Shown here: piece after piece, positions 1 to 64,000 of the stretch
Numbering within the stretch: the stretch's first letter is position 1
Layout: every line of letters begins with the position of its first letter
From: Cenococcum geophilum
Lineage: Eukaryota
DNA length: 64,000 nt
Direction of reading: 5' to 3'
Assembly (NCBI GenBank): GCA_050273025.1
Contig: CP158635.1
Coordinates: 12,028,001-12,092,000, forward strand
Program-made: the position numbers and the translations under genes
The notes under the pieces: model-generated
Databases searched by the model: none
Seen by the model: the letters and a program-made list of their open reading frames with translations, nothing else
Told to the model about the DNA's origin: nothing

Positions 1-1454
1 CATTTAATAGAGTTTACGAGCTTACTAAGCACCTCCGGCTTACTTATAGGAGGCTCTACACCCCTGGAACCTACCTCGCCGTTAACAAAACGATTTAGCG
101 CTTCATAGGTCGTGCTCCTAAGACGGTTAATATTCCATCCAAACCAACACCAAAAGGCTTTAAAATATGGATTCTGGCTAATAAGGGCTATATATTAGAC
201 TTTATATAGCACGCTAAAGGTAATAAGAAAGGCCCAGTTAATTTAGATAAGTCTTTTCTAAAGGAAGGCTTTTTAAAGACGCAGGCAGTAGTCCTTAATT
301 TACTTCTCCAGTTAGACACCAAAACAGAAGAACGCCTCTACCCACCTGGAAAGCACATTGTTTGGCTTGATAACCTATTTACAAGTGTTAAGCTTCTTAT
401 ACGACTTCGAGGCCTTGGTATTGGAGGCGTAGGAACCGTCCGAACAACTAAAACGAAGTGGGAGGAGCAGGGGGACCTTGAAGGCGATATTAAGGTGGCT
501 ACAAATGCACAAGGAAAGAAGAAGGTACCTACTAAGTAAATTAGCCGGAGGCTCGCAGAGCTTAAATTAACCCACGCTGGTCAAATTCCATGGGGTGAAC
601 TCTATGGGAAGCTTTCTAGTGACAGCCAGGTAATGGAGTTTGCTTGGAAGGACGCTAATATAGTCCTTTTTATGAGTACTGTTGACGACGGTAAGTTCTA
701 TACCTTAACTATAAAGCTCAAAAGCTAATAACGTCATACATCGCCAGGTCGCCACATAATTGTTACCCTACGGAAACGTCCTCCCCTTACTGCCAGTGGC
801 GCCAGACAGACTCGGAAGGTCTTTGGCAATAAAGATAAAAAGGAATTACCTATTCCTACCTTCATTTTCTACTATAATCACTATATATATGGTGTAGATA
901 TTGCTAATTAACTACGCGCGTATTTTACGACGCAGAGGATCAACAGGAAGACCTAGAAGCCTCTATTCCACTTCCTACTTAATATAGTAATTAGCAATTG
1001 CTATCTGCTGTCTTCCTACCCTCCTACTAATCGTTAAGTAAGCCGTACAGAGGGCCACAAACAGTTTCGAATCGACCTCCGCAACACCTTATTTAAACGC
1101 TCGATTCGCAAGCGAAAGGCCTACACACAAGAACAGCCTATTTAACGCTCTACCGACGATATTATATGGGTCCCTACAGCGCTGCATAAACTAATCAGGC
1201 TATTTCCTAAGGAGGTTCACTGCTCGGCCTGCATAGAGGCTAGCAGGCGTGCTAAGGAATCATCTATAGGGCGTCGAAAAGCTCTATCAAAGCTATCACC
1301 AAATACTACAAGGAAACCTCGTGATAGTAAGGAATGGCAGAGGCGTAAGCGTGCTCCAAGGACCCATTTTGGCTACAGTATTTGTAAAATACCGTTCTAT
1401 AGGAAGGATGACTGCTGGCTACCTTATATCGAGCGACTCAACTCCAAAGATTGA
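1..1454 (+). pseudogene. piggyBac-family DDD transposase remnant with an intron at about 691-747
   Basis: Translates as LAVNKTI*RFIGRAPKTVNIPSKPTPKGFKIWILAN...VWLDNLFTS...GVGTVR...FAWKDANIVLFMSTV...YNHYIYGVDIAN*LR, then a C-terminal Cys-rich tail (CSAC...ICKIPF...CW). Stops are TAA/TAG. GTAAGT...CAG intron. Confidence 0.85.
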
Positions 1455-1590
1455 GCCTATATAGCAATTTTATATAGGACTCAATGAATATTACCAGCTT
1501 TGTATTTCTGAGCACGGGGTATCAGATTCGGCTAATCTAATTGGTGGGTTCTTATCGATAACCTGAGGACCCATTTTGCCGTGTCAAGGG
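1..1590 (+). mobile_element. piggyBac-like DNA transposon, 3' part (5' end outside window), moderately RIPed
   Basis: Decayed transposase followed by a terminus ...GTCAAGGG at 1590 and ATAA at 1591-1594 (a variant of the TTAA target). Sequence after 1590 resumes an interrupted inverted repeat of another element. Confidence 0.8.
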
Positions 1591-2574
1591 ATAACTTCTG
1601 CTTACCGTGCAATACTATGAGTCATCTTGAGCGATCGATAAGAGGGTGCCTTGGACAGCCTCTAGACGACCAGAAAGTTCGTGCAGTCCGCTAAGAAGCT
1701 ATTAACTTGTTCACCAGCATGTAAATAGTTCTATCCCGAGCAAGTCAATCGGATCTTGGACGTGATTGTGCTTCTGTGGTGACGCGACGCTCAGTAGCTG
1801 GAATCAACGAAAATGCAGCTCACACCCGCCGTCGCCGAAAGCAGCTTAGCGGTAATTTAATGGTAAGGAATATTGATGCCCGGGCTCTTATGCCTTGCGC
1901 GGCTAGGCCGGGCACTAAGGCGCGAATCTTGCTCTGAGCATGACTCGTATGGACACCCACTCGACTGCCGCCCATCTTCTTGCGCTGGGATGCGAGCATG
2001 TGTTCCCTCGCGTGTCGGTGGTATGCTATGGGTAATGCTGAACCCTCCGGCAGCCGACTACCTGGAAAATTTCGTTCTGTCGTCGTCGTCGTCGCACCTG
2101 ATCTGCGGAGAGTCGTCATTTACGCCTGAATAGGGCTGAAACATCACCAACCTCTCCGGCTCCTTCATTCTTTCCCTAGACCTCAATAAACTCACGCTCT
2201 TAAAGACGCAATATTCGCCGATCAACCCTCAAGTCATACCTTGTTTCGCGAAGAAATCTTGGCGAGTTGCTTATCACCACAAATTGCCAAGGAACGCCAC
2301 ATAAAACTCTGACATGATCGGCATCTGCACTTGAACACGGGCCACGCTTAAAGCAGAAGATGCGCGCGGGATCTCGAGCTAGGCTCAAGGAGAACGGTAG
2401 TATTGCATGGTAAGCAGGAGCTATTGCCAGAATATAACAATGACAAACGAGAATTTGCTATCTAAAAATTTTATTCCGGAAGTAATTGTCCTAGCCTGTT
2501 GTTGAATTCGTTGTGTTGGAAAGCATTGTCGAGTTTTCGTCACGGGGTTGTTTTTGCCATGCAGTGATGGACGT
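1591..2574 (+). mobile_element. Old, internally deleted pogo/Fot1-like element; left TIR interrupted by the piggyBac
   Basis: Right end reads ...GCAGTGATGGACGT|TA. 1593-1632 is the reverse complement of the inner part of the right terminal repeat (2383-2421). Frameshifted HTH-like fragments start at about 1617 (MSHLERS..., QLTPA.AESSL). Confidence 0.6.
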
Positions 2575-2901
2575 TAGATGTCCAATATTCACAGTCTTCC
2601 CCGTCAACTTCTGCACTTGTTGCTGCGCTCTCCAGTAGTCTTATGATGGCTAGATCCGCCCTCTGGTCAAATTGTGGTCCGTTAGAATGCCATCATGCAC
2701 GCCACGTCAGCGACTGTTGTCGTCTCCCAATCATCGATAGCGCCCTATGCATGCTCCGAGGCTGTGCCTGCAGTCGCAATCACTCCGGATAGTGCAAGGA
2801 TATTCGGCATGTCCTATTGAGATAACTATTCTTCCCCTCGCTCTTGAGGCTTTTCTCGATGGAGCAATTTATCCTATTGCGAACAGGATTGACTTCTCAT
2901 A

Positions 2902-5726
2902 ATGCTATTTCGAAGGATTTTCCAGCGACAGGATCATCGACGGGGTCGTGATGGGAACGCGTCTGCCAGCACAAGCACGTAAGTTTGTACACCACCGTGA
3001 AAAGTATAGGTTCTTACTATTGCCCTTTGATTCAGAAACTCTGCCGCTGAATCTTTCCGAGAAGCTGGAGATAGGAAACTCGATGAAGGGGACTTCCACT
3101 CCGCCATCAGCTTCTACAACGAGGCGATCAGGCTTTCTCCCACCGATGGCCAACTGCTTCTCTCTCGCGCTGTCGCATATCGACTGTCTGGTCCAGTCCA
3201 CCACCGATTCGCCCTGGATGATGCGAACGCAGCCATTCAGTCTAAACCTGATAACTGGAGGGCATGGGACATTAAGGGAGATATTCTTGCCGCTATGACA
3301 GAATATGGAGAAGCCGAGGAAGCGTACCAAAACGCCATTGGTTTCGCCAGCAACATGGACCGACCTAAGATGCAGTCAAGCTTAGCTGACGTGCGGGCTA
3401 AAAAACGCTTGGGAGCCTCTTCTGCACCGTACCCAGTCCGCACCACGGTCTCACAGTCGCCTTCTAGAGAGGGAGCTCATGAGCTAGCCGCGAGCAATAG
3501 CCGTAAGTGATATCCAATACTGCCCTTTATTCATTCTATCTTGCTGAAGAGGTCTAGGCACGTCTATCATTGATGCTTCTACACCCAACGCAAATAGACC
3601 GCAAGCATCGACACCAAGTACAGCTAGTCAGCATCGCTCTGGTACGGGTTTTACACCCTCGGAGTTCGAGACAATCGGTGAAACTGTTCCAACAGTACCC
3701 CCGCCGGTTTACTCTGCTTCGTCCACTTCCACTACTCCCACAATTCCCACTGTCTCTAATACAACTATTTTTGAATCCGTACTGACAAATCTAATACTCG
3801 GGGTCCCACTTTCAACTACAGCAACATCAGCGGCAATGACTGCGCAAAACAAAGGCAAATTGTCGCTTCGTGCCTACACTGCGACACAGAGTGTCGATGC
3901 AATTCAGTTGTTGTATGTTGGATTGACTCAAGATCAACTTACCACTAGGGAACTTGACACTAGTCCAAAGGATCGTCATGCAAGTCACAGTAAGCTGCGG
4001 TCACGATATCTAGAAAAAGTGCTGAAACATGTTAGATCTTCAAACAACCGACACAATAGTCTACCCAGGCAACAACTTTCTGGACAAGGACTGTGAAGTA
4101 AGCGCGCGTTACGCCGGCAGCATTCCAGGAACAACCACCATCACCGGCTACTCGCTGGAATATCGTCTTTATCAGATGGCTAAAAATCCAAATCTGCAAA
4201 TGGAATCACTCAGACAAGGTCTTCCCCGAAATCAACTGGCAAACATTGTCAGCAGACTCCAAAATTTGCAAATAGATGTAGAAGATAATGAGGGACTCAA
4301 GCCGCTCCTGGGGATGTCACAGATCCATACACTTCAGTGCGGTTTTGGCCCCAACGGACGACTCCAGGATCGTATCGACAACATATGCTACATGATTACT
4401 AGGACTCATTTCGACGAGCCCACACGAGTTCGAGATTTCTCCGCTATTGGTAATCTTAGTAGTCTCCTCAAGCCACCAGCCACGCAACCCACACAACTTC
4501 GAGATTTTTTGTTCCAGATACTGCTCGGTTTTGAAATACTTATTCGTGTTCGACGGCAAGTGGTCCAACCATCCTACAGCAGTATCATTACCTACAACAT
4601 TTCATGCATGATGGTCGCAGCAAGCCAATTCAAGACCAATGTCCGCATTGTTCAGAAGCCGGCAACGCCTGGGTCAGCTTCGCCGACCTATGACTTTGTG
4701 CCACTGAATCATAACTCCCATGCGCAAGGGTTGAACAAATTTGCCGAGACCATCAAATGGCCATTCTTGGACGAAGCGAAACGATTTATTTACCAAGCCA
4801 CCAGCAACATGGCCATTGGCACGTGGCCATCGGGACCTGACCTATGTGACTTCCTATTCGGACTCGTCCTCCCTGGTAAAATGTTCCGCCACCTCATCTT
4901 GTGCGCTTTGGTCCAAGCCACACCATCTATTAGTACCTTGGGTGTAGCCCAATATTACGACAGCGGATTGGTTCTACACCAACGAGCCTCATACTGGCCT
5001 CAGAGAACGGTCCTGGGACGCGTACTAGGAGGTTCTCAAGATATGGTTTCGTGCTGTGGGTGGATTGGGCCTGCTCCGGCCCCGCGCGGAACAAGCTCTC
5101 ACAGTGCGATCAACGGATGGGTGTTTATTAGCACGGAAAAGGCCTGCATCCCCACTCCTGTAGTTACTCCTCTCATCGCAACGACGGCACAGCCTCCGGA
5201 AGATCCGAATAATTTCATCATACCCACGCCGCCGACCCAGGAGCCGAACCATCGCGGCTCGGTGCTGAAGCACATCAATCTAGACATGATAGTGGGCAAC
5301 CAGACAGTCCAGGCTTTCCTGGCCCTCGTTCCGGGGCTTGCGCAAGAAGCCTACCGCGCCTCGCTTGACTTCGAAATCAACGGCGCACCTGTTCGATACA
5401 CGCTGTACAAGAACCCGATCTTCGTCACCGCGCCGCCGTGTGTTGGGACGCATCCCACGCTCAGAAGCGTGGTGGAGAAGTGGCTGTGTGATACTGTCAC
5501 GGTGGCTGACCTGCGCACTACCATCCCAGAGGCAGGCAAGCTTCTGATCATCAACGCACTAGGCGATGGCGATGAGGTTCTGGCGAGGGCTTGGTGCGCG
5601 GAGCATGGGAAGAATGCTATCGTTCGGAAAAATGAACCAGGGCTGGAATGTTGTCTTACTTGTGCTTGTACTCTGGCAGATAGCGGCAATGGGTTGAATG
5701 TTCATGTCGTGATATGGAGTAAGTGA
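2902..5726 (+). CDS. Intact 4-exon gene (2902-2978, 3036-3502, 3558-3989, 4036-5726; 888 aa): N-terminal TPR repeats, Ser/Thr/Pro linker with PPPVY, uncharacterised fungal C-terminal domain
   Basis: GTAAG...YAG introns at 2979-3035, 3503-3557 and 3990-4035 join the exons in frame (2667 nt). Exon 2 has TPR-like helices (AESFREAGDRKLDEGDFHSAISFYNEAIRLSP...AWDIKGDILAAMTEYGEAEEAYQNAI). Exon 4 has SYWPQRTVLGRVLGG, CGWIGP, LARAWCA and CCLTCAC motifs. No RIP bias. Confidence 0.88.
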
Positions 5727-5788
5727 TATTCGGTATGCTGGTGAAGGAATATATGGTTACCAGGACATGGTCGGAGACCTGGAGCTAT

Positions 5789-6110
5789 CCCTTGCATGGA
5801 TAGATACGTCCTATAAAATGTGGCCCGTGCGCACCAATCAATAAGGTGCATATACGGGCGGTAAGTTGTTCTGCCATATCACCAAAGGAGAGGCTTAAAG
5901 GCAGGTAATGGTTCAGGCTCTAGCGGTGGCCTTTTTGCGACCCGATTTTTGGAAATAAGATATTAAATGGGCTGCGCAAGGTCTATATCATTGGATGTGT
6001 AGTTACGCACCATCTTGGTGGTGTTATTTGTTTACATTTGGACACCAAAAAGTTGATGTTCTTGACCCCGCGCACGGGCCACAAAATATAGGACCCTATC
6101 CGTGCAAGGG
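5789..6110. mobile_element. piggyBac-like MITE (322 bp)
   Basis: About 44-bp imperfect TIRs: CCCTTGCATGGATAG...TGTGGCCCGTGCGC and GCGCACGGGCCACA...CTATCCGTGCAAGGG. Flanked by CTAT and ATAA. Same CAAGGG|ATAA end as at 1590. Confidence 0.7.
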
Positions 6111-6174
6111 ATAATGACCCGTTAGCGGCCGAGTACTTATCATTCATGGCCTGTGTCGACCGGAAGGATATTCC

Positions 6175-6474
6175 CTAATTACTACTCCCTGCTGGCCCAT
6201 CACGGATAGAAGAGACGGAAGTGATCGGAACGCTTAGAGCCTGTCTGTAGGCAGGCGCTCCATTCTTCTCCCATACCCGGCAGTATCCTGATCCATTTGG
6301 CTCTTCGTACCTGAACAGGCACCCTATCAGGCTGCGGCATGGACTGAACATGAGTGCAGATGCGTATGTCTGAAGAGGATTATTCCCGATTGCCACCTTA
6401 TGATGCAGGATAAATCGATGCACATCTTGAACTGGCTTGAGGAATGCCGGTGCGTCTGTTCTTGCGTATATCAT
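6175..6474 (-). pseudogene. Fragment of a NACHT-WD40 (HET-E/NWD-like) NLR gene, post-NACHT linker only
   Basis: VQDVHRFILHHKVAIGNNPLQTYASALMFSPCRSLIGCLF matches the D..RF.......I...PLQ.Y.SAL.FSP..S linker typical of fungal NWD proteins. No NACHT or complete WD repeats present. Confidence 0.75.
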
Positions 6475-6489
6475 GTCAGCTCAAATTGT

Positions 6490-6866
6490 ACAAGCGGCTA
6501 GACGAAGAACCACTTAGAGAATAGTTACGAGTTTTCCAGCGTATATTAACGAGAATGGAATATCAATGTCAGACTACCTGTCACTCCTGGCCGAACAGGA
6601 AGAGGAGGTGATTGGTCTTCTCAGTGAAGAATTTGAAGATGGGAGGTATCGCAACATGAAGAATTCGGTAGCCACAACATGGCTGATTTCATTTGGTCAA
6701 ATCCGGCAGCGCGATCAGTTAGGACACGGCCGTGATGAAGAGGCCACCAAGACTCATAGATGAGTGTGTCTCTTCATGCACGCGTGTGCTTGGAGCTCGT
6801 CATCATCTCACACTCAGTCCGGTTGAAACATTAGTCGGATGGAGAGCAGTAACGACCGGAGATTGA
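6490..6866 (+). pseudogene. Internally deleted NB-ARC/TPR-type NLR fragment
   Basis: AYINENGISMSDYLSLLAEQEEEVIGLLSEEFEDGRY...NSVATTWLISFGQI (helical region after the NTPase) is joined directly to a terminal kinesin-light-chain-like TPR remnant (GRDEEA...ECVSLHARVLGARHHLT). Confidence 0.7.
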
Positions 6867-7009
6867 TAAAGGGATTGTACAGCAGTATTTAGATTAACCA
6901 CGGTACGAAGATGAACATCGGTGCCTGCACCCAAATCGTAGCCCGATGTAGCTTGAGAGCATCACCAGTGAATCGCTTATACGCGCCTCCCTCGAGTGGC
7001 ATCACAGGG

Positions 7010-7497
7010 ATCCATGCTGTGGATCACAAATCGAGAGTTCAGGCATTAAGGCGGCGATCAGTGCTAAATGACAGCTATGCTGCTTCCGGCTTTTGCATAC
7101 AGCCAACGAGTGCCAATCAAATTTCGTTAAGACATGCTGATGGATTTCCAGTCGCTACAATCGCACGTCTGTCTTCAGGATACAATTGATTCTCTCGGGA
7201 TAGAACATTCACGAGCCTGTCTACATCCTGTAGACTTTTCAGAATGATGCATCAACTGTGCGGTGATTACGAGGATGTCGTAAGTGCAGCTGTCGTACTG
7301 CGCTCAAGGTGGATAGTGGTATTGCACGGTAAGGAGAAGCTATTGCCCGAATATGATAATGACAAATAAACAATTTATGATTCAAAGCTGCTATCCCGAG
7401 AATATCTATCGTTCTAGCTCGTTGCTAAGTTTGTTGGGTTGAAAAGCAATGGCGAGTTTTCGCCACGGGGTGTTTTTCGCCACGCAGTGACAGGCGT
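7010..7497 (-). mobile_element. 5' end of a second, diverged pogo/Fot1-like relic
   Basis: 7302-7499 is a diverged direct copy of 2383-2576 and ends ...GCAGTGACAGGCGT|TA with a repeated TTTTCGCCACG motif. Further inverted similarity to about 1630-1960 (e.g. CTCGGGATAGAAC). Confidence 0.6.
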
Positions 7498-8441
7498 TAC
7501 TATGAATAGAATTCCTGAACCTAGAGTCGAGCTAGAGTTTTACTATTTAAAATAGGGCAGTGATAGTTGCACACCCCCTAATTACTGCGCGCACACCCCC
7601 TAATTACTACGCGCACACCCCCTACTAAACAGGCTTAGATCTTTCCACTTTAAGTTAGAATATCACATGTGTTTGACTTGTTTACACCTAAATCGCGAAA
7701 ATCAAAGTGTTAAAATACAACTCCTGTAATACCTTCAAGATCGCCCTAAGTTGGCTGGTAGGACTGCGCAGTGCTCTGTGAGGCGCCGTAAGAACTAGAT
7801 TGGGTGCTGCTGTCTCTATTTGATGTTTGTAGATTGCCTCTGTGGGCACTTCTGCGCGCACGCGCACGCCCATGCGCACGCGCACGCCCGCCCGCACGCC
7901 CACGCGCGGGTAGTTGTAGCCAGTATTTCACTCAAATGCTGAGAGCTCCCACCGAGCAGAGTTATCAATGCGATTTGTAGAGCCAGCCAGGCGATTATAA
8001 CAATGCTTTACAATTGCAGGCTCTTGGATAAGAAGGTAAGGCAAATGCGAGGTGTCGGCACGTGGTGTTGTTTTCGCGATTTTATCTCAGTTGACTCAGC
8101 CGCTCCGCAGGGAAATTTTTGGCGGTTGCATAACTCAGCACGTACCACACCCCCCTGCAACCCTGAAGTTCCTCAGCGGAGCGTCTGAGAGAATATGGGC
8201 GCGCGTTTGGTGCAAACTGGGTCCATCTAAAATTTCCCTTCGGCGTCAGTGAGCTGCCATAAGGGCAATACTGCAGCTATTATCTTAGTTATTAATGCAT
8301 TTAATTCTTAAGGGACTTAAGTATCTCTTTCTAATAGTCTTAGGACTCTACCTATTTTATTAGGGGGCGAGATACAGCCTTAAAGATTAAAGACGTGGTT
8401 TTAAAACTGGTCCCCTACCTTTTCCCTATAGTTGCATTTCC

Positions 8442-8538
8442 CTACTATAGCTTAGATCTCTATAATAATTTAAAAGCTACTTCTTTTTACTAAGGAGAAG
8501 CAGCTTTTAAATTATTAGAGAGATTTAAGTTATAGTAG
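8442..8538. repeat. Imperfect palindrome with about 43-bp arms
   Basis: CTACTATAGCTTAGATCTCTATAATAATTTAAAAGCT... pairs with ...AGCTTTTAAATTATTAGAGAGATTTAAGTTATAGTAG. Confidence 0.8.
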
Positions 8539-8604
8539 AGAAGTTCTATCTTAAAAGTAGAAGAATATCTAGCTTATAAAGCGTGCACAAGGCGCCCATT
8601 TTCC

Positions 8605-8755
8605 CTTAGACCCTCAGTGAGGAATCCACCTGCGAGCACGTGAATCCACCTGCACGGGCCATAAATCTGCACAACTTTAAGATGGAAGGTAGAACCGGGC
8701 GTGCCCAGGTGCACAACTCCCACAGCAGGTGGAAATTCCTCACCGAGGGCCTAAG
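8605..8755. mobile_element. Small MITE-like inverted-repeat unit nested in the long-TIR element
   Basis: CTTAGACCCTCAGTGAGGAATCCACCTGC versus GCAGGTGGAAATTCCTCACCGAGGGCCTAAG. TTA/TAA at the edges would fit PIF/Harbinger. Confidence 0.55.
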
Positions 8756-9086
8756 TCAACTGAGATAATCGCGATTTAGGTGTAAACAAATCAAACACAC
8801 GTGATTCTCTAACTTGAAGTGGAAAGATCTAAGCCTGTTTAGTGGGGGGTGTGCGCACAGTAATTAGGGGGTGTGTAACTATCACTGCCCTTAAAATATG
8901 TGCACTAACGGTTAGTATATATCCACGAGTGGCGTAAAAAGTAAGGGTACCCGCATCCGGTAGGGCTGTGAATGGTTAACCTTTGTAGCCTAAGGGCTTT
9001 AATTAATTATAAACGGAATAAGTATTTGTAATTATGTAGTAGTGCAGTTCTAGAACCCTCTGTTTTTTTAGAAATCCGCAGGCTTA

Positions 9087-9569
9087 CAGTTGTTTGCGAA
9101 ATATCGTCGACAGTGTGTATAGACGCAATGCGGCTCACCAAATTTACAAAATACCCCATTGTGCCCTACCGCCCTACTAATATGGTTCTAAATTTTATAA
9201 ATAAAGGCCTATTTTATAGCTCTATTCTAGAGCTATAAAATAAGGCTCTATATATGTAAATTAGACCAATATTGGTGGAATTATATGGGGTGCTTTACAA
9301 CGGCGTTAAACTTAAATTAAGGCTCTGCGCTGATTAATTTAACCCCTCTAGCCCCAAAAATAAGCACCCTATATAACCCCATTAATATAGCTCTAAATTA
9401 TATAAATAAGGACTTATTTTATAGCTATAGAGTGGGGCTATAAAATGAGCCCTTATTTATATAATTTGGAGCTATATTGGTGGGGATATAGGGGGTGTAT
9501 TGTTTTGATTAGGTGTAGTAAACCGCATTGCGTCTATGCATACTGTCGACGATATTTCGCAAACGACTG
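9087..9569. mobile_element. Tc1/mariner-type MITE (483 bp) with two internal hairpins
   Basis: TA|CAGTTGTTTGCGAAATATCGTCGACAGT... and ...ACTGTCGACGATATTTCGCAAACGACTG|TA, TIRs about 47 bp. Internal foldbacks at about 9172-9278 and 9377-9485. Confidence 0.88.
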
Positions 9570-10114
9570 TATCTAATCTCGTTTAGTTGGCTTAGCTTCC
9601 TTATAAATTATATTAGGATGGCGTTGCAATAGTATAGCCTTAAATAAGCGAGCGCTAAAGGTAGCTGGGCTGTGTTATTTTATAAACATGCTTATAGGGA
9701 GTGCCCCTTTATATTGTTAGCAACCCGAACACTTCGCTAGCCTAGAGGATTATAACGCGAAATAGAGTATAATAGAACACGAGCGTATCTCTAAGTAGAA
9801 ATACACTTGTATAGCAAGCGTTTGAAATTATTACTAAATAGTAATAAATACTTATGATAACCTAAATATAAAGCTCTACGTATGTTAATAAATAGAGAAG
9901 TGACTATTAGTACCTATATAACCATAAATGTTAACAGAAACTAATTAACGAGCGCTAATATAAAAATATTACTAGTAGAGCTTATTATAATAGTGTACCT
10001 AACGGCTTTAGAGAACTCCTATAAATTTATAGGCAAAATCTAGACACTTCTTATAATGCCCTTCAATTTCTTACGATTAAGCGCGTTATTTAGTTTCCTA
10101 TTATATCCTTAAGG

Positions 10115-12307
10115 TAAATATAAACAAAAGTCTAGTTCTATTAAATAAATGTCCTTATTTAATATACATTAAACAATCTTGCGAATCTTATAGCTCGTCT
10201 TATTATTTATATATACTATTTTTATATTTTAGTGATACTAAATAGTAAATAGATTATTATAACTTATAGGAAACCACTATACGACCCTTTTAACCTTCGA
10301 TTTCAGATTTGGTTAGACTCTTAGCCTTTATAACTACATATATTATACTAATACAATCTCTAAAATACACAATATCTTTTTACTTGGTTTTAATAAAAAT
10401 ATAATTACCTAAGACAAAAAGCTAAATATTAAAGATCTAGTAGCTAATTAATATAAATATCTTATTAAAATCTAAGTAAATAAATCTATTATTATATTAG
10501 CGACCTAAGCTGCGTACACTTTTAGAGCGGTTATTAGTAGCCATCTATATAAATGTATAAAAGAGCTTATATTTAGAGTCTAGTCCCTAAAATAGAGCAA
10601 TCCTTTAAGTTTTTACTTTATAATTATAGTATCCTTCTAGAAGCTATATAATATATAGAAGCTACCCTACTATTCTAATCTCTATAGCGAATAATAGGAT
10701 AGTCCCGTATAATTTAAGGTTAAGTTAATTTTTATACAGTCCCTTAATTACGGCTCTTATTTTAGAATTATAGCTATTATTAGCGTTTAAGTATAGGTTC
10801 CTTATAAATCTACTTCTTTTCTAGATAATAAAGACTATAACGGTATTGCCCCTAGTATCGCGATACCACTAAGATATATAAAAGGGGTGCGACTGCATAA
10901 ATAAGGTATAGCTTACTGTAAGAGTATATATATTAGGTCCCGCCGCGCTTACAACAAGTTCGCAAGCACTCTTAGTCTTTTTGGCCGTATGGCGACGTAA
11001 AGGCGGGCCACGTTACAATTGTGCTTGCGAACTTACTGGGGCCAGGTGTTGTGGGTTTAATCCCCATCGGTTACTTCGCTCTGGTACAGTTTAACGCACA
11101 TCCATACGATAAGGCGTCAGTAGAGATTCCGATCGCTTATGTTACTAGGGACTAACTAATATGGTAATACTCTTGGCGTTTAATCCCTGTGGAGGCCCAA
11201 ACGGGCGCATAGAGGAATCCCTGTGAGCGCTCGGGGACGAGCGCGTAGAGGAGAGGGCAATTGTAAGAGTATATATATTAGGTCCCGCCGCGCTTGCGAC
11301 AAGTTCGCAAGCACTCTTAGTCTTTTTGGCCGTATGGCGACGTGGAGGCGGGCCACGTTACACTTACTCCTAAAATGTAAAGATAAACGTACTAGCTAGC
11401 TCGGGGCTTCTAAGGTCTTAATAGTTGTATATATATATATATATATATATATAGCATCCTAAATAGGTATCTCTTTCCTATTAAGTGTTTTAAAGGCTAT
11501 TATTCGTACTATTGCTTAATTTAGTAGCTTTCTATACTTAATATTGCGGTATAGCACTTACCCAAATTATAGAACGCCTATAAATATCTATAGGTATATT
11601 ACTAAGAATAAATATATTGTTAGCGACGTTAATAACTCTTTAGATAGACTGTAAAGATATATAGCAGCTGTAACTATAGCCGCGAGTATTAAGTAGAGCT
11701 TTAAGAAGATTTCGTAGACGTATTAACATATATTAGCGACTAAAAAGAGCAATATAATAACTATAGCGATAGTAGCCTGCTTATTAGCTTATATCTATTT
11801 CCTAAGATTAAGTTAACTTACTATTAGCGCCGCTATATCTAACTATATACGTAGGTTAGGCTTATATAAAGATATAGCCGCTACTATATAGATAAAGCCT
11901 TTAACTATAGCTACTCTTCCTAACTATTAGTATATCTAGGCATATACACTAAGCCTAATTCTATAGCGGCTAGTAATAGTATTTATCTAGCCTCCTAATA
12001 ACAGCGGTATAAGATTAATTATAAATATTAGCCTAGAGCGTCTTATTAGCCTAGAAATATCTTTAACTTAAAATAGTAACGTAAAGAACGTTCCCTACTA
12101 AGAATGCCAGAATTAAAACTATATTAAATTGTGTTGTCTTTTTAGAGCCTCTTAAGTATCGATTAACTATAGATAAAATAGGTGCTTAAAAAAATATAAT
12201 ATGGCGTAAATGCGAGTACATTTAATTATTATTAATACTAGACAGCTAATAATAGATAATGCGATAAGGCCTCTAAGGCCCACTAAATACTACTACGTAA
12301 TATCTAT
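10115..12307 (-). pseudogene. RIP-inactivated ferric reductase / NADPH-oxidase-like (FRE) gene, interrupted by a TRIM
   Basis: The minus strand gives, in order: (M)DIT**YLVGL; INLIPLLLGG; IY**LGRVAIVKGFIY; YVYEIFLKLYLILA; RP*KPRAS*YVYL; QSHPFYIS*W; RAVIKGLY; YGTILLFAIEIRIVG*LLY; T*RIALF*; IELDF. These de-RIP to the FRE heme, FAD (HPF) and NAD (EGPYG, ATGIGIAGQLPY) motifs. Ends approximate. Confidence 0.85.
10917..11362 (+). mobile_element. TRIM (miniature LTR retroelement, 446 bp)
   Basis: 101-bp TG...CA LTRs at 10917-11017 and 11262-11362. 5-bp TSD CTTAC on both sides. Polypurine tract AGAGGAGAGGG just before the 3' LTR. 244-bp non-coding interior. Confidence 0.93.
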
Positions 12308-12660
12308 AGTAAAAATAGTGGATATGCAAATCCTAGGAACGCGATATATATTCGCCATTTATACCTTATATTTTAACTATAGGTCGCGGCTTAGAATACA
12401 CTAATATTAGTTATAACTTAGAAAGGTAGGGGGCTGGAAAAGGGCTCTTTGCTAAAAGCCAAGAGTTTTTTTTAAAAAAATTTTTATACTAATATACGGC
12501 CGGCGTCCCAAGACTAGAATATTAAGAATACTTACGCTTTATAGTATACGGTATAGCAAAGTAGAAACAGTCTATTAAGCTCTATAATAAACAATTAAAG
12601 AGGTAGTTAGATAGCTTAAAAAGTAAATACTATTAGTACGGAAAGCTAGACAATATTAAT

Positions 12661-13670
12661 AATAATTCTTCTTTAATTAACGTCTAATACGGATGCTATC
12701 TAGCCCCACGCAGACTACTCCGTATATAAGGGAAAAGTAATATTAACGGGAAAAAACCCTTACTGCTGGGGGGGAGGAAAAACCCTATAAGCCACCTTAG
12801 TAGGATAAAAAACCCCATTTGCTATATCCGCATATAGCAGCGGCCCTATAGGCCTACAGCTATATCCTATCCTCCTTAGATATTTAAACTCCTTAGGAAC
12901 CACTGCTTCCTTCTCTAGCTTATCTAAGCTAGGGTTTACTACGTCCCAGCTAGGCCTTACCACTTAATTACTGTGTCTTACTATTATCTCCTATATCTTA
13001 GCCATCCCCTATATACTATCTCTTATTTAACTATTGCTATATACGCTATACCTCCCCCCCCCTAGGGCCTATTAAAGGCGTAAGGGGGATTTATCCGTTT
13101 TAACTACTATAATACTAATAAGCGAGCGGGATATTATATATTTAGGTATCTTTTATACCTAGGCCCCAGCTAGGCCCTTTCTAAGGGTTACTACTCCGTT
13201 AAAAGAAAATAGGGAAAACCGTGGGTCGCAATCTAGGCTGCTAGGTAATATTTAGTAGAAAAAACGGCGAGTAACCGTATACTCCGCGGGCGATCGCCCT
13301 AGGGGTTAAGAGGGGCCGTATATTTACTTATTGCTTATTTATTCGCGATCGCTCGTTTATTAATATAAGAGGTCGTTAATGCTTTCTATTAGGGGTTAGG
13401 GGATGCTATTAAATGCCGTTTATCTACGTTGGATTATATAGGTGCCTTAATAGGAGAATAGCGTAGCTGAATTATAGAGGGCCATAGTAGTAGTTTTTGA
13501 GATCTTACCATCTAAAAATTTTTTACTACCGCCTATAACGCTCATAACCACGACTACTAGGTCCTATCGCACGCTATATAACGTCTCTGCGTTAGCTCTA
13601 AGTCTGAACTTTAAAGACCTAGGTTCGTAGCTGTCACTACGTATAGGTGCAGAGTCCGTTTTTGACGGCC
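12661..13670 (-). mobile_element. About 1.0-kb non-autonomous non-LTR retroposon, copy 1
   Basis: Inverted copy of 43362-44380. 15-bp TSD CTAGACAATATTAAT at 12646-12660 and 13672-13686. Short (ATT)n tail. No RT motifs seen. Confidence 0.88.
13585..13670 (-). ncRNA. Putative HDV-like self-cleaving ribozyme at the retroposon 5' end (copy 1, RIP-damaged)
   Basis: GGCCGTC(P1) AAAAACGGA CTCTGC(P2) ACC(P3) TATACGT(L3) AGT(P3') GACAGCT(P1') AC GAAC CTAGGTCT-loop-AGACTTAG(P4) AG CTAAC(J4/2) GCAGAG(P2'). The order and spacing fit the HDV double pseudoknot. Confidence 0.72.
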
Positions 13671-16600
13671 ACTAGACAATATTAATTATTTATAATTATA
13701 AAAAACAAGAGATCTATATATATATTAATAGATTAAGAGTTATAGTGGCTGTCTAGGGAGCAAGTTATAAGTAGGTAGTTAAGTTATAAGCGTCTTTATT
13801 TTTAACGTCTAAGTAGCTAGCATATCTTAAGTTTATAAACGAGCTTCCTGTAAATATAGAGAGAATTAGGTTAGAAGTATATTCTAAGTCTATAGGTGTA
13901 GGAAGGAAGAAGAGATTAAAAAAGGTAGCAAAACGATTGCATCTAGGGTATTGACATTTAAAGAAGGGATATCGTTAGTTGTAAAAAATGCGCTAATCTT
14001 TCCGAAACTATTATCGTTTAATTTAACTATACTAAAGAGGAGAAGGCGTAATTAGGCTTAGCTAGGGATTATCTTATAAATTAGACCCCTGGTAGATTGT
14101 TAGTATATACGCTATAAGCGTATATATATACTGCCTTTTCTCTATAAGGGTCTAAGAGCTTATTGTCCTAGCTTTAGTAGTAGCTTAAAGTTTTAAAATC
14201 CTGTCGCAATCTTACCTTCCTGTATATCTTATATAAGTTATTTTTTTTACCTAAAAATTATAATTATATCGTTGCCTTACCGCTTAGTTAGTAGAGAGCT
14301 ATTTTTTATAGTATAATACGAACCGTGTACTATAGCTCTACTATTAAGTTCTTATTACTTCTAATATAAATAAAAAGGCTATATCTAAACCTAAGAACCT
14401 CGCTATTATACTAGAAAGTCGTCTTTAGCCCTATAGCTGCTATAGAGCGTAAACTTATATAACGTCGCCACCCTAGTTAGTACCTCTAATTAATAAGATC
14501 GATAATCCTAGTTAGTGCGAAATAACCCCGCACTTCTTATATAATAATTACGGGATATATTTAAGATAAGTCTGTAGCTGTTATACCTATAGCTAATACG
14601 CCTATAGCTAGTATACCTATAACTTAGCGTTATCTTAAGAATATTTAAAACTAAGTAAATGCCTTAGGCCGTAAAGCTATAGGCTCTATCTACGTTACCC
14701 TATTTTTTTGCTTTGCGCTCACACGTTTCTGCTAAACTATCTATATATTACGGGACGGGGGTAGTAGCTATAGAGTGTATGTATTTAAGGAGTCTATAAA
14801 ACGTTACGCGATTAATCGTAAGGAGGTAATATACCTACGCGTAACTAATATAAGCTGTACGCGAGGTATACGCAAGAGCACGGGGCTCTCCTATAGAGGC
14901 CCCTGCGGTAGGGTTTTATAATACTACCCCCCCTTCTATAAAGGCGGAGCTTTAGTAACGCTATGGTTATTATATATATATAAAAGGGACACTTAAGGTA
15001 TAGAAATAAAGAAAAGGGGGGTATTGCTAAAGGCTTAAAATAATGTTATATAATAAGGCTTAGCATTTAAAAATCTAACTAATTAGATAACTTTAACCGC
15101 TGGTTAAAGTTTCTAGACATTTTAACGATATTCTAGTTACGTAATCGCACTTTACCGCAATTTAACGGCAATTTAACGGTAATTTACCCTTAGGTGGTAA
15201 TATATAACAGTTTAACTCTATAAGGGCTTCTATAGAGGATTAGGTATAAAATCCCTACTTAGGCCCAGTTTCTATAGGTTCGCGTAATAAAAGTCGCTAA
15301 TTAGGTCCTTTATATTTTTAAAGTCTTCCTATAGTTGCTATTCTAGCTATTTTATATTAAATCCTATATATATAGCTCTATAGTAGAGCCGTTATCCTCT
15401 ACCTTTACTAAAGTATTTAGAGTTAATAATTTATTTAATAGTCTACTCCTTATAGTTCTTATCTTTATTTTTATCTTAAATTAGTACTAGTAGGAGGTTA
15501 GGCTATATCTACCCTAGTAAGGGGTTAGGCTAATAGAGGTATAGTAGCTATAGGTAAAATACGGGCTATATCCCGTGGGTGGCTAGGGTAGGTAAAAGTT
15601 TTAGCTTATATATAGCTCCCCTATTAATAACTTATTTAATTAAATAGGGGCTAAGGTTCTTATAATTAAGTGACTTTATAGGCCTTTACGTAGAGATATT
15701 ATATATATCTAGCTATACCTAGTCGCTAATACGCATCTCTAGTGGTGGCGTTTTATAATAGTTAGCGAAGTAAGCCTACTTTACTTAAGCCTAGGCCATT
15801 TCTCCCTTATAGTAGTTAAGTAGATTTTTTATACGGTTTATATACTAGTTGGTAAGTAGTATCTTAAGGCGTTTTCTATATAGTGGTTTCTTATTAATAG
15901 GTTCTATTAGCTCTATACCAGATTAGGGGTAAGTCCTATAGTGGTTAAGATATAGTTATTTAGTACGAATTTACCTAGTAGGAGGTAATCTACCCAGTTA
16001 TTTTAACTATAGGCGACTACCTATTATAGGTATGCTTTTATACTAGCATTAGCGTTTTCTAGTTACCCAGTAGTTTTATAGTAGAAGGATGTAAATATCT
16101 TAACAGAGATGCTAAGGCGTTGGTAGATTTATCTCTATATATTAGAGTTAAATTATATACCTCGGTTAGACGTAATTAAGTTAAGTAATCTATATAGTTA
16201 GTAAACTTCGTAAAGAAAGGCGTTAGTAACGTTGCTAACGGCTACGTCTTTAGTTAGGACGTAGTGGCGCTCCTTTATAAGTTAGTATATTATTATAAGG
16301 ATATTCTTATAGGTACGGCTATATTATTTATAGGGTGGTATATTAATAATAAAATCTATAGCAATATCTGCCTATTGTTGCATAGGTACTAATAGAGGGT
16401 ATAGTAGTCCTTAGTACTTTATATTAAAGGCCTTAGCGCGCTTATAACTATAGCAGGCGCCTATAAAGCGTTTAACTAAGTCTATTATTTTTAGCTAGAA
16501 GTAGTATTGGCTAAGAAGTTCGTAAGTTCCTCCTCTGCCTAGGTAGCCGCTTAATTAGAGGTTATAGGCCATTTAAATTAGTTACTGTTATAGATTTTTA

Positions 16601-17133
16601 AGTTAGGGATAAATAGGCGGCCTCTATAATAGAGCCTATTCTCTTTTACTTTTAAGGCTGCTATATTAATCTAGCCTAAGCTTTAAAGGTTAGTAGGTAG
16701 CGTACAAGCGCTAGCGGTCTTTGCGATAATAAGTTAATATAATAATAGGTTAACAGAGGTGTTATATACTATAGTAATAAGCTTATTAATTTTAGGAGGT
16801 AACTTTAGTTCTATAGTATAAAGTTAAGGTATAATTAGCTCTATTATAGGTAGTATACCTAGGGCTACATTTTATGCTTTTAGGATTATTTATTATTAGA
16901 ACTAATTATAAGGGTTATCTTTAAACTAAGGAAGGTCTTATAAGCGGCGTATTAGGCTATTAGGTTTAGTACCTTATACTCTTAATCTATATATAATTTT
17001 AAAGTTAAAACTAGAGAGGAACTTATTTTAATGTACTTAGTATTAGTTTAGCTACTTTATAGTTATAAAGTACTTAAGGTTGCGATAGTCCGTAAGGACT
17101 TTAGTTGGCTAGTTAGGCTCTACTAAGGAAAGT

Positions 17134-17338
17134 TATAACCGACTACGGTACCCTGCCAAAACACTACCTTGTCTTGTCTCGTATCACTATATACACCTTA
17201 ACTCGCTCACCAACTCGGCCACTAACTCGGTTAATTACCCCTTATTTCCTACGCCTTCTTTATATATATATACTACTTTAATTTCCATAGATTTACAATT
17301 AAGTTGCTCGTTTAATACCCACACTGTAAAAGCTTACA
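17134..17338. mobile_element. Solo LTR (205 bp) of a family not otherwise seen here, inserted in Gypsy A1 RNase H
   Basis: T(G>A)TAACC...CTTACA with TSD AAAGT on both sides. The empty site is present in Gypsy A2 at about 45836-45840. Confidence 0.88.
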
Positions 17339-17630
17339 AAAGTTCTAGTTAGAATTCTTTAAACGCTTATATAATTATAAGAAGTTCTTTATTATAGATC
17401 TTATAGTTACACTCTTATAGTATAAGCTTAAACGAGTAGAATGCGACTAGGTAAAGGAGACCGTTATTACCTATTTAGGAAAGGACGTCTACGTTAACGT
17501 AGTCTAAGGAGTCGGTTTTAAGATAGAGTTATTATCCTAGTATAAAGTAAGCTAAGATAGGTGCTTTGGTAAAGGCATTTTTAAGGTTTTAAAACGCCTT
17601 CTTATATTTAGGCGTTTAGGTAAAGTATAG

Positions 17631-20600
17631 TGTTCGTACTAACTTAATAGCACGAGTAAGTCGTATCCACGGGCACGAAATACATGTAGTATCGTATGCT
17701 TGTTTGGATGGTGACTGTCGATTATATAAAGCAGACTACGTGGTCTATATACTGATGCACCTCCCCCCTAATTAGTTAGTGCTTTATAAGTACACCAGAC
17801 GCGTAAGCGAGTAGTTAGTGCACTGAACGCGTAAACGCGTACCTGGTGTACCGAACGCGTAAGCACGCGTTTAGTACAACAGGTGCTGTAATTATACACT
17901 AGCAGTACTTGAAAAATGAAACCACCTATATACAGCCTCCGTAATTTCTTTAATAAAACCATAGAACACAAAGGAAAATACATAGGAAATCTCCCCCGAG
18001 GTGCCGTCTAGGCTGCCTTTCAAACGGTACCTCAAGCTGGCCGTAAGTCCTGCTTACGGTCCATAAAATAAACCGTACGGCCTTTTAACGGGCAGTAAAT
18101 CAGATTTTAAGGGCCGCCAAGGCGCTAGTGCTAAGCGAGCCAATGGCGATTTTCCATGCCCGGCATGGAAAATCGTAATTGGTTAATTTAACCATTGTGG
18201 CAGAATATAGCAGAATTCGGCAGGTCACGTAAGTCCACCAAGTTCTATTACAGCTTTCCACCGTTTTTCCACCTAATAGCTTACAGTCCGTAGAATAGGC
18301 TATACAATAAGCCGTACGGCCTTCTAACGGGCCGTAGGCGTACCATAGGTACTCCGTTAGTCCCGTTCTACCTATTCTATAACTTTTAGGTTAAGCTTAT
18401 TTATATTAATTAGGGTTTTAAGGGCTTAACACGGCTTTGCCTTAGTTATAGCGTCCGCTGGGTTATCTCCACTGCTAATCCATTTAACCTCTATAATCTT
18501 ATGTCGTTTATAGGCCTAATATAAGCACATTAGGTCGACCATAAGCCTCTTCTCTTATATCGTACTTAGTTTAACTAGGCAGTCGTAAAGGGACTTTAAA
18601 TCAGTGCATAAAACTAGGGGTAACTGCTCTAGTTATAGAATCTTCTAGACCGTTAATTTAATTACGGCTGCTATATTAAATCCATAAGCTAGTATATATA
18701 GTTTAGAAGCTAGTATACTATGGGTTACTTATTTACACTTAATTAAAGACCAGTGCAGTATATTTACGTCCTAATTATGGTCTGTAAGTATAATTACAAA
18801 GCCAATTTGTAATAATAGGTCTTTATTATTAGCAAAGGAGGCGTCTATAAATGCCAGTAGGCTAAGGGAATTCAGGTCTAGTGGTATAAAAGTAAGTCCC
18901 CTTGCTGCATTATCAATTTGCCACTAAATGCGCTTATTAAGCTGCTTAATATTTTCTTCTTGCGGATCTACTGCCTAGGCCGTAAAGGATAAGTCGTAGG
19001 CAGATTTGGGTTAGCAGACTATAGCAATATAGGCGCCTCTTACACGCTGTGCAGCGTATTAGTCCTTTATATTTACGGTCTTATAGGTCTCTTTATGGGA
19101 ACTAGTAAGGTCCGTAGGCTTTACTATAATAAGCTTTAGGTTTTAAGCTTAGCGTTCCTAAGTTAGCTTAATTAGGTTACCCTTTTATATAATTAGGCCT
19201 CTATTAAACTTAATTAGATTCTGCTTAGTTAACTACTCTTATAGCTTTACCAAGAACTTGGCCTTTTATAGTTTAGTTTCTTTAGCGTCCGTAAAGGTCT
19301 AGTCTACTAGGAATAGGGTATTGTCTATTTAAAGTCCAATAATACTAAGGCCGTTTAATGGGCTATATAGGAGGCAGGGGTCGTAGGTTAACTATTCTAT
19401 TTTAAGCTTACTAACGTGATACTAGTGGTACGTCTTAAACTAGTAGTTCTTAGCTTCTAGTACTCTATAAAGAGGTTTTATAACCTATAAAATTGTTCCT
19501 AGTTATAGGTTAAGCTTATGGGGTAGTCGTATAAAGATGTCCCTACTTAGATAGGTATTAGACTACATATAGGCTTATGAGATGTCCCATAAGTATAGGG
19601 CTATGGGTTTAGTTTACTGTAGTCCCGGCACAAGTGCAAGTATAATTCGTTAGCTAACTTATTAAATTATAGGCGATTGCGTAAGGACTAAGTCCTTTCC
19701 CTTATCGTTATAAGCTTATACGACAAGCCTTAATTTCTTAAAGGCTTTATTAGTACTAGGGTGCTTAATCTTGTTAATAAAGCGTAAGTTAAATATATAG
19801 ACGCCTTGCGGGACGTCTTTCTCTATTATAACCGTAAAGACACCCTTTTTAAGTAGTCCGTTAATCTCTTTACGTCGTAAGTCTGTAAATGGGGTTTCCT
19901 ATACTAGAACTAATATATCCGTAGGCGGAGATTACCTTGCGGATATTCCTACGGAGGTTAGGTAATTTTTTATTATGGTGTTCTTAGTTATAGGGTGCTT
20001 TTAGGGGCGTCCTCAACCACGCTTTATAGTAGGTTTAGTAGGTTTAGTAGGTTTAGTAGGTTTCTAGGGGACTTTTAGGGTAGGCAAGGGTGCTTCTAGT
20101 TCGTCTAATTTAGCGGGTGCTTCCGGTTTGTCTAGTTTAATAGGTGCTTTTAGTTTATCTAGTTTAACGTCATAGGTGTTTTCGGGCTAAAAGTAGGGTT
20201 TTACGGACGTGCTTCTAAAGCTGGTTGGCCTACTAGGAAGCTATACGCAGCACGTCTCATTTTCTACGGCTAGTAGACGATAAGGTCTATTTTAACTGCC
20301 GCTTTTACGCCATACAAGGACTTCAGAGTTAAGCGGGAGGTCATGTACTGGGGTCGTGTTAGGTCCATTGCGGTAGTACAGGGCGTTATTAATAGCTTAC
20401 TTAGCCCGTAGCTTAACTATTTTAGTTATTACCTTCTATATTATAGCTGCTCGTTCCGTAATAGACAAAGCAGGAGAGCCCAGGTTGCTTATTCTTAGGT
20501 AAGCTCCATAAACTAAGAGGGTAGGTACTAGTCCATTAGGGCCAGCGGTGTCGTTAATAGCTTTTACGGCTATCTATAAAGCCAGTTCCTTTTAGATGTC

Positions 20601-23600
20601 CTTATACTCGTCTATAATAATCTGGTAAGCTCTCTATAAGGCTAGGTAAGCTCGCTTAATAAGCCTAATAGACTAGTGCGCCTTAACTAGAACAGCTTTT
20701 GTTAATATAGCTATAGCCGTAGTATACTGCTAGAATTCCTTGCTGATAAAGTTCCTACCGGTGTTGTAGGTAATATACTACGGAGGTCTAACGTATATAT
20801 CGATCTAACAGGTCCATAAAATATCCTAAGTATATTTTATGGATATATTTTGCAACCAACGGGCGGCTTAATAGTAGGTTACCTCGTCGATTATATATAA
20901 TACTAGACTACCATTAATATACATAATATCCACGTATACTAAGTGGTTAAAGTCAAGGTCCTCATAAAGGGTGAACTTAAATTGGCCTAGGGAACGTCCG
21001 TATTTCTAGCAGAAGGAGCAGTATTTAGTCAGGTGGTTAATTGCCTTCCTATTAACGTCGTCATATCTAGAGCGTTTAAGGACTCTATACAGCTTTTTGG
21101 TTAACGGGTGGCCGAAACAGTAGTATAGGCGGTGGATCTCTATACTAGTAAGGTAGCACGGGTTATAGTTAAAAGATTCCTAAATATAGGTCTATAAAGT
21201 CTCTCCCTATATAAGGAACGGGTGTCTAAATCGTTATATAATTAGTAGGGTAATATACTTGCTTCCTAGGGCAGTTGCGGGGCCGATTAAGGTATCCGTA
21301 ATATTGTTATAGTATACCTATAACCTATCTATATCTGCAAGACAGAGTAGGAAGGGGGTATCCGCTTTTACCACGTGGAAGTTAACTAGGCCAATTAGAG
21401 TCTTAACTTTAACTAATCTAATTAATGCAGTTAAGCTAATGCCGAATTGGACGTTTACGGCCCTAGTTTGCGTAATATTAATGTCCGTATTGTCATTTAT
21501 AGTGGTCCTATATATAAGGTATTGTCTATAGCCTGTGGTAGACTTCTTAAAGGCACCTGTGTCAATTATAACACCGTAGAATTCCTTAGGGGTATAGCAT
21601 TTTGTGGTAATATATGCAAATAGGTCCTACTTATGATCTGTAATATCTATAACGGGGGTACTTATGGAATGGTTTTTGGGCGCAACTAAGTATATAAAGG
21701 AACGGTCGGCTAATATGGTTGTAATATTAAAGGCTTAGCTGTCCGTAAAAGGTCTAAAAGTGGTTAGGAATGTCTCTAAGGTCTCTTATTCCTAAGCGTC
21801 TAAGTTAAAGTTAATTATAAGGGCTTCTATTGACTTATTAGGGGGCTCTTCTACTTCCTCTCCTTTGTATTCCAAAATGAACTGGTTAATACGGCTATTA
21901 AGTCTCTTTCTAGACTTGTTATGTTCTTCCTAGGTATGCCTTATAGACTAACATCCTTCCTTACCGCACACGAAGCACTTCTGGCTGGTTTATCTGTGGG
22001 GGTATATTTTTGTACGGGGGTTGCTATAGGGGTTATAGGTGGGACTTGGTCGGTACGGGTGCTGCTAGCGGTAGCGGCGGTCCGTAAAGTAGACGTCTAA
22101 GTCTGTTTACGGATATTAAATATCCGTAATGAAGGCTTAAGTACTGCCTAGTGGGTTTAAGACTTTATACGTTATAATAGAGGAGCGTAGGTCATTAATA
22201 AGGCCAGCTAAGGTATCTGTAGGCTTATAGTAGGCGTATTTACAGGGCTCTACTTCCTAGCAGGCTATAATAAGTTTATTATGCAGGAAGTCGTCTATTT
22301 GAAGCTTGGTATTAAGGCCGTGCTATAGGTGCTGAAGGTCTTTAATAAGAATTTATAGGCACTCTATAGTCGATTTTTTAGTGTTCTTATCGATTACGGT
22401 CTGTAGCTTAGTCGCATTCCATTAGGTAAGAATATTACGCTTATATTTTAGTCCTTTAAAGTAGTTACGCGTAGCTTCGCATAGCTTATTAAAGGGAATA
22501 CTAAGGGGGTTACTCTTAAGGTTAGTGTAGTAGTGGTTAAGTGCTAGGCCGCGCAGCATAGTAGAGTAGGCTTAGCTAAATTCCTATTTAGAAATATCAG
22601 CCTTCTAATAGAGGTCTGTAAAGATAGTAAGTTTAAAGTTAAAGTTATTATTTTTACTGCTATACTTGGATTTATTGGTATAGAGCTTAGCTAGGTTAGC
22701 TAGCTCCTTACTATAGGTCTTTGCTTGGGTGGGTTGCGGATCTATAACTTACGGATCTGTGGCTTGCGGATATATGGCTTGCGGATCTATGACTTAAATA
22801 ACGGGGGTAATTTAGTCCGTATTTTAGTTTATGGGGGTATTATAGTCCGTAATTTGGGTTACGGGGGTATTGTGGTCCATAACTTAAGTATTAGGTATAC
22901 TTTGGCTAGTAAGATTAATTCTAATGCTACTTAGGTTTATAGAACGAATTTAGTTAAATAGGTTAGCTATAAGGCTAGAGATTCTATTAAGTTTAAAGGA
23001 GGTAAAGAGGTTGCTAGTTTTAATATAATCTAAGATCTACTCCTTAGTCTATTCCGTTTGGTCCTCCTTACGTAGTGTGTTATATAGAGACCGTGCAATA
23101 GTGACTCGTTTATCCCTTTTAACCCATACGCCTTAGTGACGTAAAAGGGTTCATAGGTTACAGATGGTAGTAGGGTTATAAGCCTTAAAAATAGCTTCCG
23201 TAAAGTCCGTAAAGTCTTCCTTATATTGCTCCCACAGGTCGTCATTTATAAGCTTAAAGTGTCTATATTTAAGGATTTTAAAGCTAATATAGTCGTTAAC
23301 GTCATTTATAGACGTAACGTCGACGCCTTATCTCCACTTTTTTTAACCTTCGCTGACTTGCTTGCTGATGTCTGCCATACTATATAGTATATAGCGGGTG
23401 GTAGAGGTCTTATAGGGTCCGTAAAGGCGGTTAGCGGGTCCATAGTGGTTTGTAGAAGGGTAAGAGGTCTCCGTAATGGTCCGTAAAGGTAATTAACGGG
23501 TCCGTAACGGTTTGCAAAAGGGTAGGGGGTCTCCATAAGGGGTCTGAAAAGACGTCAGAGGTGTTAAAAGAGGGTGTAGTAGGAATAAGGGTTTAAGGTT

Positions 23601-24098
23601 TAAAGAGGTTAAGGATAGGGGTTCCGTATAGGTTTATATTCGCATCTATAACTTCCGGTAAACCGTACTAAGACTTAAATAAGTATATAGAGTTGGAGAT
23701 AAGTCCGTAATCCCCAACTTCCGACCTTTTAGTAGGTTGTACTAGGAGTTTAAACGGGTGGTTGCTGTTATATATATCGCTTGGGGGGAGGTATTAAGTG
23801 ATTGCTGATCTGTGCGCGCTTACTAATCAGTGTTTGTACTAACTTAATAGCACAAGTAAGTCGTATCCACGGGCACGAAATACATGTAGTATTATATACT
23901 TGTTTAGATGGTGACTGTCAATTATATGAAGTAGACTACGTAGTCTATATACTGATGCACCTCCCCCCTAATTAGTTAGTGCTTTATAAGTGCACCAAAC
24001 GCGTAAGCGAGTAGTTGGTGTACTGAACGCGTAAACGCGTACCTGGTGTACCGAACGCGTAAGCACGCGTTTAGTACAACAGGTGCTATAATTATACA
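17631..24098 (-). mobile_element. Ty1/Copia retrotransposon, probably GalEa clade, nested in Gypsy A1
   Basis: 268-bp LTRs 17631-17898 and 23831-24098. TSD TATAG. Minus-strand gag-pol at about 23380-18350 with CFVCGKEGC knuckle, integrase before RT, YDPCL and RNase H CTDLKSLYDCL...EKRLMVD...NPADAITK. CTGATTAGT follows the 5' LTR. Confidence 0.92.
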
Positions 24099-27000
24099 TA
24101 TAGGTACGTTTTTCTTCCTTTTATAAAAAGGCCCTTTATTCGCATTATTACTATAAGTAGTACTACTACGCTTAAGAAGTTATATATAAATTTCTAATAG
24201 AGGTTAGCAAAACTAAGGAAGGCTTATACGTCCTTAATATAGTTAGGGGCTTACTATTTAGTAATTATACGTACCTTCTTAGGGTCTATACGGACACCCT
24301 TAGTAGTAATAATTAGTTTAAGGTATTTTACTTCTATAACTAAAAATTTGCATTTCTTTAAATTAATATAAAGTCCTACGTCCCTAAGGCGCTATAGAAC
24401 CTTTTTAACGCGTTTAGTATGCTTAAAAGGGTTATTACTATAAATAGGTATATTATCTAGGTACGCAGAGCAGAAGTTATTAAGGTAGTCCTATAAGGCG
24501 TTATTAATATAGCTTTAAAAGGTGCCTGGGCCGTTATATACGCTAAAGGGCATAACGGTATATTTAAATTAGCTAAAGCGCAATACGAATGCGGTTTTCT
24601 ATTTATTACCTCCCCGTATTTAAAGATAATTAAAGGCGGTAATAATATTAAGCTTAGTATAGATTTTGGCTTAACTAAGCCGCTTAAGGGTCTTATATAT
24701 AAGCGGTACTAGATATTAGTTTTTAATTATAATAGTATTAAGTCCTCTATAGTTAATATAGAATTAAATACCTCTTTTTAGCTTCTTAGCGAGAAGGATA
24801 GGGGCGGCTGCTAGTAATATACTAGGATAAATAAATCCTTTATTAAGGTGCTCGTTAATATACTTTTTTATAATTAGAAGTTTGTCTTTTAATATTAGGT
24901 AGGGTCTCTTATAAGGTAGCATTTTTCCTTATTTAATATTAATGGCATAGTTATTAGGTTAATATAGGGGGAGTATATCTACGCCCTTTTATAAGCATAT
25001 ATTGGTAAAGTCGTAGTACCTTTTAGGGTTCTTTATTAGTAAGTTCTTTTTTAAGCTTTATAAACTTCTTAAAGTCTAAAGGTAAAAGTCCTTAGAGTCC
25101 CGTAGGGGCGTTATCTTCTAAAAGGTTAACTATATCTATCCTATTACTATAGAGGATATAATTTTATTCTTTATTAAGCTTATATAGTTATAATTAAAAA
25201 GCTATAGTAACGGTCTAGCCTTTCTTATATGCTATATAGTAGAGGGCTAGGGCACTTATATAGTAGTAGTTAGTTATAGGTGAGGTAGTAAGGGGTTCCT
25301 TAGGTTAATATCCTAGGGAGTAAATAGAGGCGGCTAGGCTATGCCTTAGGCAAGTCTCTCTATAGTATTTAGAGTTAAAGGTTACTTTTCTCTTCTTTTA
25401 GTTAATAGCGGGGTTATATTATTTAAGCTAGTTTATTTTAAGGATAATAGGGTAGTTAGTAAGTAGTATAATATAGACCTAGAGTTCTTTCTAGTGCCTA
25501 TTTATATCTAGGTGGAGTTATACTATATAGATAATCTTCTATATAGTATAACTACTATTAGTAAGTTATAGGGCGCGGGCTTTAGTAAGGGGTAAGGTAA
25601 ATAGGTTATAAGTACGCACAAATTAGGTATCTATAAATTTATTAATAGCTCCGTAGTTAATTATAAAACGGCTTTTATATTATTTTTTAGCAGTAGTTCC
25701 TATTATAGGTAAAACTATCTATTTCCGTCCGTTTATTTTTACTAAGTTATTTATTAAATAGGCTAATATATAGATCCCTCTATTATTAGGGCGTCCTAAC
25801 CTATAACTTAGGGCTAAGACTTAGCGTTTTCCGCTTCCGTATCTAATTTTACTACTATTACTGCGTCTTTATCTTATATAGTAGTAGCGTATAACAACAT
25901 ATTTAGTATTTAGGGTATTCGGTTAAGTATTAGGCGGTAGCTACTAAACTTAGATATTAGGCAGTTTAGGTTATCGTAATAATAGCCTTCTTAATAGTAT
26001 CTATAATAGCATTCTAGTTTCTGGAGTAGCTTACGCTCTCTATTTAGGAGTTTTTATAAAAAGGTTAGTATAAAGAAATTAATATTAGCTCCGGTAGTAC
26101 TTAAGGTAGTAGGTATTAGTAGCTTAGTATATATAGGTTTAGTAGGCCCGGAAGGCTTCTATAGAGAGGTTTTTAGGTAAGGGTTAGTAGTAGTAATCTA
26201 ATTTAGTTATTATTTAATCTTCTATAGGGCTGCTACCATATTATAAATATCGTTATAGTTATAGCTGGCGGCTACGTAATTAAGGCAATAAGTAACTTTT
26301 TTTAAGGAGGTCCTTCTGGTCTTTAGTATTATCTTAAGGGCTTTAGTATATTTCTAGAATTTAATATAGAATTTATTAAATAATTTAGTAGGGCTTATCT
26401 TTAGGGTACGTAGTTTAGCTTAGCTAGTGGCTAATAGGTTATAGTCGCGGTATATTAGGTTAAGATTATTAAAGACTTTTTAGTAGGACTGCTACTTTTA
26501 GGGGCTATTAGTCTTCTATTAGGCGAAGAGTCTATTAAATAGTATACCCTTTGTTTACCCAATAATATAACTAATCTTAGTGTCTTTTGTAGGAAAAAGG
26601 TAGGCGCTTTAGGTTAGTTTTTTGCGGATTTATATCTTTTAGTAGCTATATTCCTTACGGTTTCCCTAAAAAAACTAAGGGATTAAGGTAATATATATTA
26701 GACCCTACAGTAGCAGCTTAGGTTTAATTGTTATGGCTTTTATTATTACTGCTTTAGTAGGGGTTTCCGTTAGGTAAAGCTGCTTAGCGCTAATTCTCTA
26801 TTAAGTGTTAAGTAGGTAAAGTTACCAGGGGTATAGAGGCTTAGGTGGCGTTATATATAGTAAAGAGGTATCTAGTGTTATTATAAATGTGCTTATTAAG
26901 CTAAGATTATAGGTATTTAATTATATTATCTTTTTTAGTAACTATAGCAATAAGTATAATCTCAGCCTTCTTTAACCGTTAGATGTCGCGTTTAGACACA

Positions 27001-28349
27001 CGGAGGTTATCCTTAGTTTCTTAGTATATATTATTAGCGAGCGCCTTATAAGCTTATAGGTCTTAGATAATATTACAATCTTAGGCATTACGCATCTTAG
27101 CTTGTATAAGCTCTAGGTAGTAGTTCTATAAAAGGCGGTAGTATTTATTAGGTTTTTATACTACCTTTTTTATAAATATCTCGGCGTCTTATATTTTAAT
27201 TTTAATAGGTAATAGCCCTTTTATTTGCTTGTCCGTAGTTATATAGTTAATAAAGAATAAGATATTATTAATGTCTACCTTATTAAGGTTATTGTAATCT
27301 TTTAAGCCACTAGGCTTCCCCTTAGGGGTTAAGGCTAGGGCTAATAAATTAAATTCTTCTAGGGTTAATTAGCGGCGTAGGTTAAGTATAGGTATTAAAT
27401 TATTCCTTAGGTTTAATATAATAGCTAGTAAGAAATATTATCTTACTATTATAGGTTCCTTAGAAGTATAAAGTAAGGTAACTTATAAATATGCTGCTTT
27501 TAGTAGCGCCTATAGTATTATAGAGACGTAGAATTAGTTATAGGCTAAGCGTTAGTAGTAAAAAAGGCGTAACGTAATGTTATAGAATAGGGGTAGTGGC
27601 TGTAGAGTGTATGTATTTAAGAAGTCTATAAGACGTTACGCGACCAATTATAAGGGTTAAGGGCGTAAGGAGGTAATATACCTACGCGTAGCTAATATAA
27701 GCTGTATATAAGGTATATATAAGAGTATAGGGCTCTCCTATAGAGGCCCCTACGGTGGGGTTCCGTAATACTATACTTCTTTTTATTATATCTTATAGTG
27801 TCCTAATCTTAGATTAAATTATAGTCTTTTAATTAGGAGTACTGCTAGTATTGCGAAAATTAAATGGAAGTGTAGGGAGGAGACTATATACTATGGGTAT
27901 GTGCCTCCGGTATATAACTAGCGACTATTTAAAGGGCGTCTAGGGGTTGTCCTAAGGGCAACCTAAGGTGTCTGCAATAATATCCCTTATATTGCCCCCC
28001 CCCCTTCTTACGGTTAGCCCCTAATTGTTATTACTTTATAGTAGGGAGATTATAAGGGCTTATCCCGAAAGGGGTTTAGAGAGATATTAAAGAGGTGTTA
28101 GTATACTACTATATATTATCTATCTATCTAACCCCTGCTTTAAACTCCTAAAAAACCTTAATAAGGAAAAAATATAACTGGAGAAAAGACGTAAGGATTG
28201 CTAGGAGACCTATTAGAAGCCTATTAGAAGTATACTAGTAACTACCTAGGCTAATATAAGGATTTTTATATAACTCTACTTCTAAGCCTTTATGCTGGTT
28301 TATAATTAATTATAAGTATTATAGGCAATTTAGTATTCTGGTATAGTTC

Positions 28350-29386
28350 CGTAGAACCTTTTAGTATAGGATTTAATGTATAGAGCCTTAGCTTGCCGTT
28401 ATCTTTAACTATTAAAATATAATCTATAATCGTTTTATATAATCCTCTACGTTACTAACGCATTGTTCCTATATCTGCCCTTAGGCTATTAGATACGGTT
28501 AAGGTATTAATTAGTTAATTAAGGAGACTTATCTCCTAAGATTTAGTATATATGCTTTTTAATTTAATAGTCCTGTGCTGTATATTTGGCGTAGCTCTAC
28601 TGCCTAGTAAATAGGAGGGACACTTTATAATAGCACCTGTAGCTATTATACGATTATTAAGAACGTCTATAACGTTGTTCTTTAATACTATAGTATCATT
28701 TTAGGTATAATTTAACCTATATACGTTTTTAATTAACGTCTTAATTGCCTTCCCCTAGCCGCGTACTCAGTTTTTTATAAGGAAGTAATGGTTAGATAAT
28801 ATATACTTATATTTCCTTCCTTTTAAATAACGCTATTGTAACGGAGTTATATTGGTAAGGTTGCGGCTATTTACTAAAAGGGTATTAGACGGTAAAGTAT
28901 AAGGACACCTTTACTTATTAAGCTGCTCCTTTTCCTTAACACCTTACTTTCCCATTATTAACCTTCGTCTAATTTTGGACGTATCTTTAATATATTATTA
29001 AGATTTTCTTTTTTTCTATTAATAATTTAATATACCTCTTTGTTTTCCTACTAACTGCTCTTTTAAGTAGATTCTATAGCGTATTCTAGCCCTACCTTTA
29101 TATATAGAACCCTAACCTCTACTAACTCGCAACTAGTGCTAGTCCTACCTAAATGATTTTACCTATACGTCTTTAAAAGACTAGAAATCTAATAATAGGA
29201 TTCTAGAGGCTTATAATAAGACGTACTGCGTTAGATCTAATACCTTTAGTCCTTATAATTAATGTATGTGTACTAAGAGCTGTAGTTATATTAAGGTAAG
29301 CTTTTCTATCCTTAATATATTTCAATTACTAACTTTAAGCTTTAATAGCCTAGGCCTAAGTAGCGACGATCCTTTAATGTCCTTAA
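28350..29386 (-). pseudogene. Possible RIPed protein-coding relic, unidentified
   Basis: Long minus-strand stretches read plausibly once TAA/TAG are taken as RIPed codons (GKAIKTLIKNVYRLNY...VIDVLNNRIIATGAIIKCPSYL). No family recognised. Confidence 0.3.
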
Positions 29387-32300
29387 TGTTACGGGACACC
29401 CCCGTGACACCTTATACACGTCCACCTGTTTCCACCGACTTAGCAACTAAAGACTAACCACGAGACGGCAATTTGCGGCAATCTGACGGCAATCTGCCAT
29501 ATTCTGCCATATTCTGCTAAGTTCTACCAAATCCTGCCAAGTTCTGCCAGGACCACTACCTAAATCCTATTCTGCTCCGTATACGTATTAACTAAGTAAC
29601 TAAGCTAACGATATATTCCCTTTCTTTCTATTTCCCTACCTTCTCTCCTTACGTAACGTCTTAACCTTATTATATAGTTTATATATATAGCTTAATAGTA
29701 TCTACTTTACTACATATTATTACCGCTTATACTTACTCCGTAACACTACGTTATATTAACTACCTATACTACTATTAAAATATAGACTAAACCTAAAGCC
29801 CCTATAATAACCGCCGGTATTATATCCGTACTCTAAAAATAATTAGCAGAAATACAGAAGTCTTTTATAGACGCCCTTGTATAGAACTAAGCTACTTTAA
29901 ATTAACGATAAGCCGAATAAGAAGTACGACACTAATAATTAATTAAGGACCTCTAAGAAGAAGTCCGCACCCTTAAGATGCCTACGCTAGGACCTTAAGA
30001 CTAAACGCTATCTTTAGAAATAAATACGCGGAACGCGAGCCCCGAACCTATAGTAGTTACTTACCCTAAACTAACTACTGCACCACAACAATCTAAATAA
30101 CTACTAGACCCTCCGATATTTACTAGTAAATAATAAAAACTCTAATTATTTCTAAGCTAGCTTAAAAATAAGCTAACTGGTAATACTAACCGCTACCTAA
30201 CCAAAGCTAACCGACTCTGCTACGCCCTAAGTCGACTAGAAGGAGACGTAGCTAACCTTATTAAACCCCTTTAACTAAACTCAGTACTAAGTCTAGTTGT
30301 ACTTCTTAAAGCCACGTACAGTAACCTAAACCACTAAGCTACTGCTTAGAGAAAGATAAACTATATAACTTAAGGAACGAAAAGCTTTCTAGTATACTTC
30401 TCCAAATTTAACTATTATGTAAAGGAAATAGGCTAAAACGACTCCGCACTGATTAACAGCCTTATTAAATCCTTAAGCTCTAAACTAAAAACCTCCCTAA
30501 TAGGCGTAGACCTACTAGGAGCCCTTAATGCCTACGCAAACGTTATTAATAAACGGTATAACGATATACTACGCCTAACACTAAAGCCTGCCCCCCGATA
30601 TAATACGATAACCCCGCGAACGTCTACTAAGTTATTATCTTAGCCTAAGCACCCTAACGCCATAGATATTAACACTAGAATCCTAGATTACGCCCTACTA
30701 GGGTCCTCTAAATGAGAATAACGCCTTAAGCTAGGCCTCTGCTTTAAATATAGAAGGAAGGATTATATCTTAAAATACTACCTTATCCCCCTACCTACGC
30801 ACTAAAATAATCTACAAACGGCTAATACTAATAGCCGTTTACCGTATCGATCTTCCGGTTACCGTCCCCGATCTTTATCTAGTTCCAGCCCTATATCTAG
30901 TAAGCACTATTTATAAGGACGAAGCTCCAACTAACGCTCTATAAGAACCCCGCCCCGATTGCCTCTAAAAGGAAGGTCTTGGAGCTAAGTCGCTCTCTAG
31001 GACGGCTCTGCCTTAGGATCTCATTAAACACATTTAACGTTACAAACTCCGACTCTTAGGACCGTAGCATAACTATTAACTGCCGTCTTTAGTAGAATGG
31101 TTAATAGGCTAACGCTTAAATCCTAATTGATATAGGAGCTAGCGGCATAGGATTTATTAACAAGATCTTTGTATAAGATAATAGTTTTACCCTAACCCCC
31201 CTTAACCGGCATATTAATATATTTAGATTTAACAGTAAACGCACTATCTTAGGCCGTATTACCCACGTGGCAGCCCTAAGACTCTAATACCTAAACTACA
31301 AAAAACTAATTAAGCTTTTTGTTACCACCTTAGGTCACCTAGTGATCCTTAAATAACCTTAGATGAAGCTATATAAGGTAACTATTAACTAGGATAACCT
31401 TAAGCTTCTATTTACCGCCTCCTATTATAAGCAGAAGTGCCTTATAACTTACTACCCTGACCCTAAACTAAAACCTAGGAAATCCACTAAGATCTACTAG
31501 CCTAAGATTTCCACTAATATCTACCCCGCGCCCAAGGAATCTACCAGATTCCACCAACCTAAGAATTCTACCGAATTTCACCGATATAAGATTTCCACTA
31601 ATATCTACTAAAGATCTGGAAATCCTACTAAACCCCACGAACCAACCCTAACTACTGTACCACCCCAAACTAAGTAAAAGCTTAAGCTTAGCATATGGGA
31701 GTACTAGAAGAACTGGTACCCTATAATGAAAAGAATACTTAAAGAACCCGAACCTAAATCTAATACTAACTCTATACCTAATACTAAACTTAAACCTAAA
31801 TAAGAAACTATATAAGAGACTATAGACAATCTAAAAGAGCTTAACACCCTAGATATCCGCATAATTAGAGCTACTCCGCTAGCTTAGCTTGCTAAGAAGT
31901 CTAAACATACGATTTTCGCTGTTATAATGGCTAATATTAAAAAAGCCTTGGCACTAAAGAAATACACCAACCCTATTACAAAGGTACTAGTAGAGTACCA
32001 TTACCGCTTAGACGCATTCTTATAAAAGGAAGCCGATAAGCTACTAGAATACCGACTATATAACTATAAGATTATACTTAAAGAAGGAAAGCAGCCCGGA
32101 TTTAGACCTCTATACGGAATGTCCTAAAATAAACTCTAAGTGCTATGAAAGTATCTGGACGAGAACCTAAGTAAAGGATTTATTAGAGTAAGCTCTTTAC
32201 CTATAGCCGCATTAGTAATCTTTATTAAAAAACCTAGCAGTAGTCTGCGCTTCTGCGTAGATTACTAAGCCCTTAACGCCGTTACTATTAAGAACTAATA

Positions 32301-35300
32301 TCCGATCCCGTTAATATAAGAGACGCTAAACTAACTAAGTAAGGCTCGCTACTATACAAAGCTTAATATTATCTCTGCATTTAACCGCCTCCGTATAATA
32401 AAGGGAGATAAATAGCTTACCGCATTTCGTACTCAGTATAGATTATTTAAATACTTAGTGATGCTATTCGGCCTCGCAAATGCTCTAAGCTCGTTTCAAT
32501 ATTACGTAAATAACACCCTACGCCCCTACCTGGATATCTTCTATATTGCTTATATTAACAACATCTTAATATATAGTAATAACCTAACCAAATATTGGAA
32601 ACACGTTAACCTTATTCTATAAGCCCTGCACGGAGCTAGTCTATAATTGGATATAGATAAATGCGAGTTTTATAAGACGGAATTCCTATACCTTAGGCTT
32701 CTTATTTCTATAGACGGTATATAAATGGATCTAAAGAAAATTAAAGCAATTATAAACTAGTAAGAACCTAAAAACATTAAGGACGTAAGAGCCTTTATAG
32801 GATTTGCTAATTTCTACTAACAGTTTATTAACAACTTCTCCGCCCTAGTTTTACCCCTTATAGCTCTAACCTAAAAGGATAAAGCCTTTATTTTTGATAA
32901 GGAATATAAGAAGGCCTTTACTTATCTAAAGGTTATATTTACTACTGTGCCCGTACTCTAATACTTTAACTTAAACCGAATAAGTATTATAGAAGCTAAC
33001 TTATCTAACTACGTTACTGGAGGTATCCTATCTTAATATAACGAAGAGGGAGTATTATACCCTGTAGTATACTACTTAAAATAACTAAGCCTAGCTAAAT
33101 ATAACTATAAGATCTACGACAAGGAACTGCTGGCTATTATTAGATGCTTTAAGCAATGGCAACCTAAACTAGAAGGCGCTAGATTTCTAATTAAGGTCCT
33201 TAGCAATTATAAGAACCTATAGTACTTTACAACCACGAAATAGCTAAGCCACCGTTAGGCCCGCTAGTTAGAATACCTATCTCGTTTCCGATTCTTAATT
33301 ATATACTACCTAGGCGTTTAAGGCCAGAAGCCTAATGCCCTAACCTAACGCTCGCAAGACGCGCTAGTACTAGAAGAGGCACGTTCTTACCAAAATCAGA
33401 CCCTACTTCGCCCCGAACTATTTAACCCTCCTACTAAAGATCTTATAGTATAAATCCTTGAAATGACTAATTGATCAATTAAACAGATTATAACCGATGA
33501 ATATCTAAATGACGAGTTTATCTAAGAGACGCTTAAGCTAATTTAAGATAGCATTAGACGCTCTAAGAAGATCTCTTTAAGTAAATATAAAGCTTGTAGA
33601 AACCGCTTATATTACCAGAACCGTCTAGTTATCCCTAATTATAATAAACTTAAGCTTAAGCTCCTTAAACACGTACACGACCTACCGGTAGCCGGCTACC
33701 TAGGCTAAGGAAAAACCCTGGAGCTACTTTAACGGGAGTACTACTGGCCGAATATATATAATATAACACAAAGGTACGTCTCTAGCTGTTACGTCTGCTA
33801 ACGAGCTAAAGCTTCGCACGAGATATATAACGGCCTTCTAAAGCCACTACCTATTCCGGACTAAAGATGGAAGGATATCTTAATTAACTTTATTATTAAC
33901 CTCCCTGTAAGTAAGGGCTACACGAATATTATAGTAGTCGTAGACCAACTATCTAAGATAAGATACTTAATCGCCTGCCCCGATATATTAATACCTGCCG
34001 TTACCTAACTGTTTCTAGACTACGTATAAAAACTCCACGGACTCCCCGAAATGATTATCTCCGATAAAGGCAGCTAGTTTATCTCTACATTTTGGAAAGA
34101 ACTAACTACCTAACTCCGCATTAAAGCACTATTATTTATAGTATACTACCTAGAAACGGATGGTTAAACGGAACGTGTAAACGCTATAATGGAACAGTAC
34201 ATTCGGATATACATATTATACTTATAAGATGACTGGATTAACTGGCTTATATTTACCGAGTTTACCGTAAATAATTCCGTTTTGGAAACTATAAAGGTCT
34301 CCCCGTTCCTAGCTAACTACGGCTAGTATCCATAAATGGGTTTTAAACCCTTTAGTAATATTCCTTGCCCTACTTATTACGCCTTATAAGTTATAAAAGC
34401 AAATAAATTTATAGAGAAGATAGAGGAACTACAACAGTTCCTTGCTAATAAAATAATATAGGCTTAATCTATTTATAAAGCCGCAGTGAATAAGAAACGA
34501 ACCCTAGTACTAGCCTATTAAATTAGTGACTTTATCTGGCTAGATATAAGAAATCTAAATATAAAACGACCTGCTAAGAAGCTTAATTGGAAGAATGCTG
34601 GCCCTTATAAGGTTAAGAAGGTTATCTTCTCCTACGCCTACTAACTAAAGCTCCCTAATACGGTTAAAATCTACCCTATATTCCACACGTTAGTCCTCCG
34701 CCCCGCTGCTTCTATATTAGACGCCCTGCCTAGATAGATATAAGACCCTCCCCTACTAGTTAAAGTAGATGGTGAGAACGAGTACTTTATTAAAAGAATT
34801 AATAATATTAAGTATAATAAACGGAAACGTTAATATATATATCTTACGAAATGGAGAGGCTTTACTGAGCCCTTATAGGAACCTGTTAACTCTATAGGAC
34901 TTACATAAGCCGCAGAAGACTTTTACGAACTCTATCCAGAACTACTACAGCCCTATCTCGCAGAAGCTCAAGTTTAAAGGGGGGGTACTGTCACGGGATA
35001 CCCCCATGATACCTTATACACGTCTACCTGTTTCCACCGACTTAGCAACTAGAGACTAACCATAAGACGGCAATTTATGGTAATCTAACGGCAATCTACC
35101 ATATTCTGCTATATTCCGCTAAGTTCCACCAAATCCTGCTAAGTTCTGCCAGGACCATTACCTAAATCCTATTCTGCTCCGTGCACGTATTAACTAAGCA
35201 ACTAAGCTAACGATATATACCCTTTCTTTCCGTTTCCCTGCCTTCTCTCCTTACGTAACGTCTTGACCTTATTATATAGTTTATGTATATAGCTTAATAG

Positions 35301-35347
35301 TATCTACTTTACTACATATTATCACCGCTTATACTCACTCCGTAACA
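29387..35347 (+). mobile_element. Ty3/Gypsy chromovirus, family B, full length, RIPed
   Basis: 359-bp LTRs 29387-29745 and 34989-35347. TSD CTTAA. PPT AAAGGGGGGG. gag with LCFKY knuckle remnant, RT (LRFCVDY, MLFGLANA), RNase H ([10 protein letters not shown]), integrase (ETDG*TERVN) and chromodomain. Confidence 0.94.
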
Positions 35348-35651
35348 CTTAACTACTATATTGCCTAGGCTTTGTCTTATTCCAGCGCCAATACTAAACA
35401 TTTTAGTTAAATTTAAGACTATACTATAGCTATCTATACCGCCTATAATTCCTACATCAGGAAATTTTTTTTGGGGCTCGTTGTTGCGGTTTGCGGCAGG
35501 TGGATATAGTCGATAGCAATTTGCGCAAAACGCACGTTTTGCAACAAGTTTGCAGCACCCTAATAGCAATTTACGCGTTTTATAACAAATTTGCAGCATC
35601 TAATAGCAAATTGCGGCAAAATGCTACCCTATAAATAAATAGTGCGCAAAC

Positions 35652-35762
35652 TGTACAAATTGTACGAATTGTAAAAACTGTACGAATTGTACGAATTGTA
35701 CGAATTGTACGAATTGTACGAATTGTACGAATTGTACAAATTGTAAAAACTGTACAAATTGT
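35652..35762. repeat. 9-bp tandem repeat (TGTACGAAT)n
   Basis: About 12 units visible. Confidence 0.9.
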
Positions 35763-35924
35763 AACTATATAAATTATAATTATATTATATAATAACCAAA
35801 TTATCACATATTTCCATAGATTTCTATAGTATACTTTTAAATATATTTATATTATAACTATATAAAATGTAGAGCTATCTACTTTAGGCGTTAAGGGGAA
35901 GCCTCTCGCGGAGGCTCTAATCAT

Positions 35925-36150
<226 letters not shown>

Positions 36151-36225
36151 ATGTCACCTTAATTCGATCGATCGATCGAATCGTTTATCGTGTTCGCTAG
36201 CTAGTCGTTCGAACGGTTGTCGTGT

Positions 36226-36829
36226 GGCTCTGGCGACGGTCGTGTGGCGATAACGACGGTCGTCTGGCTCTAACAGTCGTCTAGCTCTAGCGACGGTCAT
36301 CTAGCTCCGGCGACGGTCGTCTAGCTCTGACGACGGTCGTCTGGCTCTAACGGTCGTCTAGCTCTAGCGACGGTCATCTAGCTCTAACAACGGTCGTCCA
36401 GCTCTGGCGACGGTCATCTAGCTCCAGCGACGGTCGTCTAGCTCTAACGGTCGTCTAGCTCTAGCGACGGTCATCTGGCTCCAGCAACAGTCATCTAGCT
36501 CTAGCGACGGTCATCTAGCTCCGGCGACGGCCGTCTAGCTCTGACGACGGTTGTCCAGCTCTGACGATGGTCGTCTAGCTCTGGCGACGGTTATCTGGCT
36601 CCGGCGACGGTCGTCTAGCTCTGACGACGGTTGTCTAGCTCTGACGACGGTCGTCTGGCTCTGACGGTCGTCTAGCTCTGGCGACGGTCATCTAGCTCCG
36701 GCGACGGTCGTCCAGCTCTGGCGACAGTCATCTGGCTCCGGCGATAGTCGTCTAGCTCTAACGACGGTCGTCTGGCTCTAACGGTCGTCTAGCTCTAGCA
36801 ACAGTCGTCTGGCTCCGGCAACGGTCGTC
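36226..36829. repeat. 17/14-bp minisatellite (GCTCTGGCGACGGTCGTCTA-like)
   Basis: About 600 bp of units built on GACGGTCRTCTRGCTCY. Confidence 0.93.
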
Positions 36830-36999
36830 TGCTAGCTGTCATTCTGGTGTCTTCCTAGGTAGGGAGGATATAAGGAAGGGTAAAAAATAAGGTGGCTACC
36901 TAGGTGTATATAGGGGGTATACTTGGCAGAGGCACGTGTAGAGGCTATCGGGAATATAGCGGGGACCCGATAGTAGTGTGTCGCGCGCATACACATAAA

Positions 37000-37163
37000 G
37001 GCTTTGTGTAGAGCTTCGTGTAGAGCCTCCGTATGCAGAGCTTCGCGCAGAGCCTCGTGTAGAGCTTCGTGCAGAGCTTCGTGCAGAGCTTCGTGCAGAG
37101 CTTCGTGCAGAGCTTTATGTAAAGCCTCGTGCAGAGCTTTGTATAGAGCCTCGTGCAGAGCCT
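37000..37163. repeat. 12-bp minisatellite (GCAGAGCTTCGT)n
   Basis: Tandem units; same motif as 62090-63005. Confidence 0.92.
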
Positions 37164-37168
37164 CTGGC

Positions 37169-37434
37169 CATCAGGAATTTTTTTTTTAGGCATATTGTTG
37201 CAAGCGAAAATTGGGGTCTGCAAAACCTGCGTAAGTCGCAATTTTGGTAATTTGTGGCGATTTGCAGCAATTTGCTACAAACACATAGATAAGGCAGGCG
37301 CGTGCATAGGTAGCCTATGTGTTTGTAGCAAATTGCTGCAAATCGCCGCAAATTGCCAAATTTGCGACTTACGCAGGTTTTGCAGACCCCGATTTTCGTT
37401 TGCAACAACGTGCCCAAAAAAAAATTTCCTGATG
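37169..37434. repeat. Near-perfect 266-bp foldback with about 120-bp arms
   Basis: CATCAGGAATTTT...CTACAAACACATAG, a short spacer, then CTATGTGTTTGTAG...AAATTTCCTGATG. Confidence 0.92.
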
Positions 37435-37436
37435 TA

Positions 37437-40400
37437 ATAAGCTAGCTAGTAACGCCTAATATAAGAGTAAAGTTAGTATACTAAGGATAAGGTAAGGGAT
37501 AGGGGTAATAAGAAGAAGGTTGCTGTCTACTATAGGAAGGAGTTCGCGCATACGCGTTAAGTATTAAAAGAGTATAATATAATACGTTATTAGGTAGGTT
37601 ACCCTTCGGATACCTAATAGATAGGTAACTAATAGTTGCTATAGTAAGGTCTTAGTAGTTCTGGACTATACTAGCTAGCTAATATCTCTATTTATTCTGG
37701 GCTTAAGCGTATCTTTATTAACTATAAGCCTACGCCATAAGAGCTTTATTAGTATTGGTTTGGACCTAATATTAGTGCTAAGCATTTAAGGATCTCTGCC
37801 CTAGCTATATCTTATCATCCTACCCCTGTTTTTATACCTACTTATACCCCTACTAAAGGGTCTAGATCCTATTCTTATTAGCTATTACTTAGTGGCCCAA
37901 TAGATACTAATCCCACTCCTAATAATAATAAGGCATAGTAGCTTTTTAGATTGGGCATTTATGGTTTAGATTTTTAGGATTCGTTCTTATATATAGTAGT
38001 AATTAAAGACCTTAATTAGGTGCTTAGAAAGGCCTTATAAGGCTTTTAAAAAGGGCTTAGAAGCCCTAAGAATAATATTCCTAGTATAGATTAATAAATA
38101 GGAATGTAATTCTAGCAAAATGCCCTATTAACTCTATGCTATATACGTGAAAAGGCTAAGGACCTGTTCTGCCTTAAGCTATAACCTTATCCCTATAGTT
38201 TCTAAAGCCTATCTGTTCTATATCCGATTTAACCTATTTACTTTTTTTATAAGCTTTCTTTATAGGTTGCGATAATACTATAGTATTAGAGCGCTTTCTA
38301 TAACTTATAGATTATAGACCTTAGTTCTAATATTCTTTTAGAATATCTTTATAATAATTAAGGTAATCCTCTGGTTCCTATATAGAGTCCTTAGCGGGCT
38401 AGCCTAGCTATTTAACTTTAAATTAAAGCTTGTTCTTAACAGACTTATAACGTAGTATAGCTTTAACCTTATACTGCTCGCCCACTACTTTAGGGTGTTT
38501 AATTAGGCCTAGACAGAAGTTCTTTTCTGGCGGTAGTCTATATTATAGCTTTAGTAGGTTTATATAAAACACTAAATATATACGGGCTATAGATAGGGGT
38601 AGCTAGAGACAATAGGCTAGCTTACTAATTTGTTCCTTAACTTAAAAGGGACCTAGGTATCTTATATTAAGCTTCTTTAATAGTTAACGGGTTTTAATAT
38701 TCGTTAAATATAATAGAACCTTATCGCCTACTCTAAAATGCTTATCCTAGTGCTTGCGGTTATACTAAAGTCTTTACTACTCTTAGGTATCTTATAGGCT
38801 TTACTTTATATACTTCTATTGCTTTTTCTATTCCTAGAGGTATCCTTATACTCTTTAGTGGATGTCCTTAGACTTCCTAGTAGGATCCTATAACTAATTA
38901 TACGGCTTTAGCCAGTAATTATTAGGTATACTATTAAACCCAAATAGTTAAACGCTATAGGCAATCTAGATTAGTGTATACTTATACAATATATATTACT
39001 TTAAATTATAAGCGTACTCCGCGTACGGAAGTAGCTTATACTAGTTATCTTCCTAGTAGTTTAAATATATCTATAGGTAAGACTCTAGTTCCTAGTTCTA
39101 GCGTTCTGTTTGCCCATCCGTTTATAGATGGAAAGCTATACTATAATAGTGGTTTATCTTTAAATAGAAGTATAGGTTTAACCAGTACTAGCTTATAAAG
39201 ACGCTGCCGCTATTAGTAATAATAGAGTGCGGCTAATCTACTTTAAGAAATCATTTCTCCTTAATTAGGTTAGCTAGCGCTTATATATTAATTATCTTAT
39301 TAACGGAAAGGTATTAGACGTACTTTAAAAACCTATTAATAAGTACGAGGACCGAATTATATGTTCGTCCTTAGCTATCTTTAGATAGTGGGAGATCCGT
39401 AATAAAGTCTATAGCGTAATATTGCTATAACTTATTAGCGGGGGGAACTAATTTAAGTAGACCCTATAGCTTATGCCTACGGATCTTATATACTTAATAC
39501 TTCTTATAATAGCTAATGTACTCCTTTACTTCCTAATTAAGCCTTAACTAATAGTATTTACACTAAAGTAATTCTACTGTCTTTGCTTAACTATAGTGGC
39601 CGCCTAAAGGATTATCGTAATTCTTTATAAGAATCTTCTATCGTAGATTTGCTTCTTATAGCACCTAAACCTTACTATCTCTATATAGTAGGCCTATTGG
39701 GTCTAGTTCCTAATAGTAGCGCCTAGTAGCTTCCTTTCCGTTACATTTCCGGTCTACTTTTATATTAAGAATAGTATAAGAAGCGTCCCTCTATTACACC
39801 TTATAGATAAGATCCATTAACCTTTTAGATAGTTTTTAGGTAAAAGCTGTTTTATTTTATACTGCTCTAAGTATAAGACTAAATAGTACTATAAATCTTA
39901 TAACTCTTTAATACGCGTATATTAGAAAGGCCGCTATAAGGTTAAAGTCCTTTAGTTATTATAGGGCTTTATATTCCGATTTCTCTATAGCTTTGCTATT
40001 AGTTTAAAAGGATAGCTTAGTAATTAGAGATGGTATATTACTAAGTTCTAAGAATATATTAGGGATATCCTGTCTAGGTATATTTAGACCCTTATTGGTA
40101 ATAAACTGGGTACCAGCTAGAACGTTAATAGAAACTAATAGGGCTTATACTGCCTAAAACTTAATATATAGAGCTATAGGTACTTAAGCATTTTATACCT
40201 AGAGCTTGTTCTATAATATAGGGAGTAAGATATTTATTATCTGTTTTCCTTCTCCCGTTTTAAAGCCTTTGGTATAGTCTGGCCGTCGTAACGGTCTATT
40301 AGTAGGGTTGTTTTCCCCTAGCGTATATTTAATTTTAAAATTAAATTACGCAAGCTTCTCTGCCTATTTAGCTTATTAAGGTATAAGCTCCTTTATAGTT

Positions 40401-42390
40401 ATAAAGTAGCGTAAATTATAGTAATCTAAGAGTATACGAGTGGTATAGCTCGCGTGCTTAAGGTAGTATTGCTATTATTTAAAGCAGTTAACTATAGCTA
40501 GTAGTTCCTTATTATGGGTATAATACCTAACTTTAGGTCCTTAGAATTTTCTGCTATAAAATGCTATTAGTCTTTAATAGAGCTAGGTAGCGTCCGGATC
40601 CCTATTAAGTTATAGTAGGATACTAGCAAGGGCGAAATTTAATTCATTAGTAATTATTATTAATAGCTAATTTAGGTTAAAATGCCGTAGTAATAAAGCT
40701 TTTATAAACTTTACGTAAAGTTTTTAAAAAGCCTCCTAAACCTTTCCGGGCTATAACTATAGTTTATACTATTTAGTTAGTCCCTTTTTAGTTTTCTTCT
40801 TTACCACCTTTAAGCTTTTTACTCCTTAGGTTAGGTCTTAGGAAGCTTCCGTAATATAGTTAGATAGGTATTAGATAATATCCAAGTAGTTATAGATAAA
40901 GCGCCTATAGAAATTGGCAAAGCTTAGGAACACTTAAATATCCTAATAGCTCTCTAGCTCCGGCTACTTCTAGATTATCTATACCTGTATTAGGTCCATA
41001 ACTATACTTATAGGCGTTATAATATAACCTAGGAACTTAACCTACTTAGTATTAAAGATATATTTTAACGCCTTAGCGTAGAGGCCCTACTTATCTAAAT
41101 GTTCTAGCACTTTGCGGACGTATTACTTGTATTAATCCTTGTTTTTTAAGTAGATTAAGATATTATCTAAATAAATAACGTATATGCGGTTAACTAGTCC
41201 CCCTAAGGCTCTATAAATATATAATTAGAATGTTATAGGTGTATTAGCTAGCCTAAAAGGTATTACTAGATACTTAAAGTGGCCGTATTAGGTCTTAAAA
41301 GCGGTCTTTTATTTATCCCCTTCTTTAATATAGAGCCTATAATAGGCGTCTCGTAAATCTAGCTTTATAAAGATCTTCGCCCTAAATAGTTAATCTAGCA
41401 TTTTACTAACTAGTGGTAGTAGGTAACGGTTCTTAATTATAATCTTATTAAGACCGTAATAGTCTATATATAGCCTTATAGTTCTATCTAATTTTAGGGT
41501 AAAGAGAATTGGCGCGCCTGCCGGTAACTTACTAGGCCAAATCTACCCCTTTTCTAGTAACCTATTAAGGTACTCCCGTAGGATCTTAAGCTCTTTATAA
41601 GAGAGGTTATAGATAAGAAGGTTTAGTGGCTATTTACCTTCTTTTAGATTAATTGTATAATTATACTCTAAGTCTTATAGTAGGACTTTAGCTCTCCTGC
41701 CTAAAAATGCCCTTAGTAAGTCTCTTAGGCCTACTAAAATATTTAATAAATTAGGATCGCGTTCGTCCTTTATATTATTATTAGGTAGGTTCTAAAGCTC
41801 CCTTAAAGTACTTACGGGCAGCGCCGTGCGCTATAGTAGTTACTTATATATAGTTGCCACTATATATTATACCGCCTTATACAGTAGCTAGTAAAGGGTA
41901 AAGAATCCTTTAACACAGCGTTTAAGGTGCTATAGTATACTCTCCGCGTATTGCTTAAGCCAGAGTAACCTATAACGGTTAAAGTATCTTATAAGATCCT
42001 TAAGATCGCCGCCTCTTTATAATATCTCTATAACCTATCTAATAGTTCCCTATAGGGTCTCTATTGCGGAGGGGTTATTACCTATACTAGGCTTTATACC
42101 TATTTTGCTATTAAATAGGGGTTAAATTTAATACTCCTTTAGGTGTAGAGCGTATACTATTTTACCTAGGGCTATATTCTCTAGATATCCTTTAGGCTTA
42201 TTAGTAATATACGCCCTTTTAAGTCTTTATTATTCCACTATTTAAAGGCTCCTATCTTAAAGCGTATCTTAGGATCTATTTCCGCAAGCTAAGGGTATCT
42301 AAGGATAAGGTTATAACCTATAAAGTTAGCCGCCTAGAAGGGTTGCGGGCTAACTACTTTAGTGTAGTTGTATATATTGGCTACTAATAC
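37437..42390 (-). mobile_element. Ty3/Gypsy family C, 5'-truncated (end of protease, RT, RNase H, integrase, chromodomain); LTR not resolved
   Basis: Minus strand: YNLILRYP*L at about 42310, VIYLDNILIY at about 41170, integrase at about 39500-38950, chromodomain EQYKVKAILRY...EPEDYL at about 38480-38360. Left boundary uncertain. Confidence 0.85.
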
Positions 42391-43361
42391 TATTACGGAA
42401 CGGGGGCAGTGGCTATAGAGCGTATGTATTTAAGGAGTTTATAAGACATTACGCGATTAATTGTAAGGGTTAAGGGGGTAAGGAGGTAATATACCTACGC
42501 GTAGCTGATATAAGCTATACGCGAGGTGTATATAAGAGCACGGGGCTCTTCTATAGAGGCCCCTATAGTAGGGTTTTATAATATTACCCCCCCTCCTATA
42601 GAGGCGGAGCTCTAGCGACGCTATAGTTACTATATATATATAAAAGGGACATTTAAGGTATAGAAAAGAAGAAGGGGGGGTATTGCTAAAGGTTTAAAAC
42701 AATATTATATAATAAGGCTTAGCATCTAAGAATCCGACTAATTAGATAACTTTAACCGCCGGTTAAAGTTCCTAGATATTTTAACAATATTCTAGTTATA
42801 TAATCGCACTTTACCGCAATCTAATAGCAATTTGCCCTTACGTGGTAATGTATAACGGTTTAACTCTATAAGGGCTCCTATAGAGGATTGGGTATAAAAT
42901 CTCTGCTTAGGCCCGGTTTCTATAGGTTCGCGTAGTAAAAGTCGCTAATTAGATCCTTTGCATTTTTAAAGTCTTCCTATAGTTGCTATTCTGGCTAATT
43001 TGTATTAAATCCTGTATATATAGCTCTATAGTAAAGCCGTTATCCTCTGCCTTTACTAAAGTATTTAAGTTAATAATTTATTTAACGGTCTACTCCTTAT
43101 AGTTCTTGTCTTCGTTCTTATCTTAGATTAGTACTAGTAGGGGTTTAGGCTATATTTGCCCTAGTAAGGGGTTAGGCTAATAGAGGTATAGTAGCTATAG
43201 GTAAAATATAGGCTATATCCTATGGGTGGCTAGAGTAGGTAAGAGTTCTAGCTTATATACGGCTCCCTTATTAATAACTTATTTAATTAAATAGGGGCCA
43301 AGATTCTTATAATTAAGTAACTTTATAGCCCTTTATATAAAGATATTATATATATCTAGCT

Positions 43362-43447
43362 AGCCGTCGAAAACAGACTCTGCATCTATACGTAGTAATA
43401 GCTACAAACCTAAGTCTTCGAAGTTTAGACTTAGAGCCAACGCAGAG
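43362..43447 (+). ncRNA. Putative HDV-like ribozyme (copy 2, more damaged)
   Basis: Same layout as copy 1. Perfect 8-bp P4 CTAAGTCT/AGACTTAG, P2 CTCTGC/GCAGAG, J4/2 CCAAC. P1 and P3 carry transition mutations. Confidence 0.65.
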
Positions 43448-44380
43448 ACGTTATATAGCGTGCGATAGGACCTAGTGGTCGTGGTTGTGAGCATTATAGG
43501 CGGTAGTAAAAAATTTTCAGATAGTGAGATCTCGAAAACCACTACTATGGCCCTCTACAATTCAGCTACGCTATTCTCCTATTAGGGCACCTATACGATC
43601 CAACGTGGATAAACGGCATTTAATAGTATCCCCCGACCCCTAATAGAAAGCATTAATAACCTCTTATATTAATAAATGAGTGATCGTAAATAAACGAGCA
43701 ACGAGTAAATATACGGCCCCTTCTAACCCCTAGGGCGATCGCCCGCGGAGTATACAGTCACTTACTGTTTTTTCTACTAAATACTACCTAGCAGCCTGGA
43801 TTGCGACCTACGGTTTTCCCTATCTTCTTTTAACGGAGTAGTAACCCTTAAAAAGGGCCTAGCTGGGGCCTAAGCATAAAAGATACCTAAATATATAATA
43901 TCCCGCTCGCTTATTAGTATTATAGTAGTTAAAACAGATAAATCCCCCTTACACCTTTAATAGGCCCTAGGGGGGGGGAGGTATGGCGTATATAGTAATA
44001 GTTAAATAAGAGATAGTATATAGGGGATGGCTAAGATATAGGAGATAATAACAAGACACAGTAATTAAGTGGCAAGGCCTAGCTGGGACGTAGTGAACCC
44101 TAGCTTAGATAAGCTAGAGAAGGAAGCAGTAGTTCTTAAGAAGTTTAAACATTTAAGGAGGACAGGATATAGCTATAGGCCCATAGGGCCGCTGCTATGT
44201 ACGGACATAGCAAACGGGGTTTTTTATCCTACTGAGGTGGCTTATAGGGTTTTTCCTCCCCCCCAACAGCAAGGGTTTTTTCCCGTTAATATTACTTTTC
44301 CCTTATATACGGAGTAGTCTACGTGGGGCTAGTTAGCATCCGTATCAGATGTTAATCAAAGAAGAATTATTATTATTATT
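43362..44380 (+). mobile_element. About 1.0-kb non-autonomous non-LTR retroposon, copy 2
   Basis: TSD TATATATCTAGCT at 43349-43361 and 44380-44392. (ATT)5 tail. The empty site is visible in Gypsy A1 at about 15700-15715. Confidence 0.9.
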
Positions 44381-47300
44381 ATATATCTAGCTATACCTAG
44401 TCGCTAATACGTATCTCCGGTGGTGGCGTTCTATAGCAGTTAGCAAAGTAAGCCTACTTTGCTTAAGCCTAGGCTATTTCTCCCTTATAGTAGTTAAGTA
44501 GATTTTTTATACGGTCTATATGCTGGTTAGTAAGTAGTATCTTAAGGCATTTTCTATATAGCAGTTTCTTATTAATAGGTTCTAGTGGCTCTATACTAGA
44601 TTAGGGGTAATAACCCTTATTCGCGAAGAACGGGGTAAGTCCTATAGTAGTTAAGATATAGTTATTCGCTATAAATTTACCTAGTGGGAGTTAATCTACC
44701 TAGTTATCTTAACTATAGGCAACTACCTGTCGTAGGTACGCTTTTATACTGGTATTAGCGTTTTCCGGTTATATAGCAGTTTTATAATAAAAGGATATAG
44801 ACATCTTAACGGAGATACTAAGGCGTTAGTAGATTCGTCTCTATATATTAGAGTTAAATTATATACCTTGGTCGGACGTAATTAAGTTAGGTAGCCTATA
44901 TAGTTAGTAAACTTTATAAAGGAAGGCGTTACTAACGTTACTAACGGCTACGCCTTTAGTTAGGACGTAGTAGCGCTCTTTTATAAGTCGGTATATTATT
45001 ATAAGGATGTTCTTATAGGTATAGCCATATTATTTATAGGGTGGTAGGTTAATAACAAAATCTATAGCGATATCTGCCCATCTTTATATAGGTACTAGTA
45101 GAGGGTGCAGTAGTCCTTAGTACTTTATATTAAAGGCCTTAGCGCGCTTATAACTATAGTAGGCGCCTATAAAGTGTTTAACTAAGTCTATTATTTTTGG
45201 CTAGAAGTAGTATTAGCTAAAAAGCTTATAGGTTCCTCTTTTACCTAAGTAGCCGCTTAATCAGAGGTCATAGGCCATTTAGATTAGTTGCCGTTATAGA
45301 TTTTCTAAATTAGGGATAAATAGGCGACCTCTATAATAGAGCCTATTCTCTTTTACTTCTAAGGCTACTATATTAATCTAGCCTAAGCTTTAAAGGTTAG
45401 TAGGTAGTATATAGGCGCCGGCGGTCTTTACGGCAATAAGTTAATGCAGTAATAGGTTAATAGAGGTGTTATATACTATAGTAATAAGCTTATTAATTTC
45501 GGAAGGTAACTTTAGTTCTATGGTATAAAGCTAAGGTATAGTTAGCTCTATTATAGGTAGTATACCTAGGGCTAAATTTTATACTTTTAGGATCGTTTAT
45601 TATTAGAACTAATTATAGGGGTTATTTTTAGACTAAAGAAGGTCTTATAAGCGGCGTGTTAAGCTATTAGGTTTAGTACCTTATACTCCTAGTCTATATA
45701 TAATTTTAAAGTTAAAACTAGAAAGGAACTTATTTTAATATACTTAGCATTAGTTTAGCTACTTTATAGTTATAAAGTACTTAAGGTTGCGATAGTCCGT
45801 AAGGACTTTAGTTAGCTAGTTAGGCTCTACTAAAGAAAGTTCTAGTTAGAATTCTTTAAACGCTTATATAATTATAAGGAGTTCTTTATTATAGATCTTA
45901 TAGTTATACTCTTATAGTATAAGCTTAGACGAGTAGAATGCAACTAGGTAAAGAAAACTGTTATTACCTATCTAAGAGAAAACGTCTGCGTTAACGTGGT
46001 CTAAGGAGTTGGTTTTAAGATAGAGTTATTATCCTAGTGTAAAGTGGGCTAGGATAGGTGCTTTAGTAAAGGCATTTTTAAGGTCTTAGAACGCCTTCTT
46101 ATATTTAGGCGTTTAGGTAAAGCGTAAGTACGTTTTTCTTTCTTTTACAGAAAGGCCCTTTATTCGTATTATTGCTATAAGTAGTACTACTACGCCTAAG
46201 AAGTTATATATAAATTTCTAATAAAAGTTAGCGAAACTAAGGAAGGCTTATACGTCCTTAATACAGTTAAAGGCTTGCTATTTAGTAATTATATATACCT
46301 TCTTAGGGTCCATATAGACACACTTAGTAGTAACAATTAGTCTAAGGTATTTTACTTCTATAACTAAGAATTCGCATTTCTTTAAGTTAATATAAAGTCC
46401 TACGTCCCTAAGGCGTTATAGGACCTTTTAAACGTGTTTAGTATGCTTAAAAAGGTTATTACTATAAATAAGTATATCGTCCAGGTACGCGGAGTAGAAG
46501 TCATTAAGATAGTCCTATAAGGTGTTATTAATATAGCTTTAGAAGGTGCCTAAGCCGTTATATATGCTAAAGGGTATAACGGTATATTTAAATTAGCTAA
46601 AGCGCGATATAAATGCGGTTTTCTATTTATTACCTTCCCGTATTTAGAGATAGTTAAAGGCGGTAATAATATTAAGCTTAGTATAGATTTTAGCTTAGCT
46701 AAGCCGCTTAAGGGTCTCCCATATAAGCGGTACTGGGTATTAATTTTTAATTATAATAGCGTTAAGTCCTTTATAGTTAATATAGAATTAGATACCTCCT
46801 CCTAGCTTCTTAATAAGAAGAATAGGGATAGCTGCTAGTAATATGCTAGGACGAATAAACCCTTTATTAAGGTGCTCGTTAATATACTTTCTTATAACTA
46901 GAAGTTCGTCTTTTAATATTAGGTAGGGTCTCTTATAAGGTAGCGTTTTTCCTTATTTAATATTAATAGTATAGTTATTAGGTTAATATAGGGGGAGTAT
47001 ATCTACGCCCTTTTATAAGTATATATTAATAAAGTTATAATACCTCTTAGAGAGGAGCTTACGGAGTTCTTTATTAGTAAGTCCTTTTTTAAGTTTTATA
47101 AACTTCTTAAAGTCTAAAGGTAAAAGTCTGTGGAGTTCCGTAGGGGCGTCGTCTTCTAAAAGGTTAATTATATTTATCCTATTACTATAGAGGACGTAGT
47201 CCTATTCTTTATTAAGTTTATATAGTTATAATTAGGAAGCTATAGCAATGGTCTAGCCTTTCCTATATACTATGCAGTAAAAGGCCGCGGCATTTACGTA

Positions 47301-48984
47301 GTAGTAGTTAGTTATAGGTAGGGTAATAAGGGGTTTCTTAGGTTAATATCCTAGTAAGTAAATAGAGGCGGCTAGGCTATGTCCTAGGCAAGTCTCTCTA
47401 TAGTATTTAGAGTTAAAGGTTGCTTTTCTCTTTTCCTAGTTAATAGTGGGGTTATATTATTTAAGCTAGCTTATTTTAAGAATAATAGAGTAGTTAATAA
47501 GTAGTATAATATAGGCCTAGAGCTCTTCCTAGTGCCCGTTTATATCTAAGTAGAGTTATACTATATAGGTAATCTTCTATACGGTATAACTATTATTAGC
47601 GAGTTATAAGGCGCGGGCTTTAGTAAGGGGTAAAGTAGGTAGGTTATAAGTATATACAAGTTAGGTATTTATAAATTAGTTAATAGCTCCGTAGTTAATT
47701 ATAGAACGGCTTTTATATTATTTTATAGTAGTAGTTCCTATTATAGGTAAAACTATCTATTTCCGTCCGTTTATTTTTACTAAGTTATCTATTAAGTAGG
47801 CCAATATATAGATCCCTCTATTATTAGGGCGTTCTAACCCGCGACTTAGGGCTAGAACTTAGCGTTTTTCGTTTCCGTATCTAATTTTACTACTATTACT
47901 ACGTCTTTATCTTATATAGTAGTAGCATATAGCAATATATTTAGTGTTTAGGGTATTAGGTTAGGTATTAAGCGGTAAGTACTAAACCTAGCTATTAGGT
48001 AGTTTAGGTTATCGTAATAATAGCCTTTTTAATAGCATTTATAGCAGCGTCCTAATTTCTAAAGTAGCTCGCGCTCTCCGTCTAGGAGTTTTTATAAAAA
48101 GGTTAGTATAGAGAGGTTAATGTTAGCTCTAGTGGCACCTAAGGTAGTGGGCGTTGGTGGCTTAGTATATATAGGTTTAGTAGGCCTAAAGGGCTTCTAT
48201 AGAGAGGTCTTTAAGTAAGGGTTAGTAGTAGCAATTTAATTTAGTTGTTATTTAATCTTCCGTAGGGCTGCTACTATCTTATAAATATTATTATAGTTAT
48301 AGCTAGCGGCTGCGTAACTAAGGCGATAAGTAACTTTTTTAAGGAAATCCTCCTAGTCTTTAGTATCGTCTTAGGTAAGAGCTCTGGTATATTTCTAGGA
48401 TTTAATATAAAACTTATTAAATAATTCAGTAGGGCTTATCTTTAGGGTACGTAGTTTAGCTTAGTTAGTGGCTAGTAGGTTATAGTCGTAGTATATTAGG
48501 TTAAAATCGTTAAGAACTTCTTAGTAAAACTACCACTTCTAGGGGCCACTAGTCTCCTATTAGGCGAAGAGTTTATTAAATAGTGTACCCTTTATTCGCC
48601 CGATAATATAGCTAATCTTAATATCTTTTATAGGAAAAAGGTAGGCGCTCTAAGTTAGTTTCTCGCAAATTTGTATCTTCTAGTAGCTATATTCCTTATA
48701 ATTTCCTTAAAAGACTAGGGGATTAGGGTAGCGTGCATTAAATCCTATAGTAGTAGTTTAGGTCTAATTATTATAGCTTTTATTATTACTGTTTTAATAG
48801 GGATTCCTATTAGGTAAAGCTGCTTAGCGCTAACCCTCCGTTAAGTATTAAGTAGGTAAAGTTACTAGAGGCGTAAAGACTTAGGTAGCGTTATATATAG
48901 TAAAGAGGTATTTAGTATTATTATAAATATGCTTATTAAGCTAGGATTATAGGTATTTAATTATGCCTTCTTTTTTAGTAATTA

Positions 48985-50832
48985 ACGTATTCCACTACCG
49001 AGCTGGCAGAACACTAAGCCGGTAAATTTTTCTTAGCACCATCAACACCATGTATAAAAGGCAATGCATTAACAAAATAATACTAATCTATCTTAGTAAG
49101 AAGGCAGGATTAATCTAGCACTTTAGGCCTATACTTTAGGCTATTTTTAGAGCATACTACGCACTATAGATGCTTTTAACGTACGATATTAGCGACTCTA
49201 TAATTAGCTTTACGGAATTATATTATAACTGTAAATATGGCTGAACTGCCTAAAGCTTATAGCGACCAAAGAGTAGACGATTGTACGATATATACTTGAC
49301 CTAAATTCGCGAGGGTTTGTGCCCCGGCTGTGTAAGGTAGCAGATATAGTAGATAAACTGTTAACTACGCGTGGTGGGATACTAGTAGATAAGAACTGGC
49401 CTAGATAATTCGTATCTCGTATAGAGGAGCTTAAGATGGCTTTTAATTGAGTAAAGGACCGCTAAAGGATACTCTAGGAAGATCTAGAGGTTATTAACGT
49501 GTGGTTTAAGCTCGTACGGGATATAAAGACAAAGTACGGCGTTTACAACGACGATATTTATAACTTTAATAAGATAGGCTTCTAGATAGGTATAATTGGC
49601 TCTATAAAAGTTGTTATAGGCTTAGAAAGATATGTAAGGCCTAATCTTGTATAGCTAGGTAATTAGGAATAGGTTACAGTAATCTAGAGTATCTGCGCTA
49701 CTAGGTATACAACCCCACCATTTATTATCTATAAAGGACGCGTTTATATCTCTATATAGTATAAAGAAGCAAATATACCCTACAATTAGAAGCTCTTAGT
49801 CTCTAAAAATGGCTAGACAAATAACGCGCTTAATCTTAAGTAGTTAAAGCACTTTAATAAGCATATAAAGACGCGTTAGGTGGGGTTGTATAGGCTACTT
49901 ATTCTTAATGGCTATAAAAGCCACCTTAACTAAGATTTTAAGGATTATTGCCTCGTATAAAAGATCCTTACCCTCTATATACCTGCGTATTTATCGCATA
50001 TACTATAGCCACTTAATATAGTATGCTTCTCGCCGTTAAAGATAAAGTACTCGTAGCGCGTATAAGACTTAGCACGTAAACGCGTCTACTATATTAATAA
50101 AGAAGGCTTCCTTCTAGCCTTTAAACACGCGTTTTTCGACGTGTTTACGTATAATAACTGCAAGAAGGCCTTTAAGGCATCTAGACTAGTCCCTATTAAC
50201 GCGCAGGTTGTTATTAATTGTCTTAATATACGGTTACGTACCCTACTACTAGCACCCCTACTAGAAACACTATGGCAGTTAAAGACTCTAAACAATATAT
50301 ACGAATTTGGATTATAATTAAAGCTAGTAAGCTAATCCTTTATATAATTACTAATAATAGCCTAAGAAGGCTTCTTAAAGCACATAAAAGGAGCTAAAGA
50401 AATGCTATATAAGAATGTACTTATAGAGGCCCGCGTATAAGAGCTTAAAGAGTAATTAATAAAAATAACTAAGCGTAAAGCGCGTAAACGGAAGCGGATC
50501 TAGTATGGTGGTACGATGGAGTATAGTATAGCAGCATTGTACGTAGCTACTAAAGTATCTATCGCACCTCAGCTATCTAAGAAGGCTTATAGTAGTGGTG
50601 GTTAAGAAAAAGCCTAACTAACTTAACGGCACTGTAGAAATTGTGGAGAGACTGGCTATAACGCTCGTACATGTAAAAAGGATGAAGAAGAAGCTTCTAA
50701 ATCTAATGCGAGTATATTGGACGTATATTCTCTAGCTAGTAATAAATTATTTTATATTTTATATTTAATGTTAGTAGTGCTAAGGAAAATCTACCGGCTT
50801 GGTAGTTCTACCAGCTTAGTGGTGGAATACGT
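48985..50832 (+). mobile_element. Fot1/Pot (pogo-like) DNA transposon, full length (1848 bp), RIPed, nested in Gypsy A2
   Basis: TA|ACGTATTCCAC... and ...GTGGAATACGT|TA TIRs. Transposase relic from about 49064 with YNFNKIGF, LLILNGYKSH, HIL*PLNI and a C-terminal CRNCGETGYNARTC knuckle. Confidence 0.94.
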
Positions 50833-51614
50833 TATAGCAATTAGTATAATCTTATTCTTCTTTAACTGTTAGACGTCACGTTTAGACACGTGAAGGTTAT
50901 CTTTAGTTTCTTAATATGTGTTATTAGCGAGCGCCTTACGAGCTTATAGGTCTTAGATAATATCACGATCTTAAGTAGTATGTATTTTAGCTTATATAAG
51001 CTTTAGGTAGTAGTTCTATAAAAGGCGGTAGTATTTATTAGGGTTTTATGCTACTATTTTTACAAATATCTTGGCGTCTTATATTTTAATTTTAATAGGT
51101 AATAGCCCTTTTATTTACTTATCCGTAGTTATATAGTTAATAAAAGATAAAATATTATTAGTGTCTATTTCCTTAGGGGTTAGGGCTAATAAATTAAATT
51201 CTTTTAGGATTAATTGGCGTCGTAGGTTAAGTATAGGTATTAGATTATTCTTTAGATTTAATATAGTAGCTAGTAAAAAATATTGTCTTACTATTATAGG
51301 TTCCTTAGAAGTATAAAGTAAGGTAATTTATAAATATACTGCTTTTAGCAGCGCCTACAGTATTATAAAGATGTAGAATTAGTTATAGGCTAAGCGTTAG
51401 TAGTAAAAAGGCGTAACGTAATGTTATGGAACGGGGGCAGTGGCTATAGAGCGTATATATTCAAGGAGTCTATAAAACGTTACGCGATCGATCGTAAGGG
51501 TCGAGGGCGTAAGGAGGTAATATACCTACGCGCAGCTAATATAAGCTGTACGCGAGGTGTATGCGAAAGCACGGAACTCTCCTATAGAGGCCCCTGCGGT
51601 GGGGTTTTGTAACA

Positions 51615-52292
51615 CTTACTAACTTACGCGAAAGAATAGATAATAGCTATAAGATTTACTTAATCGTTTACTCTTATTACTAGCCGTTTATATATAACCT
51701 AATCTGCCGTTTATAACTACCTTCCTAAATAAATAAAGTGGTTCTTAGTTGCAAACCTTTAAGGCCTTTTTTTAAGGCAATTTTAGCTTATCGGCTAGTG
51801 GGCCTTTAATAAACTAAATAAGATTAGATCCTCTAATAAGAAGAAAATAGAAGGGATATAGATAGGGCGTATATTTATAACCGAGAGTATTATAGAGTAG
51901 TTACGGCGCCAGCTAGCTATAAAATCTTTTTAGTACTAGCCAACGGTATCTAGGGCTGCTTTTAGATTATCCTTAACGCTATTAATACCGTATACTATAT
52001 TCTTAATAAAATCTTTTAGCGACGCTATATTATATAGGGTAGTACTAGGATATTCTTTAACGTATTTATAGAGGAAAGAGGTAGAGGGTAAGAGCGGGAT
52101 AGAATCCGGCTATAGTAGTACGTTAATTATAACTTACTAGTTCTATAGCTCTACCTTCCTCTAGTAAGCTTTTACTATCTTTAGCTTAAAATACTTTTAA
52201 ACTCCGGTGCCGTCTATACCCTCCCTACTTTACTTAGAACCCTTTGCCCTTACTCTAGCAAAGAACTAGTAAGGGTCTTTCTTTCTTAGCAT
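51615..52292 (-). pseudogene. 5' part of a DUF3435-like tyrosine recombinase (Starship captain), RIPed and truncated by the Gypsy A2 LTR
   Basis: ATG at 52292: MLRKKDPY*FFARV...GV*KYF...AY*RKVEL*N, intron, YVKEYP...SLKDFIKNIVYGI...TVG*Y*KDFIASWRR, intron, FIKGPLADKLKLP...FATKNHFIYLGR*L*TAD*VIY...RVND*VNLIAIIYSFA*VSK. The last motif de-RIPs to about S.ARVGE, the catalytic Arg box. Recognised from memory of the family. Confidence 0.72.
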
Positions 52293-54109
52293 TTTATAAA
52301 GAACGTATAATATAAGTAGAAGTTAGTGTAAAAAGGAAGGGAAGAAGAAATATAAAGATAAGCTTAGAGGAATAGACAGGCGGAAAAGCTAACGAATAGT
52401 AGGTAAAAGAAGAGAGGATAGGATGGAAATTAAGCGATAGGTAGGTAAAATAGAGCGAACAGACACGACTAAAAGGAGATCTTATAATAAGAGGGATAAG
52501 GTGCCTTCTCTCTAACTAAAATCTTTAGGGACGCTATATTATAATATGGATATAGCTTAGGACGGGCAAATGCTCTATTTTAAGGAAGGCCTAATTTTAG
52601 AAACCCTAGGGGCCCCAAATATAGCCCTATAAGATTGTTGTATAGAGTTAATAATTTGCATTATAAGGACGTAGCATTTTTAAGGCATAATTAGTTGCTA
52701 AGGTAGAGGAGTAGGAACGTAACTAAGTAGACTAAGTAGCCTTAGCAGGGCCTGAGCAGTGGGTAAGGTAAGGGTGCTTAGCGCCTAAGTAGAGCGGCGA
52801 TGCTAACTAACCGAGTCGGATTCCGCCAAGGGGAGTTTTGGTCTATAATTACCACAGTTACGCCAATCTAGAACACTTTACTTACCCCTAAACTTAGATA
52901 TATTAATGGCTCCGCAAGACTAGGCGTCTTTTAATTCATGGCTAAGAAACATATATAAGAGTTACGTCGGATTAATAAGTATGGCGCAGTTATTATTAGA
53001 TCAAGGTGCTAGACCTAGCGCTTAGTATAGCATAGACTTCTAGGGTTTAAGAATCGAAGCTATACGCCGGCTTAGAACTATAGACGGTAATATAAAGCGT
53101 ATTTTGAAAATTATTTGCGATTAGGTAGTAGCGACACTAGAACCTTTTAAAACCCGCGCTTTAAAGGGCTATAAAGTTTAGGAGTCACCGACCTAATAAG
53201 TAAAGTCGTGCTAAAGGGTGTTATATAAAGGGTTGACAATTTCTTTAAAGAACTCGTTAATTATGTTAATAGTAATAACTAGGCACCATATAATACTAAA
53301 GGATGTTAATAATATAGGGGTTGTCTAAAATATGCATAATAGGTTATAATTAGATATATATAAGTTAGTTTATTCCATTAAAAGCATAACTTATATATAA
53401 TGCCTTTATTTTTACCTATATTACATAAAAACATAAAAAAGAGAAATAATAATAATTAAAATTGGTAGAATCCCTATATATTCGGACTATCTTATCTAGT
53501 ACTTTTATCAAGATTCAATATTTATTAATAAGGATTAAATATTAATAAAAGCGCTAACCTTATCTAATATACAAATAATATTTATAGAAAGTAGCTATTA
53601 TAATGGTGAAATGCGACTATAGGGTAGTTATAGTGCAGTTAAGTTACAATTATTAAGCTAGGAATACTACTTCCTAATAACCAATAGAGTATAGTAGAGC
53701 AATAGTAATAAATAGAGCTATTGTTAATCGTAAAAACCAGGACAGGAAATGAGGACTCGTGTTAGTAATCTTGTTAGATTGGCGGTAATATAGCGTAGAC
53801 AGCTAGATCCAATTTGCTTTAGCGGTAGATTTACTAATTTAATTAGTAGCGCGGAGTAGATCCTAAAGCTTTAGAGCTCCTAAAGCGCCAGTTCTATACC
53901 TAATTAAAAAAGGGAGGCTAAGGAGGAAGGATTAATAAGGTATTAAAGCGTGGTGTTAAGCTAATTAGTAAAGCTCTATAATGACTTAGAGTTTAAAAAT
54001 AGAAGTATTTTCTATACAATTTAGGAAGCCTACCTATCTTACTTTCCTTCCTACGTCCTTCCTCCATACATAATTACGCCTTAGCTCTCTTTTGCCTCCC
54101 TTAATTATA

Positions 54110-55497
54110 TAAAGTAATATTTTCCTATAAGCGCAGCCGCGCCTACTAACGACGTTATACTTAGGCCTAAGTTAATTAACCTAAAGGCAGACGACTCTAA
54201 AAGCTTTAATAAATTTCGGCTATATAGTAAGCAGTATATACGGTATAGAGCTCTAGCAAAGAGGCTAAAAAATACTAAGTAATAAATATTACTAATCTAG
54301 CGTTAGGGGGAAAATATCTTTCTAAAGGAGTCGGACGGCAATATAACGTTTTACTACTGCTAGCTTTATAAGAAGTAGAAGCAACTTTAAAAGCTTATAA
54401 TAGTGTTAAAGGGGAGGTGTATAGCTCTAAATTACCTCTATTAAGATTATAATATAAATAGATCTACTAGCAAGCTTAAAGAGAGGCGTTCTTCTAATTC
54501 GGATTAGCTAATAATTAAAGATTATCCTACTTAGTAGTTGCTTAAACTAAGTTATAATTTTAAAAGCTTTAAACAGCTCTTAATTTAATAGATTATATAC
54601 TACTATATTGCCTTTTTCTAATTTAAGAATAAGTATTTCCGCAACCTTCTCTTCTTCCTATATCTAGGCCTTAAGAAGCTTCTTCTAAAGGCTGCGAGTA
54701 TAATTTATGGCTAGGTAGTTAAGGCTTATAAAAAACGGAAGGAGGAGCTTAAGATTAACTTTTAGGAAGCTTAAAGCGCAATATTAATATTTTTTAATCT
54801 TTAGATATTACCAAATTCCCATATAGTTCTTAGTATAGTTACTTATTTTATTAATAAAAAAGGGAGGCGTTATAATGTAGTTTTAGGCCTATAAGAGGTA
54901 CTTAGTAAATATAGTAGTAAGAACTAAGCAGGCGTACTAGTTACGCTCTTTAAGGAGTATAGTAACTATAGTACAATAGAATATTTTATAGCTAATAATA
55001 CAGAGTTAAATAATACGTATATTAACGCTATCCTTTAAGCTCTTTATTAAAACATATTAGTAAAGTAGTAAAAGGCACGTTAACTATATTGCTTTGGTTA
55101 TATTATAAACCTCTACGCCTAGGCTTTTATTATAGGGAAGGACTCTAAAAAGATTTATAAGTAGATTTCTACTACCTATTATAATAAGGATATAGCAGCA
55201 ATTAAGAAGCTTTAGAGAAAGCGTAGAGTAATTAGATTACTTTATAATATTATCTGGTTTATTTACCTAACACCCTAGCGTTATAGCTTCTTTACGAGGA
55301 TCTAAATGGGAGGTTTATTAGCTGAGTCCAACAGCTTAGAGGTAGGTAATAAGATCTTATATTAGCATTTAGTATTAAAATCTAAGCTTTAACTTTCCCT
55401 CTAACGTTATAAGCAAGGAAGTTAATTAGCTTAGTTGCGAATTTTCTATATACTAGTAAAAAACTACGCAGTCTTTCTACATGGTTGTAATATTTTG
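54110..55497 (+). pseudogene. hAT-family transposase relic (Restless/Tfo1-like), 3'-truncated by an LTR
   Basis: IFFNL*ILPN (ISFDLWTSPN), LGL*EVLSKYSSKN*A (GEHSGENQA), YFIANNTELNNT (DNA..ND), CFGYIINL (CxGHxxNL). Start approximate; TIR not located. Confidence 0.82.
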
Positions 55498-58400
55498 TGT
55501 CATGGAACAGGGGCAGTGGCTACAGAGCGTATGTATTTAAGGAGTCTACAAGACGTTGCGCGATCGATCGTAAGGGTCGAGGGCGTAAGGAGGTAATATA
55601 CCTACGTGTAGCTGATATAAGCTGTATATTACGGCACTGGCAGAACTTGGCAGAACTTTGTGGTTACGTGACTAGAGGACTGCATAAAAGAACCCTTCTT
55701 CGACTAACGCTGCTCTCCTTCTCCTTTCCTTTCTCTAGCTTTAGATTTTCGTTTATAGACAATCCAATTATATAGGCTTGCGCGTCCCTTTTGCTGTGCC
55801 TATGCCTTAATTAACTAAGTCGCTAATATTATCTAAAGCTTACTCTACTCTTTTTTCCTAAGAAGGAACTTAAATATATCTATAAGAATATAGAATAGGA
55901 CCCTAAGGACATTACTAAAACCACAAGGATAGGACCTAAAAGAAAAGAATAAAACCCTAAGGAAAGGACCTATAAGATATATATAGACCAGAACCCCTAA
56001 AGAAATTACCTAGAATTACCTAATACCCCTACCACTATGCCACGAACCACGGTAGCAGGTAAAGTAGCTGTAGGACTCTTAAATACTTTAGATAAAGAAA
56101 TAATTAACGTTTTAACCCCCTAGGCGGAGCTTGCGGCTACTAATACCGAAATTAAACAACTACGAGAGCTGCTTAAAGCTAGAGATACCCCTATATCTAA
56201 TAATAAGTTATTATTAAATAACTAAAGACTTGCTATAGTCCTTTAGGCCCTATCCTAGCGCCTTAATAGATCTACTAAGGCTTATATAGCACTAAAGCGG
56301 TTAGTAAAGATTATGGACCCCCCGCTACTTATAGACGGAACCGACCCTATATTTAATAATTAGAAGCTTTAATTACGGGACAAGCTTAAAGTTAATATAG
56401 ACTACTTCCCTAGCGCCCGAGCTAGAATAGCCTATATCTTTAGCCGTACTGGCGGAGACGCCTAGACGTATTTACGCCCGCGATACACTAAAGACTTAAT
56501 AGACCCCTTTATCTCTAAAGAAGAAATAATTAAATACTTATCTTCTATTTATAAAGACCCTTTTAAAGTATAAAACGCCCGCCTTAGCTATAAAAGCCTA
56601 AATATAAAAATAACGGAGACCTTTTTGGCCTTTTAAACCCGCTTTTTATACCTGGCCGGATAGGCCTAGATCTCCTAGGAAGACCTACTACTAAACCTCT
56701 TTAATAAGCTTACCCTAGACCTATAGCGGGCTATATTGCTAGCTTATACTATAGTATAGACGTTAAAGGAACTTACGGACTATTGCCTAGCTATTAACTA
56801 AGGCCTTTATTAAATTAAGGCACGCGCTAATTGGCTAAAAACTAGAAACCTTGTAAACTAGGCCGTAAGTACTATAAGTACGGCCTATAGTGCCCCGGCA
56901 TAATTAGTAACCCCTATAGTTAACCTAGTAGCTAGCCGCGTAGCTACCCCTACTATGGGCCTGGTATACACCTAGCCTATATATAGTGACCTCTATATAT
57001 AGGCCCTTAGTAATTAAGGAGCTTGCTTCTTATACGGTTAAATAGGCTACCCTATAAGGAACTACTTAATAAAGGTAAAGACTAATAAGGTCCTATTAAT
57101 TTAGGAGGATAATACGGAGCTAGAAAAAGAGGAACCTTAGAGGAAGACTCTTCTCTAAGGTTAAAAGGGATTAATATATTATATATTAATCTAGGTCGGC
57201 TAGTTAGTAGAAAAAGCTATACTATCCCTTATACTTTATTTTGTAATAGATATTAAGTTTTAATCTCTACTTTAGCTAACTTAGGAGTAAATACCTTTAC
57301 TTTAATTAACACAAAGTGCGCTATAAAACTGGCTGACTTTTTAAATATACCCTCTAAAGAACTGCCTAAACTAATCCCTATTCGCGGTTATAACGGACGG
57401 GTAGGGCTACCTATTATAACTATCTTATAGATCTACCTCCGCGTTAACGGATAAAGGTAGTATAACGTCCCCTTCTTTATTATGGACCTTAGAAGCTATA
57501 ATATAATCTTAGGGAGAAAATGGCTAGCCTATTTAGGCTTATAGCTTAACGTACGGAATAGGCAGCTTATCTGGCCCAAAACTATACCCCTAACGCCTTC
57601 CTTTATAAAAAATATTAGTATTATAATAGAAAACCTTATACGGCTATAGATAGACACTATTTACTAGGCCGATGCGACGCGTAGGAACTAGGCTTTTAAA
57701 AAGGATATATAGCTTAATCTATAACGGATCCGTATATTATACCGCCCCTAAACTACCTATATTACACTACCCGCACTAAAGACTTAGGAAGTTAGTAATA
57801 GCCTAGCTAAGTCCCTAATAAAGAACTAAGGCTCTACGCAGCTATAAAGGAAGGCTAAGGATATTGAATAATATACTAAACTAATAGACTAGAAGGATAA
57901 CTTATAAAAAATAGAATATAGGCTAAGGAAGACTATAAACCTTATACCGCAAAATACGGCCTAATAAATATCCGTAAAGAAGCCTACGGACCTCCCACCA
58001 GTTAATATCTGCTATATTAGCGCTATAGGATTTTACTAGAACCTAGTTTAGCCTAATACTATTACCTTTATAACTAGCTTATACGAAATTAATTAAATAA
58101 TTAAAGAGAAAGAAGCCCTAGCCTAAGAGAAAGATAAGCTTATAGATAAGAAGCTAGTAGAATAGAAACTGCCCCGTTAATACTAGAAATTTAAAAATAC
58201 CTTCTCCAAAGCAGCGTCTAATATACTCCCGCCTTACTAACCGTATAACTATAAGATTAAAATTAAGCCGGATAAGGTGGTTACCCTTAGCTATAGCCCC
58301 CTCCGACAGTAATCTACTGCCGAATTATAGGCTATAAAGTAGTATCTTATTAATAACCTAGATAAGGGCTTTATTAAGCCTAGTTAAGCCCCTTTTAACT

Positions 58401-61400
58401 TACCTATTCTCTTTGCCAAAAAGCTAAATAGAGGACTTTGTTTCTGTATTAACTACTATAAGCTTAATAATTTAACCCTTAAAGACCGCTACCCACTACC
58501 TTTACTTAATAAGACTTTAGCCTAAATAAGTAGAGCTAAGATCTTTATAAAGCTTAATATCCGCTAGGCTTTTTACTAAATTAGGATAAACCCTAAATTA
58601 GAAAACCTTACTACGTTTTAGACCCGTTACAGAACGTATAAATATAAAGTACTGCCTTTTAGACTAACTAACGGACCGGCCATATACTAACGATATATAA
58701 ATAATATACTATTTAACTACCTTAATAACTTTTATACAGCATACCTAAATAATATTATAATTTACTCTAAAAATAAACTGGAATATAAAGAGTATATCTA
58801 TAAAGTCTTATAACGGCTTTAGGAAGCTAGCCTCTAAGCCAATATTAAGAAGTTAGAATTTAGTGTTAAGTATATAAAGTATTTAGGGTTTATTATTAGT
58901 ATAAACGGAATTAAGGCAGACCTAGAAAAGACGGCCGTAATTAACTAATATGTACCCCTAAGGACCATAAAGGGGGTATAGTTATTCTTAGGGTTCTATA
59001 ACTTCTACCAACGCTTTATTAAGAACTATAGTAGGATTACCTAGCTACTAAGCCTACTTACCTATAAGGACCGGCCCTTTTACTTTAATACCGTATATAG
59101 GTAGGCCTTTAATAAGCTTAAGAAACGACTGGTCTCTGCTCCTTTACTTACCTACTTTAACCTAGAACGGCCCTTAATGCTAGAAACCAATGCCTTAGAT
59201 AGTGTTATAGCTGGCGTTTACTCTTAAAAGTAGATAGATAGAGAATAGCACCCTATTGCTTATTATTTAAAGACTATAGTAGATATTAAGCTAAACTACC
59301 CAATTTACAACAAAGAAATGCTGGCTATTATCTCTAGCTTTTAGCACTGGCGAGCCTAACTAGAAGGCACCCCTAAGTTTATTTAGGTAGTTTCCAATTA
59401 TAAGGCCTTAGAATATTTTATAATAATAAAGGCCCTTATAGCCCGATAGGCGCGCTAGGCGGATACCCTATCTTAATTTAACTTCCTAATTATATATAGG
59501 CTAGGCGCCACTAACCGTGTGGACGCTTTTATAAGGCTTAAATAAGATATAAATAACTAGATAGCTGTAAAGATCTTATTATAAACCTAAGCGCTACTAT
59601 AACCAGAGTACCTTAACTTCTAAATATAGGCAGAACTAAATATAGACTCTTTAAATGCTAAGATATGCCCTATTAACTCTATAGAACTAGACCTTATTAA
59701 TAAACTGCTATAGGTAAACTGTACGGCCCCTTCTTTATAGAAGTACTATAAAAAGGTAAGGAACGTTTCTAGCCTATAGTCCCTTAAAAGTGGACTACTT
59801 AAGCACCGTAAACGGCTAGTGGTAGTAGAGGAATAAAACTTACGGACTTAGCTTATTGCCAAAGCATATGCCTAGGTCTTTACAGCCTACCCTAGAAAAA
59901 ATAAAACCTATAGGATTATTAGCGACCGCTACTACTAGCCCGGAATAATTATAGATATTAACCGCTATATATAGAACTGCAATAACTGCTATAGGTCCAC
60001 AATTCCACGAGATAAAACCCTAGGATTATTAAAACCCCTCCTAATACCTGACCGCCCCTAGTAATATATCTCTATAGACTTTTATAAGCTACCTCTAGAC
60101 TATAACGGATATAATATGGTTATAATCCTAGTTAACCGCTTTAGTAAATACCTGTTTTTAATTCCCTATTATAAGAATATTAATGCTAAAGAGGCGGCCT
60201 AACTATATATTTACTACGTCTACTAAATTTACGGACTACTAGATACTATTATATCTAACTATAGGCCGCAGTTTATATTAGCCTTTTAGAATAAGTTTAC
60301 CCGGATCCTAGGTATTAAGCTAAAGCTTTTTATGGTATATTACCCCTAGATAGACGGTTAAACGGAGATTATAAATTAATACTTGGACTAGAGACTTTAG
60401 CCTTTTATTAACTACTTCTAGGATAACTAGGCTAAACTATTGCCCTTAATAGACTACGCTTAAGCTACCCTACCCCACAACTCTACTAGATTTGCCCCTA
60501 TTTAACTAGAAATAGGTTACCTACCCTATATAAGCTTTAATTAGGAAAGACCAGAAGGGCCCTAAACTATACGCGAAAAACTATCTTATAAGGAAGCCTA
60601 GTAGTACGCTAAGCGCTTAGAAGAAGCCTAAAAAGTAGCCTATACAAACCTAAAAAAGGCTTAGAAATTAATGGAATAGCAGGTAAATAAGTATAGGCGC
60701 GAGCCTAAGTTTACTGTAGGTAATATAGTCTAGGTTATAATAAAGAACTAGAAGACAGAACGGCTTAGCTATAAGCTAAACTATAAAATAGTAGAACTAT
60801 ATAAGATTCTTAATAAAGTAGGCAACTTATATAAGGTTAAGCTCCCAGATTTAATTAAAGTTTACCCTATTTTCTTACCGGATAAGCTATAAAAAGCTAT
60901 AAATAACCTACTGCCCGGATAAAAGAATAAACCTCCCCTACTAATTTAAGTTAACGACGATAATAAATAGGAAATTAAAAAAAATACTAGCCTATAAACT
61001 TGTAAAGGGAATATTAAAGTATTATATTAGTTAGAAAGGATATAACCTAGACCCTACTTAGTACCCTATATAGAACTTTATAGGTAGCCCCTATAAGCTT
61101 TAAAAGTTCTATAGCTATTACCCTAATAAACCTAGATTGCTAAAGTACCTAGATAAGTAAATAAAGTGCTAGTATAATAAAGATAATAAGCTACTAGAAG
61201 AATATAAGGATAAAAACACCCTAGAAATTTCTTAGTTATGTAAGGTATTAAAATATCTAGGAACTTCGACCGGCGGTTAAAGTTGTCTAATTGGTTAGAT
61301 TCTCTTACTAAGACTTTTAGCGGCAAAGCCTAAGGGCAGGCTTTTTTAGAGGGGGGGGTAATATTACGGTACTGGTAGAACTTGGCAGAACTTTGCGGTT

Positions 61401-61577
61401 ACGTAACTAGAGGACTGCATAAAAGAACCCTTCTTTAACTAACGCTGCTCTCCTTCTCCTTTCCTTTCTCTAGCTTTAGATTCTCGTTTATAGACAATCC
61501 AATTATACAGGCTTGCGCGTCCCTTTTGCCGTGCCCATGCCTCAATTGACTGAGTCGCTAACACTGTACGCGAGGTA
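55498..61577 (-). mobile_element. Family-A LTR fragment (55498-55626 plus 61569-61577), split by Gypsy D and cut by a pogo-type TIR
   Basis: TGTCATGGAACAGGGGCAGTGGCTACAG... matches the family-A LTRs and resumes as CGCGAGGT after Gypsy D. Confidence 0.85.
55627..61563 (+). mobile_element. Ty3/Gypsy chromovirus, family D, full length, RIPed
   Basis: 202-bp LTRs 55627-55828 and 61362-61563. TSD CTGTA. PPT AGAGGGGGGGG. gag from about 56037, RT (KDRYPLP, VLPFRLTNGP), RNase H, integrase (DG*TEIIN) and chromodomain relic. Confidence 0.94.
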
Positions 61578-61618
61578 ACGTGTTCTATCAGTCATCCGGT
61601 AATATCAGTTATCCGGTT
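61578..61618. mobile_element. pogo/Fot1-type terminal repeat (partner end not found in window)
   Basis: TA|ACGT start with an internal direct repeat TATCAGTCATCCGGT/TATCAGTTATCCGGT. It interrupts the family-A LTR. Confidence 0.55.
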
Positions 61619-61620
61619 TA

Positions 61621-63537
61621 CCTCAGCGAGCTCAGACGTGATTTTTTAGCTAGCGTCGGAATAACCTACGCCGTCTTCCGAATTGCAAAATCACGTCTGA
61701 GAGGGTTTGGCGAGATTTGTTAAAATCCTAAATAAAATCTGCAAAATAGAGATTGCGGATTTCTAATTTATTTATTTATATAACGCGTTATTATTACCAA
61801 AAGTTTATATATTATTTTTAAGACTTAGGGCTTCTAAATGGTATAAATTTTATAATATAACTATTGCTTAGTCCTAACATTAATTTCGTTAAAGTTAAAA
61901 AACGCGTTATTAAAAACCTAAGAATGTATTTATCTTATTAAATAGTCTGCTGATATTAATAAAACTATATAGATATGTAGATATCTACTACTTAAAGCTA
62001 TTACAACACCTAGTAGGTGTTATAGTTAGGCCCTTCCTTAAAAACATACTCCCTTAGCCCGGAGAGCCTCTGCTACTACTGGGGGTAAGCTTTGGGCAGA
62101 GCCTCGCGCAGAGCCTCGTGCAGAGCCTTAGTAGACCTTCGTGCAGACCTTCGTGTAGACCTTCGTGCAGACCTTCGTGCAGACCTTCGTGCAGGCGTGT
62201 AGACGTGTAGATGTGCAGATGTGCAGACGTTCGTACGGGCGATCAATTGCAGAGACGTTTGTAGAGACGATTGTATAGGCGTTCGTACGGGCGTTTGTAC
62301 GGGCGATTGTAGAACCTTCCTAGTATACTAGTATATTAGTGCTGCGTGTTAGTAGAGCTTTGGGGCTCTATATAGGGCTTCGGGCAGAGCTTCGGGCAGA
62401 GCTTCGGGCAGAGCTTCGAGCTTTGAGCAGAGCTTTGAGCAGAGCTTTGAGCAGAGCTTCGAGCAGAGCTTCGAGCAGAGCTTCGAGCAGAGCTTTGAGC
62501 AGAGCTTCGTGCAGAGCTTAATGCAGAGCTTCGTGCAGAGCTTAATGCAGAGCTTCGTGCAGAGCCACGTGCAGGCGTGCAGACCTGCAGATGTGCAGAC
62601 GTGCAGACGTGCAGACGTTCGTACGGGCGTGCAGACCTGTAGATGTGCAGATGTGTAGACGTGTAGACGTTCGTACGGGCGATCAATTGCAGAGACGTTT
62701 GTAGAGACGATTGTATGGGCGTTCATACGGGCGTTCATACGAGCGATTATAGAACCTTCCTAGTATATTAGTGCTGCGTGTTAGTAGAGCTTTGGAGCTC
62801 TATATAGGGCTTCGAGCAGAGCCTCGAGTAGAGCTTTGAGTAGAGCCTCGAGTAGAGCTTCGAGCAGAGCCTCGAGCAGAGCTTTAAGCAGCTTCAAGCA
62901 GAGCTTCGAGCAGAGCTTTGAGCAGAGCTTTTACAGAGCTTCGTACAGAGCTTTGTGCAGAGCCTCCGCAGAGCCTTAGTAGAGCTCCGTGCAGAGCTCC
63001 GTGCAGGTCTCCCCCTAAGCTTCGTTCTGTAGAGCTCTCGCAAAGCTCTACAGCTCTACACAGACGCGGAGCTTATAACTCTATTAGGGCCTACACTATA
63101 ACCTATAAAGGGCTGTAAAGTAAATAAATTAAATAGGTATATAGCAGATGGAATACCCACTAGTTGCGAAGAGGGCTGGTGGCGTAGGCGTAAGCGTGTT
63201 TACTACGCGCCTTAGTAGGGCAGTAGAATTGGAGCCTCTGCGGCAATAAACTCCTCTTAATATCGTGCGTGTATAAGGAGCTAAAGATCTCATAACTTAT
63301 AGAGTAGGCTTTTCTCTATAATTTGGTGTAATTTTTATATTAATAAGTATTGTAGGAGGGTAGATTAATTTTGTTAAAGTTAATAAGGTCTTCTTATATA
63401 AATGGTGTTTAGGTTTTCTATAAATCTCGCCAAAGTCCCTTAGACCAAGAAAACGATTGCCGTCCTAAATTAGCTTAGTGGACGGTGCGGATATTCCTAT
63501 ATCCGCACAATCGATTTCTTAGTCTGAGCTTCTGAGG
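61621..63537. mobile_element. Non-coding inverted-repeat unit with subterminal hairpins and a minisatellite core
   Basis: TTA|CCTCAGCGAGCTCAGAC... versus ...GTCTGAGCTTCTGAGG|TAA. A second inverted match TTTGGCGAGATTT/AAATCTCGCCAAA. Each end forms its own hairpin. Confidence 0.65.
62090..63005. repeat. 12-bp GCAGAGCTTCG(T/A/G) minisatellite with 8-bp GTGCAGAC units and a higher-order duplication
   Basis: Tandem units. The block at about 62223-62390 recurs at about 62664-62822. Confidence 0.92.
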
Positions 63538-63914
63538 TAATTATCCGGTAGCCCCAAAAACCACCAAAAATTGGAAAAACTGCACCTTAATATCTCGATA
63601 ACGGCTTAATAATAAATACCAAAATTTTATAATTAGCCTTTTATACCTATTTTAAACCTCTTATTAGATTTAAAAAATAATCTATTAAGTAGCTCTAGAG
63701 ATATCACGGATATTATAATTTAGTTTAAAATTGGGGGCTAAAACCCAATATCTAAATATTGGCCAGACTTATTATACTAGAACTTTATTAGGGGTCTTAA
63801 TATAGGCGTAAAAGGCTAATTATAAAATTTCAGAATTTATTATTAAGCCGTTGTCGAGATATTAAGGTGCAGTTTTTCTAGTTTTTGGTAGTTTTTGGGG
63901 CTACTGGATAGTTA
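63538..63914. repeat. About 375-bp foldback / MITE-like palindrome
   Basis: TATCCGGTAGCCCCAAAAACCACCAAAAA...GCACCTTAATATCTCGA pairs with TCGAGATATTAAGGTGC...TTTTTGGGGCTACTGGATA. Arms about 150 bp. Confidence 0.85.
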
Positions 63915-64000
63915 CGACCCGGGTTAATACGAGGTTAGGGCCACCCTTGCTAATAACGCGCCCGAACCCCACACGAGGTCGCGCAGCGACCGCCCCCGAG

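What the first reader, a model, noticed from the sequence alone, without database searches (positions are those of the whole stretch)
10115..52292. Buried dead Starship: captain and FRE relics under the transposon nest
Seen: a RIPed DUF3435-like 5' gene fragment (52292 to 51615) and a RIPed ferric reductase (12307 to about 10115), both on the minus strand, with FRE downstream of the captain. Established: Starships have the captain first, and FRE and NLR genes are recurrent accessory genes. Inference: the non-TE scraps between them (about 9600-14745, 27776-29386, 35353-35454) are cargo, and most of the ~40 kb separating them is later insertion. Heavy RIP of non-TE genes suggests the ship was once duplicated. 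Boundaries were not resolved.
Basis: partly seen in the sequence, partly recalled or inferred. Interest (0 to 1): 0.8.

Follow-up and report, generated by a model that had tools for sequence, protein, structure and literature searches.

The report
RIP-killed Starship captain stub and ferric reductase
Two dead genes buried in a fungal transposon graveyard are real: the front quarter of a Starship "captain" recombinase, still attached to the element's own front end, and a whole ferric reductase gene. That they belonged to one giant element is plausible but not shown.

Summary
Both relics exist at the stated coordinates. 52292-51615(-) matches the first ~187 residues of DUF3435 recombinases: phmmer gave 29 hits, best full-length E 1.2e-14, to a 773-aa Colletotrichum protein carrying PF11917. 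12307-~10117(-) is a near full-length, intronless ferric reductase relic (E 5.6e-21; colinear tblastn 1e-39). A 446-bp mini-LTR element splits it. In-frame stops fall mostly on Q/R/W codons, as RIP predicts.

New here: the captain relic keeps its element's 5' terminus at 52851, 559 nt upstream of the ATG. Three relatives with different flanks begin at the same point.

The captain is cut after residue ~187 by LTR element B. B has no target-site duplication (AATAC vs CTTAC), and its other flank is a truncated Ty3 element. B is therefore a recombinant, and the remaining ~75% of the captain is absent from the window.

The ferric reductase segment has at least one other RIP-diverged copy in the same genome. 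In one close relative (L036) a ferric reductase lies 8.9 kb downstream of the captain on the same strand, but only in 1 of 65 loci.

Verdict: a degraded, RIPed Starship-like region. One ship is plausible (~0.5) but unproven, and the 3' end is unresolved. It is a new member of a known kind and of modest interest.

The parts
52293..52851 (-). 5' terminal region of the Starship-type element. The terminus TAATTATAGACC... starts at 52851, the conserved subterminal motif GGTTAGTTAGC lies at 52812-52802, and the region ends at the captain ATG.
   Evidence: A RIP-tolerant alignment pairs window 52860->51616 with L041 9435-10694 (760 identical, 151 RIP-type, 238 other). L036/L032, L041 and L045 share sequence from the same point but have different upstream flanks. 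Coordinates were read.
51615..52292 (-). RIP-killed 5' part of a DUF3435 tyrosine-recombinase (captain) gene. It covers residues 1 to ~187 with two intron-like gaps and ends at ..ARVGE, where the LTR of element B begins.
   Evidence: 29 hits; P0002 carries PF11917; all tblastn hits fall in 51591-52415; last matched residue 187 at 51617; stops fall on Q/R/W.
42391..51614 (.). LTR retrotransposon B, of the same family as A. It carries nested inserts: the ~1 kb repeat F2 at 43336-44388 and a TIR element with a TA duplication at 48984-50833. Its flanks, AATAC and CTTAC, do not match, so it is a recombinant of two copies.
37437..42390 (-). Ty3/gypsy element G, lacking its gag and 5' LTR. It is cut at 42390 by the left LTR of B.
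   Evidence: Pfam RVT_1 9.6e-19, RT_RNaseH 7.5e-13, SH3_Tf2-1 9.8e-11 and Integrase_H2C2 1.1e-4. No matching LTR was found in 51617-55625.
35453..37436 (.). Non-autonomous TIR element with 31-bp terminal inverted repeats and a TA duplication. It contains GC-rich tandem repeats and a 266-bp palindrome.
29387..35347 (.). LTR retrotransposon C, with 364-bp LTRs and target-site duplication CTTAA.
27771..29386 (.). Non-TE scrap S3 (1.6 kb), RIPed, with no recognisable gene.
   Evidence: No Pfam hit in six frames. No similarity to the 65 related loci.
14746..27770 (.). LTR retrotransposon A, with target-site duplication CTATA. LTR element E is nested in it at 17631-24098, with duplication TATAG.
13695..14745 (.). 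Scrap S2. Its stretch 14240-14663(+) is homologous to a stretch 0.8-1.2 kb downstream of a related captain in L035/L033.
   Evidence: 262 identical, 90 RIP-type and 61 other positions; blastn 2e-30.
12644..13694 (.). Repeat F1, a copy of the insert inside B (91% identical, reversed). It is not cargo.
   Evidence: A contig of run X1 joins 12660 to 13700 without it.
10115..12307 (-). RIP-killed, intronless, near full-length ferric reductase (FRE) gene, with a frameshift in a (TA)n run near 11440.
10917..11362 (-). 446-bp mini-LTR (TRIM-like) element inserted in the FRE at the G-V-S codons. It has 104-bp LTRs (TG..CA), target-site duplication GTAAG, is GC-rich and is barely RIPed.
52852..55497 (.). 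RIPed sequence outside the element's 5' end (flank S5).
   Evidence: Homology to relatives stops at 52851. No Pfam hit.
55498..61574 (.). A third LTR of the A/B family (55498-55625 plus 61567-61574), split by LTR element D (55626-61561, target-site duplication CTGTA).

Best explanation
The tract is the wreck of a Starship-type giant transposon in a RIPed, transposon-rich AT-isochore.

Shown:
- The element's own 5' terminus survives at 52851.
- 559 nt inside it, the captain (DUF3435 tyrosine recombinase) gene starts and reads toward lower coordinates.
- RIP has converted many Q/R/W codons to stops.
- An LTR retrotransposon inserted right after the codons for ..ARVGE (residue ~187).
- That LTR element now has non-matching flanks and abuts a truncated Ty3 element.
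- The other ~75% of the captain is nowhere in the window.

Inferred:
- Two copies of that LTR family recombined. This deleted the rest of the captain and an unknown length of DNA.
- The intronless ferric reductase relic downstream on the same strand was cargo of this ship.
- After nested transposons are stripped, the relic lies only a few kb beyond the junction.
- The FRE segment still has at least one RIP-diverged sister copy in the genome. That fits a formerly multi-copy mobile unit that RIP silenced and retrotransposons then colonised.

The element is dead: it has no catalytic domain and no intact gene.
For: - Captain homology.
- 5' terminus shared with L036/L032, L041 and L045, which have three different upstream flanks. 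A second subfamily with at least 10 different flanks ends about 40 nt from the same GGTTAGTCAGC motif.
- FRE homology and colinearity.
- RIP-type stops and substitutions.
- B has no target-site duplication, while A, C, D, E and the mini-LTR element each have perfect 5-bp duplications. The LTR copies differ only by transitions.
- G is truncated at B.
- A second ~90% version of 12039-12393 exists in run X1. Run X5 shows 12039-12660 in the same way. X1 contigs bridge 12660->13700 and 9006->9633. The differences are overwhelmingly transitions.
- L036 is one of the closest full-length relatives. It has host core genes (DOCK, Vps39, Gon7), then the element end, then the captain, then an FRE 8.9 kb downstream on the same strand.
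- In print: captain position and orientation are conserved, and FRE is a recurrent Starship gene (PMC9156397, passages read).
Against: - The junction at B means the captain stub and everything to its left were not originally adjacent. A translocation would leave the same signature as a deletion.
- No DUF3723, patatin or NLR relic was seen. Pfam also missed the proven FRE, so this absence is weak evidence.
- An FRE is present in only 1 of 65 related loci. 23 of those loci have at least 8 kb of downstream flank.
- The L036 FRE is only ~30% identical to the best relatives of the window's FRE.
- None of the scraps matches cargo of relatives, except S2. S2 matches L035 in the wrong orientation for colinearity.
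- There is no 3' boundary, no TIR and no empty site.
- RIPed repeats continue beyond both relics.
Confidence: 0.5

Rival explanations
1. There are two unrelated wrecks. The captain stub with its terminus is the remains of one element, either a lone DUF3435 gene or a different ship. The FRE lies in another repeated unit, either a second ship or a segmental duplication. Both accumulated in the same RIPed transposon graveyard and were brought close together by the recombination at B.
For: - B has non-matching flanks, and G is truncated at B.
- An FRE is near only 1 of 65 relatives of this captain.
- No cargo is shared with relatives.
- Lone DUF3435 genes are said to be indistinguishable from captains (PMC12134995, passage read).
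- The FRE segment is a repeat in its own right.
Against: - Same strand and correct polarity: the captain is first and reads toward the FRE.
- The distance is short once nested transposons are removed.
- L036 shows the same captain-then-FRE layout.
- Both LTR partners of the recombination were in direct orientation, as expected for a simple intrachromosomal deletion.
Confidence: 0.38
2. The FRE is an ordinary resident host gene. RIP leaking from neighbouring repeats killed it, and it has no mobile-element history.
For: It sits within about 3 kb of the non-RIPed host flank. It is hemmed in by repeats (F1, the mini-LTR element and palindromes) from which RIP could spread.
Against: Contigs of the probable source run and of another study's run carry a second, ~90% identical version of the FRE 5' region and its flanks. 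A run of a third study lays several distinct versions on FRE positions. A single-copy host gene would not do this.
Confidence: 0.07
3. The similarities are chance in AT-rich RIPed sequence, and there are no gene relics.
For: Raw translations gave no Pfam, PDB or word-index hits.
Against: - Library-wide phmmer E-values reach 7.6e-25.
- tblastn E-values reach 1e-39, with colinear alignments over more than 450 residues.
- Reversed-query controls score 64-81, against 89-263 for the true matches.
Confidence: 0.01

Closest known systems
Degraded Starship and 'Starship-like' regions, including the Derelict regions of Macrophomina phaseolina (Gluck-Thaler et al. 2022, PMC9156397; passages read)
   Same: A DUF3435 gene is colocalised with a conserved Starship accessory gene (FRE) and no target-site duplications are resolved. 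That is the paper's wording for 'Starship-like'. Decay continues after the element's death.
   Different: Here the captain is not lost but decapitated, and its native 5' terminus is intact. Both genes are RIP-mutated beyond Pfam detection. LTR retrotransposons fill the interior, and an LTR-LTR recombination scar lies inside the region.
Element-wide RIPed Starships of Gaeumannomyces tritici type A (Hill et al. 2025, as cited in PMC12134995; passages read, original paper not read)
   Same: A Starship-family element subjected to RIP along its length.
   Different: Those elements were delimited as whole elements. This one has only a 5' end, and it is unproven that its interior is one element.
Metagenome locus L036 (with L032, L041 and L045): un-RIPed relatives of the same captain lineage
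   Same: They share the terminal sequence TAATCG(C/T)GCA.., the subterminal GGTTAGTCAGC motif, the ~560-nt leader and the captain exon-intron layout. L036 also has an FRE downstream on the same strand.
   Different: The relatives are intact and not RIPed (L036, L032 indices). The L036 FRE is a distant paralogue of the window's FRE. No other cargo is shared.

Membership tests
Starship (captain-led giant transposon) | Encodes a DUF3435-family tyrosine recombinase (captain) | tested here: met
   The window piece is homologous to residues 1 to ~187 of DUF3435 proteins. P0002 carries PF11917 at 54.3 bits against a cut-off of 25.8. The window piece lies N-terminal of the Pfam domain and gives no Pfam hit itself.
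Starship (captain-led giant transposon) | A captain with a complete catalytic recombinase domain | tested here: not met
   Nothing beyond residue 187 of P0002, or beyond residue 82 of P0006, is found anywhere in the window. This holds for plain tblastn and for a RIP-aware scan with reversed-query controls. The element is dead.
Starship (captain-led giant transposon) | The captain is the first gene at the 5' end and reads inward | tested here: met
   The terminus lies at 52851, 559 nt upstream of the ATG. It was placed by homology to relatives whose flanks diverge at that same point.
Starship (captain-led giant transposon) | Carries cargo, often FRE, DUF3723, patatin-like or NLR genes | tested here: inconclusive
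   An FRE relic lies downstream on the same strand, but across a recombination junction. No DUF3723, patatin or NLR relic was seen by Pfam, a test that also missed the FRE.
Starship (captain-led giant transposon) | Both boundaries defined (direct repeats with or without TIRs), with an empty site in another genome | tested here: not met
   Only the 5' end was found. There is no TIR or inverted subterminal motif in the relatives or convincingly in the window. The single read-laying run covered 1-20000 only.
Ferric reductase (FRE/NOX type: PF01794 + PF08022 + PF08030) | Colinear homology across the transmembrane, FAD-binding and NAD-binding parts | tested here: met
   P0031 aa 1-458 and P0030 aa 48-518 are colinear with 12307-10117. 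The hits carry the Pfam domains. The Pfam models themselves do not hit the RIPed translation.
RIP (repeat-induced point mutation) | TpA/ApT high and (CpA+TpG)/(ApC+GpT) low (usual thresholds ~0.89 and ~1.03, recalled); C-to-T and G-to-A changes | tested here: met
   The indices are 1.3-2.3 and 0.15-0.95 across 8-64 kb. Differences between LTR copies are all transitions. Stops fall on Q/R/W codons, and H>Y, V>I, T>I, G>R, E>K and P>L dominate the substitutions.

The most novel reading that the evidence does not exclude
The whole tract from about 9 kb to 52851 is one dead Starship that was once multi-copy in this species complex. RIP silenced it, and it then served as the landing pad that grew into this AT-isochore. 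On this reading giant cargo transposons, not only retrotransposons, seed RIPed isochores. The conserved subterminal GGTTAGTCAGC motif, shared by subfamilies with different termini, would be the captain's recognition site.
Probability: 0.25. Interest if true: 0.5.

Novelty: new member of a known kind. Interest (0 to 1): 0.33.

Why it matters
Gene- and HMM-based pipelines would miss this Starship wreck, because Pfam finds neither gene. Homology to un-RIPed relatives still recovers it, down to the exact 5' terminus.

The case documents one concrete route of Starship decay. An LTR retrotransposon inserts into the captain, two LTR elements then recombine and remove the catalytic domain, and RIP acts throughout.

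It adds little conceptually, because degraded and RIPed Starships are already in print. The terminus and subterminal motif shared by many copies could help define boundaries for this captain lineage.

Tried and rejected
- Raw translations with X at stops gave nothing. This covers Pfam, PDB sequences and two word-index searches. RIP destroys words and HMM scores, so these blanks say little.
- No whole genome is held for this window. Earlier scan notes held nothing.
- Idea that the captain stub is the gag of Ty3 element G, continued across B. It was rejected because the stub is DUF3435-homologous from Met1 and no LTR of G lies in 51617-55625.
- 5S rDNA or tRNA as a target site: none found. Only hairpins below the Rfam thresholds turned up.
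- Terminal inverted repeat or inverted subterminal motif as a 3' end: none in the relatives' fetched parts, and only chance-level degenerate matches in the window.
- Idea that the L035 subfamily is a compact 3.4-kb captain-only element. It was rejected because homology between the other members runs further at the left end and their right ends are not uniform.
- The first alignment was too diverse for the search for related loci. It was redone with three sequences.
- Records behind the loci are not held, so L036 could not be extended.
- Transversions in the LTRs to test whether B is chimeric: there are none, so the test is uninformative.
- Runs X6 and X7 laid only ~90% pieces on the RIPed part. 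Missing cover there is not used as evidence.
- Scraps S0, S1, S3, S4 and S5 showed no similarity to the 65 loci. S6 gave only weak tblastx hits (E about 5e-4) to L023/L024, which were not followed up.
Full report
**Setting.** The window is fungal-type DNA. From about 8 kb to its right end it bears a strong RIP signature: TA/AT is 1.3-2.3 and (CA+TG)/(AC+GT) is 0.15-0.95. Positions 1-8 kb look normal and hold a TPR-repeat gene. No whole genome is held for the window, and earlier scan notes held nothing.

**Map of the nest.** Self-comparison, LTR ends and target-site duplications (TSDs) give a clean map.
- LTR element A spans 14746-27770 with TSD CTATA. Element E is nested in it at 17631-24098 with TSD TATAG.
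- Element C spans 29387-35347 with TSD CTTAA.
- A TIR element spans 35453-37436 with a TA duplication.
- Ty3/gypsy element G lies on the minus strand at 37437-42390. Pfam gives RVT_1 at 9.6e-19, plus RNase H, integrase and the Tf2-type SH3 domain.
- Element B, of the same family as A, spans 42391-51614 and has two nested inserts.
- A third LTR of that family starts at 55498 and is split by element D (TSD CTGTA).
- A ~1 kb repeat occurs at 12644-13694 and, reversed, inside B.

**The captain relic.** With stops read as X, the translation of 51615-52292(-) gave nothing in Pfam, the PDB or a word-index search. A full phmmer pass over 1.84 billion representatives gave 29 hits at E<=1e-3, of which 6 were at E<=1e-10.
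- 1 of the 29 is a full-length protein with a Pfam DUF3435 domain. This is P0002, 773 aa, from Colletotrichum sublineola, with PF11917 at 54.3 bits against a cut-off of 25.8, on its residues 255-448.
- The window piece aligns to P0002 residues 64-185 and, by eye, from Met1 onward.
- 27 of the 29 hits have no Pfam domain. Those fetched (17 of the 27) are mostly short exon-sized N-terminal fragments. One hit, P0024, is a repeat protein and probably spurious.
- Named relatives come from four classes of Pezizomycotina.
- tblastn of all 29 against the window places every significant hit in 51591-52415(-).
It gives signal only at 52103-51617 (113-186 against a null of at most 81). The last matched residue is 187, at 51617.
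- The gene therefore ends at ..ARVGE, exactly where the right LTR of B begins. The remaining ~75%, including the catalytic domain, is nowhere in the window.

**The ferric reductase relic.** A search restricted to residues 464-600 of window:10115-12305(-) hit three ferric reductases at E 5.6e-21, 9.4e-21 and 1.8e-10. All three carry PF01794 and PF08022, and the best also carries PF08030.
- tblastn shows P0031 aa 1-458 and P0030 aa 48-484 colinear with 12307-10269, with no introns. The RIP-aware scan carries the P0030 match to aa 518 of 530 at 10117.
- The gene has a frameshift in a (TA)n run near 11440.
- It is split at its G-V-S codons by a 446-bp mini-LTR element at 10917-11362, with 104-bp LTRs and TSD GTAAG.
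- Window stops align with Q, R or W in 18 of 29 cases (P0030) and 19 of 32 (P0031). For the captain the counts are 9 of 16 (P0002) and 8 of 10 (P0001). H>Y, V>I, T>I, G>R, E>K and P>L dominate the substitutions.
- Pfam never sees this proven FRE. Its silence on the other scraps is therefore weak evidence.

A scan of metagenome contigs with an alignment of P0002, P0006 and P0005 returned 65 loci encoding relatives.
- L036/L032 (one site), L041 and L045 are 82-94% alike from a common point onward, and their upstream flanks differ.
- All begin TAATCG(C/T)GCA.., and about 37 nt further in they carry CCGGTTAGTCAGC.
- A second subfamily, with at least 10 different flanks, begins GGTAGGGTGGCC.. about 40 nt before the same motif.
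- The window's minus strand reads ..AACTGTGG|TAATTATAGACCAAAACTCC..CGGTTAGTTAGC. The left part is unrelated to any relative, and the right part is homologous with RIP-type changes.
- The RIP-tolerant alignment runs from window 52860 to 51616 against L041 9435-10694, with 760 identical, 151 RIP-type and 238 other positions.
- The element's 5' end is therefore at 52851, 559 nt upstream of the ATG. Positions 52852-55497 are outside flank.
- This is the captain-first, inward-reading layout that the literature calls invariant (PMC9156397, figure legend passage).

**The scar.** A, C, D, E and the mini-LTR element all have perfect 5-bp duplications. B has AATAC on the left and CTTAC on the right.
- These two differ by changes RIP cannot make. 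The LTR copies differ from one another only by transitions.
- B's left flank is the protease/RT region of G. The gag and 5' LTR of G are not on B's right side.
- B's right flank is the captain, and the captain's continuation is not on B's left side.
- The simplest reading is that two copies of this LTR family recombined, one inserted in G and one in the captain. This removed everything between them. A deletion between direct copies fits, and a translocation would look the same.

**Was it duplicated?** One run-finding call and one read-laying run on 1-20000 were allowed.
- In the probable source run (X1), 12039-12393 is covered both by an exact 355-nt contig and by a second contig of the same span with 33 differences. 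The two contigs have similar depth.
- A run from another study (X5) has exact contigs on 9458-9914 and 11822-12261. It also has a 683-nt contig that follows 12039-12660 with 61 differences and then runs on unlike the window, at the point where repeat F1 starts.
- X1 contigs bridge 12660->13700 (skipping F1, with 24 other letters between) and 9006->9633.
- Changes are overwhelmingly transitions. A run of a third study (X6) lays several distinct versions on FRE positions.
- The FRE and its flanks therefore exist in at least one further RIP-diverged copy.

**Are the two relics one ship?** Evidence for:
- They have the same strand and the right polarity.
- After the nested transposons are removed, only a few kb of scraps separate the FRE from the G/B junction.
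- The FRE is part of a repeated unit.
- L036 is among the closest full-length relatives of the stub, ranked second with L032. In it, host core genes (DOCK, Vps39, Gon7) are followed by the element end and the captain. ORFs without Pfam domains come next, and an FRE lies 8.9 kb downstream on the same strand.

Evidence against:
- The scar at B lies between them.
- An FRE is present in only 1 of 65 related loci. 23 of those have at least 8 kb downstream and 21 have at least 9.9 kb.
- The L036 FRE is a distant paralogue.
- No other accessory gene was found.
- There is no 3' end, TIR or empty site.
- The one scrap with a relative (S2, 14240-14663, matching L035 13284-13706) is in the wrong orientation for colinearity with that relative's layout.

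By the wording of PMC9156397, a DUF3435 gene colocalised with an FRE but without target-site duplications is 'Starship-like'. That is the label the evidence supports. I put one ship at about 0.5.

**Novelty.** Degraded ('Derelict') Starships, lone DUF3435 genes and element-wide RIP of Starships are in print. Passages of PMC9156397 and PMC12134995 were read. Other papers were seen only as search listings. This is a new member of a known kind. Its worth is the resolved 5' terminus, the conserved subterminal motif, and a documented decay path of LTR insertion, LTR-LTR recombination and RIP.

Noticed in passing
window 10917-11362: A 446-bp mini-LTR (TRIM-like) element with 104-bp LTRs and TSD GTAAG. 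It is GC-rich and almost free of RIP inside a heavily RIPed gene. The bin containing it has by far the highest summed contig depth within the FRE in all four runs. It may be too short for RIP, or it may have inserted after RIP acted.
   Followed up: partly
L003-L061 and window 52812-52802: The motif GGTTAGTCAGC lies about 37-40 nt inside the 5' end of captain elements of two subfamilies whose terminal sequences differ. It was seen in 15 distinct locus contexts and, RIPed, in the window. It is a candidate recombinase-binding site.
   Followed up: partly
window 14240-14663 vs L035 13284-13706 (= L033): A ~420-bp stretch is 85% identical once RIP-type changes are allowed. In L035 it lies 0.8-1.2 kb downstream of a different captain subfamily, and its orientation does not fit colinearity. 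The bin has several-fold summed depth in X1, so it may be a low-copy repeat.
   Followed up: partly
window 5787-6110: Contigs of runs X6 and X7 join 5786 to 6111, while X1 and X5 show raised summed depth there. This looks like a ~324-bp repeat (MITE-like) insertion polymorphism in the non-RIPed flank.
   Followed up: no
window 7592-8875: 107-bp inverted repeats (92.5% identical) at 7592-7698 and 8769-8875 enclose a 105-bp perfect-type hairpin at 8438-8542. This is a foldback or TIR element at the edge between unique and repeated DNA. Rfam gives only sub-threshold miRNA-hairpin matches.
   Followed up: no
window 9085-9571, 37169-37434, 63537-63915: Long palindromes of 266-490 bp with arms 73-88% alike. 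A contig in X1 and X5 joins 9006 to 9633 without the first one.
   Followed up: no
window 36219-36831 and 62088-63007 (also 37001-37164): GC-rich tandem repeats (57% and 53% GC) stand out from the RIPed surroundings and are related to each other.
   Followed up: no
window 48984-50833: A 1.85-kb TIR element with a TA duplication (Tc1/mariner-like ends) is nested in LTR element B and absent from its sister element A.
   Followed up: no
window 210-539: A weak, sub-threshold match to a PiggyBac-type transposase domain (DDE_Tnp_1_7, E 1.4e-4, 21.7 bits against a cut-off of 22.4) in a RIP-like first kilobase.
   Followed up: no

What the first reader, a model, noticed from the sequence alone, without database searches (positions are those of the whole stretch)
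12661..13670. Ribozyme-headed ~1-kb non-autonomous retroposon, present as two independent insertions
Seen: two copies (12661-13670 minus, 43362-44380 plus), each with its own 13-15-bp TSD and (ATT)n tail, with no RT motif and the same 5' nucleotide. The first 86 nt parse as P1 GGCCGTC/GAC(A)GCT with a G1-U wobble, P2 CTCTGC/GCAGAG, P3 ACC/(A)GT, a 7-nt L3, an 8-bp P4 and J4/2 C(T/C)AAC. Established: HDV-like ribozymes cleave just 5' of G1 and define the 5' ends of some LINEs; variable-length TSDs with simple-repeat tails indicate target-primed reverse transcription. Inference: a SINE-like parasite that uses self-cleavage rather than a pol III promoter and borrows a LINE RT, or a ribozyme-bearing RNA that was retrotransposed. 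Random 5' truncation would not give identical starts.
Basis: partly seen in the sequence, partly recalled or inferred. Interest (0 to 1): 0.9.

Follow-up and report, generated by a model that had tools for sequence, protein, structure and literature searches.

The report
Ribozyme-headed fungal retroposon, two dead copies
The two 1-kb repeats are mutation-riddled copies of a high-copy, non-coding jumping element whose first 86 bases fold like a hepatitis-delta-type self-cutting RNA, a design known from animals and trypanosomes that I did not find described in fungi.

Summary
Copies 12661-13670 (-) and 43362-44380 (+) are 92% identical (79 transitions, 1 transversion). Each has its own 13-16-bp target-site duplication and an (ATT)n tail.

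They belong to a high-copy family. A metagenome scan returned 121 further copies at about 119 different sites. Homology always starts at the same G1. Of 51 loci with enough flank, 40 show an exact 10-20-bp duplication ending at position -1, about 1 kb of non-coding body, and microsatellite tails.

This gives a complete HDV-type double pseudoknot: a G1·U42 wobble, a 2-bp P1.1, a P4 of variable length, and C76-N-A-A in J4/2. A strict descriptor hits nt 1 in 38 of 121 copies, nowhere else in 460 kb, and never in 22.8 Mb of shuffles. On the 106-nt head alone, the two best of 4,227 Rfam families are HDV-class, but far below threshold.

RNA-seq shows abundant sense-strand RNA with a sharp 5' edge. 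Self-cleavage is untested and no partner LINE was found.

Verdict: a new member of a known kind (compare NARTc and R2 SIDEs).

The parts
12661..13670 (-). Copy A of the ~1-kb non-autonomous retroposon (nt 1 = 13670), heavily mutated by C:G>T:A transitions
   Evidence: 162 of 208 substitutions against a G/C-preferring family consensus are C>T or G>A.
13585..13670 (-). Copy A HDV-like head, element nt 1-86. P1 13664-13670/13629-13635; P2 13649-13654/13585-13590; P3 13646-13648/13636-13638; P1.1 13643-13644/13627-13628; P4 13615-13622/13598-13605; candidate catalytic C76 = 13595. Damaged here at nt 8, 27, 33, 39, 51, 58, 59, 70, 71 and 77.
12667..12721 (-). Copy A 3' module (~55 nt), the only part shared with a second, short retroposon family. 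Presumed recognition site for the partner LINE RT.
   Evidence: shared with short elements in L030 and L047. The function is inferred.
12661..12666 (-). Copy A (ATT)n tail. A third ATT may belong to the target.
   Evidence: Tails of relatives are (TTA)n, (TAC)n or (TC)n.
13671..13684 (-). Copy A target-site duplication, 5' copy
   Evidence: 13 of 14 identical to 12645-12658; the last base is a C/T transition.
12645..12658 (-). Copy A target-site duplication, 3' copy
43362..44380 (+). Copy B of the same retroposon (nt 1 = 43362, G>A)
   Evidence: 156 of 200 substitutions are C>T or G>A.
43362..43447 (+). Copy B HDV-like head (nt 1-86), more damaged in P1 and P3 than copy A
44311..44365 (+). Copy B 3' module
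44366..44380 (+). Copy B (ATT)n tail
43349..43361 (+). Copy B target-site duplication, 5' copy (TATATATCTAGCT)
44380..44392 (+). Copy B target-site duplication, 3' copy. Its first base overlaps the tail.

Best explanation
The two repeats are dead copies of a high-copy, ~1-kb, non-coding non-LTR retroposon of a filamentous fungus. They were inactivated by RIP-like mutation.

Proposed cycle:
1. An element is transcribed on its sense strand, from its own promoter or by read-through. This source is not known.
2. The first 86 nt fold into an HDV-type nested double pseudoknot and cut the RNA just 5' of G1, so every template RNA starts at the same base whatever lies upstream. This step is inferred.
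3. A ~55-nt 3' module plus a microsatellite tail is recognised by the reverse transcriptase of a LINE that has not been found. This is inferred from a second retroposon family that shares only that module.
4. Target-primed reverse transcription at AT-rich sites copies the RNA to its very 5' end, giving full-length insertions with 10-20-bp duplications. The products are shown.
5. C:G>T:A mutation then degrades the copies, as in this window. This is shown.
For: Family and mobility:
- 120 heads have at least 30 nt upstream, and only one pair shares a site. Median flank identity is 0.45, against 0.93 for element nt 1-30.
- 45 of 51 loci with enough sequence hold the whole ~1-kb body.
- 40 of 51 have an exact 10-20-bp duplication ending at -1, with lengths of 14 (n=11) and 15 (n=14) commonest. 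38 of these 40 elements measure 986-1050 nt.
- In DNA runs, depth inside the element is about 100-1000 times that of the flanks, with sharp edges at both ends. 14 contigs leave the element exactly at 13670 into unlike sequence.

Fold:
- RNA reads and most DNA contigs read G at nt 27, 33 and 39. This restores C4-G39 and C25-G33 and creates G27-C44.
- On 114 distinct heads, 95.4% of cells pair, against 28-42% when the 3' partners are slid by 1-3 columns.
- Pair 52:70 is GU 46, AU 44, GC 23, unpaired 1.
- P4 comes in 8-, 6- and 5-bp forms that stay paired.
- A strict descriptor hits nt 1 in 38 of 121 copies, hits nothing else in 460 kb, and hits nothing in 22.8 Mb of shuffled sequence.
- On the 106-nt head alone, the two best of 4,227 Rfam families are RF02682 (14.6 bits, E 0.81) and RF01787 (12.6 bits, E 2.5). 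Both match full length, start at nt 1, and use the same P1/P3 and P2/P3/P4 registers.

RNA:
- Reads are strongly strand-biased to the element's sense strand (for example 1534.8 vs 29, and 871.9 vs 34.9).
- 542 of about 1053 molecules end at nt 10-11.

Non-autonomy and head type:
- There is no conserved ORF.
- There is no tRNA-like head.
Against: - No cleavage assay and no 5'-end chemistry are available.
- No Rfam HDV family comes near its gathering score. There was nothing at all at E<=10 on the window copy or on 12 kb of little-mutated loci. The two hits are individually insignificant.
- Covariation is thin. Most variation is RIP-type transitions, which can mimic compensation: only 6 of 26 pairs change on both sides, and 135 of 500 shuffles reach that count.
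- The nested-only MFE is unremarkable, z = -1.63.
- My descriptor was written after I had seen the parse.
- RNA fragment ends pile up at nt 10-11, not nt 1. I attribute this to loss of the extreme 5' end in library construction, which is my own knowledge and was not tested.
- The metagenome pattern required nt 1-50, so 5'-truncated copies could not be sampled.
- No LINE with the 3' module or the head was found in the window or in about 460 kb of loci.
Confidence: 0.8

Rival explanations
1. The head is not a ribozyme but an internal promoter or initiator, or a protein-binding structure, that fixes transcription initiation at G1. The HDV-like fold is then coincidental or serves another role such as RT binding.
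For: - A uniform 5' end with sense RNA is equally expected from an internal promoter.
- In L1Tc/NARTc the same 77 nt act as both promoter and ribozyme (PMC3383444, abstract seen in the search listing).
- Rfam scores are far below threshold.
Against: - The complete double pseudoknot with G·U at +1, P1.1 and C-N-A-A in J4/2 sits exactly at nt 1. It was found 0 times in 22.8 Mb of shuffles and 0 times elsewhere in 460 kb.
- The top two Rfam families are both HDV-class.
- There is no tRNA-like head and no match to any Rfam family (tRNA, 7SL and 5S are among the pol III RNAs that library models).
Confidence: 0.1
2. This is not a dedicated parasite. It is retro-copies of an abundant cellular non-coding RNA that happens to be ribozyme-processed and is captured by a LINE. 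The analogy is the WEIRD RNA / MINE chimeras of Magnaporthe.
For: - The RNA is very abundant in RNA-seq and in metatranscriptome contigs.
- WEIRD is a 1113-nt highly expressed non-coding RNA that the MGL LINE retro-copies in full length (PMC2104539, passages read).
Against: - There are hundreds of copies.
- Several subfamilies exist with different P4 lengths, 3' modules and tail repeats, which implies many active source copies.
- A dedicated LINE-type 3' module is shared with another retroposon.
Confidence: 0.07
3. Same mechanism, different origin: the element is an internally deleted derivative (SIDE/NARTc type) of an unseen autonomous LINE that carries the same ribozyme head and the same 3' end. 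This differs from the main explanation only in where the head came from.
For: This is how the documented cases arose: R2 SIDEs (PMC3414825, abstract seen in the listing) and NARTc, which shares its first 77 nt with L1Tc (PMC3185411, passages read).
Against: - 0 of 121 fetched heads is followed by anything other than the 1-kb element's own sequence.
- The 3' module is also carried by an unrelated short element.
- The sample is limited and LINE copies may be rare.
Confidence: 0.3

Closest known systems
NARTc / L1Tc of Trypanosoma cruzi (L1TcRz, Pr77)
   Same: A non-coding, non-autonomous non-LTR element whose first ~77 nt form an HDV-like ribozyme cutting at +1. It inserts at dispersed sites and depends on a LINE (PMC3185411, passages read).
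   Different: NARTc shares its head almost identically with its LINE. Here no LINE with this head was seen. The host is a fungus, the tails are microsatellites, and cleavage is untested.
R2 SIDEs (short internally deleted elements) of Drosophila
   Same: They keep a 5' HDV-like ribozyme and a 3' RT-binding end, have lost the ORF, and are mobilised in trans (PMC3414825, abstract in the listing; PMC6765202, passages read).
   Different: SIDEs are rDNA site-specific and are processed from a 28S co-transcript. This family inserts at many AT-rich sites with 10-20-bp duplications.
Fungal HDV ribozymes (Li & Breaker 2017: 230 variant representatives in 26 species, plus 11 canonical ones found earlier)
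   Same: HDV-class ribozymes in filamentous fungi. Two were shown to cleave at the base of P1 (PMC5640933, section 7 read).
   Different: Those variants have a C-G pair at the cut site, an E-loop in P4 and an extra base between P2 and P3. This head is canonical: G·U, a plain P4, and P2 abutting P3. That paper assigns no function, and the word 'retrotransposon' does not occur in its main text. Its alignments were not among the supplements held, so overlap cannot be excluded.
Mg-SINE / MGL and MINE (WEIRD-MGL) of Magnaporthe
   Same: Fungal non-autonomous retroelements that mimic or carry the 3' end of a LINE, with 10-20-bp duplications. WEIRD is a ~1.1-kb abundant non-coding RNA copied in full length (PMC2104539).
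   Different: No ribozyme is mentioned in the passages of that paper that I read. My recollection that Mg-SINE has a pol III-type head comes from no call. No sequence comparison was made.
Rfam RF02682 (HDV-F-prausnitzii) and RF01787 (drz-agam-1)
   Same: These are the best two of 4,227 families on the head. Both alignments are full length, start at nt 1, use the same helix registers, and show a similar P3-L3 core and J4/2.
   Different: Scores are 14.6 and 12.6 bits against gathering scores of 44 and 37. By Rfam's own test this is not a member of either family.

Membership tests
HDV-like self-cleaving ribozymes | Nested double pseudoknot: P1 and P3 nested, P2 crossing P1, P1.1 between L3 and J1/4, and P4 inside P2 | tested here: met
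   All five helices are present in register. 95.4% of 2922 cells pair, against 28-42% when slid. The strict descriptor hits nt 1 in 38 of 121 copies, 0 elsewhere in 460 kb and 0 in 22.8 Mb of shuffles. The descriptor is mine and its criteria are recalled from the literature.
HDV-like self-cleaving ribozymes | Cleavage site at the 5' base of P1, closed by a purine-pyrimidine pair (usually G·U) | tested here: met
   Pair 1:42 is G·U in 103 and A-U in 11 of 114 distinct heads. Nt 1 is independently fixed by duplications ending at -1 in 40 of 40 scored loci.
HDV-like self-cleaving ribozymes | Catalytic cytosine in J4/2, followed by N-A-A | tested here: met
   C76 is at least 90% conserved and A78 and A79 are invariant. 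Both Rfam alignments place it on the models' J4/2. Its catalytic role cannot be tested here.
HDV-like self-cleaving ribozymes | Mg2+-dependent self-scission giving a 5'-OH and a 2',3'-cyclic phosphate | not testable with these tools
   RNA-seq shows a sharp sense-strand 5' edge but not the chemistry of the end.
HDV-like self-cleaving ribozymes | Match to a curated Rfam HDV-class covariance model at its gathering score | tested here: not met
   There is no hit at gathering and none at E<=10 on 321 nt or on 12 kb. Only sub-threshold hits appear on the 106-nt head. These models cannot represent pseudoknots, and the class has little conserved sequence (PMC5640933).
Non-autonomous non-LTR (TPRT) retroposon | Variable-length target-site duplications and a simple-repeat 3' tail at many unrelated sites | tested here: met
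   40 of 51 loci have exact 10-20-bp duplications. Of the other 11, six are interrupted by nested repeats (no 3' end or no duplication scorable). Of the remaining five, two that I compared by eye (L030, L065) differ only by a transition. There are about 119 distinct sites. Tails are (TTA)n, (TAC)n or (TC)n.
Non-autonomous non-LTR (TPRT) retroposon | No reverse transcriptase or endonuclease ORF | tested here: met
   The longest open frames are 54-117 aa in six little-mutated copies and are not shared between them.
Non-autonomous non-LTR (TPRT) retroposon | 3' end shared with an autonomous LINE | tested here: inconclusive
   The last ~55 nt are shared with a second, ~290-nt retroposon. No LINE carrying the module was found in the window or in the loci. 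The source genome and the metagenome contigs could not be searched further.
SINE in the strict sense | Head derived from tRNA, 7SL or 5S RNA, with an internal pol III promoter | tested here: not met
   ARAGORN finds no tRNA-like gene in 4 loci. The heads match no Rfam family at E<=10; tRNA, 7SL and 5S are among the pol III RNAs that library models. At ~1 kb the element is also long for a SINE.
SIDE / NARTc-type deletion derivative of a ribozyme-headed LINE | 5' ribozyme and 3' end both shared with the parent LINE | tested here: inconclusive
   0 of 121 heads leads into a LINE body.

The most novel reading that the evidence does not exclude
The ribozyme head is not inherited from the partner LINE. 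On this reading the family is a composite 'ribozyme-SINE': an HDV-like head, an unrelated ~850-nt body, and a 55-nt LINE-recognition tail that it shares with an unrelated short SINE. That would be a third way to build a non-autonomous retroposon, beside pol III-promoter SINEs and deletion derivatives of LINEs. The element would rely on read-through transcription plus self-cleavage. By extension, the functionally orphan HDV ribozymes already catalogued in 26 fungal species could be heads of similar elements.
Probability: 0.3. Interest if true: 0.75.

Novelty: new member of a known kind. Interest (0 to 1): 0.55.

Why it matters
HDV-class ribozymes have been catalogued and shown to cleave in fungi, but without an assigned role (PMC5640933). 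Ribozyme-defined 5' ends of retroposons are documented for insects, other metazoans and trypanosomatids (PMC6765202, PMC3185411, PMC3414825).

This family links the two. In a fungus it shows a canonical HDV-type fold sitting exactly at the 5' nucleotide that more than 100 independent insertions define, with hundreds of copies and abundant sense RNA.

If cleavage is confirmed, three things follow:
- It gives fungal HDV ribozymes a concrete biological role.
- It offers a simple model for how a promoter-less parasite obtains precise ends from read-through transcripts.
- It provides a marker for annotating an abundant, so far unclassified repeat in repeat-rich fungal genomes.

Three searches found no paper linking fungal HDV-like ribozymes to retroposons. 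The library lacks most subscription journals, and two key papers could not be read.

Tried and rejected
- **Rfam.** Nothing at gathering score on the window. At E<=10, only an unrelated PreQ1 match on 13400-13720 and only miRNA/snoRNA noise on six little-mutated loci.
- **Source genome.** Not held. The metagenome records behind the loci could not be searched.
- **Earlier findings of the scan.** Nothing for this sequence, this genome or the six keywords. The listed 'HDV ribozyme' notes (8 shown of 79) concern phages and one DNA transposon and do not bear on this.
- **Six-frame Pfam scan of the whole window.** Smaller requests were accepted. The + frames of 8001-19002 gave no family. 30397-34984 is a Ty3/gypsy pol, which cannot drive target-primed insertion. 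The remaining frames and regions were not scanned, so a degraded LINE in the window is not excluded.
- **Long open frames in loci and window.** 6 of 9 were scanned; they gave TPR and nucleotidyltransferase domains only, no RT.
- **Search for the 3' module elsewhere.** Only the two short elements were found.
- **Loci where homology breaks early.** L011, L033, L039, L056, L077 and L080 were checked as possible longer, autonomous forms. The material after the break is other repeats (nested insertions), not a shared LINE body. L053 also has insertions but still reaches the element's 3' end.
- **Plain MFE folding.** It recovers P2 and P4, but z = -1.63 is not informative.
- **Joints that skip the element in DNA contigs.** These (12660>13700, 12656-12660>13680-13681, with 5-24 other letters between) look like paralogues of the flanking repeat without the insertion. 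They are not clean empty sites, so I do not count them.
- **Supplements of PMC5640933.** Searched for four 13-nt head motifs with no hit, but only 3 small files are held.
- **PMC3159031 and PMC3256349.** Not held.

Full report
**What is in the window.** They align end to end without gaps. blastn gives 92.2% identity over 1009 nt and finds no third copy or fragment in the 64 kb. Over 1004 element columns there are 79 transitions and 1 transversion, and the A/T state is split 42:38 between the copies. Against a G/C-preferring consensus of 40 full-length copies, 162 of 208 (copy A) and 156 of 200 (copy B) substitutions are C>T or G>A, mostly at CpA/TpG and CpG. Both copies sit in 32-37% GC sequence between about 50% GC gene blocks. 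So these are two independently decayed copies carrying RIP-like damage.

Each copy has its own duplication ending exactly at -1. Copy A has 14 bp at 13671-13684 and 12645-12658 with one C/T transition, or up to 16 bp if the last ATT is counted as target. Copy B has 13 bp at 43349-43361 and 44380-44392. Each has an (ATT)n tail.

**It is a large family with one 5' end.** No genome is held for the window, so I used public runs and metagenome contigs. When four runs were laid on 12300-14000, summed contig depth in two DNA runs jumped from a few hundred or less in most flank bins to about 3,500-240,000 inside 12642-13667. The edges are sharp at both element ends, and 14 contigs leave the element exactly at 13670 into unlike sequence (agreement 0.49).

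- All 121 heads are preceded by unrelated AT-rich sequence.
- Among the 120 with at least 30 nt upstream, only one pair (L023/L082) is the same site. Median flank identity is 0.45, against 0.93 for nt 1-30.
- Of 51 loci with at least 1.1 kb downstream, 45 carry the whole ~1-kb body. The other six are interrupted by other repeats, not continued into a longer element.
- 40 of the 51 have an exact 10-20-bp duplication ending at -1, most often 14 bp (n=11) or 15 bp (n=14). Of the remaining 11, six are the nested-insertion loci. Two of the other five that I compared by eye (L030, L065) have duplications spoiled by a transition.
- Tails are (TTA)n, (TAC)n or (TC)n, depending on subfamily.

One caveat: the pattern demanded nt 1-50, so it could not sample truncated copies. 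Only the depth profile (head about equal to tail) and two extra copies in the flanks, both with heads, argue that truncation is uncommon.

**Not autonomous, and not a classical SINE.** Little-mutated copies are about 50% GC and have only 54-117-aa open frames that differ from copy to copy. ARAGORN finds nothing tRNA-like in 4 loci, and Rfam finds no known RNA in the heads at E<=10.

**The head.** Nearly all RNA reads and most DNA contigs read G at nt 27, 33 and 39 (13644, 13638 and 13632; for example 1060 of 1063 reads at 13638). So does the majority of the 121 heads. The undamaged head has these parts:

| Helix | Positions | Note |
|---|---|---|
| P1 | 1-7 / 36-42 | G1·U42 plus six Watson-Crick pairs |
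| P2 | 17-22 / 81-86 | 6 bp, abutting P3 |
| P3 | 23-25 / 33-35 | 3 bp |
| L3 | 26-32 | 7 nt |
| P1.1 | G27-C44, U28-A43 | directly after P1 |
| P4 | 49-56 / 66-73 | 8 bp |
| J4/2 | 75-80 | reads G-C76-C-A-A-C |

On 114 distinct heads, 95.4% of 2922 pair cells are standard pairs, against 28-42% when the 3' partners are slid by 1-3 columns.

Covariation is limited. Only 6 of 26 pairs change on both sides, and 135 of 500 shuffles reach that count. Most variation is RIP-type, which can turn G-C into A-U without selection. Two observations are harder to explain that way:
- Pair 52:70 occurs as G·U (46), A-U (44) and G-C (23), with only one unpaired case.
- P4 exists in 8-, 6- and 5-bp versions that keep pairing. 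In 18 of 114 distinct rows the two inner pairs are absent, and in 5 rows a third pair is absent as well.

A variable P4 around an invariant core is what I recall for this ribozyme class.

**Is the fold more than chance?** I wrote a descriptor of the class with these requirements: G·U at +1; 7-bp P1 with at most one other wobble; 3-bp Watson-Crick P3 abutting P1; L3 of 5-9 nt; 2-bp P1.1; 6-bp P2 within 1 nt of P3; a P4 hairpin of at least 5 bp; and C-N-R-A at most 2 nt from P2.
- It finds nt 1 in 38 of 121 copies (the rest are mutated), nothing elsewhere on either strand of 460 kb of loci, nothing in the window, and nothing in 22.8 Mb of shuffled element sequence.
- A relaxed version finds nt 1 in 85 of 121 copies, 103 other places, and 890 hits in the 22.8 Mb.

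The descriptor was written after I had seen the parse and its criteria are recalled, so the strict zero overstates the significance somewhat.

An independent check is Rfam on the 106-nt head alone. The two best of 4,227 families are both HDV-class: RF02682 at 14.6 bits (E 0.81) and RF01787 at 12.6 bits (E 2.5). Both match full length, begin at nt 1, and assign P1/P3 and P2/P3/P4 to the same columns. Both are far below their gathering scores of 44 and 37. Larger search spaces gave nothing. The element is therefore not a member of any curated Rfam family. It fits the class by architecture.

**RNA.** In a raw-read RNA-seq run of the same species label, reads lie almost only with the first mate on the + strand (1534.8 vs 29, 1350.6 vs 32.2 and 871.9 vs 34.9 in three bins). 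For the usual stranded libraries this means RNA of the element's sense strand. 542 of about 1053 molecules end at 13660-13661, which is nt 10-11. No mismatch to copy A explains a stop there, since the nearest is at nt 8. I read it as the real RNA end near nt 1, shortened by the usual loss of the last ~10 nt in second-strand synthesis. That reading rests on my own knowledge and was not tested. It shows a discrete 5' end but cannot distinguish cleavage from initiation. Metatranscriptome contigs also hold the element at very high depth.

**The 3' end and the missing partner.** The last ~55 nt before the tail recur at the 3' end of a different, ~290-nt element with its own tail and duplication, in the flanks of L030 and L047. 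Some 1-kb copies carry that element's variant of the module. Two unrelated non-coding elements sharing only a 3' module is the signature of a common, 3'-end-specific LINE reverse transcriptase, as described for Mg-SINE and MGL (PMC2104539). I did not find that LINE. Nothing else in the window resembles the element. The only RT found in the window is a Ty3/gypsy pol between LTRs at 29384-29747 and 34986-35349. One more Pfam scan (the + frames of 8-19 kb) was empty, and the rest of the window was not scanned.

**Comparison with what is known.**
- NARTc shares L1Tc's 77-nt ribozyme and cleaves at +1 in vitro (PMC3185411).
- R2 SIDEs keep the ribozyme and the 3' end (PMC3414825, abstract only).
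- In fungi, 11 canonical and 230 variant HDV ribozymes in 26 species are on record and two were shown to cleave. No function is given, and the word 'retrotransposon' is absent from that paper's main text (PMC5640933).

The present head is of the canonical type. So the kind is known. What is new is the fungal host, the link between a fungal HDV-type motif and retroposition, and possibly a head that is not shared with the LINE. My three searches found no prior description, but coverage is incomplete.

**Verdict.** I put 0.8 on the full mechanism. The retroposon part is close to certain, and the ribozyme part rests on architecture, position and weak model similarity, not on an assay.

Noticed in passing
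L030:2567-2856 (+) and L047:~1130-1433 (+): A second, short (~290 nt in L030) non-coding retroposon with its own tail and target-site duplication (TATATAATTTCTTAAT in L030). It shares only the last ~55 nt with the 1-kb element. ARAGORN finds no tRNA-like head.
   Followed up: partly
window 29384-35349 (+): A Ty3/gypsy LTR retrotransposon. Its 364-bp LTRs at 29384-29747 and 34986-35349 are 91.8% identical. The pol has RVT_1, RNase H, integrase zinc-binding and SH3 domains but is riddled with stop codons.
   Followed up: yes
window 36219-36831, 37001-37164 and about 62100-63000: Minisatellite-like tandem arrays. Related arrays lie in the flanks of L033 and L022. In translation they read as short repeated peptides.
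   Followed up: no
alignment A2, columns 49-73 (element nt 49-73): Subfamilies differ in P4 length (8, 6 or 5 bp), in the 3' module variant (…AATCAAAGA vs …AAGCAATGA) and in the tail repeat (TTA, TAC, TC). This suggests several source lineages and exchange of 3' ends.
   Followed up: partly
window 3031-3507 (+) and 4026-5723 (+): Open frames in the GC-rich block. The first has TPR repeats; the 566-aa one has no clear Pfam family. The start of the window (about 3-1400, + strand) translates to something that reminded me of a piggyBac-type transposase; this was not tested.
   Followed up: partly
window 13629-13650 (+ strand, antisense to copy A head): The reverse complement of element nt 38-48 resembles a pol III B-box (10 of 11 positions by my recollection of the consensus). 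It lies on the strand opposite to the RNA seen, and no tRNA-like fold was found.
   Followed up: no
L071:820-1338 (-): A 173-aa open frame beside one element copy carries a nucleotidyltransferase domain (Polbeta / NTP_transf_2, E about 1e-7).
   Followed up: no
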